A stretch of 64,000 nucleotides of DNA, taken from the NCBI GenBank assembly GCA_053919585.1, contig CM132785.1; one strand, written 5' to 3'. A program made the position numbers and the translations under genes. Positions 1-64,000 of this stretch are shown one piece after another (position 1 is the first letter of the stretch; every line of letters starts with the position of its first letter). The DNA is from Euprymna scolopes (lineage: Eukaryota). Below the pieces are notes generated by a model that saw only the letters and a list, made by a program, of their open reading frames with translations, did not search any database and was not told the DNA's origin.

Positions 1-170
1 CGACAAAGATGGCGACCACTGGATATTCGTTTATACAATAAATACAAATATATATATATCAACACATTAACAACTGAAGTGCATTAGTAGTCTTTAGAGG
101 TGGTGCAAAAGCCGATTAAAGTGAGAAACACTACGGAAAGAGTTAACAAATTAATACCCCATACACTGAC

Positions 171-344
171 CTCCACGTCCAAATCCCATACTCTCCAGAG
201 TGTCTCTGGCCAAACAAAGATCATGAGAAAGTTCCGGATAACCGGCTTCCTCGCCTTCAATGATGGCATTCTCCAATTCAACTTTATTTCTAGTTTTGAT
301 TGCGGCCACCAGTCGGCCACGGAGAACATCCGGGTATTTCAGAT
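171..344 (-). CDS. exon class B (divergent)
   Basis: 174 nt; DLKYPDVLRGRLVAAIKTRNKVELENAIIEGEEAGYPEL; donor GTCAGT. Confidence 0.85.
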
Positions 345-1289
345 CTGATTAACGTAATTGGTAAGTAAATACCATGTTATATTAAATCATAAAGACATAA
401 TTGCCTCATTACTGCATTAAAAGTATATGAAAATATTTCGCTGAATTCATTTTATTTAATAAAACATTGTAATGTAATTCTCAAGAAAGTTTGATAACAA
501 TTTAACAAATGAAAGTGGACGAAATATAGAGCTTACTTTGAATTTAACAGAAAAAAAATTAATGGAGTTTAATTCAAGGGGTTTAAATGTTATAATTTTG
601 TAGGCAATGTTGCTTTACAAACATGTTTTAGTAAGTAAACATATTTGATAAAGGTCGATATAAATCTGTTTACTCTAACCTCCTTTGCCGCTGTCCAATT
701 TGTGAAGGGTTTTCCTGGCTTTATGGATGTCATCATCTAAATCAGTAAAGCCGGCTGTCACACAATCTTTAATGGCTTCATCCAACTTCTTCATGTCATT
801 TGATTCGAAGGCCGCATTCAGTCTTTCATGTAGATTTTCCAGGGAGAGACTTCCTGATAATCGAAAATCAATTTTACTCATATTTTTTCTTAATAAACAA
901 TAACAGACATAGGTTTTTTTGTTTTGTAAATCAAATGGAATAATTCCTTTATACAATGACTCTACATGCATGGCTTTCATGTTGCCATATTAACTGTATG
1001 AAATGAAACCAATTCTTTTGAATTGTTATGCGTATCATGGTGTGTTATTATTAATATTGGGACTATTAATCAGAATCGAAATCGAAAAAAATCGGAACTC
1101 TCTGAGATATCGGAATCAGAAAAATAATAGATTAATTTCCGATCCAAATGCGATTTTTACTTACTTATTTGTTATTTTGTTCAAATTAAAACGTAATTTT
1201 ATATTTCTCGCACAAATGAATAATATTCATAAATATTTTACAATGAGTTGTAATCTTGGATACGATACATAAAAGGAAAACATTAAGAA

Positions 1290-1356
<67 letters not shown>

Positions 1357-4300
1357 CTAAGATTTTAATGTAAATGAAGACTCTCTGCAAAATTACACAA
1401 TCAGAAAAAAACAATGGAAACCATACTTTTAAGTTGATTTTAAAATGTAGATCGGTAATTGGATCGGAATAAGTAAACATATTGGAATCGTCCCATCACT
1501 AGTTATTATATATAAACATTTTGGTTATAATGGATACCCATTTTATAAGATTAAAATAGATATAAATTATTATGTCGAATATTTCTAACCTCCGAATCCG
1601 CCTCCCATTTTCTTCAGTGCGTCCCGTGCACTACGAAGATCAAACGAAATTTCTGGGTACTTGGCTTCTTCAGCAATGTGGATCAGTTTCTCCAATCTTG
1701 CTCGGTCTTTGTGTTTCACAGCTGACTGCAACTGAGCTCGCAGTCTCGCTGGTGGCAGGTCTTCCAGAGAGATATCTAAGTGGAACCATATTATAGTTTT
1801 TTTATTGCATGAAAAGGACTGATAATTTTCATGTATAGAGATTTTTCAAGTGCATTTTTATGCTATATAAAGAGGGATTGATGAATCCCAATTGCTCTGG
1901 CAATATTTATGTTTACTTCTTAATATTTAATGAAAATTTGAATCAAAATATTTCATCATATGAGATGAATAATGATTAATTAGATAAAGTGGGATAGGCT
2001 GCTTAGATTAATACAAGATAGTGTATAATATTTGCAGCATCCGTTAAGAGTTATTTATCATCGTCACAGATCATTATAAAATTAGTGCTTTTTCAATGAA
2101 AGAGTCTTTATATAATATATATTTTAGGAGCATTTTAATTTGATAAGATATCGTATTTCACAGTATATAAGACGCACATTTCAATTTAAAAATACTATAT
2201 AAATAAAGAGCTTGCAATACGTGCTGATATTTTTAGTAAAGTAAATTTAAATTAGAAATCAACTGAAAAATTATGTGCTAAAATATGCTATGAGTTAATT
2301 TTTTTATAAACGATAAAACTCGCGTCTTATATACCGAAAAATATTAGAATATATTAGTATAAACTCATTCTGATATTCAATGGATCCGATGTATGTATCT
2401 TTATCATTCAGAAAAAAATTATTCAGCATAAAATAAGAGTAATTGAGCTGGCGTTTATTAAAATACAATCTTGAAGGTAATTTACACAATTTAATAATTT
2501 TCAAAAAAATTGTATAGAATACATAAAAGTAGAAATATTCGAACCTGCTTCTGCATGTTTCTTATGGAAGAGACTGAACTTAGGAGATTTCAAATGGAAT
2601 CGAGGTAATGACATAGTTCCTGATAATTAAAATTAATCACATTTTGAAGACAAATCATTTTTATATTCATTATTAATTATTAAGTAAAAGACATATTTTG
2701 CTTATATACACTTTTATACGAAATTATCTCTGATTAGAGTTAACCGTCCTGTAACACAAGTAAAATTGAATCTTTATTTCGTGACGTTAGTCTGTTACTT
2801 AACTTGAATTTATCAGATACATATTAATATTTTTTAATTAAAATGAATTACCATAGTTGATTTTCTAGATATCTTACATTTACATAAATATTTCAGAAAT
2901 ACAATGTTATGAAGAGTTTCTTTAAACATGTAATTTACTCATTTATGTGATATTATAGAAAATGATGCAAATCGGGACCAATATAAATGGATAGATCAAA
3001 CCTCTGTGAGATGCTTCAAGAGATTTCAGATGAAATCTAGCCTCGTGGATATTGGGCGAAAGTTCCGGGTATCCGGATTTGACACATTCGGCTATTACTT
3101 TCTCAAGAAGGTCTGGATCGTTTTTCTTCATCGCTTTATCTAGCTTCAGGCGGAGTTTATCTACACTCAGTTTTCCTGACAAACAAAACGTACCAATAAA
3201 GAAATGACAATACCATTACTACCCAAAGGTAGGTGATAAAGAGATAGAATACCGGAAAAGTCAATACATTTTATGAGTTAGGTGAGCCGTGTCATATGAA
3301 TCTAATGGTTTTAACATGTGGATATGGATATTTAGTTTCATATAATATTATGTGTTGAATGTTATCACTAGGCGATAGCACGGACAAGAAAAGAAAAACA
3401 ATAATAAAATGAAATCGGATGATTATCTATTGATGGATTATAATTGACGTGAATGCTGACTTGACACATTTGCACATGTAAATGAATAGTTTCACGTATG
3501 AAAGTGAAGATGAGTGTATTACACAGTACAATTATCATAGTAATGAAATTAATATCTTATACAACGAATATAAAATAATTACTATTAATATATGTCATAT
3601 GATTTACTTAGGTTGATAACATGAAAAGTTAGAACAATCTGAAAACATTTCGAACGATTAAAGTCATGAATTCAAATGATCATAAATGATGAATTTGTAA
3701 TTTAGAACAAGAGAAAACTCGATTATATTAGTTAGAAGAAATATCACTGTAAATATATTTAAATTCAGATTATTAGGGATGGTTTCATCACCGATACATT
3801 TTTGAACAAATAACAATATTTGTCATTAAAATATTTAGTTGGATTTGTTTAAATTAAAATGAGTATATAAGTAAAAGTGTCATATATTAAATATCATTTC
3901 AAAAAAAAGGTTTTCAATAAAATATCTTATCTAGTGATACTTATTGTAAATGATTATGAAAAATAAATGAATTGATGTTAGACAACGTATGAACTAACCT
4001 TCGTGCCCAGATCCCAGACCATCTAGAATATCCCTGGCCTGAGGGAGATCAACGGATAGCTCTGGATAACCAGCTGCCACACATTCATTGATAACCTTCT
4101 CCAATTCTAGCTTGTTCTTAGATTTCATGGCTGCGTGGAGTTCACCTCGCAGGACATCGAGTGGTTTTACCCCTGATTGACATAATTAGTGTTGTTAAAA
4201 TATTTGTAAGAGAAAAGGTCATTTTGATATTTAAAAAATGGATCAGGGAATTAAAATTAGTAGTGAAAAAAAAATCAAATTTTCTAATAGTCATAAAAAA

Positions 4301-7300
4301 ATATTTTCCTGTAATCTGATTTGAATGTTATCTCTAACTTTATATACAAAATATATATTCGGAACAGGCGTTCCAAGATATATTTTGATTTGGCTTAGGA
4401 CAATTAATCCAAATTTAAACCGGGAATCAAAAAGGAAAAAAAATGAAATCGTGCTTATTTTCCAATGCCAAAAACGATTATTTTAATATTTATTTGTTTT
4501 GTTTATTTTATTTATAACTTTATTTTCCATTGATAATACTACTAATAATTATAGATATTTATTGATTTTTAAATTGCTTGTAAAACAAATTTCTATGGAT
4601 TAACTCTCGCAAGTGTGTTATTTACGTTCGCACATATTACATGTGTTTTAGGGCAATCCGAAAAGAAAGGAAAGAAAAACAACTCTATATTATATTAAAA
4701 TGTCATAAACGAATCGGAAGCAGTAATTGTATAGGAATCGGAAATTTAGAACTGAGTCGGTAATTGTATTGGAATTGGGGAAAAATATTCGAATCATCCC
4801 ATTACTAATTTTGATATTATTTAATGATATTTCTGGTAAGATCCGCCATAAAATATTGCATATGTGCAAACTATCACCGATTATATAGTGACGTTACTTA
4901 TCTTAAAAATGTTAATTGACAAATACACATTAAAGAATCATTTATTTGATCAAACGATTATTTTTTATGCCGATTGAACTTACCATAAGTCGATACATAA
5001 TTTATAAGTAATTTATTTTAATTCAAATTCACATATCATTTCAGGTAATTATTATTATTTAACTAATAAAATTTTGGATTAAATTATCTAACCTCCGGAT
5101 GCGCCTTCCAATTTTAGTAGGGCTTCTCGTGCGTCACGGAGATCAAACTCCAGTCCTGGAAGTCTGGATTTCTCGGCAATGTCAATAAGTTGTTCTAACT
5201 TAAGTCGGTCTTTATTCTTAATAGCTAAACGCAGTTGATCTCTGAGGGAGTCTGGTGTCATGCCTTCCGCAGTAATATCTAAGTAAAATTAGGTGTAAAA
5301 GTTACATGTTAGTACATAATTAATTATTGTATTAAACTAGTACATATTTATACAAATTAAGATTCCAAATTATTTCAGATAAAATTGTATGGGTCTGATT
5401 GTTTTCATGCACACGTAAACATTGTAAGTGTATAATTAATGTAAATATTAAATAAAACATTAAAAATGAATTAATTTACTTTGTTATTTAAGATTAGATT
5501 TTTATATTTTAAAAGTCAGGATTAATGAAAGTTATTATTAGGCAATGATTATATTATATTTAACTTTATTGTTTTATGACACACAGTTTTTACCAAACAA
5601 ATATTCGTTACGATATGTTATTAAATTATTATTAATGATAAAACGTTTAAAATTGTCATTAATTTAAATATATATTAAAGATAAATGATTTTAATTTGAT
5701 CAACCATAAAAACAATAACATTTTTTAAATGTAAATTTTCTAAGTATTAAAAATTCAAACACGCATAATAATAATTTGTAAATAATTCGAACCTGCACCT
5801 CCATGTTTCTTACGGAACAAACTGAATTTAGGAGCCTTGAAATGGAAACTTGGAAACGACCATGATCCTGATAATCAAAATTAATTATATTGACTTATTA
5901 CAAAGTTATAATTACTTATGAATATAATTGGTAACATTTACTTCATAAGTTTTTCTTGACTCAGAAGATCATAATTTACTTTTTCATTTTTATACTACAA
6001 TATGTTATATAGATTATATATATATTAATATTTTTACATTTGAGAAACTGGTTTAAATTTATTACGACATTACCATTTATCCAAACACGTAATATTAAAC
6101 GAAACATATAGATTGTGTCTCTTTATTACTTAAAAAAACTGTTTTCCATTATACTTAATTTCAAAAACTAATTAAAAGCAATTGCAAAAGCAATCAGGAA
6201 AATTTACAAAATAATAAACATATATTTATGTTCTATTTATTGGATTACTCTGAACTTATGTTAAAAATTTTATTAATTTAATAAAAAAAATACTGAAATT
6301 AAATTAGAATTAATCAACAGTCATGCAATAAGTGATGAAATTATGAGATTTTATTGTTAAATATGAAAATATGTTAAGAAATAATTAGACTTTTATAGAG
6401 ATTGGAGAATACACATTAAATCAAAGAAACACACCTTTGTCACTTCCTTCTAAAGATCCCAAATGGAGTTTTGCTTCTTTGATATCGGGTGACAATTCTG
6501 GATATCCAGAAGCGACACATTCGGCTATTACTTTCTCCAGAAGGTCTGGATCCTCTTTCTTCATAGCGGCGTCTAGTTTCAAGCGGAGTTGATCTACACT
6601 CAGTTTACCTGATGAACAAAAACGTACCAATGACTATAGCAGTATAACTATTTCAATCTCTAAAGAGTAAATCGAAAATGAGAAGACATAGATTTAAATT
6701 AGAAGTAATTGTTAATATTCAGTTTTACTACAGAATTACATGATGCATAGATTTTAAAAATAATTCTAACCTCCAACTTCGCCTCCCATTTTTTGGAGAG
6801 CGTCTCGGGCGTCACGAAGATCGACGTCTAGTTCTGGATATTTGGCTCCCACATTAATAAGTTGTTCTAATTTCAGTTGGTCTTTGTTCTTTATAGCTAA
6901 CCGAAGCTGTTCACGTATGGCTTCTGGTGTCATGTCTTCCAGTGAGATATCTATGTAAAATTACATTTGTAACAAATTTTTAGTTACTATTTTACTTTTT
7001 GATATGTTAGCAACTATATAAGTTTACGACATGTTTAAATTTGAAACATAGTATGTTATTACTTAGCAGGATAGTTCACCTAATTACATATGTAATTTTA
7101 AGTGAGAAATACAACTATTTCTAACATTATATATAATATATAACATTTAATATAAGAAAAATATAAATGAATATTTATGATATATTGTATATGTGTTAAT
7201 ATATACACCCATGCATGTGATTTTTTTTAATGTGAGAAGATATATAATCATTTCGACAACCAAATAACGTCACAGTTCACACAATCCCGAAATGAGGGCG

Positions 7301-10059
7301 AAATTCAAGTTTAGGACTTCTGGTCTCTATTTCCATGGCTTGTATGAGCGGCGATATTGTTTGATTGTGAAATGATGATTACTTATATGCGTGTGTATAT
7401 TCGGTTTTAGCAATTATATAATAAAAGTTGTGAATTTATATTGATTTGTGAATGACATTTATTATATTTTGATTCAAAAAGATTTCACAAAACATATATA
7501 ATGTCTAATAGAAATACGGCAAGGAAACACTAAGAAAATCTTATAATTAAATAAAGATCTTTGTTATTTGCGCTTTCAAGGAAATGTCAACTATCGAGTG
7601 TTTAGAATATTTTAAAAGAAAATAAATAAAAGATTCGAACCTGCATCTCCATGTTTTTTACCAAACAGACTGAACTTGGGAGATTTCAAATGAAATCCAG
7701 GAAATGACCATGATCCAACTGATGATGAAAAAATAATGCCCCTTTTTAGTGAATTATAAATAAATGACCCGATCCGATTTAAATATATCTCACAGTTCAA
7801 GAAACTTTATAAGGCAAACTTATTCACATATAAAAGGTGTTGTAGTTAATTAATAGTAATTCATTGTATTCAAGTGAGTTTAATAACTTAATGGAAAATG
7901 AATAATGATACCACATAGTTTTATACTTTCATATTTTTACTTATAATTAAAGACTGTTTCATTATTTTGTATGAATGTATACAAAATATTGATTGTATAG
8001 GATTACGATTTAAAAAGAAAAGAATCATTATAATATTGTTAAAATACTTTGATATCTAAGGATCTCGTTATTCATAACTTAAAGTAAAATAGGCTCCATT
8101 ACAGTAATCGATTTAGAGGAATTAGACAAACCTCCATCGCTCTCATCAAGGGCATCCAGATGAAGTCTGGCCTCATGAATATCGGGTAAAAGTTCTGGAT
8201 ATCCCGAAGCGACACATTCGGCTATTACTTTTTCCAGATTGTCGGCATCGTTTTTCTTCACAGCACCTTCTAATTTCAACCGGAGTTTTTCTAAACTCAG
8301 TTTTCCTGATAAACAAAAACGCACCAATTACCACAATATTAAAATTATCCTTGTCAGTATGGAGTAAAGTGAAAATAAGTTTACGGGAGAAGGAGAAAAC
8401 GAAATATAAACAAATGAATGATTTGATAAGTTTTAATTTATTGTAAATTTGAAAATTATATCCACTGAAATCGTGATTTAAAAAGAATAAAACATAAATA
8501 AAAATGCATTAACTTATATTAAGTACGTCTGGAATGAGACAGTTTACGACTTTACAAATAATATTGTAATGAAGGATATCGACTTAATAAATCAACAAGA
8601 ATCCAAGGACTAACCTCCACGACCAAATCCCATGCCGTTAAGAGTGTCTCTGGCTTGGCGAAGATCAAAGGAAAGTTCTGGAAAGCCTGCTTCTTCACAT
8701 TCAATAATAGCATTTTCTAATTCAACCCGGTTTTTGCTTTTGATTGCCGCATTTAGTTGTGCTCGGAGAGCGTCTGGTGTTTTCAGTTCTGCTTAACGTA
8801 ATAATCAATGTTAAATAAGATTCTTGAAATAAAATAATATCGAACTAGTTACATATTTAAGCGTGTCTTTAGTTAGTTGAATGTAAAATACTAATAAAAG
8901 TTCATAAAGATAAGACTTTGTTTACACTGAAATCGTATTTATATTAATATTATGTGAATCTGAATTCAATTACATTTTTGACCATGTATTTAGTACTCTA
9001 AATACAAATCATGTTTGACATGGTAATAAAGATGAGAATTTAAAACGACACATTTCTATCATTACTATGATTAATGATAATCAATAAATTGATTTAACGG
9101 AAATATAAATACAATTCTTTAAGTTATTTCGTAGATCAAAATCTTTAGACTCTAACCTCCTTTGCCACCTTCCAATTTGAAGAGTGCTTTTCGTGCATCG
9201 TGAATATCGACATCAAGGTCTGCGAAACCGGCCGATATGCCTTCTTTAATAGCGACATCCAACTTCTTCCTGTCCTTTGATTTGAATGCTGCCTTCAGCC
9301 GTTCACGCAGATTTTCCAGTGAGAAACTTCCTGATAACCGAGAATCAATTTTATTGATACTTTAATATTAAATACCTCAAAGTTACGTTCAGTTAAAATT
9401 GCAAACCGTTTTAACTTCAATAATCAGCGCTTTAAAATGAGTAGAAATGTTCCCCTTACAATTAAGTCTAGTGTATATAATAACGTATTTACAGATTAAT
9501 GTATTTTAATTTACGATAACAAATGGATTATCCGAAAGTATTGTGAACTCTTTAAAAGATTTAGTTAATTTATAATACAGAATTAATGGTAGTAAATGTT
9601 ATAAAAATCTAATTTTTATAGCAATATATTATTATTAACACCATTAAATGAATTATTTCAAATTACGATGCGCCATTATAGGTACATGATTAATATTTTA
9701 TAGTTAGAGAATTAATTATATTTAATTTTCTAACCTCCAAATCCGCCTCCAAGTTCTTTGAGGGCTAGTCTGGCATCCCGGAGATCATATGACAGTTCTG
9801 GATATTGGGCTTCTTCAGCAAGCTCAATAAGTTTTTCTAATTTTGGTTTATCTTTATTCTTTATGGCTAACTGCAGTTGAGCACGCAGTTTCTCTGGTGT
9901 CAGGTCATCAAGAGAAAGATCTACATAAAATCATATGTAAAACATTGTCTTAGTGCGATTTTAAAATTTGTATTATATTTTATAATTAAAAACAATTTGT
10001 CATACTATATTTACATATATATATATATAATTATATATATATAATTATATATATATAAT

Positions 10060-10090
<31 letters not shown>

Positions 10091-12746
10091 TAAGATCGTA
10101 AGCGTAAAGTCGAGAGAAGTAATAAAAGTTTTTGTGTCTTTATTTATTTGTCAGTATCTGTTAAGAGACATAAAACTTTAATTTAAATAAGGTAAAGAGT
10201 CAAATTTTATGACTTATCTTTATCGTATAATCAATCAATAATTAATCTTATTAATGTGTACATATAAAACATTATTAATACATATTTGGAGAATATAATT
10301 AATTTTATATGAAATATTTACTCGAAAACAATTTAGAACATAAATAAAATATTCCAACCTGTGTCTCCATGTTTCTTTCTGAACAAACTGAACTTAGGAC
10401 CTTTGAAATGGAAACTTGGGAACGACCATGATCCTGATAACCAAATAATGTATTGATATTTCAGAGATGTAATGACAAACAATTATCTGGTTAAAATAAA
10501 AATTTTGTTTTCAAAATATAAACTAAAATATGATGTTGCCTTAGTTAATGATCTTCCCCTCTGAGGTTCATTACAAAACAGTTTTAATCATATCTTCTGC
10601 TTTGATTGAGAAAAAAACAATTAATATGAAATATAATTTGAAAATAATAGTATACTCTGTGGTTTATTATAAATTCTGTCCAACGGATTTGCGAAAAAAA
10701 ATTCTTATATATACATCGGTCTCAACATATATTTAAAAATATTCATAGAAATTAATAATTTACCCCTTAACTGGCAACTTTTTATAGCAACAAATAATGA
10801 CATTAAATTTATTAGACGAACCTCTGTCAGAGTCTTCCAGAGAATCCAAATGTATTCTGGCCGCTTTGATATCGGGTATAAGTTCCGGGTATCCAGAACT
10901 AACACATTGAGCTATCACTTTATCAAGAAGGTGTGGATCATTTTTCTTCATAGCGCCATCTAGTTTCAAGCGGAGTTCATCTACATTCAGTTTTCCTAAC
11001 AAACGAAACGACCAATAACAATATTATATCTTTTTCCGTAGCACGATAAAAAAAGTATTACGTAAAGCATCTAATGATTATTCGGGAAAATTTTAACTGT
11101 CTCAAATGTAATTCCTTGGAACGAATATAGTAATTGTATGTATTAACGTTAAGCTTATAAATCTATTTTATACAATAGATTCACTGTACTATTCTCTCAA
11201 AAGAAAAAATTTATATAACTGAACTTTAGGAAATATAGTTGTGGTATTTATATGGATGATACATTTCTATAATAATAATACAATATATTAGAGAGTTTAT
11301 GGTATTATTTTTAACCTATATTTAACACAACTTTGTTGCATTAATATTTAAGAATTTTTCATGAAGAACAGTCATTAATAAGAAATTAACATGACAGAAA
11401 GGGAGGAATAAAAAATAAAGAAAATCAATGATATCCAACAAACTAACCTCCACGACCAAATCCCATACCATTGAGAGTGTCTCTGGCGTGGTTCAGATCG
11501 ACAGAAAGTTCCGGAAAACCGGCTTCCTCACATTCAATGATGGCATTCTCTAAGTCAACTTTGTTCTTGCTCTTGATTGCTGCTTTCAGTTTGGCTCGAA
11601 GTGCGTCTGGGGTTTTTAATTCTGTTAAGCGTAATAATTTAGAAAGAATCTTACTTATTTACACCGGAAAAATAATTTAATATTGTCTAATATATATATA
11701 TATTATACCAAATATGATTTCAAAGAAATGAATGCAGTTTTAGAAATATATATTACAGAATAAATTATAGTATTTCATTGAATTACTACAACATCTTATT
11801 CATACATATTTGTATATCTATATTGTGAACATATATAAATATGCACTGGTTGAAATTTAATGGAGATTTGCATATTGTATTTTAATACAAAAACAAACTT
11901 TAATTTACACTGAAAATTAAATTTCCAGATTAATTTAATAAGTAAACATCCATGGTGAAACTCAGTAATACTAAATTAAATATGTAAGTATGATTCAATA
12001 GATCTTATATAGATATAAATGTAAATTCTAACCTCCTTTTCCGCCTTCTAATTTAAAGAGGGCTTGTCTAGCGTCTTGAATGTCGGCATCGAGACCCGGG
12101 AAGCCGGCAGATACACTTCCTTTAATTGTTGCATCGAGAGCCTTTTTGTCATTTGATTTGAAAGCGGCCCTCAGTCGTTCGCGCAGGCCTTCCAGTGTAA
12201 AACCGCCTAAGAATCGAAATTCAGTTCGAATTCAGATGTTTATATTATTAAAGGTATACGTGTGAATGTTGTAAAATATTACAAACAAATGAAACATTCG
12301 AAAGGAATTAAATAAGATACGTTATGTTCTAATATTTAAAGAAATATTTTCACGATGATACATTATAATTAACAACATAAAATAAATTATTTCATATTAT
12401 TATGCAATAATTTAATACTTAGTAAAATTGTAATGGTTTGAAAATTAATTATATTGTATTTTCTAACCTCCAAATCCGCCTCCAAGTTCTTTGAGGGCAA
12501 GTCGGGCATCACGGAGATCATAGGACAACTCGGGATATTGGGCTTCTTCAGCAATCGCAATCAATTTTTCTAATTTGGGTTTGTCTTTGTTCTTTATAGC
12601 TAACTGCAGTTGTGCACGCAGTTTCTCTGGTGTCAGGTCATCAAGAGAAAGATCTACATAAAATTATGTAACATTGTCTTAGTACATCTTGTTGATTACT
12701 GGTAGTTATAAATTATTAGTTAAGAAACAGTTTTATGCATCGTTCA

Positions 12747-12805
<59 letters not shown>

Positions 12806-15438
12806 GATCACAAATTTAATGGAAGAAAAATCTGAGATGTTTTCTCTTAATCAATTCCCGAATATTTAAATTGTAATAAAAAGATTTAATTTGAATTATT
12901 CAAGATTATTTTTAAAATGAGTAATATTTAACGCATTATTAATAAAAAAAAATACCGAAATATTTCTATAATAAATGAAAACAGATTATTTTAAACGTTT
13001 TAACATTTTAGTACTATTAGAAATTTTCGAAACATTAAAAAGAAAAAATGAATTAAAAATTCGAACCTGCATCTCCATGTTTCTTACTGAACAAACTGAA
13101 TTTAGGGCTTTTCAAATGGAAACTTGGAAACGACCACGATCCTGATAATCAAAATTATTGATATTTTTGAAATATGATAAAAGAAAATTATCTGGTTTTA
13201 AATTGATATACAATTTAAACGCATTAACTTAAATAATTTCGGTATAATTAATGAATATTTCTCATTGAATTTTACGAGTATGGTCTATGAATTAGATTTG
13301 ATATAAAGAGCAATTATTATGGAATATAATTTTTGGAAAAGACACATTTTTTCTGTTGTATCAATTACAAATGTATGGTATTTACTTTTACAACGAACGA
13401 AAATTATATTTAGCCTATGCGTTGTAGAATATTTTATAATATGTAGTTAATTTGATTTATATTCAAATCAAGAATAAGATTATGAAATATTTATGGAAAT
13501 GCAATTTTTAAAAGGCTGTAATTTCTGTAATTAATTACTGAAAATGTATTAAACAAACCTCTGTCACTATCTTCCAGAGAATCCAGGTGGATTCTAGCCG
13601 CTTTGATATCGGGTATAAGTTCCGGGTATCCAGAACTTACACATTGAGCAATCACTTTATCAAGAAGATGTGGATCATTTTTCTTCATGGCACCATCTAG
13701 TTTCAAGCGGAGTTCATCTACACTGAGTTTTCCTGACAAACAAAACGGTCAAAAGCTAATTTGATATCTATACATCAGTAAGATGAACGATTTTACTGAT
13801 CCAGAAATCCTCATGTAAATCAGAATTAATGGATTAATATTTTAAAGTATAAATTGAGTAAATTTGTTACGTTCATAAAAATAGAATAAAAGGAAATATT
13901 TATATCTTTGTACTAAATAAATTATCATTACTCTATTTTTAAGAAATTATGCATGAATACAATGCAGTAGTATATTTTTAACCATGTATTTATTTTGTAC
14001 ACAAATTAATTAAATTAAATATATTGATAAATGTTTATGAATAAAATATAGACAACGTTCACTAATAATTAACTTACTTGATAGAAAGAGAAAAATGAAT
14101 AAAAAATCTTATTAGTTATATATAATAAACTAACCTCCACGTCCAAAGCCTAATCCATCCAGAGTGTTTCTTGCCTGATGAAGATCAAGAGAAAGTTCCG
14201 GAAAACCGGCTTCCTCACACTCAATGATGGCATTCTCTAAGTCAACTTTGTTCTTACTTTTGATTGCTGCCTTCAGTTGGGCTCGAAGTGCATCTGGGGA
14301 TTTCAGTTCTGTTGGACGTAATAATTTGTACGAAATTATACACATTTTACGTGGAAAATTAAACAATATTTGCTAATTATTTCTTCTTCAGTCTATGAAA
14401 CATTTTTTAAAATTACGATTTGTCATTATAAATATACATTATAAATATATGAAAGTAATTATTCTTAAAATGTATTAAATTTATTTATTACTATAGCAAA
14501 TATTTACATGTAAGTACATATAAACTACGTCTTATTAGACTCTTTATATGGATAGCTCATTGTATTACAACAGATTCTATTTATCTTTCATAGAAAAAAC
14601 AATTTAGGAACTTAATACATTTTTCTATTTTAACAATTAATTAATCACATGGAAAATATTTGATTTAGTTAGTGTAATGGTAAAATCGCATTTCCAACCT
14701 CCTTTTCCGCCTTCTAATTTAAACAAGGCTTGTCTAGCATCTTGGATGTCGGCATCGATACCTGGAAAGCCGGCAGATACACTTCCTTTAATGGTTGCAT
14801 CGAGAGCCTTTTTGTCATTTGATTTGAACGCGGCCCTCAGCCGTTCGCGTAGGCCTTCCAGTGTAAAACCACCTGAGAATCGAAAACCAATTAGTATTCA
14901 GCCAGTTTATTGTTATGAAATGAATACGTACAAAAACTTATTCATAAAGAATTTAAGAAGGCAAAAATTATGAAATTAAATATCATTATGTTCTAATATT
15001 TACAGAAACAAGATAGTACTACATATTATTATAAAATATAAAACTATATATGCCACATAATTTTGTTATATTTAAAATATTTCGATAAATTAATAAAAAA
15101 GAAGCGAATAATTATTTTAAGTATTTTCTAACCTCCGAATCCGCCTCCAAGTTCTTTGAGGGCAAGTCTCGCATCCCGGAGATCATATGACAGTTCTGGA
15201 TATTGGGCTTCTTCAGCAATCGAAATTAGTTTTTCTAATTTTGGTTTGTCTTTGTTCTTTATGGCTAACTGCAGTTGTGCACGCAGTTTCTCTGGTGTAA
15301 GTTCATCAAGAGAAAGATCTACATAAAATATGTAACATTGTCTTAGCACATATGCTTGTGATTCTTCGCAAATATATATATATAAAATTAGGGAACATTT
15401 TAAAGGCATCATACATATATATGTGTGCGTATATAATA

Positions 15439-15485
<47 letters not shown>

Positions 15486-18400
15486 GATGAGAAAAAATAT
15501 GAGATATCGTATTTTAATAGGTTATTATCGAGTTTTTATTATTTAAAGATATAATATTTTTCTTTTAATTATTTGAGCATTTTATTTAAGAATCAACAGC
15601 AATATTTAACACAACACGAATATTTTTTTAATAAAATTATTTCTTTAATATAAGAAAATAGAATATTTTGAGAATGAAATACTATTAGATATTTTTGAAC
15701 AATTACATATATATATATTAAAGAAAAAATAATTCGAACCTGCATCTCCATGTTTCTTACTGAACAAACTGAATTTGGGACTTTTCAAATGAAAACTTGG
15801 AAACGACCATGATCCTGATAATCAAAGTTATTGTATATTTAAAAGAATGGAAAACACGGGTAAATAATTATTTTATTTTTATAATATTAATATAGATATT
15901 TCATAATGAAGGGAGATTATTTATTTATTGAATTTTATATATTTTTTTTGTGATGAAAAAAATGGAAATCATGATGAAATAGATTTTAATGAAACGGTAA
16001 GTTATCACTTTTTACCAATTACAAATATTATTCATTTATTTTTGCAATAGAGAAAGTACAATTTATTCATGTGTTTTAAAATATTGTACGTGTAATATGT
16101 CTCAATAATATTTAAATAGAAAATCAGATTATAACATATTTATAAACGCGGTACCCTTATATAACCATATATAATCACTGAAAATAAATTAAACAAACCT
16201 CTGTCACTATCTTCTAGAGAATCCAGATGGATTCTGGCTGCTTTAATATCGGGTATAAGTTCCGGGTATCCAGAACTTACACATTGAGCAATCACTTTAT
16301 CAAGAAGGTGTGGATCATTTTTCTTCATAGCGCCATCTAGTTTCAAGCGGAGTTCATCTACACTGAGTTTTCCTGACAAACAAAACGAGCAAAAACTTAT
16401 CAAGCATCTATATTCTTGATAAATCAAAGGATGTACCCGAATCATTAATCTTTACGTAAACCCGAATTGATGAATTAGGTTAATAAAGTTTATTTCTAGT
16501 AAACATTCTGATTAAATAGTGAAAATATTATGATAGATTATATATAAATATTCAACGTAAAACACGGGTAATTCATTTGAGAGAAAGGGAAAATAAACAG
16601 AACAAATACGTTATATCTATTAAACTAACCTCCACGTCCAAAGCCCAATCCGTCCAGTGTGGTTCTGGCGTTATGGAGATCGAGAGAAAGTTCCGGAAAA
16701 CCAGCTTCCTCACATTCAATGATGGCATTCTCTAAGTCAACTTTGTTTTTACTTTTGATTGCTGCTCTCAGTTTGGCTCGCAGTGCGTCTGGTGATTTCA
16801 ATTCTGATAAACGTAATAGTTTGCATTAAGTTATAATCATGTTAATAGGAAATTTTATTTATATAATTTTTAATAATTTTGTCGTTGGTCTATTCATCAT
16901 TTTCCATGAATATGTTTTATCATAAAAATATATATTTGAGAATAGATGAATTTATTCTTAAAACATATTAAATATTGTTATTACCAGAGAAATTAAATGC
17001 ATATAATATTTACGTATAAACATATATTTGTGCATATTGCACTCTTTATGATGAGTAATGCATTGAATTTTGTCAGGAATAAAATTTATTCTCTATGGAA
17101 GAAAAATTTACAGATTAACTTAGTTCTTAAATATCGTTCTCGTAAATAAAGTACGCGAAAATATTTTCTCAAATATTATGGAAGTTCAATTACTCTTAAA
17201 TAAAAGGTTAATTCTAACCTCCTTTTCCGCCTTCTAGTTTAAAGAGGGCTTGTCTGGCATCTTGAATGTCGGCATCCAGACCCGGGAAGCCGGCAGATAC
17301 ACTTCCTTTAATTGATGCATCGAGAGCCTTTTTGTCATTTGATTTGAAAGCGGCCCTCAGTCGTTCGCGTAAACCTTCGAGTGTAAAACCGCCTGGGAAT
17401 CGAAATTCAGTTCGTATTAAGACGATTTATATATTATCAAATGTAAAAAGATTTATATAGACAAAATTTAAATAGATAAACGTCGAAATTATTATGTTCA
17501 AATGTTTTGATCAATTAGTTCATGATAGTATATTTTAATTTACGATATCATACTAATAATGTCAAATAACTGTGTTCCATTTAAAGTACTGTGTTAACTA
17601 GTAACATTTAGAGAAATTTCAAAGTGATTTCTAACCTCCAAATCCGCCGCCAAGTTCTTTGAGTGCAAGTCTCGCATCCCGGAGATCATATGACAGTTCT
17701 GGATATTGGGCTTCTTCGGCGATCGAAATAAGTTTTTCTAATTTTGGTTTGTCTTTGTTCTTTATAGCTAACTGCAGTTGTGCACGCAGTTTCTCCGGTG
17801 TCAGGTCATCAAGAGAAATATCTACATAAATCATGTATCGTTGTCTTAGTACATATTTCAATTCATCGGAAAATTATATTCAAATTACGAAAGAATATTG
17901 CACATTTTATGTAGGAAATTTTTTATTTGAATAAAATAAATATATACAAGCTTATTTTAAGTTATATATAGAGTTGATTTTTATTTTAATAGATTAGTAT
18001 TTCCATTTTAATAACTTGAAATTGTCATTTAGAATAAATAAGCGTAAACGCATTATAAACCCGTTATTAATGACATTATTTTCTTGAAACAAAGATGGAT
18101 TATTGTATACATTTAAAATAGTGCAATTATTTTACTTTAAAAAATAAATATATTTATTTTGAAAAATATAAAAAAAATATTCGAACCTGCATCTCCATGT
18201 TTCTTACTGAACAAACTGAACTTAGGACTTTTTAAATGGAAACTTGGAAAAGACCATGATCCTGATAAATTGAGAATAATAATATTTCAGAGATGTAATA
18301 CAAATATTCTAAGGTTAAGTTTTTACAATTTGTTTTAATAACATTAACTCATATAAATGCTGTCATAATTATGAAAGAATTTTCTAAATATATTTTACGT

Positions 18401-21400
18401 ATTTGCTAAAAAATAATATTCATATATAATATATTTTTTTAAAAGCTACATTTTTATAGTATTACCAATTACAAACATTATTTATTTGTATTTGCAACGA
18501 GAATACTAATTTGTCTATTCGTTAAAGAATACCTTATAATATGTAATAAACATATCCATTGCAACAATCGAATCATAAAATGCTTATATTAAACGTTATC
18601 TTTTTATAACTGTGAATGATCACTGAAGAAACATTAAACAAACCTCTGTCACTATCTGCAAGGGAATCCAGATGGATTCTAGCCGCTTTGATATCGGGTA
18701 AAAGTTCCGGATATCCGGAACTGACACATTGGGCTATCACTTTATCGAGAAGGTGTGGGTCATTCTTCTTCATTGCACCGTCTAGTTTCAAGCGTAGTTG
18801 ATCTACGGTAAGTTTTCCTGACAAACAAAACAACCAATAACAAATGCATTATCTAGATCTAACTAAGCGATGCAACATTAATAGATAACTTTAAATAAAT
18901 TTGTTTAATTCGATTAAATTCTTAAAGTTTAACTTGAATAAATGTGATGCGTGGAATATCAGACATAATAATTATGTTTCTGCTTTAATTTCATCATTTT
19001 TATATTTACCCCCGAAAGATTCGTATATCTTTCTTCAATTAGCATATTTTTAATATTTTCCTAGATTACGCTTAATTATAATGTAATGATATATCATTCT
19101 TTCATGCTTTGTATATTATAACATTTTACCAAGAAATTATGTGATATGAATGTACATATATAGAAATTAACATTCCCAACATTTACAAATGTTTAACTCA
19201 TTTGACAGAGAGGGTGAAATAAAACGACGAAAATAAATGACGTATGATAAACTAACCTCCACGTCCAAAGCCTAATCCTTCCAGTGTACTTCTTGCGTGA
19301 TGTAGATCGAAAGAAAGTTCCGGAAAACCGGCTTCCTCACATGCAATGATGGCATTCTCTAAGTCAACTTTGTTCTTACTTTTGATTGCTGCCTTCAGTT
19401 GGGCTCGAAGTGCGTCTGGAGATTTCAGTTCTGGTGGACGTAATGATTTATATAAATTTATATTTATTTTCACTTGGAGGATTAAATTTAATATTTTCTA
19501 ATAATATTAACTTTTTATTAAGAAACATTATACTAAGAATACGATATGTTATTAATATAAATATTACATAATAAATTGGATTATTTATTCTTAAAGCATA
19601 GTAACTACTTTTAATTACGACAGAAAATTAAATATTATATTTACACATGAAAAAAATATTAGTGCATATTGCACATTTTATATAAATCGTTACATTACAT
19701 GATATCAATAAATAAATTTATCTTCCAAGGACAAAGTATCTACGAATTTACTCAGTTCATAAAATGCTATTAACGAATAAATAATAAAATGAAATAGATA
19801 TAAAAATAAAACTATATGTTATTATAATATCGCATTTCTAACCTCCTTTTCCGCCTTCTAATTTAAAGAGGACTTGTCTAGCTTCTTGGATATCGGCATC
19901 GAGACCAGGAAAACCGGCAGATACACTTCCCTTAATGGTTGCGTCTAGAGCCTTTTTGTCATTTGATTTGAATGCCGCCCTCAGTCGTTCGCGCAGACCC
20001 TCCAATGAAAACCCGCCTGGGAATCGAAAGTTAATGCATATTCAAAGAATTTATATATTTTTAACGTATATGTGTAAAATGTTTAATATGGAATAAATTT
20101 AAGCAGACAACAGTAATGAATAAAGAAATTAATATTAAAGTTTAATATTTACAGAAATATGTTCATGATACTATAATATAATTTAGAATATCAATCCAAT
20201 TATGTAAAATAATGACGTAGCAGGTAAATTACTAAGTAAAAATGTAATAGTTTAAGAATCAATTGTTTAAAATGATTTCTAACCTCCAAATCCGCCTCCA
20301 AGTTCTTTGAGTGCAAGTCTCGCATCCCGGAGATCATATGACAGTTCTGGATATTGGGCTTCTTCAGCAATCGAAATAAGTTTTTCTAATTTTGGTTTGT
20401 CTTTGTTCTTTATGGCTAACTGCAGTTGGGCGCGCAGTTTCTCTGGTGTCAGGTCATCAAGAGAAAGATCTACATAAAACCACATGTAACATTGTCTTAG
20501 CTCAAATTCTGTATCTATCGCACGTATAACTTAAAATTGTAAACATATTTTGGACATCATATATTTACGAAATATATAATATAAATGGAAGGAAAATATT
20601 AACCATCATTGTTTTTTATTTATTATGGATTATTTTAAATGTATTTAGAAAAATAATATTTTCATTTGAATAATTTGAGGATTATATTTAAAATGAGTCA
20701 TCTTTAATGTATTAACTATTATACAAATTATTTCGTTGATAAAAGTTAAATAAATTAGTATAAGGTATTATTATTATTATATACTGAATTGGACGTTTGT
20801 AGCTTTGATTTAAACAGAACATCAGGTAAAGTATGTAATTTTCTTAAATAAATTAAAAAATCGAACCTGCATCTCCATGTTTCTTACTGAACAAACTAAA
20901 CTTGGGAGCTTTGAAATGGAAACCTGGGAACGACCATGATCCTGATAATAAAAATTATAAATAATTCAACAAGGTTATAAAAACCAAATATTTGGTTTAT
21001 ATAGATGTTGTCTTTTAATAAAACTAGCTAAAATATAATGATGTATATTTTTATAATAATGTCGAGGTGTAGAAGAGTTTTAACAAGTGTTATTTTGTGT
21101 TTTATTGAAAGTAATAATGCAATAAATAAGTTCGATAAATGTGGTAAATTTGCGCTCACTTTTCAATTAAAAAATATAATATTAATACCGCAACAGTAAA
21201 GTTTAATTATACATATATTTTAATCATATTTAAACAACAAAAAACGACTGATGTAGAAGTTATAACGTTTTTTTATTTGCTAATAATCACGGAATAAGAA
21301 TTGAACAAACCTCCGTCAGTATCATCAAGAGACTCTAGATGTATTCTGGCCGCTTTAATATCGGGTATAAGTTCCGGGTATCCAGAACTAACACATTGAG

Positions 21401-24400
21401 CTATCACTTTATCAAGAAGGTGTGGATCATTTTTCTTCATAGCGCCATCTAGTTTCAAGCGGAGTTCATCTACACTGAGTTTTCCTGGCAAACGAAACGA
21501 TTACTTACGATATTATTTCTATTCTAGTAAAATGATGGATAAAGTGGGAAATTAAATTATAAAGTTTTACGTAGATATTTAAAATTATCATTTAATCAAT
21601 TTATTAAATTTTCATTTGAGTAAATCTGATACGTTCGACGAAGAGATTAATAAGTTTGTTTTTTTTTGTTAAGCCTATATGCACCAATTTCATCCAGATA
21701 TTGTGCCAAAACGATATATTTTAAATCGGGATTTTATCAATTAATCACTAATTGTATTTTTGGATATAATGCATTATTATAACATAATGATATATGAATG
21801 TTTCCACATATTTCTTGTGTGCCATATTAAAAAAATATTAAACTATATGAAAATTTCTAATTCAATATAAACAATACCCATTACTGGTTAACTCAATTAA
21901 CAGAAAGGGATCGATAATGATTTGGACAACAAATGGTATCTAATGAACAAACCTCCACGTCCAAAGCCCAATCCGTCCAGTGTGTTTCTGGCGTTATGGA
22001 GGTCGAGAGAAAGTTCTGGAAAACCAGCTTCCTCACATTCGATGATGGCATTCTCTAAGTCAACTTTGTTCTTACTCTTGATTGCTGCTTTTAGTTGTGC
22101 CCGAAGTGCGTCTGGAGATTTCAATTCTGATGAACATAATAATTTATACAATACTATATTTATTTTCATCCAAAATTCATATCAATGCATGAAATTATTT
22201 TACTTTTGTCGATGGAATTAGTTTTCATTTAAAATATATTAAATATTTTTATAATCTATTAATTATATACACATTTGTAAATTTATATATAAACATGCAA
22301 TAATGTCTATAATACATTTTATTTGATTAAGCTTATAAAATTATAACACAAATTAAATTTATTTTCCAGAGGAATTCGTTTCAATGTTTAATCATTTTAA
22401 AATGTTGCTTGCGAATTTATCACATGAGAAAAATTAATTCAAAATTTAGAAAATTATTTAATAAATGTTATAGTAAAGCCTAAGTGCTAACCTCCTTTTC
22501 CGCCTTCTAATTTAAAGAGGGCTTGTCTAGCTTCTTGGATGTCAGCATCGAGACCAGGGAATCCGGCAGATACACTTCCCTTAATAGTTGCATCTAGAGC
22601 CTTTTTGTCGTTTGATTTGAAAGCGGCCTTCAGTCGTTCGCGCAGACCTTCCAGTGTAAAACCGCCTGGGAATCGAGAGTTAATGCGTATTCAGCTGATT
22701 TACACATTATTGAATGTGGACGTATGGAGATATCATATATTATAGAATTCAATAAATTAAAATAATGAAGTTAGAATTCAATTTGTTTTGATATTACATA
22801 ACAAGGTTGATGATAATATATTAAACTTTACATCAAACAAATTATGTCAACTTACTGTGCGCAATTTTAAGTACTTGATTAAATTGTAATAGTGAAAAAA
22901 ATGATTTATTTCAAGTATTATCTAACCTCCAAATCCGCCTCCAAGTTCTTTGAGGGCAAGTCTCGCATCCCGGAGATCATATGACAGCTCTGGATATTGG
23001 GCTTCTTCGGCAATCGAAATTAATTTTTCTAATTTTGGTTTGTCTTTGTTCTTTATGGCTAACTGCAGTTGTGCACGCAGTTTCTCTGGTGTCAGGTCAT
23101 CAAGAGAAAGATCTACATAAAATCATAATTGTAACATTGTTTGAGTACATATCTGTTTTTTTATATTAGAAATATTATAAAGCTCATATAGAGATTTAAA
23201 TCATTATGACAATGATAGAAAATATTTTGTTATTTGTTAGTTGATTCTCTGCTGACTTAGAGACATGGCGCCTATGATCTTAGTCATTAAATAATTTCAT
23301 AATTTCATTATTAATACTAAAACATTATTATTACATTTACTGGTAAATTATTTCGTTGTTAAAAGGAAATATAGTATATATTATATTGAAAAAAATATAT
23401 TTGATTTTATGCTTTAGTGTTAACTCGAAGGCAGTTTATTACATTTTGTGTTCAAAGAAAAATAGAGTATTCGCACCTGCATCTCCATGTTTCTTACTGA
23501 ACAAACTGAACTTTGGAGCCTTGAAATGCAAACGTGGGAATGACCATGATCCTGATAATCAAAGGTATTAAAATTTTAAACATGTAATAAAAGGGAGTTT
23601 CCGTTTAAATCAGTGTTCTCTTTTAATAAAACTAAAAACTATATACATATATATATATTTATATATATGTATATATGTATATACATATGTATATATATAA
23701 TGATAATGAATAACTATAACTGATTACGAATTACTTTCATGAATATGCTACTACGTTCGACCAATAAAAAATTCATATATATATAATTTTAAAAATTTCA
23801 CTTCCCAATTACAAATGTTCTTTTAATTATATTGCGACAATGCAGTTTAAATTTTACGTGTATTTTAATAAAGTTTATAAAAATATAATAACCTTTAATT
23901 ATAATCAATCTATGAATGAATTAAAAACGGTAAATTTGCAATGTTTTTGTAACTGCAAATAATCAGGAAATAAGAATTAAACAAACCTTCGTCAGAATCT
24001 TCCAGAGAATCCAAATGGATTCTAGCCGCTTTGATATCAGGTATAAGTTCCGGGTATCCGGAACTGACACATTGGGCAATCACCTTATCAAGAAAGTGTG
24101 GATCATTTTTCTTCATGGCGCCGTCTAATTTGAGGCGAAGTTGATCTACACTGAGTTTTCCTGACAAACGAAATGATCAATGACAAGTATTGTTTCTATA
24201 TTCTATTAAGATAAACTATATAACATAAATATAAAACATAACGTAAATCTATATTTTTTTATTTGAACAATGATATAATTGTATTTATAATAAATATAAA
24301 TCGTTCGAACAAATATAGTTGTTATCTATTGCTATTAATCTTATAATTCATTATATTGTTTATATTTAATAATTTTATATTGCCGTTTGTTTGAAAAATA

Positions 24401-27400
24401 AATATTTATTTATTTGTACGTAATTAAACGCCGTTATATTTTGATGGATGATGCATTGCTATAATACATGGATATATTATAATGAAAGGGTTTTACATTT
24501 GTTAAAATTTTTACATAAGTCATATTCACAGAAATTTGATAGGAGAGTCACTATGTAATAGTTTACTGAGAGGACTCGAATTAAGTCAGTAGGAAAGAGA
24601 AAATAAATAATACACAATAAACTAACCTCCACGTCCAAAGCCTAATCCGTCCAGTGTGTTTCTGGCGTTATGGAGGTCGAGAGAAAGTTCCGGAAAACCA
24701 GCTTCCTCACATTCAATGATGGCATTTTCTAAATCAACTTTGTTCTTACTTTTGATTGCTGCCTTCAGTTTGGCTCGAAGTGCGTCTGGAGATTTCAATT
24801 CTGATGAACGTAATAGTTAGTATGAAATTATATTTCTTTTCATAAAAATATATTGAATATGTCTTAATAATTTAACTTTTGTTTATGAAAAATATTTTCA
24901 ATAAAATTTGTTATAAAATTTAGATGTTGATAATGAATGGATATATTTATGCCTAAAACAAATTAAACATACTTATTATTACATCAAATTTGCATATGTT
25001 TGTATATGTATATATGGACTATATTAGTGCCTATTACACTCTTTATATTGATGCAACTATTAAATTTCAAAAATAATTAATTTTATTTTCGACGAATGAG
25101 TCTATTAAAAAAATTATAATTTTTATCGGATGAAAGATAATAAATTACATATTTATGTTATTGAATAAGTATTATATTTAAACTTCAGTTCTAACCTCCT
25201 TTTCCGCCTTCCAATTTAAAGAGGGCTTGTCTGGCATCTTGAATGTCAGCATCGAGACCCGGGAAGCCGGCAGATACACTTCCTTTAATTGTTGCATCGA
25301 GAGCCTTTTTGTCATTTGATTTGAAAGCAGCCCTCAGACGTTCGCGCAGGCCTTCCAGTGTAAAACCGCCTGAGAATCGAAAACCAACTGGTATTAAGAC
25401 GATTTATATATTATTAAATGTACAATACTTTAATATAGAAAGAATTTAAATAGATGAACCTAGAAAATAATATGTCCAAATGTTTAGAAAAATAAGTCTA
25501 TGATATTATATTTAGTTTGGGATATCAGTCGTTCTCGCGGGTTTTCTAGTGTAAAATATCTTAAGATTCAAAATTCAATGCGTATTCAGATGATATAAAT
25601 ATTAGTAAATAGATATATATTAAGTTTTTATATAAAGAAATTAACCGAGAATATAAAGTTAGGAATTGATATATTCTTATATTTTAAAGAAATATGTTCA
25701 TGAGTGTATATTTTAATTTACAATATCAAAAAAATGTTGTCAAATGATTGTCTGCAATTTAATATACTTAGTTACATTGTCATAATTGACGAATTAATTA
25801 TATGGTATATTCTAACCTCCAAATCCGCCTCCCAGTTCTTTGAGGGCAAATCTGGCATCTCGGAGATCATAGGATAGTTCTGGATATTGGGCTCTTTCGG
25901 CAAGCTCAATAAGTTTTTCTAATTTGGGTCTGTCTTTGTTCTTTATGGCTAACTGCAGTTGTGCGCGCAGTTTCTCTGGTGTCAGGTCATCAAGAGAAAG
26001 ATCTACAGAAAATCATTTAACATTGCCTTAGTACATGTTCTTGATTAATTGCAATAATATGAAAAAATTAGAAACAATGTTTAATGGAATTATATATATA
26101 TACTTTATATCATATATGTAAATTGTAAATATCATGACATATGTCATGTTTTTAAATAATTTCGTATTTATTTTGAGATATATCTCTATTGGTATTATTA
26201 ACTTAAATATTTCATTTATAATGTGTAGTTGTTTATACAATACGGTAAAATTGTTAATCAAATTACATTGTTGATTAAAGAATATAAATCATCAAAGATA
26301 TGAAAATATATTTGATTTGTTTAATTAGTGGACAGTGAATACAATTAGCACATCTTTTAAAGAAAAATAAGTTAAGTATTCGAACCTGCATCTCCATGTT
26401 TCTTACTGAATAAACTGAACTTAGGAGCCTTGAAATTCAAACGTGGGAACGACCATGATCCTGAATCAAAGTTATAATTATTTTAATTGTAATAAAACAC
26501 GCATTTTTTAAAATCGATGTTGTGTTTAAAAGAATTTACTAAAAATAATGGATAGGTTAATGACAATGTCTACCTGAAATTTATTAAGACCCATTTTTAC
26601 CAATGCGATTTCTATACTTGATTAATAAGTAAATATAAGATATAATAAAAACAGAAAATTATATCACACTTCTTCATTACAAATGTTGTTGAGTAATATT
26701 TGCGATAATAAAATAATAATGAGATGAGCGTATGTATATTTTATGTAAATATAATAAATTGTAATTATATTAAAACGGTCGACTTAAAAACGATTAATTA
26801 ATTTTCAACATTTTTATAACAGTTAATAATCACGAAATAAGAATTAGACAAACCTTCATCACTGTCTTCCAGAGAATCCAGATGGATTCTGGCCGCTTTA
26901 ATATCGGGTAAAAGTTCTGGATATCCAGAACTGACACATTGTGCTATTACTTTATCAAGAAGGTGTGGATCGTTCTTTTTCATAGCACCATCTAATTTGA
27001 GGCGAAGTTGATCAACACTCAGCTTTCCTGATAAACAAAACGGCGAGTAACTGATATATTATTTATACCCCGAAGGATTAAATATACAACAGATTGGGAC
27101 AGACAAAATTATTATTATTCTGAAACTGTGGACTTCTTACCCAAGAAATTTATTAAAGTTTTACTCGAGTAAATGTAATGTGTTTGACGAGACATAATTA
27201 TTTTTAATTACTGTTAAACTATTATGCATTATATACATTAAAATCATCATAATATTATTATAAATGACATAATTATATATTTTCATTTAATTAAATGCGT
27301 TTATTTTATTTTCATGTTATACTTTAATGCGTTTATTTTATTTTCATGTTATACTTTAATGTAATTAAATAGGATAGGATATATTCAGCATTTTGTTTTT

Positions 27401-30400
27401 GAGACAATATTTTATAAAGTTAAATTATTAATTTATTAATTATTTTATTAATAAATTTATACGTGCAACACTCCTTTATTTTATACTGAGTTAATGCTAA
27501 TTGGGAGATAACGATAAAGATAATAAATGACGTCTAATTAACTAACCTCCACGTCCAAAGCCTAATCCTTCCAATGTGCTTCTTGCGTGATGCAGATCGA
27601 AAGAAAGTTCCGGAAAACCGGCTTCCTCACATGCAATGATGGCATTCTCTAAGTCAACTTTGTTCTTACTTTTGATTGCTGCCTTCAGTTGGGCTCGAAG
27701 TGCGTCTGGAGATTTCAATTCTGACGAATGTAATAATTGTACGAAATTATATTTATTTTCATTGAAAAATTAAATATATTTTCATTAATTCTATTTATTT
27801 ATAAAATATATGTTCCATAAATAGAATGTTACATTAAATAAATATAAGTAAAAATAACTCGGTTTATTAATGCTAAATGAATAGTAAATGTAGTTTTTTA
27901 AAACTGTAATTGTATACATATTTACACACAATATAAATATATATTTTTAAAACTGTAATTGTATGCATATTTACACACAATATAATACATTATAATACAC
28001 AAATTAGAAACTTTTACCCCCCCCCACACACAAACAACAAACGTCATTTATAAATTGAATAATTTCAAAATATCATTGACACAATTCTAACGAGATAGAT
28101 AATAAAATAATATTTATTTGTTATTAAATTAGTGTTATTTTAAAGAACAATTCTAACCTCCTTTTCCGCCTTCTAATTTAAAGAGGGCTTGTCTGGCTTC
28201 TTGGATGTCGGCATCGATACCTGGAAAGCCGGCAGATACACTTCCTTTAATAGTTGCATCGAGAGCTTTTTTGTCATTTGATTTGAAGGCAGCCTTCAGT
28301 CGATCGCGTAGGCCTTCTAGTGTAAAACCGCCTGGGAATCGAAAGTTAATGCGTATACAGATGTTTTGCATATTGATTCAGATTAATATATATTAATATA
28401 TCAAAGATGTAATATATTATAAAATTACTTGGATGAATAACGAAAGTAAGAATTTATTATTTTTTAATAATAAAAACTATATTGATGATCATATATTGAA
28501 ATTTACGATATCAAACAGATTACTTGAAATTACTGTGTACCATTTAAAGTACTTGATGAAATTTTAATAGTTAGAAGATAAATTATATGGTATGTTCTAA
28601 CCTCCAAATCCGCCTCCCAATTCTTTGAGGGCAAGTCTGGCATCCCGGAGATCATATGACAGTTCTGGATATTGCGCTTGTTCGGCAAGCTCAATAAGTT
28701 TTTCTAATTTGGGTCTGTCTTTGTTCTTTATGGCTAACTGCAGTTGAGCACGCAGTTTCTCTGGTGTCAAGTCATCAAGAGAAAGATCTATATAAAATCA
28801 TATATGCAAGATTGTCTTAGTTCATATCTCTGATATATTTCACTCATATATTTATTAAAAAACAATGTTTAATTCTATTATACTTATAAATAAAGTATCC
28901 AATTTAAACTGAATAAAACACAGAATGCTTATTTTATTTAATCATACATTATTTCATTTAGAAATATAGCTCTTTTCATTTGACTAATGTTAAGAGCTTT
29001 TTTGAAAAATTACATTTTGATAGAATATTAATAAATTTTGATCAAACATATTTGGTAACAGATTAATCCTGATAGATATCCTGAGAATCTTTCAAGTTAT
29101 ATAAGTATTATTTTAAAACAATTGAGACTATTTTAAAAGAAAATAAATAAAATATTCGAACCTGCATCTCCATGTTTCTTACTGAACAAACTGAACTTAG
29201 GAGCTTTGAAATGGAAACTTGGGAACGACCATGATCCTGATATGCAAAATTATAAATATTTCAGATATGTTTTGAAAATAACTTTTATATTTAAAATCGG
29301 TGTTGTATTTTAATTACACTAAGTAAAATAATATATTACATATATTAATGAAAACAGCTTACTGTTGTTTACTAGAACAGAATCTTATGGACATCCAGTT
29401 TTTTGTGTTTAAAATGCAATTATTATGTACAGATCTTTGAAAGACTTAGTAAAACCATTATATTTTATTATTAATAAATGTTATTTAAATCGCATTTGCG
29501 ACAGTAAATATATAATGCGTACACGTGTTACGGTATATTTTACAGGATACATTTTAAATATATTCAAATCTTTATTCGAATTGAAATGATTGTTAAAGTA
29601 TCTATAACTTAATATAATCACTAAAAATGCACAAGACTAACCTTCATCACTATCTTCCAGAGAATCCAGATGGATTCTAGCCGCTTTGATATCAGGTATA
29701 AGTTCCGGGTACCCAGAACTGACACATTGAGCTATCACTTTATCAAGAAGGTGGGGGTCATTTTTCTTTATAGCGCCGTCTAGTTTCAGACGAAGTTGAT
29801 CTACAGTCAGTTTTCCTGATGGACAAAACGATTAATAACTATATTATTACCTCTATTCCAGCAAGATGTAACAGAATGTGAAAACGTAATGAAAAAACAG
29901 ATTGTGAAAATGTAAGAATAAAAAGGGATTTCTTTTTATTTATGAGCTAAATAAATGTTTTTAATATCAAAATCATATTAAGCCCTATATTTTTATACGA
30001 TAGATAATTACATTTTAAAGAATAATTTGGAAGGAATTCACATGACAATAAAAAAAAATCCGATCTAAAGATTTGATCTGAGTAAATGTCATGCATTCGA
30101 ACAGACACATTAATTAGTTAAATTTATATGCATTCTACGCAAACAATAATTTCTTAAATATGCATATAATTGGACTTCATTAATCACGACTGCTGTGTTT
30201 TAATGTATTATCATTGCAATTATTTAATGATAAATAATATGGTATATTTTTGACGTATTTTTTGTACAATATCTTAGAAATATACGTAATATTTACAATT
30301 AAAAATTAGACATAAGAAACACTCAGTAGGTTATTTGACAGAAAAGGATAACGATAGAAAGAAAGAATATTATCTGATGAACTAACCTCCACGTCCGAAT

Positions 30401-33400
30401 CCCAATCCATCTAATGTGTTTCTGGCATTGTGGAGATCAAGAGAAAGTTCCGGAAAACCGGCTTCCTCACATTCAATGATTGCATTTTCCAGTTCGATCT
30501 TGTTTTTACTTTTAATCGCTGCTCTCAGTTGGGCCCGAAGTGCCTCAGGAGATTTTAATTCTGATAAACGTAAAATTTATACGAATGTTACTTATTTTCG
30601 TCGACAAGTGGAGTCTAATGATTTATATTTTATGTACGAAGCATATTTACTATAATATTTTAAGAGAAATTGTATATTAGATAATGTATTTAACTTTTCG
30701 TTCATTAAAACATATTAATATAATTATAAATATGACAATGAGATTCTACAACCTTATGTGATATATTAAGTTATTATTGCTCTCTTTGTAGTCATACACA
30801 TGTTAAATTCTACCAAAAACTAAAATTTATTTTTCATATAAAATCAAATTTACAAATGTAATCTCTTTTTTCATATCAATACTAAATTTACTATCTGAAA
30901 TATTAGTAAAATAGATGAAAAAATAATAAATGCTGTGTCATTATAAAAAACTAGTTCTAACCTCCTGTTCCGCCTTCCAATTTAAAGAGGGCTTGTCTGG
31001 CTTCTTGGATGTCGGCATCAATACCAGGAAAACCGGCAGATACACTCCCTTTAATAGTTGCATCTAGAGCTTTTTTGTCATTTGATTTGAACGCGGCTCT
31101 CAGTCTTTCGCGCAGACCTTCCAGAGTAAAACCACCTGAGAACCGAAAATTGATTTGTACTGAGACGATTAACATTTAAATATTAAATGTATACTTATGA
31201 TTTTTTATATCAAAAGAAACTAAGAAAGAGAAAGTAATGAAGTTAGAAACGAAATTATTCTATTTACAGAAATGTGTTCATTGTACTGGATTTTAATTAA
31301 CGATATCAATTGAATTATGTAAAATGATTTCGCAGCATTTTAAGAACTTGATTAACATCAATGGCTAAAGAATAAATTATGTTTTATTTCTAACCTCCAA
31401 ATCCGCCTCCAAGTTCTTTGAGTGCAAGTCTGGCATCCCGGAGATCATATGACAGCTCTGGATATCGGGCTTCTTCGGCAATTTCAATTAATTTTTCTAA
31501 TTTTGGTCTGTCTTTGTTCTTTATGGCTAACTGCAGTTGTGCACGCAGTTTCTCTGGTGTCAGGTCATCAAGAGAAAGATCTACATAAAATTATGTAACA
31601 TTGTCTGAGTGCATATTCCTAATGATTCGAACTCATACTTGTATTTGAAACAATGAAAAGGTTTATATTAATGTCCTAATGTTTACACAAATTTTATTAG
31701 TTAGAAAAATACCAGTTCTTTATTTTCGTTAGCATGGATTCCCTATAAAACTTAAAAGAAAATTGATGATAAGCAAATAAAAACTTATGCTTTTCTAAGT
31801 TTTTGCCATTTTTTGTAATAACATTTGCAAAATCCTTCAGTTCATGTCAAGTAATATAAGTTTTGTAATTTAATAAATATTATGCTTAATGTAATCGCAT
31901 TAAATGAATTATTAATAAGAAATTATTCAAATGGTTATATTTTTGTTGAGTTAGAAGAAGGATTCTTATAAGTATTCTAGAATCAAATTAAATATTATGC
32001 TGGTAGAATTTTTATAAATTCTTAGGATATAATAAAAAAAAATGTATAAAAATTTCGAACCTGCGTCTCCATGTTTCTTACTGAACAAACTGAACTTCGG
32101 AGCTTTGAAATGGAAACTTGGGAACGACCATGATCCTGCTGATTAAAGGTTTTGATATTTTATGATACGATGAAGTATAATCACCACGCTTTACACAGTT
32201 TTTTTTTAATATATTAAAGCAAACTAATATGACGTTCTCACTCCTAGTAAATATGCTAATCACACCATGGTTCAATCCTTTAATGCATATTAAAACTGAT
32301 ATTTCAAATATTCTTCTGAATTAGTCTTTATAATCCCGACTGAGAATATAAAATATTATTTTAAATATTCGATGAAACTTTTAATTCATCAGTTCAATCT
32401 TTAAAATTTATTGCGTATACAATCTGCAAATAATGATGACTAGATTTAATTAAAATATGTTATATTGTAATTATATTGAAATCAATCACACAATTAAGAA
32501 TAATTGATGTAATAAAGACGTAATTCGCTACATATTGAAGCTTAAAAATAATCACTAAAGATAAATGAGACAAACCTCCGTCGGTATCATCAAGAGAATC
32601 CAGGTGGATTCTGGCTGCTTTGATATCGGGTATAAGTTCCGGATATCCAGAACTGACACATTGAGCAATCACTTTATCAAGCAGGTGTGGATCATTTTTC
32701 TTCATAGCGCCATCTAGTTTCAAGCGGAGTTGATCTACACTAAGTTTTCCTGATAAATGAAATGAAACGACGCATAACGATAATGTTCCGTACGATTCCG
32801 TAAGATGAAACAGAACACATTTTGAAAATATAAATAATAAGAACCAATGTTTTTATACGACAATGGAAAAAATTGCTTTGTATATTAAGGACTACTGAAC
32901 TGTGAAGAAGTATTATCTGATCTAATTAAGTTTTAAAACATACGACGATTATGATTACTTATTCTATTAAATGTAATATGTGTGAAGGAATTATAATATA
33001 TTTATTGATGATATGTTTATTATTGATATATATTGATATTATTGATAATATGTTTATTAATGTTAATCATGTATATAATATTTATCAGATTCATACTGGT
33101 ATTATATTAAAATGACATGCAAGTAGTTACTCACAACAGTTATATTTTCTCACATGACAATACGTAAGACTGACGTATTTTTACGTGTTTCTTTCGTACT
33201 ATATAGTTACAAGTTGAATGGTTATTTACAATCAATATAAGTACAGGAAAAAAGGTCTCGAATTGTTTAAGCAGCTAACAGAAAAGACAAAGATAGTGAG
33301 AATATATAACTTCTATTACACTAACCTCCACGTCCAAAACCCAATCCGTCCAGTGTGTTTCTGGCGTTATGGAGATCGAGAGAAAGTTCCGGAAAACCGG

Positions 33401-33712
33401 CTTCCTCACATTCAATGATAGCATTCTCTAAGTCAATTTTGTTTTTACTTTTGATTGCTGCCTTCAGTTGGGCTCGAAGTGCATCTGGAGATTTCAGTTC
33501 TGATGAATGTAACAATTCATACGATATTAGACTCAGTTTGCAATAAGAAATGTAATATTTTTCTAGTAATTTCTATAAAAAATCAATAAAACCTAATTTC
33601 CCATAAAAACTAATTTTTCCATTAATATTAGAAATAAAAATAAGTAAATATATTAAATACATTATATATGAATTACCGCAACAGATTTATACGTGAATAT
33701 TGATTTATATCT

Positions 33713-33771
<59 letters not shown>

Positions 33772-34235
33772 TATTTTTGTCTTTTCATTAGGTTTCATAT
33801 TTTGAGAACCATGTTAAATTTACAAAATAAAAACAGGTTTATTTTCATAAGTAAATATAACTTGAAATTTGAAGAGGGTGTAAATAATAACGCCAGGAAA
33901 ATATGCATAAAAAAGAAAAAATAGTTACTTTAAGATTATTCAGTTTTTAATTCTATGAAATATAAATTCTAACCTCCTTTTCCGCCTTCTAATTTAAAGA
34001 GGGCTTGTCTGGCATCTTGAATGTCGGCATCCAGACCCGGGAAGCCGGCAGATACACTTCCTTTAATTGTTGCATCGAGAGCCTTTTTGTCATTTGATTT
34101 GAAAGCGGCCCTCAGTCGTTCGCGCAGACCTTCCAGTGTGAAACCGCCTAAGAATCGAAAGTCAATTTGTATTCAGGAGAAATATATACGTCATGATATT
34201 AAATGAATTATGTAAAATTAATTTATGAAATTACA

Positions 34236-34297
<62 letters not shown>

Positions 34298-34705
34298 TGG
34301 TATGTTTACAGAAATATATCCATATTGAAATAGTTTCATTTACAATATAAAATAGAATGCAATGAATGTATTTGTACTATTAAAATAAGTAGATTAAATC
34401 ATTATAAAAAAATAAATTCTTTTGTATTTTCTAACCTCCAAATCCGCCTCCCAGTTCTTTGAGGGCAAGTCTGGCATCTCGAAGATCATACGACAGTTCT
34501 GGATATTGAGCTTGTTCAGCAAGCTCAATAAGTTTTTCTAGTTTTGGTTTGTCTTTGTTTTTTATGGCTAACTGCAGCTGTGCACGTAGTTTCTCCGGTG
34601 TCAAATCATCGAGAGAAAGATCTACATAAAATTATGTATGAAACATTGTCTGAGTAAATATCTTTAATTCGGTGCATATTTGAAAATTAGCAAACATTCA
34701 TAATG

Positions 34706-34739
<34 letters not shown>

Positions 34740-37700
34740 AGTTAAAAGTTTCAATTAGGGCCAATTCATGAATTAAAACGAGGTTATTAAGAGTGATTAA
34801 TATAAAAGAGAAAAATTATTATATCTTCATTTATACAATATTCGTCGATATAAATAAAATTATATAATGAAATGAAGTACCTTATAACTTTGGGAAAATT
34901 TAATGAAATATATAATACGAATAGTAGAAATGTATTAAATGTTTTTTTATATTCATGTGCTTATTTTTTTATTTTGAGAAATAATAATTTGTTTTGTTCA
35001 GATTAAACATATCACTTATTCTTAAAAACTTTAATGAAACTAATTCAGTGAATTATTATAAATCTTATGGTTGTAGAATTTAAGTATTTTTTTTTTACTT
35101 TTTGGAAAAAAAAAGAAAATTAATATCTAACCTGCATCTCCATGTTTCTTACTGAACAAACTGAACTTAGGAGCTTTGAAATGCAAACGTGGGAATGACC
35201 ATGATCCTGATAATCAAATGTATTAATATTTTAAAATGTAACAAAAGAAAATTTTATGGTTAAAATATATTTACGTTTATTAATATAAACTAAAACAAAA
35301 TGTGGCAAATATTATTGTATATAGATATATTAGTTACTACAAAATTGTATAAATATATTATCTGTTTGTATCTTACGAGCAATTGTCATAAAATATGATT
35401 TGAGAAAAATCAAGGAAATTAGAAATCATTTATCAATTAAAACATTTAAATACGTCAAGGTTACAATAAATGTTATCAAAATTTCATTATAATTATATTA
35501 AAAGAATGACCTAAATAACAAATTATAAATTGAGACTGTTTAGTATTGCGTAAGTAATCGGGAAAGTACATCAAACAAACCTCCATCGCTATCTTCCAGA
35601 GAATCCAGATGGATTCTGGCTGCTTTGATATCTGGTATAAGTTCCGGGTATCCAGAACTGACACATTGGGCAATCACTTTATCAAGAAGGTGTGGATCAT
35701 TTTTCTTCATGGCGCCATCTAGTTTCAAGCGGAGTTCATCTACACTGAATTTTCCTAACAAACGAAACGATTAATAACGATAATATTTACTCTATTTCCG
35801 TAACAGAAAAAGAAATTAGATTGTGAAAATGAGATTGTATTAATCGATAGGGAAAGAATTGATTAAACATAAGAATCACGAAATATATGGAATTATCATT
35901 AAAGTTAAATTTTAATGTATAATAATTTCATAATGATTTATATTATTACGAACGATGTATTGAAACCAGTGTGATAAGTACTTTATCTGTCTTAATCTAA
36001 ATCATCTTCCTCAAATTCATACTGTTATTGTGTTAAAATGAAACTTATATATACTTGTATGTATTTGATGAAATCTATACTATTTTCTCGTATTACCGTA
36101 ATATAAAAAGATAACTTATTATAGGGTTATCCCATTTGTATAATATCAAAACTTAAATTGTTATAAACAGGGTCTATGTATACAAATGAAAATGCTCACG
36201 AAATAGTAAAATGAATTGATGGAAACAAAGTAAAATAGGCATAGAGATTGTATAATCTCCAGTAAACTAACCTCCACGTCCAAAGCCCAGTCCATCAAGT
36301 GTGTTTCTGGCGTGATGAAGATCGAGAGAAAGTTCCGGATAGCCAGCCTCCTCACATTCGATAATAACATTCTCTAAGTCAACTTTGTTCCTACTTTTGA
36401 TTGCTGCCCTCAGTTGGGCTCGAAGTGCGTCTGGAGTTTTCAATTCTGACAAACGTAACAATTTTTATGAAATTATATTAATTGACGTCGACACTGCTAG
36501 TTATTTTAATTTAATCGATTAAATGTAATTCTAATAATACATTTTAACTTATTAAATGTCACGGGAATTTATATGCATATGAACGTATTTTCTATCTATA
36601 TTATTAGTTGTAAGACATTTTGTTAATTTTTATCGGAAAACTAAATCGAATTCATTTTTAAATTAATTAATAGTATTATGTATAATATATAATTAATAAC
36701 AACACAATTTAAGAGAGGGCATGTTGATTTGTGAGTAAAGGAAATATATAATACATATAAAAATATAAAATATATTTATTACGTCTACAATTTCATGCAT
36801 ATTTAAAATTGAAATGTAGAAAAGATATTAGTACTATTNNNNNNNNNNNNNNNNNNNNNNNNNNNNNNNNNNNNNNNNNNNNNNNNNNNNNNNNNNNNNN
36901 NNNNNNNNNNNNNNNNNNNNNNNNNNNNNNNNNNNNNNNNNNNNNNNNNNNNNNNNNNNNNNNNNNNNNNNNNNNNNNNNNNNNNNNNNNNNNNNNNNNN
37001 NNATATTTCATGTCATGGACAAATCATATTTTCAAGTTATTATGTCTTTAAATAACAATAGTAAATTTACCATACATAAAATAAATGAATTAAATATTTA
37101 AAATGTATCTAATTAATCTTATAATAAGCGTTAGGTCTAACCTCCTGTTCCGCCTTCTAATTTAAAGAGGGCTTGTCTTGCATCTTGAATGTCGGCATCC
37201 AGACCCGGGAAGCCGGCAGATACACTTCCTTTAATTGTTGCATCGAGAGCCTTTTTGTCATTTGATTTGAAAGCAGCCCTCAGACGTTCGCGCAGGCCTT
37301 CCAGTGTAAAACCGCCTGAGAATCGAAAGTCAATTATATTCAGAAGATTTGAATATTAGGAAAAATAAATACGTCAATTTTCTAATAAATAATGAATTAC
37401 GTTCAAACAATTTATGGAAGCGAAAAATATTTTCTTGTATCCTAATAAATAATGAACTACACATGGAAAACTTATAATACGAAATTATTTTTTTTTAATA
37501 TTCACACAAATATTTTTATGAAAATACATTTTAATTTACGTGATCAAATGAAGTATCACAATTATTGCGTATCTTTTATGCACTTAGTCAAAATTTAATA
37601 ATTTGATATTAAAACGTATTGTATATTAACCTCCAAATCCGCCTCCCAGGTCTTTGAGGGCAAGTCTGGCATCCCGGAGATCATACGAGAGTTCAGGATA

Positions 37701-40700
37701 TTGGGCTTCTTCGGCAATCGCAATGAGTTTTTCTAGTTTTGGTTTGTCTTTGTTCTTTATGGCTAACTGCAGCTGTGCACGCAGTTTCTCTGGTGTTAGG
37801 TCATCAAGAGAAAGATCTACATAAAATCATATACGCAACATTAAGTAAATTATGTGTTGTTATATATTTTGATATTAAGAAAGTATGCTTAATATTATTA
37901 TATGCATTATCTAATAAGTTCCAGTTAAATCCAATGAAATATCCAATATGAATATCAGACGTATAGTAAATGATACTTTGCAATGAAGTGCTGATTTATT
38001 ACTTATTTGAGTAAACATTAAATATAAGATTCAATTTATTGTAATAATCGGTTATATCAATAACTAATTAAATGTTCACAGGTAAAAATTGATTCTCATA
38101 AATACTCATTGCGTGTGTTATTATTATCATCAGAATTATATTAAAATGCTGCTTGTTTTTTAAAAGAAAATTCAAATATTCGCACCTGCATCTCCATGTG
38201 TTTTACTGAACAAACTGAACTTAGGAGCTTTGAAATGGAAACGTGGGAACGACCATGATCCTGATAATCAAAAGTATTAATATTTCAATGATAAAATAAA
38301 TGCAATCGCCTAGTAAGAAAAATAATCTTTTATAAATATTGTTAAATATTTTTATTCATTTTAAATATTTAATATAAATATGTTTTCTTTTTTTATTTTA
38401 ATGCTCAATTATTATAATATATGAATTGTGAATAAATTAAGTAAATTATAACTCAGTTATTAATTACAAGAGTTACATTCATCGCACGTACTTAGGCAAA
38501 GTTTGATATGTATAATTTTTCATATATTTAATCAAAATGTATTAATTATTATTGTTTAAAAACTGAAGTAAAAATAATATTTATTACGTTATAAGAGTAT
38601 AACTTAATATAATCACTGAAAATGTATGAAACTAACCTTCGTCACTATCTTCCAAAGAATCCAGATGGATTCTGGCCGCCTTAATATCGGGTATGAGTTC
38701 CGGGTATCCAGAACTGACACATTGAGCTATCACTTTATCAAGAAGGTGTGGATCATTTTTCTTCATAGCGCCGTCTAGTTTCAAGCGGAGTTGATCTACA
38801 CTGAGTTTTCCTGATAAACAAAACGACGAACACCGATAATGTTACTTCTATTCCAGTACGATGAAAGATGAACTGAGAGTGAAAACGTTAGTATGAAGAA
38901 GTAGTGTTTTTAATAAAGAAGATTGTTTAATCATAATTAAATATAAAGAATTATTATGATGAGATAGTATAACGCCTTGCACTTTAATACTTTAATAATG
39001 ATCGATTTCAATAACAGTAATGGTTTCATATCTATACAATATTATGTCAATTTTCTTCAAATGTACATTATATCTATTAAATAAAACCTGTTATCATTTC
39101 AAATTACGCTGACATGTTCTTGTACGTAGGTGATAAGAGATATACATTTTTCGCGTACAAAGTATTTAAATTATATGATAATATAACGTGCTGTTTATTA
39201 TGTGCATATTTATAATATCATTAATACTAAACTTGTATAAGAATAAACTCACAAACAGTTAAATCAGTGTATAGCAGAGAAATATAGACATAAAGAATGT
39301 ATAACTCCCAATCAACTAACCTCCACGTCCAAAGCCCAGACCATCAAGTGTGTTTCTGGCGTGATGCAGATCAAGAGAAAGTTCCGGATAGCCGGCTTCC
39401 TCACATTCAATGATGATATTCTCTAAGTCAACTTTGTTCTTACTTTTGATTGCTGCCTTCAGTTTAGCTCGAAGTGCTTCTGGAGTCTTCAATTCTGATA
39501 AACGCAATAGTGTGTACGAAATTATATTATTTTATTATAAGATAAATTTAAATTACAGAAACTAATTAATATCATGATCAATATAACTTAATTTCCCGAA
39601 AAGATTAATATGAAAGATTAAATTATAGTATGAATTAATTATTTATGACTAGGAATATATGCATCATATTTATTGCCGGGGTGATTTGAAACATATTTTC
39701 AGTTTATAAACGAACATATTTGTTGTTCTTTTGGGTGTCTTTGCAGTCACATATGGTTAAAGTTTTACGAAGATCAAATCTATTTAAATAGATTATAACT
39801 CTAAAGTTATTTTAATAGAGTTTCAAAACATCTAAATTTATCATTTATACAATTAATGAATGAGATATTTAAACGTTATTCAATATATGTTATAGTAAAA
39901 TCTCGCTTCTAACCTCCTTTTCCACCTTCTAACTTAAAGAGGGCTTGTCTGGCTTCTTGGATGTCGGCATCGATACCGGGAATGCCGGCAGATACACTTC
40001 CTTTAATTGTTGCATCGAGAGCCTTTTTGTCATTTGATTTGAAAGCGGCCCTCAGTCGTTCGCGCAGACCTTCCAGTGTGAAACTTCCTGATAATCGAAA
40101 GTCAATTTATATTTAGAAAAAAATATGTACATGTAAATGTTTAATAAATTATGCAAGAAGATTATATGAAATGACAAATTCTTATTTTCTTTTATGTACA
40201 GACATATATTTATATTAATTAATTTTAATAAAGGATATGAAATGGAATATGATACATTCATTTGTACTATGAAAATTATTACATTAAATCATTATAAAGA
40301 ATAAATCCGTTTAAATTTTCTAACCTCCAAATCCGCCTCCCAATTCTTTGAGAGCAAGCCTGGCATCCCGGAGATCGTATGACAGTTCTGGATATTGAGC
40401 TTGTTCAGCAATCTCAATCAATTTTTCTAATTTTGGTCTGTCTTTGTTCTTTATGGCTAACTGCAGTTGTGCACGCAGTTTCTCTGGTGTCAGGTCATCA
40501 AGAGAAAGATCTACATAAAATCATGTAACATTTTCTTAGTGAATAGTGTTTATTTTTCTCATGTATTCTCAGACAAAATTTTAATAACATTTATATATTA
40601 TTAAATGAATGAATTTATATGATTAACTTTTCATGGATGTCTTACTTAAGTAGAATAACATGTGAATAAAATAATAATTTTCTTGAAATTTTATAAGATT

Positions 40701-43700
40701 TTAGATACCATTAAAATGTTAATTTTCTAAGGAAAAACAATTATTAAGCAATTTAATTGTTCTGTTTATTGATAAAATAGATAATCATTAAAATTATTTT
40801 AAATGTTTAAGTATTAGAATTCTTTAAAAGAAAATAAATAAAAGTGTCAAACCATCATCTCCGTGTTTTTTACTGAACAAACTGAACTTGGGAGCTTTGA
40901 AATGCAAACGTGGGAATGACCATGATCCTGATAACCAAAATGACCAATATTTTAGGCGTATATTAACAGACACTCTATATATCTTTATTTCTTACATTTC
41001 TTTAATTACAAAATATTACATTTAGATCAAGGTACAATTATCACTAAATTTTGTTTTAAAAAGTTAATTTAACTCAATTATCAATAAAAAATACTTTATT
41101 CATAGTACTTATAAAGCGCACGATTAATGTATTCATAAATTTTATCAAAGTATATCAAATTATGATTATGAAAATATAATCAAGTTAAAAAATAGTATGT
41201 CAGATCGTTTTAAGTGTGGTGCTATCTCTGAAAATATATTAGACAAACCTCCGTCGGGATCTTCCAGAGAATCCAGATGGATTCTGGCTGCTTTGATATC
41301 GGGTATAAGTTCCGGATATCCAGAGCTGACACATTGAGCAATCACTTTATCCAGCAGGTGTGGATCATTTTTCTTAATAGCACCGTCTAGTTTCAAGCGG
41401 AGTTGATCTACACTGAGTTTTCCTGATAAACAAAACGATCAATAACTATAGTATTACTTCTATTCCCATAAAAAATATATAAGAGATTTAGTAAATATAA
41501 AAGTAGAAAGAAAACATAAACACTTTTGTTAGACAAGGGAAATTATTGTCCATAAATATATTTAATAATCATAACTGATAATTAAGTTCAAAAAAGAATA
41601 TAAACATTATGGTAACTTATTCTATTGACAGTGATGCGTTCAACAAATTTACTAATGATTTTTATTGATGGCGGATCTTATGAAAATTATATTCATTAAA
41701 TTAATCCTTTTACTGTTTTAGAATAAAACTTTCATAGACGTATACTTTATTAATCAAGGCTATATTCCATCATATAAAGTATGAAGATACTGTTATGAGA
41801 TGACGTAGATTTTGGTATGTCCTTTCTGTAGAAAATATTTAACAGTAAAAGCCTTACGTACAATTAATATTTTCTGAGGAAACCCAACGAATTTTATAAT
41901 GAGGTAATAAAAGACAAGATATAAACATAGAGAATTTATAGCTTCTAATACACTAACCTCCACGACCAAAGCCCAGTCCATCCAGTGTGTTCCTGGCATT
42001 ATGTAAATCAAGAGAGAGTTCTGGATAGCCGGCTTCCTCACATTCAATGATGATATTCTCTAAGTCAACTTTGTTCTTACTTTTGATCGCTGCCTTCAGT
42101 TTAGCTCGAAGTGCTTCTGGAGTCTTCAATTCTGATGAACGTAATAATTTGTATGAAATTATATTTTTGTACGGAAATATTTCAATTAATGTTACTAGTT
42201 ATTTTACAAGTTATTTCAAAGACAGAATACTGACTAAATAATATTATTAATGTTGATAACATTATTGGTATCTATATTACTGCATCAATTTTATACATAC
42301 TTATATATCAATATATAACATATAATAGTTCTTATTTGTTTGTTATATGTATTTTTAATATTTTCGATTTTAACAAAATAAAATTTAATTTATGGAAAGA
42401 TACAAGCTTATATTTAAATTTGTATTTCAATACCATTAGTATTGTTATATAGAAAAAATAATTGAATTTATCATTTAATTAAAAGATGTTTTTCAATTTT
42501 TCTTATGTAAAAATACCAGTTCTAACCTCCTTTTCCGCCTTCTAATTTAAAGAGAGCTTGTCTGGCTTCTTGGATGTCAGCATCGATACCAGGAAAACCG
42601 GCAGATACACTTCCTTTAATGGTTGCATCGAGAGCTTTTTTGTCATTTGATTTGAACGCCGCCTTCAGTCGTTCACGCAAGCCATCAAGTGTGAAACTAC
42701 CTGATAATCGAAAGTCAATTGGTACGCATAAGGTTTGGCTCAAATATTTAATAAAAACAAAAAGTATCTGCTTCAGTTAGAATTAATATTTTATGCTTTA
42801 ACTTCCTGATAATTTAGTATCAATTTGTACACATGAGGTTTATTTCAAATATAAAAATGAGTTTTAAGTTTGAATTAATATTATATTACTAAAAATCTTG
42901 ATTTTATTGAACATATTACACGTTTTCATAATAAAGTTATGTAATACTTCATACAAATTTCAGTTTTGTACCATTAACACTTGCATTTTATAGTTACAGA
43001 TTTTCTGTAGAATAACGTTTTCTAACCTTTGAATTCGTCTCTCAATCTTTTGAGAGTTATAATTAGCTTTATCTATATCATTGTTGTAATATATAAGAAA
43101 TTAAACAAACAAAATTACATTAGTTAGAAAATGTAAGATAGTTATTTAATATTCATGATGTGGTATGAATAATCTCTTTTTATCGTGTACAATTTAAAAT
43201 ACTTGCTACATTATAACAAGGAATTTTTAATATTTTCTAACCTCCAAATCCGCCTCCAAGTTCTTTAAGTGCAATTCTGGCATCCCGGAGATCATACGAT
43301 AGTTCTGGATATTGGGCTTCTTCGGCAATCGCAATAAGTTTTTCTAATTTTGGTTTGTCTTTGTTCTTTATGGCTAACTGCAGTTGTGCACGCAGTTTTT
43401 CTGGTGTCAGGTCATCAAGAGAAAGATCTATATAAAACCACATGTGAAACAATGTCTTAGACGATTTCACACTTGTATTATGTTTATTATATTAAAAATT
43501 ATACCATATTTATTATTAAATAAATGATTAAAAAATGTTTTTAAATGTTCAGCAGTAAACAATATATACTATTTGTTATTACTCCTACTATATTAAAATC
43601 AATAAATAACTTTGTTGATGGTTACCGGATTAAGAATTTTATTTCAATTTAATATCGTTTTGTCATTAAATAAGTTAAATGTTTAAAGAAAATAGCTTTT

Positions 43701-46700
43701 CGTAAATATTCAAAAAGTACATTACCTATCATGCTATTAGAATTGTTCCAAATTGATAATTGTGTTAAATATATTATCATTAATTCGTTAAACTCATAAA
43801 CCCTACAAAACAAGTCACCTTTTAATGAAAGGAAGATGTTAAACGTTATATGTTATTTAATAATTGTTTTTTTTATTTATTTGAAGACATACCTGAGTTA
43901 TTTATATTTATTAACATGAAAAATCAATTTTATTTAAAATGAAAAACTTTTAATGCAATAACAATCAATTATTAATTGAATCTCCTTCGGTGAGAAAATA
44001 AACGAAATATATTAATATAAAAACATCTAGAATTTGTTAAAAACAATTAAGTCTGCTTGTTTGTTTTTTTTAATAAATAAAAGATTCGAACCTGCATCTC
44101 CATGTTTCTTACTGAACAAACTGAACTTAGGACTCTTCCAATGGAAACGTGGGAGCGACCATGATCCTAGTAACCAAAGTTATTAACAATTAAAGTGTGC
44201 AACAAAATATACCTGCATTGGTTTAAATGATGATTCTTTTTAATATCAAAATCAGTGTTTTTATATCATTACACATTACTGTTGTGTTTAAATATTATTT
44301 GTATATGTCCTTAAAGTTAAATTATCATGAAATATTATTTGGGAAAACTCGTATAAATTACCGATCAGTTATCAATTATGACAGTTAAGATTACCATATT
44401 TTTGATATAATGTGTAAAGACGTTTCAGTAAGTCCTTTAAATATATATGAATCCTACATAATACGAAATAAAAAAACTAATAAAAAATTATGTAAAAAAG
44501 TCGAAACGTGTTTACAACTGAAAGTAATAACGCGAAAATGCATTAGACAAACCTCCGTCAGGATCGTCCAGAGAATCAAGATGTATTCTGGCCGCTTTGA
44601 TATCGGGTATAAGTTCCGGGTATCCAGAACTGACACATTGAGCTATCACTTTATCAAGCAGGTGTGGATCATTTTTCTTTATAGCGCCATCTAGTTTTAA
44701 GCGGAGTTCATCTACACTGAGTTTTCCTGATAAACGAAACGATCAATAACAATGATATTTCTCTATTACCGGAAGATTGTTATAATGAGAATAAGTACAT
44801 GAAAAAGAGGTTTTAAATCGATATATGAATAGCAAAATTAAGAAGTGCGTATATTTGTAGAATAAGTTCTAGACAAACAATAACTATACAAGAATATTAA
44901 GAAAATATAAAAATCAGAAACGGAAAATTTTAATTCATGAAAAACATTATTCATAAGATTTATGGAAGTCGGTTTCAATGAATGTAATCGTTCAAACGCA
45001 TAGATTAATAATATTTTGTGGACTTAATATTATATATAGTACATACACATGTAAACTAAAATATTTTTTATATAATTCAGTTGTAATGACAACTATTTCG
45101 TTTCATGCAAGAAACAGTAAAGGACGTAATGATATAACATAGTTTTCGTATTTTGATTTAATTTAGGATTTTGCAGAATAAAGTAATGTTTACACGTACA
45201 TTGGGAAATTGGATAGAATAGATATTTTCAAACGATTAACCTACTTTATTGAAAGTGGCAAATATAGATAAAATGAATGAATTATATTCAATAAACTAAC
45301 CTCCACGTCCAAAGCCCAGTCCATCAAGTGTGTTTCTGGCGTGATGAAGATCGAGAGAAAGTTCCGGATAACCAGCTTCCTCACATTCGATGATGAGATT
45401 CTCTAAGTCAACTTTGTTCCTACTTTTGATTGCTGCCCTCAGTTGGGCTCGAAGGTCATCTGGAGTTTTCAGTTCTAATAAACGTAATAATTTTTACGTA
45501 ATTATATTCATTGTCATCGAAACTTTTCATTTATTTTTTAATTATTCCAATTGTATATTTTAAATATAATTCCAATAATAAAATTCCTTGTAGTAAACGT
45601 AAATGGATTTCTCATGCATATAAACTTATTTTATATATGTATTACTATTTATATGAACATATATTTGTACCTATAATTTATCCACGGATATGCTTTGTTT
45701 AATATTTTAGATTTTAACCAAGATAAAACTTATTTTATATGAAAATTTTATTTACAATACATTCAGCATTTAATTATCATTGGCGCCGTAGTTAAAATTA
45801 TATAAAATTATAAGTCAAATCAATAGCTCCAATTTTTGGAAGTTATTCAATTTTTTAAAAGAAAAATATATTTTCTAACCTCCTTGTCCGCCTTCTAATT
45901 TGAAGAGGGCTTGTCTGGCTTCTTGGATGTCGGCATCGAGACCAGGGAAACCGGCAGATACACTTCCCTTAATGGTTGCATCAAGAGCTTTTTTGTCATT
46001 TGATTTGAACGCCGCCTTCAGTCGTTCACGCAAGCCATCAAGTGTGAAAGTACCTGATAGTCGAAAGTTAATTTGTACGCATAAGGTTTGGCTCAAATAT
46101 CAAATAAAAAACATGCGTGCTTAAGTTAGAATGAGCATTATGTTTTTAATCCAAATTAGTATTTACGTGTAAAACTCCAGATTTCTCAATGAAAAGTTGT
46201 AATATGAAATCACTTAAGCATGACTTTAATATCAACTTTAGTATCAACTGAGTTATATCTTATTGTTTCGTTTAAATTTCCGTTTCATCGGTAGATGTTT
46301 TTATTAGAAAAACATTTCTAACTATTGAAAATGAATATGTATATAATCATTTGAACACTCGATATCAATTAATTTGACATCTTGTTAATTTTACATTTGC
46401 GTTTTATCCTTACATGTTTTCTTTAGTAAAAACATTTCTAACCTCCGAATCCGCCTCCCAACTTATTGAGAGCTATCCTGGCATCACGAAGATCAAACGC
46501 CAATTCTGGGTATTGGGCTTCTTCGGCAATCTCAATAAATTGTTCTAGTTTCGCTCGGTCTTTGTTCTTCACGGCTAAGTTGAGTTGTTGGCGCAAATCG
46601 TCAGGTGACATGTCTTCCAGTGATATATCTATATCAAATCATATTTATGGGTTAACAAATGAAACTTTTTAAAAGTTATTATATACTTTCATGCAATTCA

Positions 46701-49700
46701 GTGTTATGTGGTATTGTATTCGATTTTATTAAAGGGAATTTTGATTAACGAAGTTTTAATTAATTTTGAGTTTATTATTAATGATTTATTGTTCGATACA
46801 AATATAAATTTTAATTTAAAAATCAATGTAAACTGTTATTGTGATAATTTACTTCTCAAACATATGCTTATATTTCCAGATAAATTATAGTTTACAGAAT
46901 ATTTATTGTATCAGTATTATTATTTCGATTTATTAATGTAAGAAATTTTCTTGGAATTTTGAAAATAAGTTAATGAAGTTTGAATTATTATATATTATCC
47001 TTCAAAGTTCATTAGTCCCCATTAACCATCATAAAATTCGTTATTATTTTAGAGATAAATTAGGAAAATATATTATCTATTTTTATTACAAAAAATATTT
47101 AGTGTTTTAAAATAAATCAATAAAAAATATCCGAACCTGCATCTCCTCGTTTCTTACGGAACAAACTGAACTTGGGAGCTTTGAAGCTGAATCGGGGTAA
47201 CGATAGCGACCAGGATGCTGATGATCGAAGCGATTAATATTTAAATTATTTGATGAAAAAAAATTAACGATTAAGATAAAAAAATATTTTTCGTGCAAAA
47301 TATGCGCATGTTGTGAATAACTTTTAAAATGTCTGCGTTGTGGAATTACATAACTTAATAAACAAATATATCATAAAAATTAATTAAAAACGAAGAAGTA
47401 ACCGGAAGTGAAGTGGAAACAATAATCGTAAAGATAACCCAATTCTTAGTTATGTGTAACAGTTTCCTAATATCTAAATGCATACATATTACATATTCAT
47501 AAAATAATATGCGAAATATGATAAAGATATGTTCAGAATAAATATTTTCACTTAGATTTTCAGATAAATATTTCACAAAGATTTATAATGTAAACAGTTT
47601 TACGAAATGGATTAACTTCAAGTTTACAGATGTAAAGTTTTATAATTCAATACGATGTACCACTTTTAATACGCATAACTATTTACAAAATGAGATTGTA
47701 CAATAAAATGAGGTAATGTTAATTTTTATCAATAGAAAATGTTGAACGAACCTCTGTTGCCTCCTCCCAGAGAGTCTAAATGAAGTCTGGCCTTTTGGAT
47801 ATCAGGCAAAAGTTCTGGATATCCAGAACTGACGCATTCGGATATTACTTTCTCGAGAAGTTCAGGATCATTTTTCTCCATGGCACCGTTCAATTTTAAG
47901 CGGAGTTTGTCTACACTCAATTTTCCTGACAAACAAAGGGTGTTTGTAGTAAGACTTTCTGAATAAACTTAACGCCACTATAGAGACAAATGTATCGAGA
48001 AAAGCTAACATAGAACAATATTTGTAATTAGATGAGTCAAAACCGTTTTTACTTAGAATCTAGTAGATGATAAAGGCAATATTCTTAATTAAGTTTCGAA
48101 TTAATTTCATGAATAACTGTTCAAATTATTCCTTATGCCTATTATAGAAAATATATTAAAACAATCATAAATTAATGACACATTTCGATAAACCGATGTA
48201 ATGGCATGATATATGACTGCATATTTAATTCCGAATATAATTATAATAATAAATTTATATTTACTAAAATGAACAGAGTTATATTACTGGATATTCTGTA
48301 AAATAAGTGTATCTAAACATATTAATTTGTATATATTTTTAATGAAAATAAGGAAGTAATGAAATATAAATCAATTGAAAAATGTTAACATTTTTTCACT
48401 TACATCTTGCCGATCATTGTTTCATGAACGTTTGCTAAACATATATTATTTAAATGTTATCCCGAAAAATATAAAGTATTGAAAGTATATATTTTTATTA
48501 CTCAAGTCTGAAGAAATGATAAGCGGTTTATTAAAGATTGAATGAAAGAGAGATATATAGAGAATAAAGAAAAGGGAAATAGAAGAAAAAATAAAACGAG
48601 TGCAGTTTATAAAATATATCAATCTACTAACCTCCACGACCAAATCCCATACCATTGAGAGTGTCTCTAGCGTTGTTGAGATCGAGGGAAAGTTCCGGAT
48701 AGCCGGCTTCCTCACATTCAATGATGACATTTTCTAAGTCAACTTTGTTCTTGTTTTTGATTGCTGCTCTCAGATCGGCCCGAAGTGCTTCTGGAGTCTT
48801 CAATTCTAATGAACGTAATAATTTTTACGATATTATACTTGTTTTCATAGAAAAATTAAATTTAATATTTAATATTTATAACTATACTATTTATGGTTAT
48901 GCTGTGTACAGAGAACGTTTGGTAATTTCAATTATGATTTATACAATCATTTTTAGGAAATACTGATTATTAAAACTGAATAAAATTGTTAAAATTAGTT
49001 GAATATTTAAAACTGTTATATATAGAAATAAAAAGTTATTCATGATTAAAATATTCTAAATTATATTAGATCATAAAAAATGTAATATATGTAAAATATA
49101 AATTTTAATTATAAGATTACTTGAATTTTGTTTAAAATATAGTTTTAACAACAGTTGATGATTTTTGCAGTTTAACAATCTTACTACATAATATTTAAAA
49201 TATTTTAATAAAACACATAGGAATTGAAATATAAATTTAAAATAGTAACTGTCCGAAAAGCTATATTCTAACCTCCTTTTCCGCCTTCTAATTTAAAGAG
49301 GGCTTGTCTGGCTTCTTGGATGTCGGCATCAAGACCAGGAAAGCCGGCAGATACACTTCCTTTAATCGTTGCATCCAGATCTTTTTTGTCATTTGATTTG
49401 AACGCAGCCTTCAGTCGCTCACGCAAGCCTTCTAGAGTAAAACCTCCTGAGAATAAAAGATGTTTGGCGTGTCATTGAGTCTTATATTTTATGCAATTAT
49501 ACCTTAGCTCTGATAGTTACTTTCTTATTCTTGAATTAAGTATATACTTTAGTTAAAATGCATTTGATACTTTGAATTTAAAATTTTTTGCTTAATAAGA
49601 TTTTCAATGGAACATGAAAAACAGGTCACTTTTGAATGTATATAATAATCATCAGTTATTACATTTCAATTATTTAATTACTTTATAAAAAGAGTACTTT

Positions 49701-51036
49701 TAGAATATTTCTAACCTCCAAATCCGCCTCCTAATTTGTTGAGAGCTTCTCGGGCGTCACGAAGATCAAACGCTAATTCTGGAAATTGGAGTTCCTCGGC
49801 AATCTCAATCAGGTGTTCGAGTTTAGCTCGGTCTTTGTTTTTCACAGCTAATCTCAGTTGTTCACGAAGATTCTCTGGTGTCATCTCTCCCAGAGATATA
49901 TCTATATACAAACATATTGAACAATTGCTTTATATCGAAATACTAAAATTTATTTTACATGCATTATAGATTCCGTACATACTTAATTTAATTAAAAAAT
50001 AAACTTTATACGTAGGTAATATAAACGAATAATAATAATAATTATAATGATAATAATAAAGTAATAATAATAGTCACTATTATTATTATCACAATAATAA
50101 TTATTAGTATAAGTATTACAATAATAATATAAAGCATTACAAAATCTTTATTTATCAGATAGATAGACACCATAGAATAGACTAAGCAAGTATTTATGAT
50201 TTTACCTTTCAGTTATTACAATTAATGGTGTAGACTTTGTTCTTATAGAGATAGAAAAACTATTCGACAGTTTTACTCACGAGACTTCTTGTGTCACTCG
50301 AATTTGATAAAATTATGGAATTTTATACATATACATATCCTTCTTTATGAATTATGGAATATTATATGCATACATATCCTTCTTTTCACAACAACAAATA
50401 GCGTATTCTATTTTAATGTAATCTACTCTATTGAGGCATTATATCGATCCTTTCATACGATATGAGGAGTAAAGTTAACAGATAGGAGAGAAAGAGTCTC
50501 TATTACGAATACAGAAGCATTCTATGGCAACCCATTACTTCGATACTTCCAGTAAATATATACTCTTGTTAACTGCCTCATTTTGCCATTTCATTTCGAC
50601 CCTCTAAACCCACGATACTTTACTATGCATTATGTGACTTTATTAAGTGGACTAATTCGGAAATTACTATGAAGTATTAAGTAACGTGCATAAAATAAAT
50701 TTTAGAATACGCAATGAAAATATAATAATAGTTGTGAGAAAAACTGTCGAAATATCAACATCCATATTCAATTAATCAGTATTTAAATCTTAATACATTT
50801 TAATTAATACAAATGCGAATTTTCAAATATTACTGTATGTATTAATAAAATTTCGAACCTGCGTCTCCATGTTTCTTACGGAATGGACTCATACTTGGGA
50901 GTTTCATATGGAAGCCAGGAAATGAGAAAGACCCTGATAACCAAAAAGCACGTATGATTATGACAACATCAACGTAAAAGCTCGATAAATATCAGACGTT
51001 ATTGGAAACTTATAAAATGTTTAATAATATCACCAG

Positions 51037-51092
<56 letters not shown>

Positions 51093-54000
51093 TATATATT
51101 TACTCAATTATTTATTTCTCTCTATATATGTGTATGTGATAAATTTGTACTGAATTTAACTCAAATCATATGAAAAAAAAGTTATTCGCTTACCCTCAGC
51201 CAAAACGAATTGATTGCAATTTAAAAACAAATTTGTCCAAGGACTTGAAAGACAGTCAATAAAAGAAGAAAAGTTTGGTGAATTTAACATGAAGAAATCA
51301 TTTGTTTTGAATATATCCAAACATATTTTAAAATATGATATATGTTACTTTAAAAGTACTTTGCTCAATTAGGATTAATGTTATCGACAGGGACAAACCT
51401 TTGCCACTGCCCCCTAAAGATTCCAGATGAAGTTTGGCAGCTTCAATATCAGGTATAAGTTCTGGGTATCCAGAACTGACACATTCGCCGATTACTTTCT
51501 CCAGAAGATCTGGATCGTTTTTCTTCATGGCAGCATCTAGTCTCAGACGGAGTTTGTCAAGACTCAATTTTCCTGATAAATAAAGACAAGGGCCAATAAT
51601 AAGAAGAATGATCTAGTTCCACACGAAACGGTTATCAGCAAAACGACAAATAGAATAGTGTCATAAATTAAAGAGAAAAGTATTACTATTTGAAAAGTTA
51701 TAAAAGTTGAGTTGTACTCGATTATATTTTTAAAACACATAAGACGATAATATATATCTACATGAAGATTATAATATCCAAAATGATTACATTTCGATTT
51801 TAAATCTGTTAGATGTGAACATTAAAAACTTAATGAAGATAAATCACAGATCATTCTTGTTTTACACTTTTGATATAATCTAGATTGTCATGCACTTAAA
51901 TAATAATATTAAATAAGATAATTTATATTGAATGATTTCGAGTTATTTGATTGAGACAAAATCAAATAAATAGGTCTTATACTGAATTAAAAATTATATT
52001 CTATATAAAATGTTTGGAAATGTATGAATGTTTGTTGTCGGTTAAATTAAAAGAAAAATATGTCGCACCTCCTTTTCCCAGATCCAACTGTAATGTGTCA
52101 CAGGATTTATGGATATCAGGTTCAATAACAGGGACGCCGAGGGATATGCTTTGTTTCACAAGAGCATCCAGGGCCTTTGTATCTTTGGACTTTCCTGACA
52201 ATCGTAACTTATCTCCTGATAATCAAAAGCCAATTGCAATGCATAGGTTAAAACAAAGTATATGACAGTATGTACATTATAATTTAGAATTTACATGCTC
52301 AAGGACAATAAGATGGGCTTGTAATTTAAACAAAACTATCTTCGCTGCCTTATTTATATTATTACAGAGATATTTTTTCTGAAACAGATAATTTATTATA
52401 ATCAACATTGCAATAATGTTTGAAATGTTTGACTAGATGATTTTTATAATTGTTTGTCTATTAACGAAAAAGTTAATAATCTTTATCAAATATAAGAAAT
52501 ATTTTTCTCCACAGAAAATAGATAAATAAAACAAGTATATCATGGAAACTCATTTAAATGAAAATTGAGTCTTATATTCGTATTGTATTACGAATAGAAT
52601 AACCATTTAAAATGATACAATAATGTAATGATTTAGTAAATGTATTTTCGTTTAAATTTGTTTACATATTTGAAACTTGGTTAAATAAGAAATGTACTTG
52701 GTAAAATATGTACTTTTTATAATATATAATTTTTAAAATATGTAAATTCTAAAATATACACTTTCTAAAATATGCAGTTTCAGAAATAGCTACTACTTAC
52801 AAAAAGAAAACAAAACAATGGTGCATGCGATATACTGAATACCCATTTTGAAACGACTGAAGAGAATACTTGAAATTTATATAATCTTTATAATAAAAGG
52901 GATGATACACCATACATAAATAACTATCCAATAATTAACAGGAAAGCAGAAATATTACAATTATTAATTATTGGCCATAGTAAATCTGCATTTTGCGTAA
53001 CCATGCGTAAATCTTATTAGATTTTCATTAAATGAAATGTTTATAAATGGATAATTATTTGGATACAAAATAGGTAAACGTGTAATACACACAAATTTAA
53101 TAGCTAATACGTTAGTGGTACTTTTAAAATGATGCAAACCTTCATCTCCTGGTTTTTTACGGAAGAGACGCATGCTAGGGAATTTCACATGGAAGCCGGG
53201 CTTGGATCCTGGGAATCGAAATTTGATATTTCAAAGAAATGCTAAAGGAAAATGATTGTTCTAAAGAAATATATTTTTCTAAAGATTGTATTAATTTTAT
53301 ATTATACTAAATAAGGAAATGTGCTATATACGAAAGGAAATTTACTGTAAATAATATTTCTTTAAAAATTAGAAAAATCATTAAAATAAATGTTTTCTAA
53401 ATTGAAGATAACATAATCATATATGACATCATTAATTACTAATTACTCTTTTACAAGAAAGTATCAACAATTTACAAATTATGTCTACTGTGAATGTCTT
53501 ACTTCTCTGTTCTAATCAAAATTAATTTTATAATACATATAGTACTAGAATCAATCTCAGGAAGAAAAACAAACCTTTTACGCTTCCCGTCAGTGAATCC
53601 AAATGAAGTCTAGCCTCTTGGATATCCGGCCAAAGTTCCGGATATCCGGAACTGACACATTCGGTAATCACTTTATCCAGAAGATCTGGGTCGTTTTTCT
53701 TCAGAGCCCCATCTAGTTTCAGGCGAAGTTTGTCAACGTTCAATTTGCCTGACAAACACAAGCATACCAAGGACAATGATATCAGACCGATTCGTATATG
53801 AAGATTTAGAGTTAGAAAAGTTGAAGGAGAACCGAGATATTTTAAAGGATTGAATTTGAATATGTTTTTGAAGTTTCTTTTAAATACACTTCAGTTGTTT
53901 GAACGTTACATGTCATGGTTAATATTAAAATACTATTTATTGTTATCCATTTATAACTAATATTGATATATTTTATTTAAATTTTGATTAAATAATCAAT

Positions 54001-56894
54001 ATAATGAATGCATTATATTTAACAAGTAAGTTGCTTCTAATAAATGCTGTTATCAGATATATGTTTTATGCTAATAATTAATTCAAATATGCTAATTTTA
54101 TACGAAACTTATGAGTAAAGTAAAATAACATTCAATCTATAAACTGAACAGATTTGCTTCATTCATTTAGCATGTACATGTGGGTTTTGTTTTACATTTA
54201 ACAATTAAAAGAATCTTTTAAAAATTGAATGTTTTAATCGAAATATCACAAGTAACGAAGATCGCTCCAAATTAAAACTACTTGAGAATTTAAACTGAAG
54301 GAAAATCTAAATAATATCAGCAACATATTTAAGAGACAGAATGATAGAAATATTAACATGAAAAATATCATCGATTATGTATAAGCAATTCGGACCCGTA
54401 TTATAATTGATTGAAAACATTAATACGGTAATGGCAGATATAAGTTCTGTAAATTTAGAAACAAAAGAATATAACACTAACTTGATAATTAACGTGTTAA
54501 TTACTAACCTCCACGGCCAAAGCCCATACCGTTCAGTGTGTCTCTGGCCAAACGAAGATCAAGACAGAGTTCCGGATAACCGGCTTCCTCACATTCAATA
54601 ATGGCCTTCTCCAGTTCAACCTTGTTCTTGCTTTTGATTGCTGCTCTTAGTTGACCACACAAAGCTTCGGGTGATTTGAGCCCTAATTAATGTAATTTTT
54701 GTACGAAATACTGATTATTGAAAAGAAGATATATATTTAAAATTGTTTAATTATAATGCGATTATCTTAATTCTTAAAAATTTGTAATACACTTTAACTT
54801 TGATAAATTTAATTATATATAATTATATTGAATAAAAAATAAATAAAATACTTTTAACGGCAAATCGCATTTAAGACTCCGTAATCACAACTAATAGGAA
54901 ATAAACCCATTAGGTCCCACTGTCTTATAAATAGGACACCAAATGATTTATTTTAAAAAACCTAATACCACTATTTATGGCATATTTATTCTGGCGAAAT
55001 GGTAGAATTAATCTATATTAATTAACTTCTCTCTGAGAGTTGTTGGAGCACTCTCAAGAATCCTAAAATTTGCTAACATTCTATTTGTTTGATCATTTAC
55101 AAACTTATATAAATTAATTTTGCAATAGAAAGCAGCTAACTTGTTCCCAAAAGTCCAATGTAACTCATTGTGTTAAGTGCTTTTATCCATACCACGTAAA
55201 CTTATCTTAAATGTATAACCTCTTGATTTCTAAAGTATATTACATGTACTCGGTGTCCTATTTATAGGAGAGTCGATATTTCGCTTTCTTATAAAATAAA
55301 TAACGTTTTCATTTCAATTTGAGTATTTTAAACTCATTTTAAGATATTACACAAGGTTACAGCTCAATAAAAAAGACTGTATACACTAGGACCTAATAGG
55401 TTAAATATATCCTTTTAAAATGGTAAATTCATAGGAAATATAAAGCTTAAAATAACCTCCTTATAGATTTACTTTCGATAAACTGAGTTTGTAAAATATC
55501 TAACCTCCTTTTCCGCCATTTAATTTAAATAAGGCTTCTCTAGCTTCGTGAATGTTTGGTTCGAGTCCAGGAAGACCAGACCAGATGCTTTCTTTTATGG
55601 CAACATCTAAAAGTTTCTTGTCCTTGGATTTAATGGCTGCTTTCAGTTTCTGACGGAAGTCATCGACAGATAGATTACCTGATAATGAAAAATCGTTTTT
55701 CTTGTAAAACCTTACATCAAATATATAAAGTACGAATATTAAATTCTAAATCAAATATATCGTTATAACAACTTATTATTTATATTGATATATTTTAAAT
55801 TTTAGTTATGTAATTGATAAATGATATACAACAGTAAGTATTTTCATGATAAATGCTGTTATCGGACTATGTTTTTACATAAATTATTTAAATATGCTAA
55901 TTTCGTTAGGAAATGATGAGCACACATTGTATTTGCCGATGACGGATTATGAGTTAGCTTCTTTTAAATATATAAATATATAAGTGATTGGAATATTTTT
56001 ATTAATAATTAGAAATATAAAATATGTCGCGATATATAATTTATTTATAAAACAAAATATCCAGATAATCTTGAAATCTAACATTAGAAATAAAAAGAAA
56101 TATTCGTCATGATCTGCTAACCTCCAAATCCGCCTCCCAATTTGTTTAGAGCCACACGAGCCTCACGTAAGTCAAACGATAGTTCTGGATATTCAGCCTC
56201 TTCAGCCTCTAAGATAAGGTTCTCGAGTGCTGCTCGATCGTTATCCTTGACGGCCAGTTGAAGTTTTTCACGCAGCATGTCCATTGAAATATCATCCAGA
56301 GAGATTTCTAAGTAAAATGATAATCAGAGTTTTCTGAACCACAAGATTATGTATAAGATAGCTGGTAAAGAATTCGATTAGTAAACACTGCTGTATAAAA
56401 TGTAGCCATACTTTAAATTGCGTTGATCTTTTATAGGTTCAACAAAACATTTTTCAATAATCTCATGAAATGATTTATGAATCTACTTTATCTGGTTTTA
56501 TAATAAATACGAAATAGAATATATTATACACATACACACACTTACACACACATACTTACACACACACACAAATATATATATATCTATATACATATATATA
56601 TATATACATATTTATATATTTTATAATATAAGTTTACGAATAATTCTAAGGTAGATATTTACTTATTGCCCACCACAGCAAGATATGATACAAAGTCCGA
56701 AAGTGGCGTGTTCAAGCCAGCACCCCTTAAGGAGGGACACTCTGGCCTTACGATAATTGCCTGAGCATCCCCGTCGACATTCTCTGGTAAAGAAATCGAC
56801 GAGTTACAATAATCTTTAATCAACATATTTTTGTTATTTATTTCATACGATAACATACACACGCATACATACATACATACACACATACACACAT

Positions 56895-56950
<56 letters not shown>

Positions 56951-59900
56951 GCTGTGTTCATAACTATTCGATTTATATTCATGAATATAATTAATTAGTT
57001 TATTCAAAAATAAAATTCGAACCTTCGTCGTCATGTTTCTTGTGGAACAAACTGAACTTCGGAGATTTAAAATGGAGTCGGGGTAATGACCATGTTCCTG
57101 ATAATCAAAATAATGTCATGCTTAATACAATACAGATAAAACTATCGTATATGTATATAAAATATAATTTTTATGATCATTATTAATTCATTTGTATTTG
57201 CCGATGACGGATTATGAGTTAGCTTCTTTTAAATATATAAATATATAAGTGGTTGGGAAGATGATGGAAATAGAATTATTCGTTTTTAAATTAAATATTG
57301 ACCTAAAACATATTTTTAAGTATAGTTAAATAGCATTATTTTTAGAAGAAATGGATCAGGTTCATTTAAACTAACGTATTTATGTGGTGTGAAGCGATAT
57401 ATATATTTCACAGAATCATATTTGTAAGAATATTATAATGCAGTTGACGAAGGAAACGAGAGAGAACGCACCTTTTATACTTTCTTGTAGAGAATCAAGA
57501 CGTAGTCTGGCCTCTTGAATATTGGGCAAAAGTTCTGGATATCCTGAACAGACACATTCAGTGATCACATTATCCAGAAGTTCTGGATCATCTTTTTTCA
57601 TTGCCCCGTCTAGTTTCAAGCGGAGTTCGTCTACACTCAATTTTCCTGACAAATTAAAATTACCAATGATAATAATATCAACACTATTTCACGTAGCGGA
57701 AAAGATAATAGGAATGCATAAGGAGATATCAATAACAATTCTGTGTGTGATAACGGGTAATAGAAAAGTAAGAATGGCAAAGTGTGGAGAGATGGTTATA
57801 ATGCGATTATTCAAGAATTATTGAAGATGACTGCTTTGGATTGCATAGAAAATTCGATCAGATTATTAATCGAAACGATTGCATATGTTTTTGCTCGTTA
57901 TAACATTCAGAAAAAAATTGATTGGGTTGTTTTTTATTAAAAATACTTAATTTCTATTTACAAGCTTACTATATAATTACAAACAGAATTTCAAAATATA
58001 TTTGACAAATATTTAACATACAGATAAATTATTTTCAGAAATAGCAGATTAAAATTTAGTCGAATATTGAAGAGATATAGAGTGTCAGCATAAAAAAGTA
58101 AAACTTTAGAGAAAAGGATGGTTACATTAAGAAATCGTGAACTACTATTTAAATTTTACTAACCTCCACGACCAAAACCCATGCCGTCCAATGCATCTCT
58201 GGCCATACGGAGATCAAAAGATAGTTCCGGGAAACCGGCTCCTTCGCAGTCAATGATGGCCTTCTCTAGTTCAGCCCTATTCTTGTTTTTAATCGCTGCT
58301 TTTAATTGGGCTCGGAGAGCGTCTGGTGTCTTCAGGTCTGATTAACGTAATTATGGATGTATAACAACGTGTTAGATAAAGAGAATTGAACGTTTTGATC
58401 TTTATTAATCATTCTTAGTTTTTCAGTTTAGCTTTTAATTAATAGATAATATTTATATAATTTATTAAATATTGTTGATACAAAAATAACAATTGTACTT
58501 ATGTGAATATTATTTCAACCTGTTACCCGGAATGAAGTCGTTATATTTACAACAGTTTTTGTAGCAATATTGTCATGACTACTTCACTATGGATTAAATA
58601 AGCCTTTATGTTCTAGTTTTGTTAATTACTAGACTGTTACCAGCCGAATAGGAAGGCTTCTGGCTTCTGCCAGCGAATCGTTGTAAATATAACAAATCTG
58701 ATTTGTATAATAGTTGAAATGTTATATAAATTATAGCAGCATTTCAATAATATCAAAGACTACATGAATATTATATAATATAAAACATATTCATAAAATA
58801 TTTTTAATATTTTAATTTATTATCTGCAAATAAATATATTTTGGAAATAAAAATTATAAGAATTACTGTTAAATGTATATAAAATCGTCTCTAACCTCCT
58901 TTGCCACCTTCCAGTTTAAACAAAGCACCTCTGGCTGCTTGGATGTCAGCATCAAGGCCAGGAAGGCCGAGCGATATACTTTGTTTAATAAGAGCATCCA
59001 GAGCTTTCCTGTCGTTTGATTCAGCCGCTGTTTTCAGCTGCAATCGGACGTCTTCAGGAGATATCGATCCTATGAATCGAAAGTCATTTTCAATGCAATA
59101 TTTCAGTTTAAGTATTTAATTAAAAAAATGAGTGTATCTAAACCAAAATTATATGTCAACTATAAACGGAATGAATTCTTTACTTGCTATAATTTAATAA
59201 TTTTGTAAATGTACTGTTAAATTATAATTTTTTTTAAATAGAATGGAAACAATATTTAATAATATAGAGGGGTCATAGAAGGCTATTACAATGCAAGAAT
59301 CGATATCTGTCGGTATTGTGAAGGAAAACACAAACGATGCAATTATGAAAAATGTTAATCTTATTTGATTAAGTCCCAACTTCTACTGGGTGATATAATT
59401 TGTGTAACCGCGTTTCATAATATATCTCGAGGTAAGATATCTTTATTAAATGATGAGTGTTTTAAATCTCTTGCAGTTCTTCGTCTATGACCCCGTTACA
59501 TGCATATTACACACAATTAAAACCGTTGCATCTTATTATAATTAATTGAATTGTATTGTAATATAGAATTTACACGATATATATACTTTTATTTAATATC
59601 CTTGATTTACACATAAAATAAATGATTTTAAGGGAATATCGAACCTCCAAATCCGCCTCCTAGCTTGTTGAGTGCAATTCTTGCGTCACAAATATCAAAC
59701 GCCAGTTCTGGGTATTGGGCTTCCTCAGCAATATCAATAAGTTCTTCTAATTTTTGTTTGTCGTTGTTCTTTATAGCCAATCGTAGTTGATCACGTAGAG
59801 CGTCTGGTGACAAGTCGTCCAGAGAGATATCTATTTCAAATTATATAAAGTATTTCAGATACACGTTTGCCTAAATATACATAACGTCATATACATTCCT

Positions 59901-62900
59901 AATTTGACCAAATTTTGTCTTGTTTATACTCTCAATCTTAAAGTAGTTTTCTTCGAAAATTCAAATGAGCCAATAAAAAATGGCATTAAAATAATATTTA
60001 AAAAGAAGGAGATCGTTAAATATATTAATGAGACATATGTTTTTCAATTAGATATATCCATCAATTATATTCTTGAAAAGTTTAATACGATATTATTAAT
60101 AGCCTAAGCGTAGATTAATATTGCTTTATTACATGTTTTTTTTAAATGCGTGAAGCTAATTTTAAATGAGTGTTTATTTATTTATATAATTATTCGAGTA
60201 TCAATATCTTGAATGAATTATCTAAACGAATGAGCGTTATATTTACTTAAAAACGTTAATGACATTTTATTATTTTGATATAATTTTATTCGAAAACGCT
60301 TAAATTACATATAATAAAATACAATTATCACTTTTTTGTAAATATTGTCAAAGCAAAATTAGTCGAACCTGCATCTCCATGCTTCTTACGGAACATACTG
60401 AACTTAGGAAGTTTCATGTGGAACCTTGGTAACGACAGAGACCCTAATAAACAAAAGTAAAAGCCTTTTAAGAACACTAGAAATTACATAAACTACTACA
60501 AACGTTACAGTGTTCGAATATTATACTAGTATTTTTACACCTTTTTAAATCTTGTGTTTAATTTAAGAAATACCGGCGTTATATTTCACGTAAATCATTA
60601 ACTATCAATTTCTGATATTAAAGCTATTTTACTTTGAAGAACCATTTTAAAACATTTAACCAACATATCTATTTAATAAATAGATAATTCTTATGAATGC
60701 TTGTATATGTTAAAGAAATACTACTTTATCGAAAAATGTTAAAACTTTATATATAATCAATCATATAACATTACATTTAAAGCTTTATCATTAATATATG
60801 GCAGCAGTTAATAAGCCTAATAACCACGAACCTCTAGCATTTCCTTCCAGAGATTCCAGTTGAAGTTTGGCCTCTTCAATACCAGGCAAAAGTTCTGGAT
60901 ATCCAGAACTAACACATTCGGCAATTACTTTCTCTAAAACATCTGGATCTTCTTTCTTCATGGCTGCATCTAGTTTGAGCTGGAGTTTGTCAACGCTCAA
61001 TTTTCCTGACAAACAAAACGGACCAGTGATAACATTATTTAGATAGCTACCTATGACGGATAGAAATATAAATCGTAATTCATTTTAATTCATCGAAAAT
61101 TATGAAATGCCACCCAAGACAGTGGCAGAGGAGATTCTAAATTATTTAGTATATTTTACAAAAATTGAATACAATATTATAAATAATAAATTAAACTTTC
61201 ATTAATATATTCAAAATTATGAACGTAACCAAGGTGAATAAAATTTCTTTATTTATGTAATTTATTTATGTGTAATTATAATTGTCATATATTTTTAATG
61301 TTAAATTTAAGAATAATTTTATTTCAGTAGAACCTAAGTATAACTGCGGTATTATTTCTGTATTTAGCTGGAAATGGAATAAGGTTACAAAACAGAAAAC
61401 AGAAGAGGAAACTTGTATATAGAATTAATAAATAAGAAACCTGGAATCGATGCGAATAAAAAATATTGGAAAACGAATTACTTATATTTTTACTGAGTAA
61501 TATGTTTAGTAGGAAAAGTATATAAAACTGTACCTCCTTTTCCTCCTTCCAGTTTAAATAAGACATCTCTAGCTTCTTGGATGTCGACATCAAGGCCTGG
61601 AAGGCCAAGTGATATGCTTTCGTTTATAAGAGCATTCAGAGCGTCTTTGTCTTTAGATTTGGCTGCTTTCTTCAGTTGCAATCGCATGTCCTCAGGAGAT
61701 ATAGATCCTGATAATCGAAAATCAATTTAATTCTAAATATACTTATGAATAGAATTTCCAAAAAAACTACAATCATGATTAATCAAGGAAGTAAAGGAAA
61801 AAATTAGTATATATGTTTAATTAGGTAAAGGTACAGAATAGTTTACATTTGATATCTCTTAAACCAAATGAAAAAATATGATTTATAGAAAAATATATAT
61901 TCACAAAATTTTAGGACTAGGAAACGATTTGCCATTTTTTTAAGTAAAAGTACAGAATAGCTTACACTCAAGAATTTGTAAACCAAACAAAATCCTGGAA
62001 CCTTCATAGTTTTAGCTCGTGTAAATAATGTATAAGAATGTTAAGCAGTATAAAATTATTGCATATCGTTTCTTCACTTTAAAACTATATGGATTAAGAA
62101 AGGAAATTTTCTAATCCGTTTTATTGAAATTATGTGTTCACGAGTTTTACCAGTGCTTTGATTTTTACCGTTTAATTGATTCGTTTCAAACATTGCTAAA
62201 GTTTACTGTTAAATTTTATTATTTATTAACAATTAAAATATATGTCACCATATGTTATTGAATTATATAATCAAATTAAAAATTTATCTGACGTGCCGAT
62301 TAATTACATTGATTAAGATAAAAAAGTTAGTGATTTCAATTTGAATATCTAACCTCCGAATCCGCCTCCTAATTTGTTGAGCGCAATCCTGGCATCCCGA
62401 AGATCAATAGCAACTTCTGGATATTGAGCTTTTCCGGCAATCTCAATAAGTTCTTCTAATTTTGGTTGGTCACTGTTCTTTATGGCTAATCGTAATTGTT
62501 TACGCAGAGCGTCCGGTGACATGTCCACGGAAATATCTACGTAAAATGACACAAATTATCTTACTAAACGGAAACGACATTTTATTACTTAATGTAAAGT
62601 TACATGACACTTCTTATTTATGAAAACTTAATTTGAAAAATTAGATAGAAGCATTAAAATAGTGTGAATAATAAAATGATAAAATAGTCTTTTAAGCAAT
62701 ATGAAATTAATGTATATATTATTAGTTCAATACATTTATTATCGTTTGCTCTTATAGCAATATTCTATTCATTAATAATCATGTTACTAGAATTATAATA
62801 TAAAACGTTTGGTTCATTCTAAAATATTCAGAAAAAAACGTAAATATGTTGTTGTTTTCAAGATTAAAGTTAAAACCAAAATTAACCAATAATGAATGTT

Positions 62901-63751
62901 TATAATGAAAACAATACATTCAGATAAGGTGTGTGAAAATGAAAGGTTCGAACCTGCATCGGCATGTTTCTTTTTGAAAAGACGGAAGCTAGGACGTTTC
63001 ACATGTAATCTTGGCAACGAGAATGATCCTGATAATTAAAATTAATTATAATCATGAGAATTTCAACCATGAAAAAACATGATTCAAACAAACAAATATT
63101 TATTCTGAAGCTGATCTAAAAGTGTTCCTTTTTTATTATTTATTTTTGAGCTAAAGACATAGCTTATCAAATTTATCTACATGCATATTGAGAATTATAA
63201 TTGATTCTTAGATAAAATGCTAATTTCATAAGCTTAATAAATTTACGCAAATAAATAGTTTTAATGAGAATTTATTCATGGGTTTATAATTATTAATGTA
63301 GAACATTATATAATAGTTATTCATTTAAATGTACGCGATGAATTATATTTTTCATTAACATTATAAACATGCTGTCGATAAATTTAAGGTAAATGTGATT
63401 TTATTTCAGAATAAAGTCAGATAATGTCAACATATATTCTTTAAAATGCATTAAGATGAGATCAAATTCGTCAAACCATGCAAAGAGAGAGAGAGAGAGA
63501 GGGGGGTAATGTCAAGCTGATCTGTTATATAGAGAATTTTAAAAAAGCCGAATGAATGGTAGGGCGTTAGGACAAACCTTTTCCACTTTCTTCCAAGGAT
63601 CCCAGATGAAGTCTGGCTTCTTGGATATCGGGCAAAAGTTCGGCGTGTCCAGAACTTACACATTCGGCTATTACTTTTCCTAGAATTTCTGGATCGTTTT
63701 TCTTCATGGCATTCTCTAGCTTCACGCGGAGTTTGTCTACGCTCAATTTTC
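171..63751 (-). CDS. Giant multi-exon tandem-repeat protein (partial; 104 exons, about 5380 aa in window; 82 helical modules plus 22 basic/aromatic linkers)
   Basis: GC-richer islands recur in the order A>E>D>C>B on the minus strand. All are AG/GT-bounded, phase 1-1 and 3n long. No in-frame stops were found in the exons I translated or those covered by the ORF track. Copies differ largely at synonymous sites while intron cores diverge. Confidence 0.9.
680..853 (-). CDS. exon class C (divergent)
   Basis: 174 nt; GSLSLENLHERLNAAFESND; donor GTTAGA. Confidence 0.85.
1050..1502. mobile_element. degenerate MITE-like element with (G)GAATCG subterminal repeats
   Basis: Imperfect inverted ends (TGGGACTATT..AATCGTCCCATCACTA); homologous to about 4330-4807. 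Confidence 0.45.
1296..1349. repeat. (TA)n microsatellite
   Basis: direct reading. Confidence 0.95.
1590..1775 (-). CDS. exon class D
   Basis: 186 nt; DISLEDLPPARLRAQLQSAVKHKD. Confidence 0.85.
2545..2619 (-). CDS. exon class E
   Basis: 75 nt; GTMSLPRFHLKSPKFSLFHKKHAEA; donor GTTCGA. Confidence 0.8.
3002..3175 (-). CDS. exon class A
   Basis: 174 nt; GKLSVDKLRLKLDKAMKKND. Confidence 0.85.
3999..4172 (-). CDS. exon class B (divergent)
   Basis: 174 nt; GVKPLDVLRGELHAAMKSKNKLELEKVINECVAAGYPEL. Confidence 0.85.
4330..4807. mobile_element. second degenerate copy of the same MITE-like element
   Basis: Shares CGGAATCA..ATTTTCC..CGATT..TTATTTGTT and the end GAATCATCCCATTACTA with 1050-1502; left boundary approximate. 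Confidence 0.45.
5093..5278 (-). CDS. exon class D (divergent)
   Basis: 186 nt; DITAEGMTPDSLRDQLRLAIKNKD. Confidence 0.85.
5793..5867 (-). CDS. exon class E
   Basis: 75 nt; GSWSFPSFHFKAPKFSLFRKKHGGA. Confidence 0.85.
6435..6608 (-). CDS. exon class A
   Basis: 174 nt; donor GTGTGT. Confidence 0.85.
6771..6950 (-). CDS. exon class D (2-codon deletion)
   Basis: 180 nt; DISLEDMTPEAIREQLRLAIKNKDQLKLEQLINVG--AKYPEL. Confidence 0.8.
7199..7401. mobile_element. small fold-back/MITE-like insertion
   Basis: AATCATTTCGACAACCAAATAACGTC is an imperfect inverted repeat of GCGATATTGTTTGATTGTGAAATGATGATT; outer pair ATATACAC/GTGTATAT. Confidence 0.45.
7641..7718 (-). CDS. exon class E (+1 codon)
   Basis: 78 nt; acceptor shifted 3 nt (CAG|TTGGATCATGG). 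Confidence 0.8.
8132..8305 (-). CDS. exon class A
   Basis: 174 nt, AG/GT, phase 1-1. Confidence 0.88.
8615..8788 (-). CDS. exon class B
   Basis: 174 nt, AG/GT, phase 1-1. Confidence 0.88.
9157..9330 (-). CDS. exon class C
   Basis: 174 nt, AG/GT, phase 1-1. Confidence 0.88.
9735..9920 (-). CDS. exon class D
   Basis: 186 nt, AG/GT, phase 1-1. Confidence 0.88.
10015..10090. repeat. interrupted (TA)n microsatellite
   Basis: direct reading. Confidence 0.9.
10359..10433 (-). CDS. exon class E
   Basis: 75 nt; donor GTTGGA. Confidence 0.85.
10822..10995 (-). CDS. exon class A
   Basis: 174 nt; donor GTTCGT. Confidence 0.88.
11448..11621 (-). CDS. exon class B
   Basis: 174 nt, AG/GT, phase 1-1. 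Confidence 0.88.
12033..12206 (-). CDS. exon class C
   Basis: 174 nt, AG/GT, phase 1-1. Confidence 0.88.
12468..12653 (-). CDS. exon class D
   Basis: 186 nt, AG/GT, phase 1-1. Confidence 0.88.
12750..12799. repeat. (TA)n microsatellite
   Basis: direct reading. Confidence 0.95.
13067..13141 (-). CDS. exon class E
   Basis: 75 nt, AG/GT, phase 1-1. Confidence 0.85.
13559..13732 (-). CDS. exon class A
   Basis: 174 nt, AG/GT, phase 1-1. Confidence 0.88.
14135..14308 (-). CDS. exon class B
   Basis: 174 nt, AG/GT, phase 1-1. Confidence 0.88.
14699..14872 (-). CDS. exon class C
   Basis: 174 nt; donor GTTGGA (no overlapping stop). Confidence 0.88.
15133..15318 (-). CDS. exon class D
   Basis: 186 nt, AG/GT, phase 1-1. 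Confidence 0.88.
15441..15480. repeat. (TA)n microsatellite
   Basis: direct reading. Confidence 0.95.
15740..15814 (-). CDS. exon class E
   Basis: 75 nt, AG/GT, phase 1-1. Confidence 0.85.
16199..16372 (-). CDS. exon class A
   Basis: 174 nt, AG/GT, phase 1-1. Confidence 0.88.
16630..16803 (-). CDS. exon class B
   Basis: 174 nt, AG/GT, phase 1-1. Confidence 0.88.
17219..17392 (-). CDS. exon class C
   Basis: 174 nt, AG/GT, phase 1-1. Confidence 0.88.
17636..17821 (-). CDS. exon class D
   Basis: 186 nt, AG/GT, phase 1-1. Confidence 0.88.
18187..18261 (-). CDS. exon class E
   Basis: 75 nt, AG/GT, phase 1-1. Confidence 0.85.
18644..18817 (-). CDS. exon class A
   Basis: 174 nt; PELLPD variant. 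Confidence 0.88.
19257..19430 (-). CDS. exon class B
   Basis: 174 nt; IACEE..SFDLHHARSTLEG variant. Confidence 0.88.
19843..20016 (-). CDS. exon class C
   Basis: 174 nt, AG/GT, phase 1-1. Confidence 0.88.
20284..20469 (-). CDS. exon class D
   Basis: 186 nt, AG/GT, phase 1-1. Confidence 0.88.
20867..20941 (-). CDS. exon class E
   Basis: 75 nt, AG/GT, phase 1-1. Confidence 0.85.
21311..21484 (-). CDS. exon class A
   Basis: 174 nt, AG/GT, phase 1-1. Confidence 0.88.
21953..22126 (-). CDS. exon class B
   Basis: 174 nt; donor GTTTGT (no overlapping stop). Confidence 0.88.
22492..22665 (-). CDS. exon class C
   Basis: 174 nt, AG/GT, phase 1-1. Confidence 0.88.
22927..23112 (-). CDS. exon class D
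   Basis: 186 nt, AG/GT, phase 1-1. Confidence 0.88.
23477..23551 (-). CDS. exon class E
   Basis: 75 nt; donor GTGCGA. Confidence 0.85.
23987..24160 (-). CDS. exon class A
   Basis: 174 nt, AG/GT, phase 1-1. Confidence 0.88.
24627..24800 (-). CDS. exon class B
   Basis: 174 nt, AG/GT, phase 1-1. Confidence 0.88.
25196..25369 (-). CDS. exon class C
   Basis: 174 nt, AG/GT, phase 1-1. Confidence 0.88.
25525..25592 (-). pseudogene. relic of the 5' part of a class C exon plus its acceptor flank
   Basis: TCAGTCGTTCTCGCGGGTTTTCTAGTGTAAAATATCTTAAGATTCAAAATTCA aligns to TCAGTCGTTCGCGCAGGCCTTCCAGTGTAAAACCGCCTAAGAATCGAAATTCA. Confidence 0.7.
25817..26002 (-). CDS. exon class D
   Basis: 186 nt, AG/GT, phase 1-1. 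Confidence 0.88.
26386..26460 (-). CDS. exon class E
   Basis: 75 nt, AG/GT, phase 1-1. Confidence 0.85.
26854..27027 (-). CDS. exon class A
   Basis: 174 nt; PELLPD variant. Confidence 0.88.
27294..27361. repeat. 32-bp tandem duplication
   Basis: AATGCGTTTATTTTATTTTCATGTTATACTTT x2. Confidence 0.9.
27547..27720 (-). CDS. exon class B
   Basis: 174 nt; IACEE..SFDLHHARSTLEG variant. Confidence 0.88.
27895..27985. repeat. about 49-bp tandem duplication
   Basis: TTTTTAAAACTGTAATTGTATRCATATTTACACACAATATAA x2. Confidence 0.85.
28158..28331 (-). CDS. exon class C
   Basis: 174 nt, AG/GT, phase 1-1. Confidence 0.88.
28602..28787 (-). CDS. exon class D
   Basis: 186 nt, AG/GT, phase 1-1. Confidence 0.88.
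29162..29236 (-). CDS. exon class E
   Basis: 75 nt, AG/GT, phase 1-1. Confidence 0.85.
29642..29815 (-). CDS. exon class A
   Basis: 174 nt; donor GTTAGT. Confidence 0.88.
30387..30560 (-). CDS. exon class B
   Basis: 174 nt, AG/GT, phase 1-1. Confidence 0.88.
30962..31135 (-). CDS. exon class C
   Basis: 174 nt, AG/GT, phase 1-1. Confidence 0.88.
31395..31580 (-). CDS. exon class D
   Basis: 186 nt, AG/GT, phase 1-1. Confidence 0.88.
32061..32135 (-). CDS. exon class E
   Basis: 75 nt; tandem CAGCAG acceptor (78 nt alternative). Confidence 0.85.
32576..32749 (-). CDS. exon class A
   Basis: 174 nt, AG/GT, phase 1-1. Confidence 0.88.
33326..33499 (-). CDS. exon class B
   Basis: 174 nt, AG/GT, phase 1-1. 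Confidence 0.88.
33715..33768. repeat. (TA)n microsatellite
   Basis: direct reading. Confidence 0.95.
33974..34147 (-). CDS. exon class C
   Basis: 174 nt, AG/GT, phase 1-1. Confidence 0.88.
34237..34296. repeat. (ATT)n microsatellite
   Basis: direct reading. Confidence 0.95.
34436..34621 (-). CDS. exon class D
   Basis: 186 nt, AG/GT, phase 1-1. Confidence 0.88.
34708..34737. repeat. (TA)n microsatellite
   Basis: direct reading. Confidence 0.9.
35132..35206 (-). CDS. exon class E
   Basis: 75 nt; donor GTTAGA. Confidence 0.85.
35581..35754 (-). CDS. exon class A
   Basis: 174 nt, AG/GT, phase 1-1. Confidence 0.88.
36272..36445 (-). CDS. exon class B
   Basis: 174 nt, AG/GT, phase 1-1. Confidence 0.88.
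36839..37002. other. assembly gap (164 N)
   Basis: run of N within a C-to-B intron. Confidence 1.
37142..37315 (-). CDS. exon class C
   Basis: 174 nt, AG/GT, phase 1-1. Confidence 0.88.
37631..37816 (-). CDS. exon class D
   Basis: 186 nt; donor GTTAAT (overlapping stop is TAA). Confidence 0.88.
38186..38260 (-). CDS. exon class E
   Basis: 75 nt; donor GTGCGA. Confidence 0.85.
38637..38810 (-). CDS. exon class A
   Basis: 174 nt; donor GTTAGT. Confidence 0.88.
39321..39494 (-). CDS. exon class B
   Basis: 174 nt, AG/GT, phase 1-1. Confidence 0.88.
39914..40087 (-). CDS. exon class C
   Basis: 174 nt, AG/GT, phase 1-1. Confidence 0.88.
40325..40510 (-). CDS. exon class D
   Basis: 186 nt, AG/GT, phase 1-1. 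Confidence 0.88.
40853..40927 (-). CDS. exon class E
   Basis: 75 nt; donor TG|GTTTGA. Confidence 0.8.
41249..41422 (-). CDS. exon class A
   Basis: 174 nt, AG/GT, phase 1-1. Confidence 0.88.
41958..42131 (-). CDS. exon class B
   Basis: 174 nt, AG/GT, phase 1-1. Confidence 0.88.
42527..42700 (-). CDS. exon class C
   Basis: 174 nt, AG/GT, phase 1-1. Confidence 0.88.
42800..43060 (-). pseudogene. relic C acceptor (about 42800-42852) and relic D 3' end/donor (about 43020-43058)
   Basis: ACTTCCTGATAAT..CAATTTGTACACATGAGGTTT copies the 42695-42748 flank; TTCTAACCTTTGAATTCGTCTCTCAATCTTTTGAGAG resembles the D end TTCTAACCTCCAAATCCGCCTCCCAATTCTTTGAGAG. Confidence 0.6.
43242..43427 (-). CDS. exon class D
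   Basis: 186 nt, AG/GT, phase 1-1. Confidence 0.88.
44092..44166 (-). CDS. exon class E
   Basis: 75 nt; GSWSLPRFHWKSPKFSLFSKKHGDA. Confidence 0.85.
44553..44726 (-). CDS. exon class A
   Basis: 174 nt, AG/GT, phase 1-1. Confidence 0.88.
45301..45474 (-). CDS. exon class B
   Basis: 174 nt, AG/GT, phase 1-1. Confidence 0.88.
45880..46053 (-). CDS. exon class C
   Basis: 174 nt, AG/GT, phase 1-1. Confidence 0.88.
46443..46628 (-). CDS. exon class D
   Basis: 186 nt; DISLEDMSPDDLRQQLNLAVKNKD. Confidence 0.87.
47137..47217 (-). CDS. exon class E (+2 codons)
   Basis: 81 nt; ASWSLSLPRFSFKAPKFSLFRKKRGDA. Confidence 0.82.
47752..47925 (-). CDS. exon class A
   Basis: 174 nt, AG/GT, phase 1-1. Confidence 0.87.
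48632..48805 (-). CDS. exon class B
   Basis: 174 nt, AG/GT, phase 1-1. Confidence 0.87.
49273..49446 (-). CDS. exon class C
   Basis: 174 nt, AG/GT, phase 1-1. Confidence 0.87.
49716..49901 (-). CDS. exon class D
   Basis: 186 nt, AG/GT, phase 1-1. Confidence 0.87.
50028..50130. repeat. degenerate (AAT)n tract
   Basis: direct reading. Confidence 0.8.
50859..50933 (-). CDS. exon class E
   Basis: 75 nt; GSFSFPGFHMKLPSMSPFRKKHGDA. Confidence 0.83.
51038..51092. repeat. (TA)n microsatellite
   Basis: direct reading. Confidence 0.9.
51399..51572 (-). CDS. exon class A
   Basis: 174 nt, AG/GT, phase 1-1. Confidence 0.87.
52069..52215 (-). CDS. exon class C (9 codons shorter, divergent)
   Basis: 147 nt; GDKLRLSGKSKDTKALDALVKQSISLGVPVIEPDIHKSCDTLQLDLGKG; second in-frame acceptor gives 52069-52194. 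Confidence 0.7.
53140..53208 (-). CDS. exon class E (-2 codons)
   Basis: 69 nt; GSKPGFHVKFPSMRLFRKKPGDE. Confidence 0.78.
53575..53748 (-). CDS. exon class A
   Basis: 174 nt, AG/GT, phase 1-1. Confidence 0.87.
54509..54682 (-). CDS. exon class B
   Basis: 174 nt; GLKSPEALCGQLRAAIKSKN. Confidence 0.87.
54906..55400. mobile_element. piggyBac-type MITE (non-autonomous, 495 bp)
   Basis: TIRs CCCATTAGGTCCCACTG / CACTAGGACCTAATAGG; flanks TAAA and TTAA; internal inverted pair ATAAATAGGACACC (54927-54940) / GGTGTCCTATTTAT (55252-55265). TTAA target and CCY ends are piggyBac hallmarks. Confidence 0.7.
55505..55678 (-). CDS. exon class C (divergent)
   Basis: 174 nt; GNLSVDDFRQKLKAAIKSKD. Confidence 0.85.
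56122..56307 (-). CDS. exon class D (divergent)
   Basis: 186 nt; EISLDDISMDMLREKLQLAVKDND. Confidence 0.85.
56528..56610. repeat. compound (CA)n/(TA)n microsatellite
   Basis: direct reading. Confidence 0.85.
56853..56951. repeat. compound (CATA)n/(CA)n/(TA)n/(TATG)n microsatellite
   Basis: direct reading. Confidence 0.9.
57023..57097 (-). CDS. exon class E
   Basis: 75 nt; GTWSLPRLHFKSPKFSLFHKKHDDE. Confidence 0.83.
57472..57645 (-). CDS. exon class A
   Basis: 174 nt; donor GTGCGT. Confidence 0.86.
58164..58337 (-). CDS. exon class B
   Basis: 174 nt, AG/GT, phase 1-1. Confidence 0.86.
58896..59069 (-). CDS. exon class C
   Basis: 174 nt; GSISPEDVRLQLKTAAESND. Confidence 0.86.
59645..59830 (-). 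CDS. exon class D
   Basis: 186 nt; donor GTTCGA. Confidence 0.86.
60369..60443 (-). CDS. exon class E
   Basis: 75 nt; GSLSLPRFHMKLPKFSMFRKKHGDA. Confidence 0.83.
60832..61005 (-). CDS. exon class A
   Basis: 174 nt, AG/GT, phase 1-1. Confidence 0.86.
61534..61707 (-). CDS. exon class C
   Basis: 174 nt; donor GTACAG. Confidence 0.85.
62354..62536 (-). CDS. exon class D (-1 codon)
   Basis: 183 nt; DISVDMSPDALRKQLRLAIKNSD. Confidence 0.85.
62954..63028 (-). CDS. exon class E
   Basis: 75 nt; GSFSLPRLHVKRPSFRLFKKKHADA. Confidence 0.83.
63578..63751 (-). CDS. exon class A
   Basis: 174 nt, AG/GT, phase 1-1. Confidence 0.86.
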
Positions 63752-63947
63752 CTGATAAGCAAAATGTACCATTGAAGAAAATAGTCAATCCTCTCCCCTC
63801 CAGTAAAAAATTGTTAATAAAAATATATACCAAAAATGTCAGTGCAGGGGATTGATGAAAAAAGGGTGCAAGAAAGATGAACTAAGAATCAGATTCCCAA
63901 ATTACAACATATAGACCATGCATTTTTAAAAAATTTCAGTGGAAAAA

Positions 63948-63948
<1 letters not shown>

Positions 63949-63983
<35 letters not shown>
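63949..63983. repeat. (AAT)n microsatellite
   Basis: direct reading. Confidence 0.9.
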
Positions 63984-63991
<8 letters not shown>

Positions 63992-64000
63992 AATAATGAA

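What the first reader, a model, noticed from the sequence alone, without database searches (positions are those of the whole stretch)
171..63751. Giant exon-cassette protein: 104 symmetric phase-1 exons cycling A>E>D>C>B, over 5300 aa of beads-on-a-string helical modules
Seen: 22 A, 22 E, 21 D, 20 C and 19 B exons, one structural module per exon, joining into a 16137-nt frame. The ORF track shows only fragments of this. The shared module consensus is L-R-x2-L-x2-A-[IMF]-K-x2-[DN]-x3-L-[ED]-x2-I-x6-[GQ]-[YF]-P-[EG]-L-x2-D-[IL]-x2-A-R-x2-L-x2-L, consistent with three amphipathic helices joined by Gly-rich hinges. Inference: a titin/nebulin/AHNAK-scale scaffold or molecular ruler with a 261-aa super-repeat (4 helical beads plus 1 basic-aromatic linker) built from a module I cannot assign to a named family. 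It extends beyond the upstream window edge, so it may be much larger.
Basis: partly seen in the sequence, partly recalled or inferred. Interest (0 to 1): 0.92.

Follow-up and report, generated by a model that had tools for sequence, protein, structure and literature searches.

The report
Giant three-helix-module repeat protein gene
The window is filled by part of one real, very large animal gene whose 104 in-phase exons each encode one small helical bead or a short basic linker; it belongs to an uncharacterised protein family otherwise named only in octopuses.

Summary
On the minus strand, 104 exons (171-63751) all have AG/GT splice sites and are all phase 1-1. They join into 16137 nt (5378 aa) with no stop. 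They cycle through four 57-61-aa helical modules and one 24-aa basic-aromatic linker, giving a 261-aa super-repeat. The exons are under purifying selection (dN/dS 0.12-0.23) and have twice the GC content of the introns. The assembly gap lies inside an intron, so it cannot break the frame, but it could hide whole units. The gene runs off both window edges. AlphaFold predicts three helices per module and no fixed orientation between neighbouring modules. The module matches nothing in Pfam or the PDB. It is, however, clearly the repeat found in octopod 'kyphoscoliosis peptidase-like' and 'uncharacterized' proteins, where it also sits one module per phase-1 exon. An unnamed related species has the same five-exon cycle inside much larger module arrays. 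Most linker copies fit the published AHNAK motif for S100A10-annexin A2 binding. This fit is a lead, not evidence of homology. My best reading is an intracellular giant flexible scaffold or tether. The function is inferred, and no transcript data were available.

The parts
171..63751 (-). Array of 104 phase 1-1 coding exons, giving an internal 5378-aa stretch of a larger protein. The full exon table is in notebook entry 3.
   Evidence: all sites AG/GT, 16137 nt joined, 0 stops in frame.
26854..27027 (-). Helical module that begins KLSVD and ends in an acidic tail.
   Evidence: AlphaFold on the module alignment gives three helices with pLDDT 87.
26386..26460 (-). Basic-aromatic linker with net charge about +3.6.
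   Evidence: 17 of 22 copies fit the AHNAK phi+X+XPKphiXphi motif.
25817..26002 (-). Representative D exon, 186 nt. Helical module ending GGGFG.
25196..25369 (-). The only basic helical module, ending GGKG.
24627..24800 (-). Helical module ending GFGRG.
36446..37141 (-). F-to-E intron that contains the assembly gap (N at 36839-37002).
   Evidence: 139 nt and 393 nt of real sequence flank the gap. The outer ends resemble other F-to-E introns. The non-N length of 532 exceeds the usual 365-474.
52069..53748 (-). Irregular unit K-W-F. The D and E exons are missing, the W exon is 69 nt, and the F exon (52069-52215) is shortened to 147 nt and degenerate.
   Evidence: No decayed D or E remnant was found.
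3999..8305 (-). Two irregular units near the 3' side of the window: K-W-D followed by K-W-D-E.
61534..63751 (-). First unit in the window (K-W-D-F, no E exon). This is the most diverged unit.
63752..64000 (-). Upstream intron sequence. The first exon starts at an acceptor in phase 1, so the gene continues beyond the window.
   Evidence: acceptor ...tatcag before position 63751.
1..170 (-). Downstream intron sequence. The last exon ends at a GT donor in phase 1, so the gene continues beyond the window.
   Evidence: donor G|gtcagt after position 171.

Best explanation
The window holds an internal part of one real, very large protein-coding gene of an AT-rich animal genome. The source is probably a mollusc related to cephalopods, but that is inferred. 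What is shown: each exon encodes either one small module predicted to form three helices or a short basic-aromatic linker. The exons arose by repeated duplication of a five-exon unit and have since been kept by purifying selection. The protein belongs to the same family as the octopod KY-like and 'uncharacterized' module-repeat proteins. What is inferred: the product is an intracellular, cytoskeleton-associated giant scaffold or tether. In this reading the helical beads, joined by Gly-rich hinges, form a long flexible chain. The basic-aromatic linker recurs every 261 residues and gives regularly spaced docking sites for acidic membranes or for S100/annexin-like or actin partners, much as in AHNAK. 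Because every exon is phase 1-1, any subset could be skipped without breaking the frame, so protein length could be tuned by splicing.
For: The gene model is supported. Selection on the reading frame is supported. AlphaFold predicts three helices per module at pLDDT 87 and pTM 0.67. The two-module model keeps local confidence (pLDDT 79) but dips at the hinge, and pTM falls to 0.47. This suggests no fixed orientation between modules. The window's module profile scores 30-78 bits per module on octopod proteins. One is the O. vulgaris 2069-aa protein, which has Transglut_core and Ig-like_KY domains followed by 16 modules. Others are O. bimaculoides XP_014780069.1 and Argonauta LOC115214248. Octopus module exons also have phase-1 AG and GT sites at every module. 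An unnamed related species has the same K-W-D-F-E cycle. It also has about 170 further modules in about 108 kb sampled, all on one strand. An intracellular setting is suggested by three things. The octopod relatives carry KY-type domains. Weaker module matches occur in protist proteins with myosin heads, MyTH4 and CH domains. The protein has few cysteines (0.9%). The linker fits the published AHNAK binding motif in 17 of 22 copies, against 72 of 100000 shuffled units (PMC3220529).
Against: I have no transcript, protein or localisation data. The N- and C-termini are outside the window, so a signal peptide or a KY domain cannot be checked for this gene. The linker was not found in the octopus proteins and loci sampled. 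A profile of the linker hits nothing in PDB sequences or Pfam, so the AHNAK resemblance rests on a short degenerate motif that I noticed after the fact. The protist alignment was selected with the window's own profile, and it otherwise matches only de novo designed helical repeats. The deep homology could therefore be generic helix-loop-helix similarity. pTM is only an indirect measure of flexibility.
Confidence: 0.7

Rival explanations
1. The protein is a secreted or extracellular structural protein, such as a mucus, matrix or adhesive component, rather than a cytoskeletal scaffold.
For: Giant tandem-repeat proteins are common in secretions. An octopus skin-mucus proteome lists a kyphoscoliosis peptidase among its proteins (PMC11431876). 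The N-terminus is unseen, so a signal peptide cannot be excluded.
Against: The helical modules carry single cysteines, not paired ones, and overall Cys is 0.9%. There are no Ser/Thr/Pro-rich tracts typical of mucins. The related octopod proteins start with KY-type transglutaminase-like and Ig-like domains. The weaker protist matches carry myosin motor, MyTH4 or CH domains. Mucus proteomes also contain many cytosolic proteins.
Confidence: 0.12
2. The region is a decaying or unexpressed exon array, meaning a pseudogene or a segment that splicing normally skips. The 5378-aa product would then never be made in full.
For: 97 of 104 donors have T at position +3, which by established knowledge of splice-site consensus is a weak site. 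Some units have lost exons, and one F exon is truncated and degenerate. The O. vulgaris model of 2069 aa holds only 16 modules, although octopus loci carry many more.
Against: There is not one stop or frameshift in 16137 nt, and dN/dS is 0.12-0.23 at dS 0.5-0.8. The same donor type and the same five-exon cycle are kept in a related species. All of this points to long-term selection on translated exons.
Confidence: 0.1
3. The copy number and regularity are partly an assembly artefact, from collapsed or duplicated repeat units around the gap.
For: An assembly gap sits inside the array, and its flanks sum to more than a normal intron. Central units are about 90% alike in their exons.
Against: Neighbouring units differ at about 10% of exon bases and about 35% of intron bases, and their intron lengths differ. 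They are therefore distinct copies. A related species shows the same architecture independently. An artefact would change the count of units, not the nature of the gene.
Confidence: 0.08

Closest known systems
Octopod 'kyphoscoliosis peptidase-like' and 'uncharacterized' module-repeat proteins (O. vulgaris CAI9725887.1, O. bimaculoides XP_052825369.1, XP_014780069.1 and XP_052825468.1, Argonauta hians LOC115214248)
   Same: They share the same roughly 57-aa module, with the LR..L..A.K..D...L...I motif, G[YF]PEL, AR..L..L and a Gly-rich end. The window profile scores 30-78 bits per module on them. Modules are in tandem, one per phase-1 exon. G|GTTAG-type donors are present. A called gene of 5242 aa lies at the O. 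bimaculoides locus.
   Different: Identity is only about 40-60%. The octopus arrays mostly alternate two module types. The sampled octopus sequences have no W linker and no K-W-D-F-E cycle. The KY transglutaminase-like and Ig-like N-terminal domains cannot be seen for the window gene. None of these proteins has been characterised.
Unnamed related species in ENA assembly ERZ21867824 (contigs ctg117591l, ctg115097l, ctg65554l)
   Same: It has the same K-W-D-F-E exon cycle, including the W linker and its motif. One K exon product (P0010) is 82% identical to the window's first K exon. Donors are the same GTTAG type.
   Different: It is a different species, and its contigs carry no annotation. They also show upstream arrays of other module types, with periods of 1356 bp and 4840 bp, that the window does not reach.
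AHNAK (vertebrate giant scaffold)
   Same: It is of similar size and has a repetitive central region. The window's W linker fits the published S100A10-annexin A2 binding consensus phi+X+XPKphiXphi (PMC3220529).
   Different: The window protein is built of helical modules encoded by many exons. AHNAK's central repeats have been suggested to adopt beta-propeller-like structures (PMC3220529), and from my own knowledge they are encoded by one giant exon. The W-linker profile found nothing in PDB sequences or Pfam. In the W linker the first basic position of the motif is His.
Nebulin and titin (muscle rulers and springs with super-repeats)
   Same: By established knowledge, both are built from arrays of duplicated symmetric exons, show a hierarchical super-repeat, and have scope for length variation by exon skipping.
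   Different: No Pfam match to nebulin, Ig or FN3 modules was found. The module type here is different, and there is no evidence of muscle expression.
Spectrin-repeat proteins
   Same: They are chains of three-helix units that form long cytoskeletal linkers.
   Different: Spectrin repeats are about 106 aa and are joined by continuous helices. Here the modules are 57-61 aa with Gly-rich hinges. There is no Pfam hit, and Foldseek gives no match at E below 0.5.

Membership tests
Octopod KY-like / uncharacterised three-helix-module repeat proteins | Tandem modules of about 57 aa with the shared consensus | tested here: met
   The window-derived profile scores 30-78 bits on each of 10-30 modules in P0155, P0159, P0161 and P0162. 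The reverse comparison by tblastn and blastp agrees.
Octopod KY-like / uncharacterised three-helix-module repeat proteins | One module per exon, with phase-1 boundaries | tested here: met
   Phase-1 AG and GT sites are available at 6 of 6 modules in octopus locus L002. In the related-species loci, phase-1 AG sites are available at all 110 modules and phase-1 GT sites at 108. The other phases are far less often available.
Octopod KY-like / uncharacterised three-helix-module repeat proteins | N-terminal Transglut_core plus Ig-like_KY domains | not testable with these tools
   The 5' end of the gene lies outside the window. Walking upstream in the related species did not reach a non-repeat N-terminus.
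AHNAK | S100A10-annexin A2 binding consensus phi+X+XPKphiXphi | tested here: met
   17 of 22 W exons fit, with His at the first basic position. Only 72 of 100000 shuffled units fit. The motif is taken from PMC3220529. Binding itself was not tested.
AHNAK | Sequence homology to AHNAK repeats | tested here: inconclusive
   The W-linker profile finds nothing in PDB chains or Pfam at E up to 10. No full AHNAK sequence was available to compare directly. The bulk of the protein is helical. I do not file it as AHNAK.
Spectrin repeat | Match to the spectrin-repeat profile or fold | tested here: not met
   No Pfam hit for any of the 34 modules. Foldseek against the PDB gives nothing below E 0.5.
Nebulin / titin | Nebulin 35-aa modules, or Ig/FN3 domains | tested here: not met
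   No such Pfam hit in the modules or linkers.

The most novel reading that the evidence does not exclude
The window may be a slice of one of the largest animal proteins. This would be a KY-family cytoskeletal giant of well over 10,000 residues, built from several hundred copies of an unnamed, ancient three-helix module that is also used in protist myosin tails. In this lineage the protein would have gained periodic AHNAK-like docking linkers. That would make it an independently evolved counterpart of AHNAK, nebulin or titin whose length is set by cassette-exon choice.
Probability: 0.2. Interest if true: 0.75.

Novelty: new variant of a known kind. Interest (0 to 1): 0.55.

Why it matters
If the protein is expressed as modelled, it adds a new building block and a new example to the small set of giant scaffold proteins. 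The block is a 57-aa module predicted to form three helices, with no Pfam or PDB entry. The super-repeat is unusually regular: four beads plus one basic linker, each on its own in-phase exon. This makes it a clean system for studying how exon arrays grow, how they are homogenised, and how splicing might tune protein length. It also shows that current octopus annotations split or truncate this gene family. Finally, it gives a testable idea for the linker: periodic docking to membranes or to S100/annexin partners.

Tried and rejected
Searches that found nothing:
- Tandem Repeats Finder returned no rows, because the 2.8-kb period is above its 500-base limit.
- Pfam scans of single modules, of the module alignment and of the linker gave only noise.
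- PDB sequence searches with the module and linker profiles gave only weak hits to designed proteins, or none.
- Foldseek against the PDB with the one-module and two-module models gave nothing at E below 0.5.
- Rfam and tRNA scans of the window were empty.
- A permissive profile scan found no decayed extra exons in the long introns. The only plus-strand hits were antisense shadows of K exons.
- Literature searches on KY peptidase with cephalopods, on hillarin, on the sample accessions, and on AHNAK with cephalopods found no description of this protein.

Things I could not do:
- Walking upstream in the related species, using five of the nine contig look-ups made, stayed inside module arrays and never reached an N-terminus.
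- I could not retrieve the 5242-aa O. bimaculoides product, because the length window of the homology search excludes it for every query I could reference.
- I could not submit the spliced 261-aa unit to structure prediction or homology search, because it has no contiguous reference.

Readings rejected:
- Plus-strand coding is rejected because that strand would need CT..AC splice sites, and because of the frame-shift controls.
- Many separate small genes is rejected because no exon has its own start or terminal stop and all share one phase.

Full report
THE SEQUENCE. The window is AT-rich (25-31% GC in 2-kb steps). It has no tRNA or Rfam match. Reading the first 3.6 kb shows short GC-richer blocks. 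On the minus strand these are bounded by ...cag| and |gt.

EXON MODEL. Stop-free minus-strand segments cluster into one family of 82 helical-module pieces and one of 22 linker pieces. The plus-strand ORF families overlap the same blocks and are antisense shadows.

Counts are 22, 22, 21, 20 and 19. The transcript order is a K-W-D-F-E cycle with four incomplete units. Aligning each class gave one shared acceptor column and one shared donor column per class. Two W exons use an acceptor one codon away, still in phase. All 104 exons have AG before and GT after, lengths divisible by three, and phase 1-1. Joined, they give 16137 nt, or 5378 aa, without a stop. The other two frames have 344 and 414 stops. 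The super-repeat is 261 aa, and the median genomic period is 2788 bases. The full exon table is in notebook entry 3.

IS IT REALLY CODING? Four results say yes.
- Differences between copies fall mainly on third codon positions. Single-change codons are mostly synonymous in the proposed frame, but strongly non-synonymous when the frame is shifted.
- dN/dS among copies is 0.12-0.23, with median dS 0.5-0.8. The copies are therefore old and constrained, not recent assembly duplicates.
- Adjacent units are about 90% identical in exons and about 65% in introns.
- Exon GC is 44.6% against 22.6% in introns.

THE GAP. The N run at 36839-37002 lies inside the F-to-E intron (36446-37141). The two flanking exons are complete and have their own splice sites. 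The first roughly 110 nt and the last roughly 40-50 nt of this intron resemble other F-to-E introns. However, its 532 known bases already exceed the usual 365-474. Continuity across the gap is therefore not shown. The gap could hide extra intron sequence or whole five-exon units. Because every exon is phase 1-1, the frame is safe either way, and the exon count is a lower bound.

WINDOW EDGES. The first exon begins at an acceptor and the last ends at a donor, both in phase 1. The gene therefore continues past both edges, not only upstream.

THE MODULES. AlphaFold on A1 predicts three helices (residues 4-17, 20-33 and 36-56) with pLDDT 87 and pTM 0.67. I also modelled a two-module protein from a close relative (P0002) with an alignment of 25 in-register module pairs. 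It gives two sets of three helices with pLDDT 79, a dip at the Gly-rich hinge, and pTM 0.47. This fits beads joined by flexible hinges, although pTM is only an indirect measure. Three of the four module classes are mildly acidic. F is basic, and the 24-aa W linker carries about +3.6 net charge and is rich in F, K, W and H.

COMPARISON WITH KNOWN FAMILIES. Pfam, PDB sequences and Foldseek against the PDB give nothing significant for the module or the linker. A profile search of 1.84 billion representative proteins found 220 hits. Most are single-exon ORF fragments from unannotated assemblies. All the named animal hits are octopods:
- O. bimaculoides 'kyphoscoliosis peptidase-like, partial'.
- An O. 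vulgaris protein of 2069 aa. It carries Transglut_core, three Ig-like_KY stretches and then 16 modules that score 30-72 bits each.
- O. bimaculoides and O. sinensis 'uncharacterized' proteins.
- An Argonauta hians protein with the same architecture as the O. vulgaris one.

At the O. bimaculoides locus of P0001, a called gene of 5242 aa runs over the fetched 23 kb. The KY-like partial gene lies about 160 kb upstream on the same strand. Octopus modules also sit one per exon, with phase-1 sites at every module. The literature held here describes none of these proteins.

A CLOSER RELATIVE. Contigs of ENA assembly ERZ21867824 (species unnamed) carry the same K-W-D-F-E cycle. One K exon product is 82% identical to the window's first K exon. 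On the same 180-kb contig and on a second contig there are long arrays of other module types, with periods of 1356 and 4840 bases. About 170 modules lie in roughly 108 kb sampled, all on one strand. The two contigs end in the same array, so one gene may cross both. I did not reach an N-terminus in that species.

DEEPER RELATIVES. Weaker matches (6-27 bits per repeat) occur in protist proteins, including ones with a myosin head, MyTH4 or CH domain. Profile-profile comparison of the window modules with 28 protist repeats gives 98.6% probability. I treat this with caution, because those repeats were chosen with the window's own profile. In addition, their profile otherwise hits only de novo designed helical repeats.

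THE LINKER. The published AHNAK consensus for binding the S100A10-annexin A2 complex is phi+X+XPKphiXphi (PMC3220529). 17 of 22 W exons fit it, for example with F-H-F-K-A-P-K-F-S-L, where His is at the first basic position. Only 72 of 100000 composition-preserving shuffles of a unit fit it. The related species keeps the motif. The sampled octopus proteins and loci lack the linker. This is a post hoc match to a short motif. It is a lead for function, not evidence of homology.

INTERPRETATION. Shown: a real, very large, selected coding array whose module is shared with octopod KY-like proteins. Inferred: an intracellular flexible scaffold or tether with periodic basic docking sites and possible length control by exon skipping. 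The rivals are a secreted structural protein, a mostly skipped array, and assembly inflation. Each is weaker but not excluded. There is nothing here to refer to a person for decision.

VERDICT. The module is unnamed but not unprecedented. Interest is moderate.

Noticed in passing
All 104 donor sites in window 171-63751; also loci L002-L007, L013, L014: 97 of 104 donors have T at intron position +3 (GTTAG 56, GTTCG 20, GTTTG 18). By general knowledge of splice-site consensus this is an unusual choice. G|GTTAG also dominates in the related species and occurs in Octopus. For D, F and E exons, reading through the donor gives Gly then a stop at once.
   Followed up: partly
K exons, e.g. window 3060-3085; plus-strand segments listed: The DNA that encodes S-G-Y-P-E in K exons is a near-palindrome (TCCGGATACCCGGA). 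The antisense frame therefore also reads SSGYPELTH. This explains why plus-strand ORFs look like relatives of the module.
   Followed up: yes
window 1296-1350: A (TA)n microsatellite of about 55 bases inside the D-to-F intron of the last unit.
   Followed up: no
L009-L012 (ENA ctg117591l, about 19-32 kb) and L013-L015: The related species has a 1356-base, four-exon module array repeated at least ten times with near-identical copies. It also has a 4840-base array shared by the ends of two contigs. This suggests one gene spanning both contigs, or an unresolved assembly.
   Followed up: partly
L001 (Logan SRR24189495), L006 9998-10411, L007 5860-6228 and 9935-10318: Some relatives have two modules fused in one open frame with no intron between them. 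Introns between modules have therefore been lost, or were never present, at some positions.
   Followed up: no
L002 and L008 (O. bimaculoides CM046607.1, 38.69-38.91 Mb): NCBI models split this region into a 'KY-like, partial' gene, a 192-aa 'uncharacterized' gene and a 5242-aa product. All are on one strand. The true gene may be a single much larger unit.
   Followed up: partly

What the first reader, a model, noticed from the sequence alone, without database searches (positions are those of the whole stretch)
675..62536. Splice donors overlap a Gly-Gly-STOP: 54 of 60 B/C/D exons are potential terminal exons
Seen: B, C and D exons end GGA G|GT TAG (TAA at 37631; GAA G|GT TAG at 3999). If the donor is not used the protein stops two codons later, typically ending -GRGG, -GKGG or -GFGG. 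Counts are 17/19 B, 17/20 C and 20/21 D, against only 2/22 A and 1/22 E. Inference 1: the array arose by serial duplication of an ancestral LAST exon whose GG-stop was co-opted as a donor. Inference 2: donor skipping with intronic polyadenylation gives a ladder of lengths, each ending in di-glycine. Established: C-terminal di-Gly is the conjugation motif of ubiquitin-like modifiers and is also the C-end degron read by CRL2-KLHDC2, so truncated products could be tagged for conjugation or destruction. The null explanation is inheritance of one ancestral donor sequence.
Basis: partly seen in the sequence, partly recalled or inferred. Interest (0 to 1): 0.8.

Follow-up and report, generated by a model that had tools for sequence, protein, structure and literature searches.

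The report
Gly-Gly-stop splice donors, repeat exons
The window is the inside of a giant repeat-protein gene in which most exons end at an unusual splice donor (G|GTTAG) that would read Gly-Gly-stop if left unspliced; the pattern is real and old, but it looks like an inherited, splice-constrained donor, not proof of a ladder of truncated proteins.

Summary
On the minus strand, 54 of 60 exons of three classes end GGA G|GT TAG (one TAA), against 2/22 and 1/22 in the other two classes. The window holds 82 unit exons (174 or 186 nt) and 22 linker exons (75 nt). All are phase 1-1, and together they encode about 5,380 aa. Each unit is predicted as a three-helix bundle with a Gly-rich tail. The closest named relatives are the repeat region of octopod KY-like (transglutaminase-like) giant proteins. 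The last Gly is automatic, because a phase-1 donor with G at -1 reads GGT. The penultimate Gly belongs to the linker. Only T at +3 is odd. That T is gene-wide (77/82 units, 18/21 linkers), including two classes whose donors (GTTTGT, GTTCGA) give no stop. Each class keeps its own hexamer across several related genomes, and the stop-free classes are conserved as well as the stop classes. TAG outnumbers TAA about 55:1, so +5 G, which is a splicing constraint, is what is held. Octopus gene models splice through the same donors. Introns are unalignable beyond +6, and poly(A) hexamers show no strand bias. A fail-safe stop or a di-Gly degron role remains possible but untested. The N gap lies inside an intron.

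The parts
171..63737 (-). Tandem exon array, open at both window ends. It holds 82 unit exons and 22 linker exons, all phase 1-1, about 16,140 coding nt (about 5,380 aa). Class order in transcription: EBCEBCDEBCDE C EBCDE x14 ... EBEBDEBCD.
   Evidence: hmmsearch of all ORFs; classing and exon lengths; linker exons
34436..34621 (-). Representative B exon (186 nt). The unit ends ...LGGGFG, the donor is GGAG|GTTAGA, and the in-frame TAG is at 34431-34433.
33974..34147 (-). Representative C exon (174 nt). The unit ends ...LEGGKG and the donor is GGAG|GTTAGA.
33326..33499 (-). Representative D exon (174 nt). The unit ends ...GFGRG and the donor is GGAG|GTTAGT. AlphaFold2 predicts three helices plus a disordered Gly tail.
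32576..32749 (-). Representative E exon (174 nt). The unit ends ...DDTDG and the donor is GGAG|GTTTGT, with T at +3 but no stop.
32061..32135 (-). Representative linker (L) exon, 75 nt, encoding SWSFPSFHFKAPKFSLFSKKHGDA. The donor is CAG|GTTCGA, with T at +3 but no stop.
37626..37634 (-). The single TAA variant: B exon donor GGAG|GTTAAT.
3994..4002 (-). D-type exon ending GAA G|GT TAG; the read-through peptide ends ...SGHEG.
36839..37002 (.). Assembly gap. It lies wholly inside the C-to-D intron (36446-37141), and the exons on both sides are complete.
52069..52210 (-). Degenerate C-type unit. It scores 34.8 bits against 90 or more for typical C units, has an in-frame stop just upstream, no AG acceptor at the class position, and the donor GTGCGA. 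It is probably a decayed pseudo-exon.
35132..35206 (-). The one linker exon whose donor is GTTAGA (read-through ...GDAG-stop).
38637..38810 (-). One of two E exons with GAAG|GTTAGT (stop). The other has its last exon base at 29642.

Best explanation
The window is the interior of one very large gene on the minus strand. It is built from a super-repeat of five exons: a 25-aa linker and four roughly 58-62-aa three-helix-bundle units. Every exon is phase 1-1, and the boundary falls inside the Gly-rich linker that ends each unit.

All unit exons descend from one ancestral exon whose donor was G|GTTAG. The 'Gly-Gly-stop' has three parts:
- a linker Gly encoded GGA, where the A is the donor's -2 position;
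- the codon G|GT, which reads Gly at any phase-1 donor with G at -1;
- T-A-G at +3..+5, where A and G are the normal donor consensus and only the T is unusual.

The hexamer is kept by ordinary purifying selection on a working splice donor. The exons are internal exons that are spliced through, and the stop is a by-product.

Shown: the anatomy, the homology, the conservation pattern, and splicing through such donors in octopus gene models. Inferred: that these donors are used constitutively or as cassette exons in the source organism, and that the stop has no function of its own.
For: 1. All 82 units end at the same AG|GT in phase 1. Exon lengths are 186, 174 and 75 nt.
2. Conservation is confined to -3..+6 and falls to near-random from +7. 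Introns of different super-repeats do not align by blastn.
3. T at +3 is present in 77/82 unit donors and 18/21 linker donors. This includes classes E (GTTTGT) and L (GTTCGA), which give no stop. None of the 103 donors tabulated is GTAAG or GTGAG.
4. Each class keeps its own hexamer in related genomes: B GTTAG[A/C], C GTTAGA, D GTTAGT, E GTTTGT or GTTGGT, L GTTCGA (loci L004, L005, L011, L015).
5. Between the window and those loci, 4-fold sites differ by 0.42-0.52 and intron +7..+30 by 0.58-0.65. Donor +3..+6 differs by only 0.05-0.21, and the stop-free E class (0.15) falls inside that range (the same holds within the window).
6. TAG:TAA is 55:1 in a 28% G+C sequence. So +5 G, a splicing requirement, is what is held, and not 'any stop'.
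7. Octopus models (P0152, P0157, P0166, P0156) join units head to tail exactly at this boundary. Their genomic donors include GGAG|GTTAG.
8. Where the stop is absent, the next in-frame stop comes after 3-38 codons. That is no earlier than the roughly 12 expected from composition, so there is no sign of selection for early termination.
9. AATAAA and ATTAAA show no strand bias in the introns.
Against: - T at +3 is a mismatch to the GTRAGT consensus that reflects pairing with U1 (PMC1779574). Splicing constraint alone would tolerate or favour T to A/G, yet no GTRAG donor occurs among the 103 tabulated here. T or C at +3 dominates a database-wide census: of 118 single-unit ORFs, 60 stop at once, 14 continue with Q and 11 with L, and only 1 with K and 2 with E.
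- GGAG|GTTAG is shared with Octopus sinensis (43 donors in L009), so it has lasted a long time.
- Stop-bearing hexamers vary somewhat less (6/60) than stop-free ones (about 12/43).
- One NCBI octopus model (P0166) ends exactly at ...GSFGG, with the stop inside GGAG|GTTAA.
- No RNA data from the source organism were available, so use of the donors there is inferred.
Confidence: 0.6

Rival explanations
1. Fail-safe stop. With more than 100 weak donors in one transcript, an in-frame UAG at +3 ends translation at once if an intron is retained. The result would be a clean truncation and an NMD-type target. The product would also end in -Gly-Gly, the C-degron read by CRL2-KLHDC2-type ligases, so mis-spliced products would be destroyed. 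On this view the stop is itself under selection.
For: - T at +3 has been retained against the U1 consensus across octopus and the window's lineage.
- 60 of 118 family ORFs database-wide stop immediately.
- The three classes with an invariant ...G-x-G-G end are the ones carrying TAG.
- Precedents: truncated selenoproteins ending in di-Gly are cleared by KLHDC2 (PMC9098119), and stops in introns serve as back-up for weak splicing (PMC2809761).
Against: - T at +3 is held equally in the E and L donors, which have no stop.
- Donors without the stop show no early replacement stop.
- TAA is almost never used although it would serve as well.
- AT-rich introns supply a stop within about 12 codons anyway.
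- GTAAG and GTGAG donors are tolerated at homologous octopus exons.
- The last Gly is automatic.
- Whether a KLHDC2-type pathway exists in this organism was not tested.
Confidence: 0.15
2. The weak donor is the selected feature. U at +3 (and the UAG it creates, a motif of the kind bound by hnRNP A1-type repressors) keeps U1 binding weak. The symmetric 1-1 exons can then be skipped in a regulated way, giving in-frame size isoforms. The stop is incidental.
For: - Not one of the 103 tabulated donors is GTRAG, in all five classes.
- All exons are multiples of 3 nt and phase 1-1.
- The octopus model P0166 joins class-3 units sometimes to class 4 and sometimes directly to class 1.
- Five resolved donors of an octopus KY-like paralogue that lacks the repeats all have a purine at +3. 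So GTT is not general in octopus, although the sample is small.
Against: There are no expression data. The exon skipping in P0166 may reflect broken copies in the assembly. The hnRNP link rests on my own recall and was not tested.
Confidence: 0.12
3. B, C and D exons are used as alternative terminal exons through intronic polyadenylation, giving a graded series of proteins that each end in di-Gly, for conjugation or regulated turnover.
For: - The stops exist.
- Octopus model P0166 ends at GG-TAA. The 3.5-kb intron that follows has 7 sense against 2 antisense AATAAA.
- P0001 ends in donor read-through.
Against: - No intronic sequence is conserved beyond +6.
- Poly(A) hexamers are equally dense on both strands, and their distance from the donor is not conserved.
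- The unit is a three-helix bundle, not a ubiquitin-like fold.
- Another model of the same octopus locus runs through as a 6,596-aa product.
- Gene models in repeat arrays are unreliable.
Confidence: 0.06
4. Historical origin. The ancestral unit was a last exon ending GGA GGT TAG. Duplication placed an acceptor downstream, and G|GTTAG was co-opted as a donor. This concerns origin only and is compatible with any present function.
For: A stop codon must begin with T, which would explain why the whole family has the rare T at +3, including the classes that later lost the stop through changes at +4.
Against: - No homologue found ends at this motif as a true C-terminus.
- Octopus models end in a non-repeat tail.
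- Protist homologues carry the units internally.
- Some units are fused without an intron, which fits intron gain or loss at an AG|G site in a continuous reading frame equally well.
Confidence: 0.1

Closest known systems
Octopod KY-like (kyphoscoliosis-peptidase-like, transglutaminase-like) giant proteins, e.g. Octopus vulgaris CAI9725887 (P0152), Argonauta hians LOC115214248 (P0157), and the Octopus sinensis 6,596-aa product at CM016865.1, about 71.2-71.3 Mb
   Same: They have the same roughly 54-aa unit (D.LR..L..A.K..D...LE..I.EC..AGYPEL..D...AR..L..LGGG.GG) in long tandem arrays. There is one unit per exon, with the same phase-1 G|GT boundary, and GGAG|GTTAG donors occur in part of the octopus array.
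   Different: Unit identity to the window is only about 45-50%. Octopus has a 4-unit super-repeat without the 25-aa linker exon seen here. Part of the octopus gene uses ordinary GTAAG or GTGAG donors. The N-terminal Transglut_core and Ig-like_KY domains lie outside this window, so they are not shown for this gene.
Modular exon arrays of giant muscle proteins (titin PEVK exons, nebulin super-repeats). From my own knowledge, not tested here.
   Same: One module per exon, symmetric intron phases, super-repeat duplication, and scope for in-frame exon skipping.
   Different: The fold and sequence are unrelated. Those arrays are not known to me to carry a stop inside the donor.
Stop codons built into or near the 5' splice site as back-up for failed splicing (Farlow et al. 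2010, PMC2809761)
   Same: An in-frame stop immediately after the donor, such that a retained intron terminates translation.
   Different: In the described case the stop comes free with the consensus GT(A/G)A in phase-2 introns. Here the introns are phase 1 and the stop needs the non-consensus T at +3.
Di-Gly C-degron pathway (CRL2-KLHDC2), which clears truncated selenoproteins (PMC9098119)
   Same: Premature termination products that end in Gly-Gly.
   Different: That pathway is shown in mammals for specific substrates. Here no truncated product, ligase orthologue or instability has been shown.
Ubiquitin-like modifiers with a C-terminal Gly-Gly
   Same: Only the last two residues of the hypothetical read-through product.
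   Different: The unit is an all-helical three-helix bundle with a disordered Gly tail. There is no Pfam or PDB sequence match.

Membership tests
KY-like giant repeat proteins of cephalopods | Tandem units homologous to the repeat region of proteins annotated as KY-like or transglutaminase-like | tested here: met
   A profile of window units hits octopus proteins best among named sequences (P0001, E = 4e-43). P0152 and P0157 carry 10-16 such units.
KY-like giant repeat proteins of cephalopods | N-terminal Transglut_core (PF01841) plus Ig-like_KY (PF23265) domains in the same protein | not testable with these tools
   These domains are present in P0152. The window contains only repeat exons, and both ends of the array run off the window.
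Symmetric modular exon array (one domain per exon) | Every exon a multiple of 3 nt with the same phase at both ends, and one structural unit per exon | tested here: met
   Exon lengths are 186, 174 and 75 nt. Each has an AG acceptor and a G|GT donor in phase 1. The AF2 unit is one three-helix bundle.
Canonical U2-type GT-AG intron with GTRAGT donor | Purine at +3 | tested here: not met
   +3 is T in 77/82 unit donors and 18/21 linker donors, and no donor is GTAAG or GTGAG. GT at +1/+2, G at +5 and AG at -2/-1 are met.
Alternative terminal exons with intronic polyadenylation | A functional, conserved poly(A) signal downstream of the stop, and 3' ends in RNA | tested here: inconclusive
   AATAAA and ATTAAA sit at similar density on the sense and antisense strands, at unconserved distances. 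There is no intron conservation beyond +6. No RNA data were available.
Ubiquitin-like modifiers | A beta-grasp fold immediately before the C-terminal Gly-Gly | tested here: not met
   The AF2 model has three helices (residues 2-13, 16-29, 32-48), mean pLDDT 80. Foldseek returns only generic helical bundles with E > 3. There is no Pfam hit.
Di-Gly C-degron substrates (DesCEND) | A translated product with a free C-terminal Gly-Gly that is unstable in a KLHDC2-dependent way | not testable with these tools
   Only the potential read-through peptide is known. The pathway facts come from PMC9098119.

The most novel reading that the evidence does not exclude
The UAG at +3..+5 is itself maintained by selection, in several exon classes and in lineages as far apart as octopods and the source organism. 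It would act as a built-in fail-safe for a gene with more than 100 weak donors. Any retained intron would terminate translation at once and leave a Gly-Gly C-terminus that marks the truncated giant protein for C-degron-mediated destruction. This would be a splice-site-encoded quality-control device.
Probability: 0.15. Interest if true: 0.7.

Novelty: new variant of a known kind. Interest (0 to 1): 0.35.

Why it matters
If the ordinary reading holds, the value is descriptive. The window documents a very large, strongly constrained exon array, with first- and second-codon-position divergence of 0.02-0.06 against 0.26-0.32 at 4-fold sites. It encodes a helical repeat domain that has no Pfam family, in a KY-like giant protein. 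It also shows a whole gene running on non-consensus +3-U donors. That is a useful natural test bed for how weak donors are recognised in uniform short exons.

If the stop proved to be selected, it would be a new example of protein quality control written into splice sites. It would link intron retention to the di-Gly C-degron. Existing cephalopod RNA-seq and Iso-Seq data could test this directly.

Tried and rejected
- Family searches on the unit and on the linker peptide found nothing: Pfam and PDB sequence search.
- Foldseek of the AF2 model against the PDB returned only generic helical bundles with E > 3.
- Rfam on the whole window found no match. Tandem Repeats Finder found only microsatellites and short intronic repeats.
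- The source organism could not be named. The nearest anonymous ORF is 81% identical. The run and assembly accessions of related contigs are not mentioned in any searchable paper. Named homologues are all octopods.
- 'GTTAG is a common donor genome-wide' could not be tested in the source genome, because the window and all related loci contain only this gene. As a small proxy, five resolved donors of an octopus KY-like paralogue that lacks the repeats all have A or G at +3.
- A first attempt to measure intron similarity by global alignment was uninformative. It gave about 0.83 for everything in AT-rich sequence. I replaced it with blastn coverage and ungapped position-wise comparison.
- The test for strand bias of poly(A) hexamers was flat.
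- The resemblance of the linker motif FKAPKFS to AHNAK-type repeats is from my memory only, and no tool supported it.
- The ubiquitin-like reading was rejected on fold.
- A literature search for GTTAGT-type donors gave nothing specific.
Full report
**What is in the window**

The sequence is 28% G+C throughout. GGAGGTTAG occurs 52 times on the minus strand and never on the plus strand. Each copy closes an open reading frame that ends in a unit of about 54 aa.

A profile built from these units finds 82 copies, all on the minus strand. They fall into four classes that cycle regularly. I name them in transcription order:
- B ends ...LGGGFGG.
- C ends ...LEGGKGG.
- D ends ...GFGRGG.
- E ends ...LEDSDGG or ...EG.

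A fifth, non-homologous 75-nt exon (L, consensus GSWSFPRFHFKAPKFSLFSKKHGDA) sits between E and B in each cycle. BLAST found 21 copies and a pattern search found the 22nd.

Acceptors and donors sit at fixed offsets. Exons are 186 nt (B), 174 nt (C, D, E) and 75 nt (L). All are multiples of three and all are phase 1-1. The window therefore holds about 22 super-repeats of 783 coding nt, roughly 5,380 aa, and the array runs off both ends.

First and second codon positions differ by 0.02-0.06 among core copies, against 0.26-0.32 at 4-fold sites. So these are real coding exons under strong constraint.

**The observation**

An in-frame stop at +3..+5 of the donor is present in 20/21 B, 17/20 C, 17/19 D, 2/22 E and 1/22 L. 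This gives 54/60 exactly as stated. The one TAA is near 37631 and the GAA G|GT TAG is near 3999.

**The assembly gap**

The N run (36839-37002) lies inside the intron between a complete C exon (37142-37315) and a complete D exon (36272-36445). The class order is unbroken. The reading frame across it is fixed by splice phase and not by the gap length.

The intron is 696 nt as written, against 335-474 nt in most copies. Hidden whole exons cannot be excluded. I did not try to recover the missing letters.

**What the protein is**

Neither the unit nor the linker matches any Pfam family or PDB sequence. AlphaFold2, given an alignment of 36 units, predicts three helices and a disordered Gly-rich tail (mean pLDDT 80). 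Foldseek finds only generic helical bundles.

A profile search of 1.84 billion representative proteins gives 212 hits. Most are anonymous single-exon ORFs. The best named ones are octopod proteins.
- Octopus vulgaris P0152 has Transglut_core and Ig-like_KY domains at the N-terminus, followed by 16 such units in tandem. Argonauta hians P0157 carries 10 units and the same two Pfam families in its precomputed annotation.
- In Octopus sinensis the units lie inside a gene with a 6,596-aa product.
- More distant copies of the domain occur in protist proteins, some of them myosin-like.

So the window is the repeat region of a KY-like giant protein in an unidentified AT-rich animal genome. Its closest named relatives in these searches are octopods. 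The N-terminal domains are outside the window and are not shown for this gene.

**Anatomy of 'Gly-Gly-stop'**

The exon boundary falls in the flexible Gly linker.
- The last full codon is always GGA. Its A is the donor's -2 position, and the other Gly codons of the linker vary freely.
- The split codon G|GT reads Gly at any phase-1 donor with G at -1, so the second Gly is automatic.
- A at +4 and G at +5 are the normal donor consensus.
- The only unusual letter is T at +3, where the consensus GTRAGT has a purine (PMC1779574).

**Is the T tied to the stop?**

It is not, in this window. T at +3 is found in 77/82 unit donors and 18/21 linker donors. That includes class E (mostly GTTTGT) and class L (mostly GTTCGA), where it makes Leu or Ser codons. 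None of the 103 donors tabulated is GTAAG or GTGAG.

Conservation is limited to -3..+6. From +7 on, identity is near random. Introns of different super-repeats do not align at all by blastn, although core exons are up to 87-98% identical to their nearest copy.

**Comparison with other genomes**

Five sets of anonymous contigs from related genomes carry the same classes, and where enough sequence is held they follow the same order (L004, L005-7, L011-14, L015, L001). Each class has its own hexamer there:
- B has GTTAGA or GTTAGC, and GTCAGC once.
- C has GTTAGA, and GTTAGG once.
- D has GTTAGT, and GTCAGT once.
- E has GTTTGT or GTTGGT.
- L has GTTCGA.

Between the window and these loci, 4-fold sites differ by 0.42-0.52 and intron +7..+30 by 0.58-0.65, where random is 0.70. 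Donor +3..+6 differs by 0.05-0.21. The stop-free E class, at 0.15, is inside the range of the stop classes.

So the hexamers are under purifying selection, but equally with and without a stop.

A more diverged array from the same assembly as L004 (L002) has GTTAG at 13 of about 19 units.

In Octopus sinensis, one part of the giant gene (L009) is a young 2.2-kb four-unit super-repeat. Three of its four classes use GGAG|GTTAG. Its older neighbouring units have GTTAA, GTTCG, GTTTG, GTTAG, GTCAG, GTTGG and GTCTG. Further downstream (L003) the same boundary carries GTAAG four times, GTGAG, GTGGG, GTTAG twice, GTTTG and GTTGG.

Five resolved donors of an octopus KY-like paralogue that lacks the repeats all have a purine at +3. 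G|GTTAG is therefore probably the ancestral donor of this exon family. It is old, it is not a genome-wide habit in octopus, and it can be replaced by consensus donors.

**Are the donors used?**

There are no RNA data for the source organism. Octopus models join units exactly at this boundary. Junctions such as GGGRG|D.. and GGGRGG|T.. lie over genomic GGAG|GTTAG. P0156 splices GYGRGG|VKTPD over GGAG|GTTAGT.

**For and against a function of the stop**

Against:
- The E and L control described above.
- TAG:TAA is 55:1 in AT-rich DNA, so +5 G is held and not 'a stop'.
- Donors without the stop run 3-38 codons to the next in-frame stop, which is no shorter than the roughly 12 expected from composition.
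- Poly(A) hexamers are equally frequent on both strands and at unconserved distances.
- There is no conserved intronic element beyond +6.

For:
- A mismatched +3 T has persisted over long times.
- T to C changes recur (GTCAG), but GTRAG is absent in this lineage.
- Of 118 single-unit family ORFs in the database, 60 stop at once and only 3 continue with Lys or Glu.
- Stop hexamers vary somewhat less than stop-free ones (6/60 against about 12/43). The difference lies at +4, where A is the consensus anyway.
- One NCBI octopus model (P0166) ends at ...GSFGG over GGAG|GTTAA, and P0001 ends in donor read-through. These are fragments of a locus that another model reads as one 6,596-aa protein, so this is weak evidence.

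**Verdict**

The best explanation is an inherited, splice-constrained, non-consensus donor placed in a Gly linker, with the stop as a by-product (confidence about 0.6).

Three readings remain open and are testable with RNA data:
- a fail-safe stop or di-Gly degron device, with precedents in PMC9098119 and PMC2809761;
- selection for weak donors that allow in-frame exon skipping;

The ubiquitin-like reading is rejected on fold. Origin from a terminal exon would explain the T at +3 but has no comparative support here, because octopus models that reach the 3' end finish in a non-repeat tail.

Noticed in passing
window 32061-32135 and 21 further copies (for example 35132-35206): A 75-nt linker exon encodes GSWSFPRFHFKAPKFSLFSKKHGDA. 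Its basic-aromatic 'FK.PKFS' motif reminds me of AHNAK-type repeats, but that is from memory only. It has no Pfam or PDB match. It is conserved in related contigs, and I did not see it in the octopus arrays I examined.
   Followed up: partly
whole window, e.g. 31581-34621 (one super-repeat): Core exons are up to 87-98% identical to their nearest copy, yet the introns between them do not align at all by blastn. 4-fold sites (0.26-0.32) are much less diverged than intron +7..+30 (0.39-0.53 ungapped). This suggests exon-limited gene conversion, selection on synonymous sites (splicing enhancers for weak sites), or fast indel turnover in the introns.
   Followed up: partly
window 52069-52210: A degenerate C-type unit with a low profile score, an upstream in-frame stop, no AG acceptor at the class position and a GTGCGA donor. 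It is probably a dead exon. Both flanks of the array are irregular, with C and/or D units missing (order EBCE... at the 5' side, ...EBEBDEBCD at the 3' side).
   Followed up: partly
D-class introns, e.g. window 33313-33325; also L004, L001, L015: D introns often carry a G-run (ATGGG, ATTGG or CGGG) at about +9..+13 in several genomes. It is the only hint of conservation beyond the hexamer, and may be an intronic enhancer helping a weak donor.
   Followed up: no
L009 (Octopus sinensis CM016865.1, 71,214,727-71,258,711): A four-unit super-repeat of about 2.2 kb is repeated some 14 times with identical unit peptides and identical first 16 intron bases after each donor. Some copies are frameshifted or broken (L009 4929-5459, 6891-7028, 20412-20938). 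This is either a very recent expansion or assembly noise. NCBI splits the locus into several models, while another annotation reads it as 6,596 aa.
   Followed up: partly
L001 246-605; L002 5872-6231 and 10001-10321: In some related contigs two units are fused in one exon exactly at the usual boundary, for example ...SGKGG|LPSPD. This shows intron loss or gain at this site. L001 could also be a partly spliced RNA-derived contig, and the type of that sequencing run is unknown.
   Followed up: no
P0057, P0099 (protist proteins): The same three-helix unit occurs in multiple copies in long protist proteins that begin with a myosin-motor-like P-loop segment (P0057 is from Rhodelphis). It also occurs in the dinoflagellate Polykrikos (P0067). 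So the domain is ancient and widespread but has no Pfam family.
   Followed up: no
window 34237-34296, 33715-33768, 1297-1356, 10006-10090, 51038-51099: There are long (ATT)n and (AT)n microsatellites in the introns. The sequence flanking the assembly gap is ordinary AT-rich intron, not a microsatellite.
   Followed up: no
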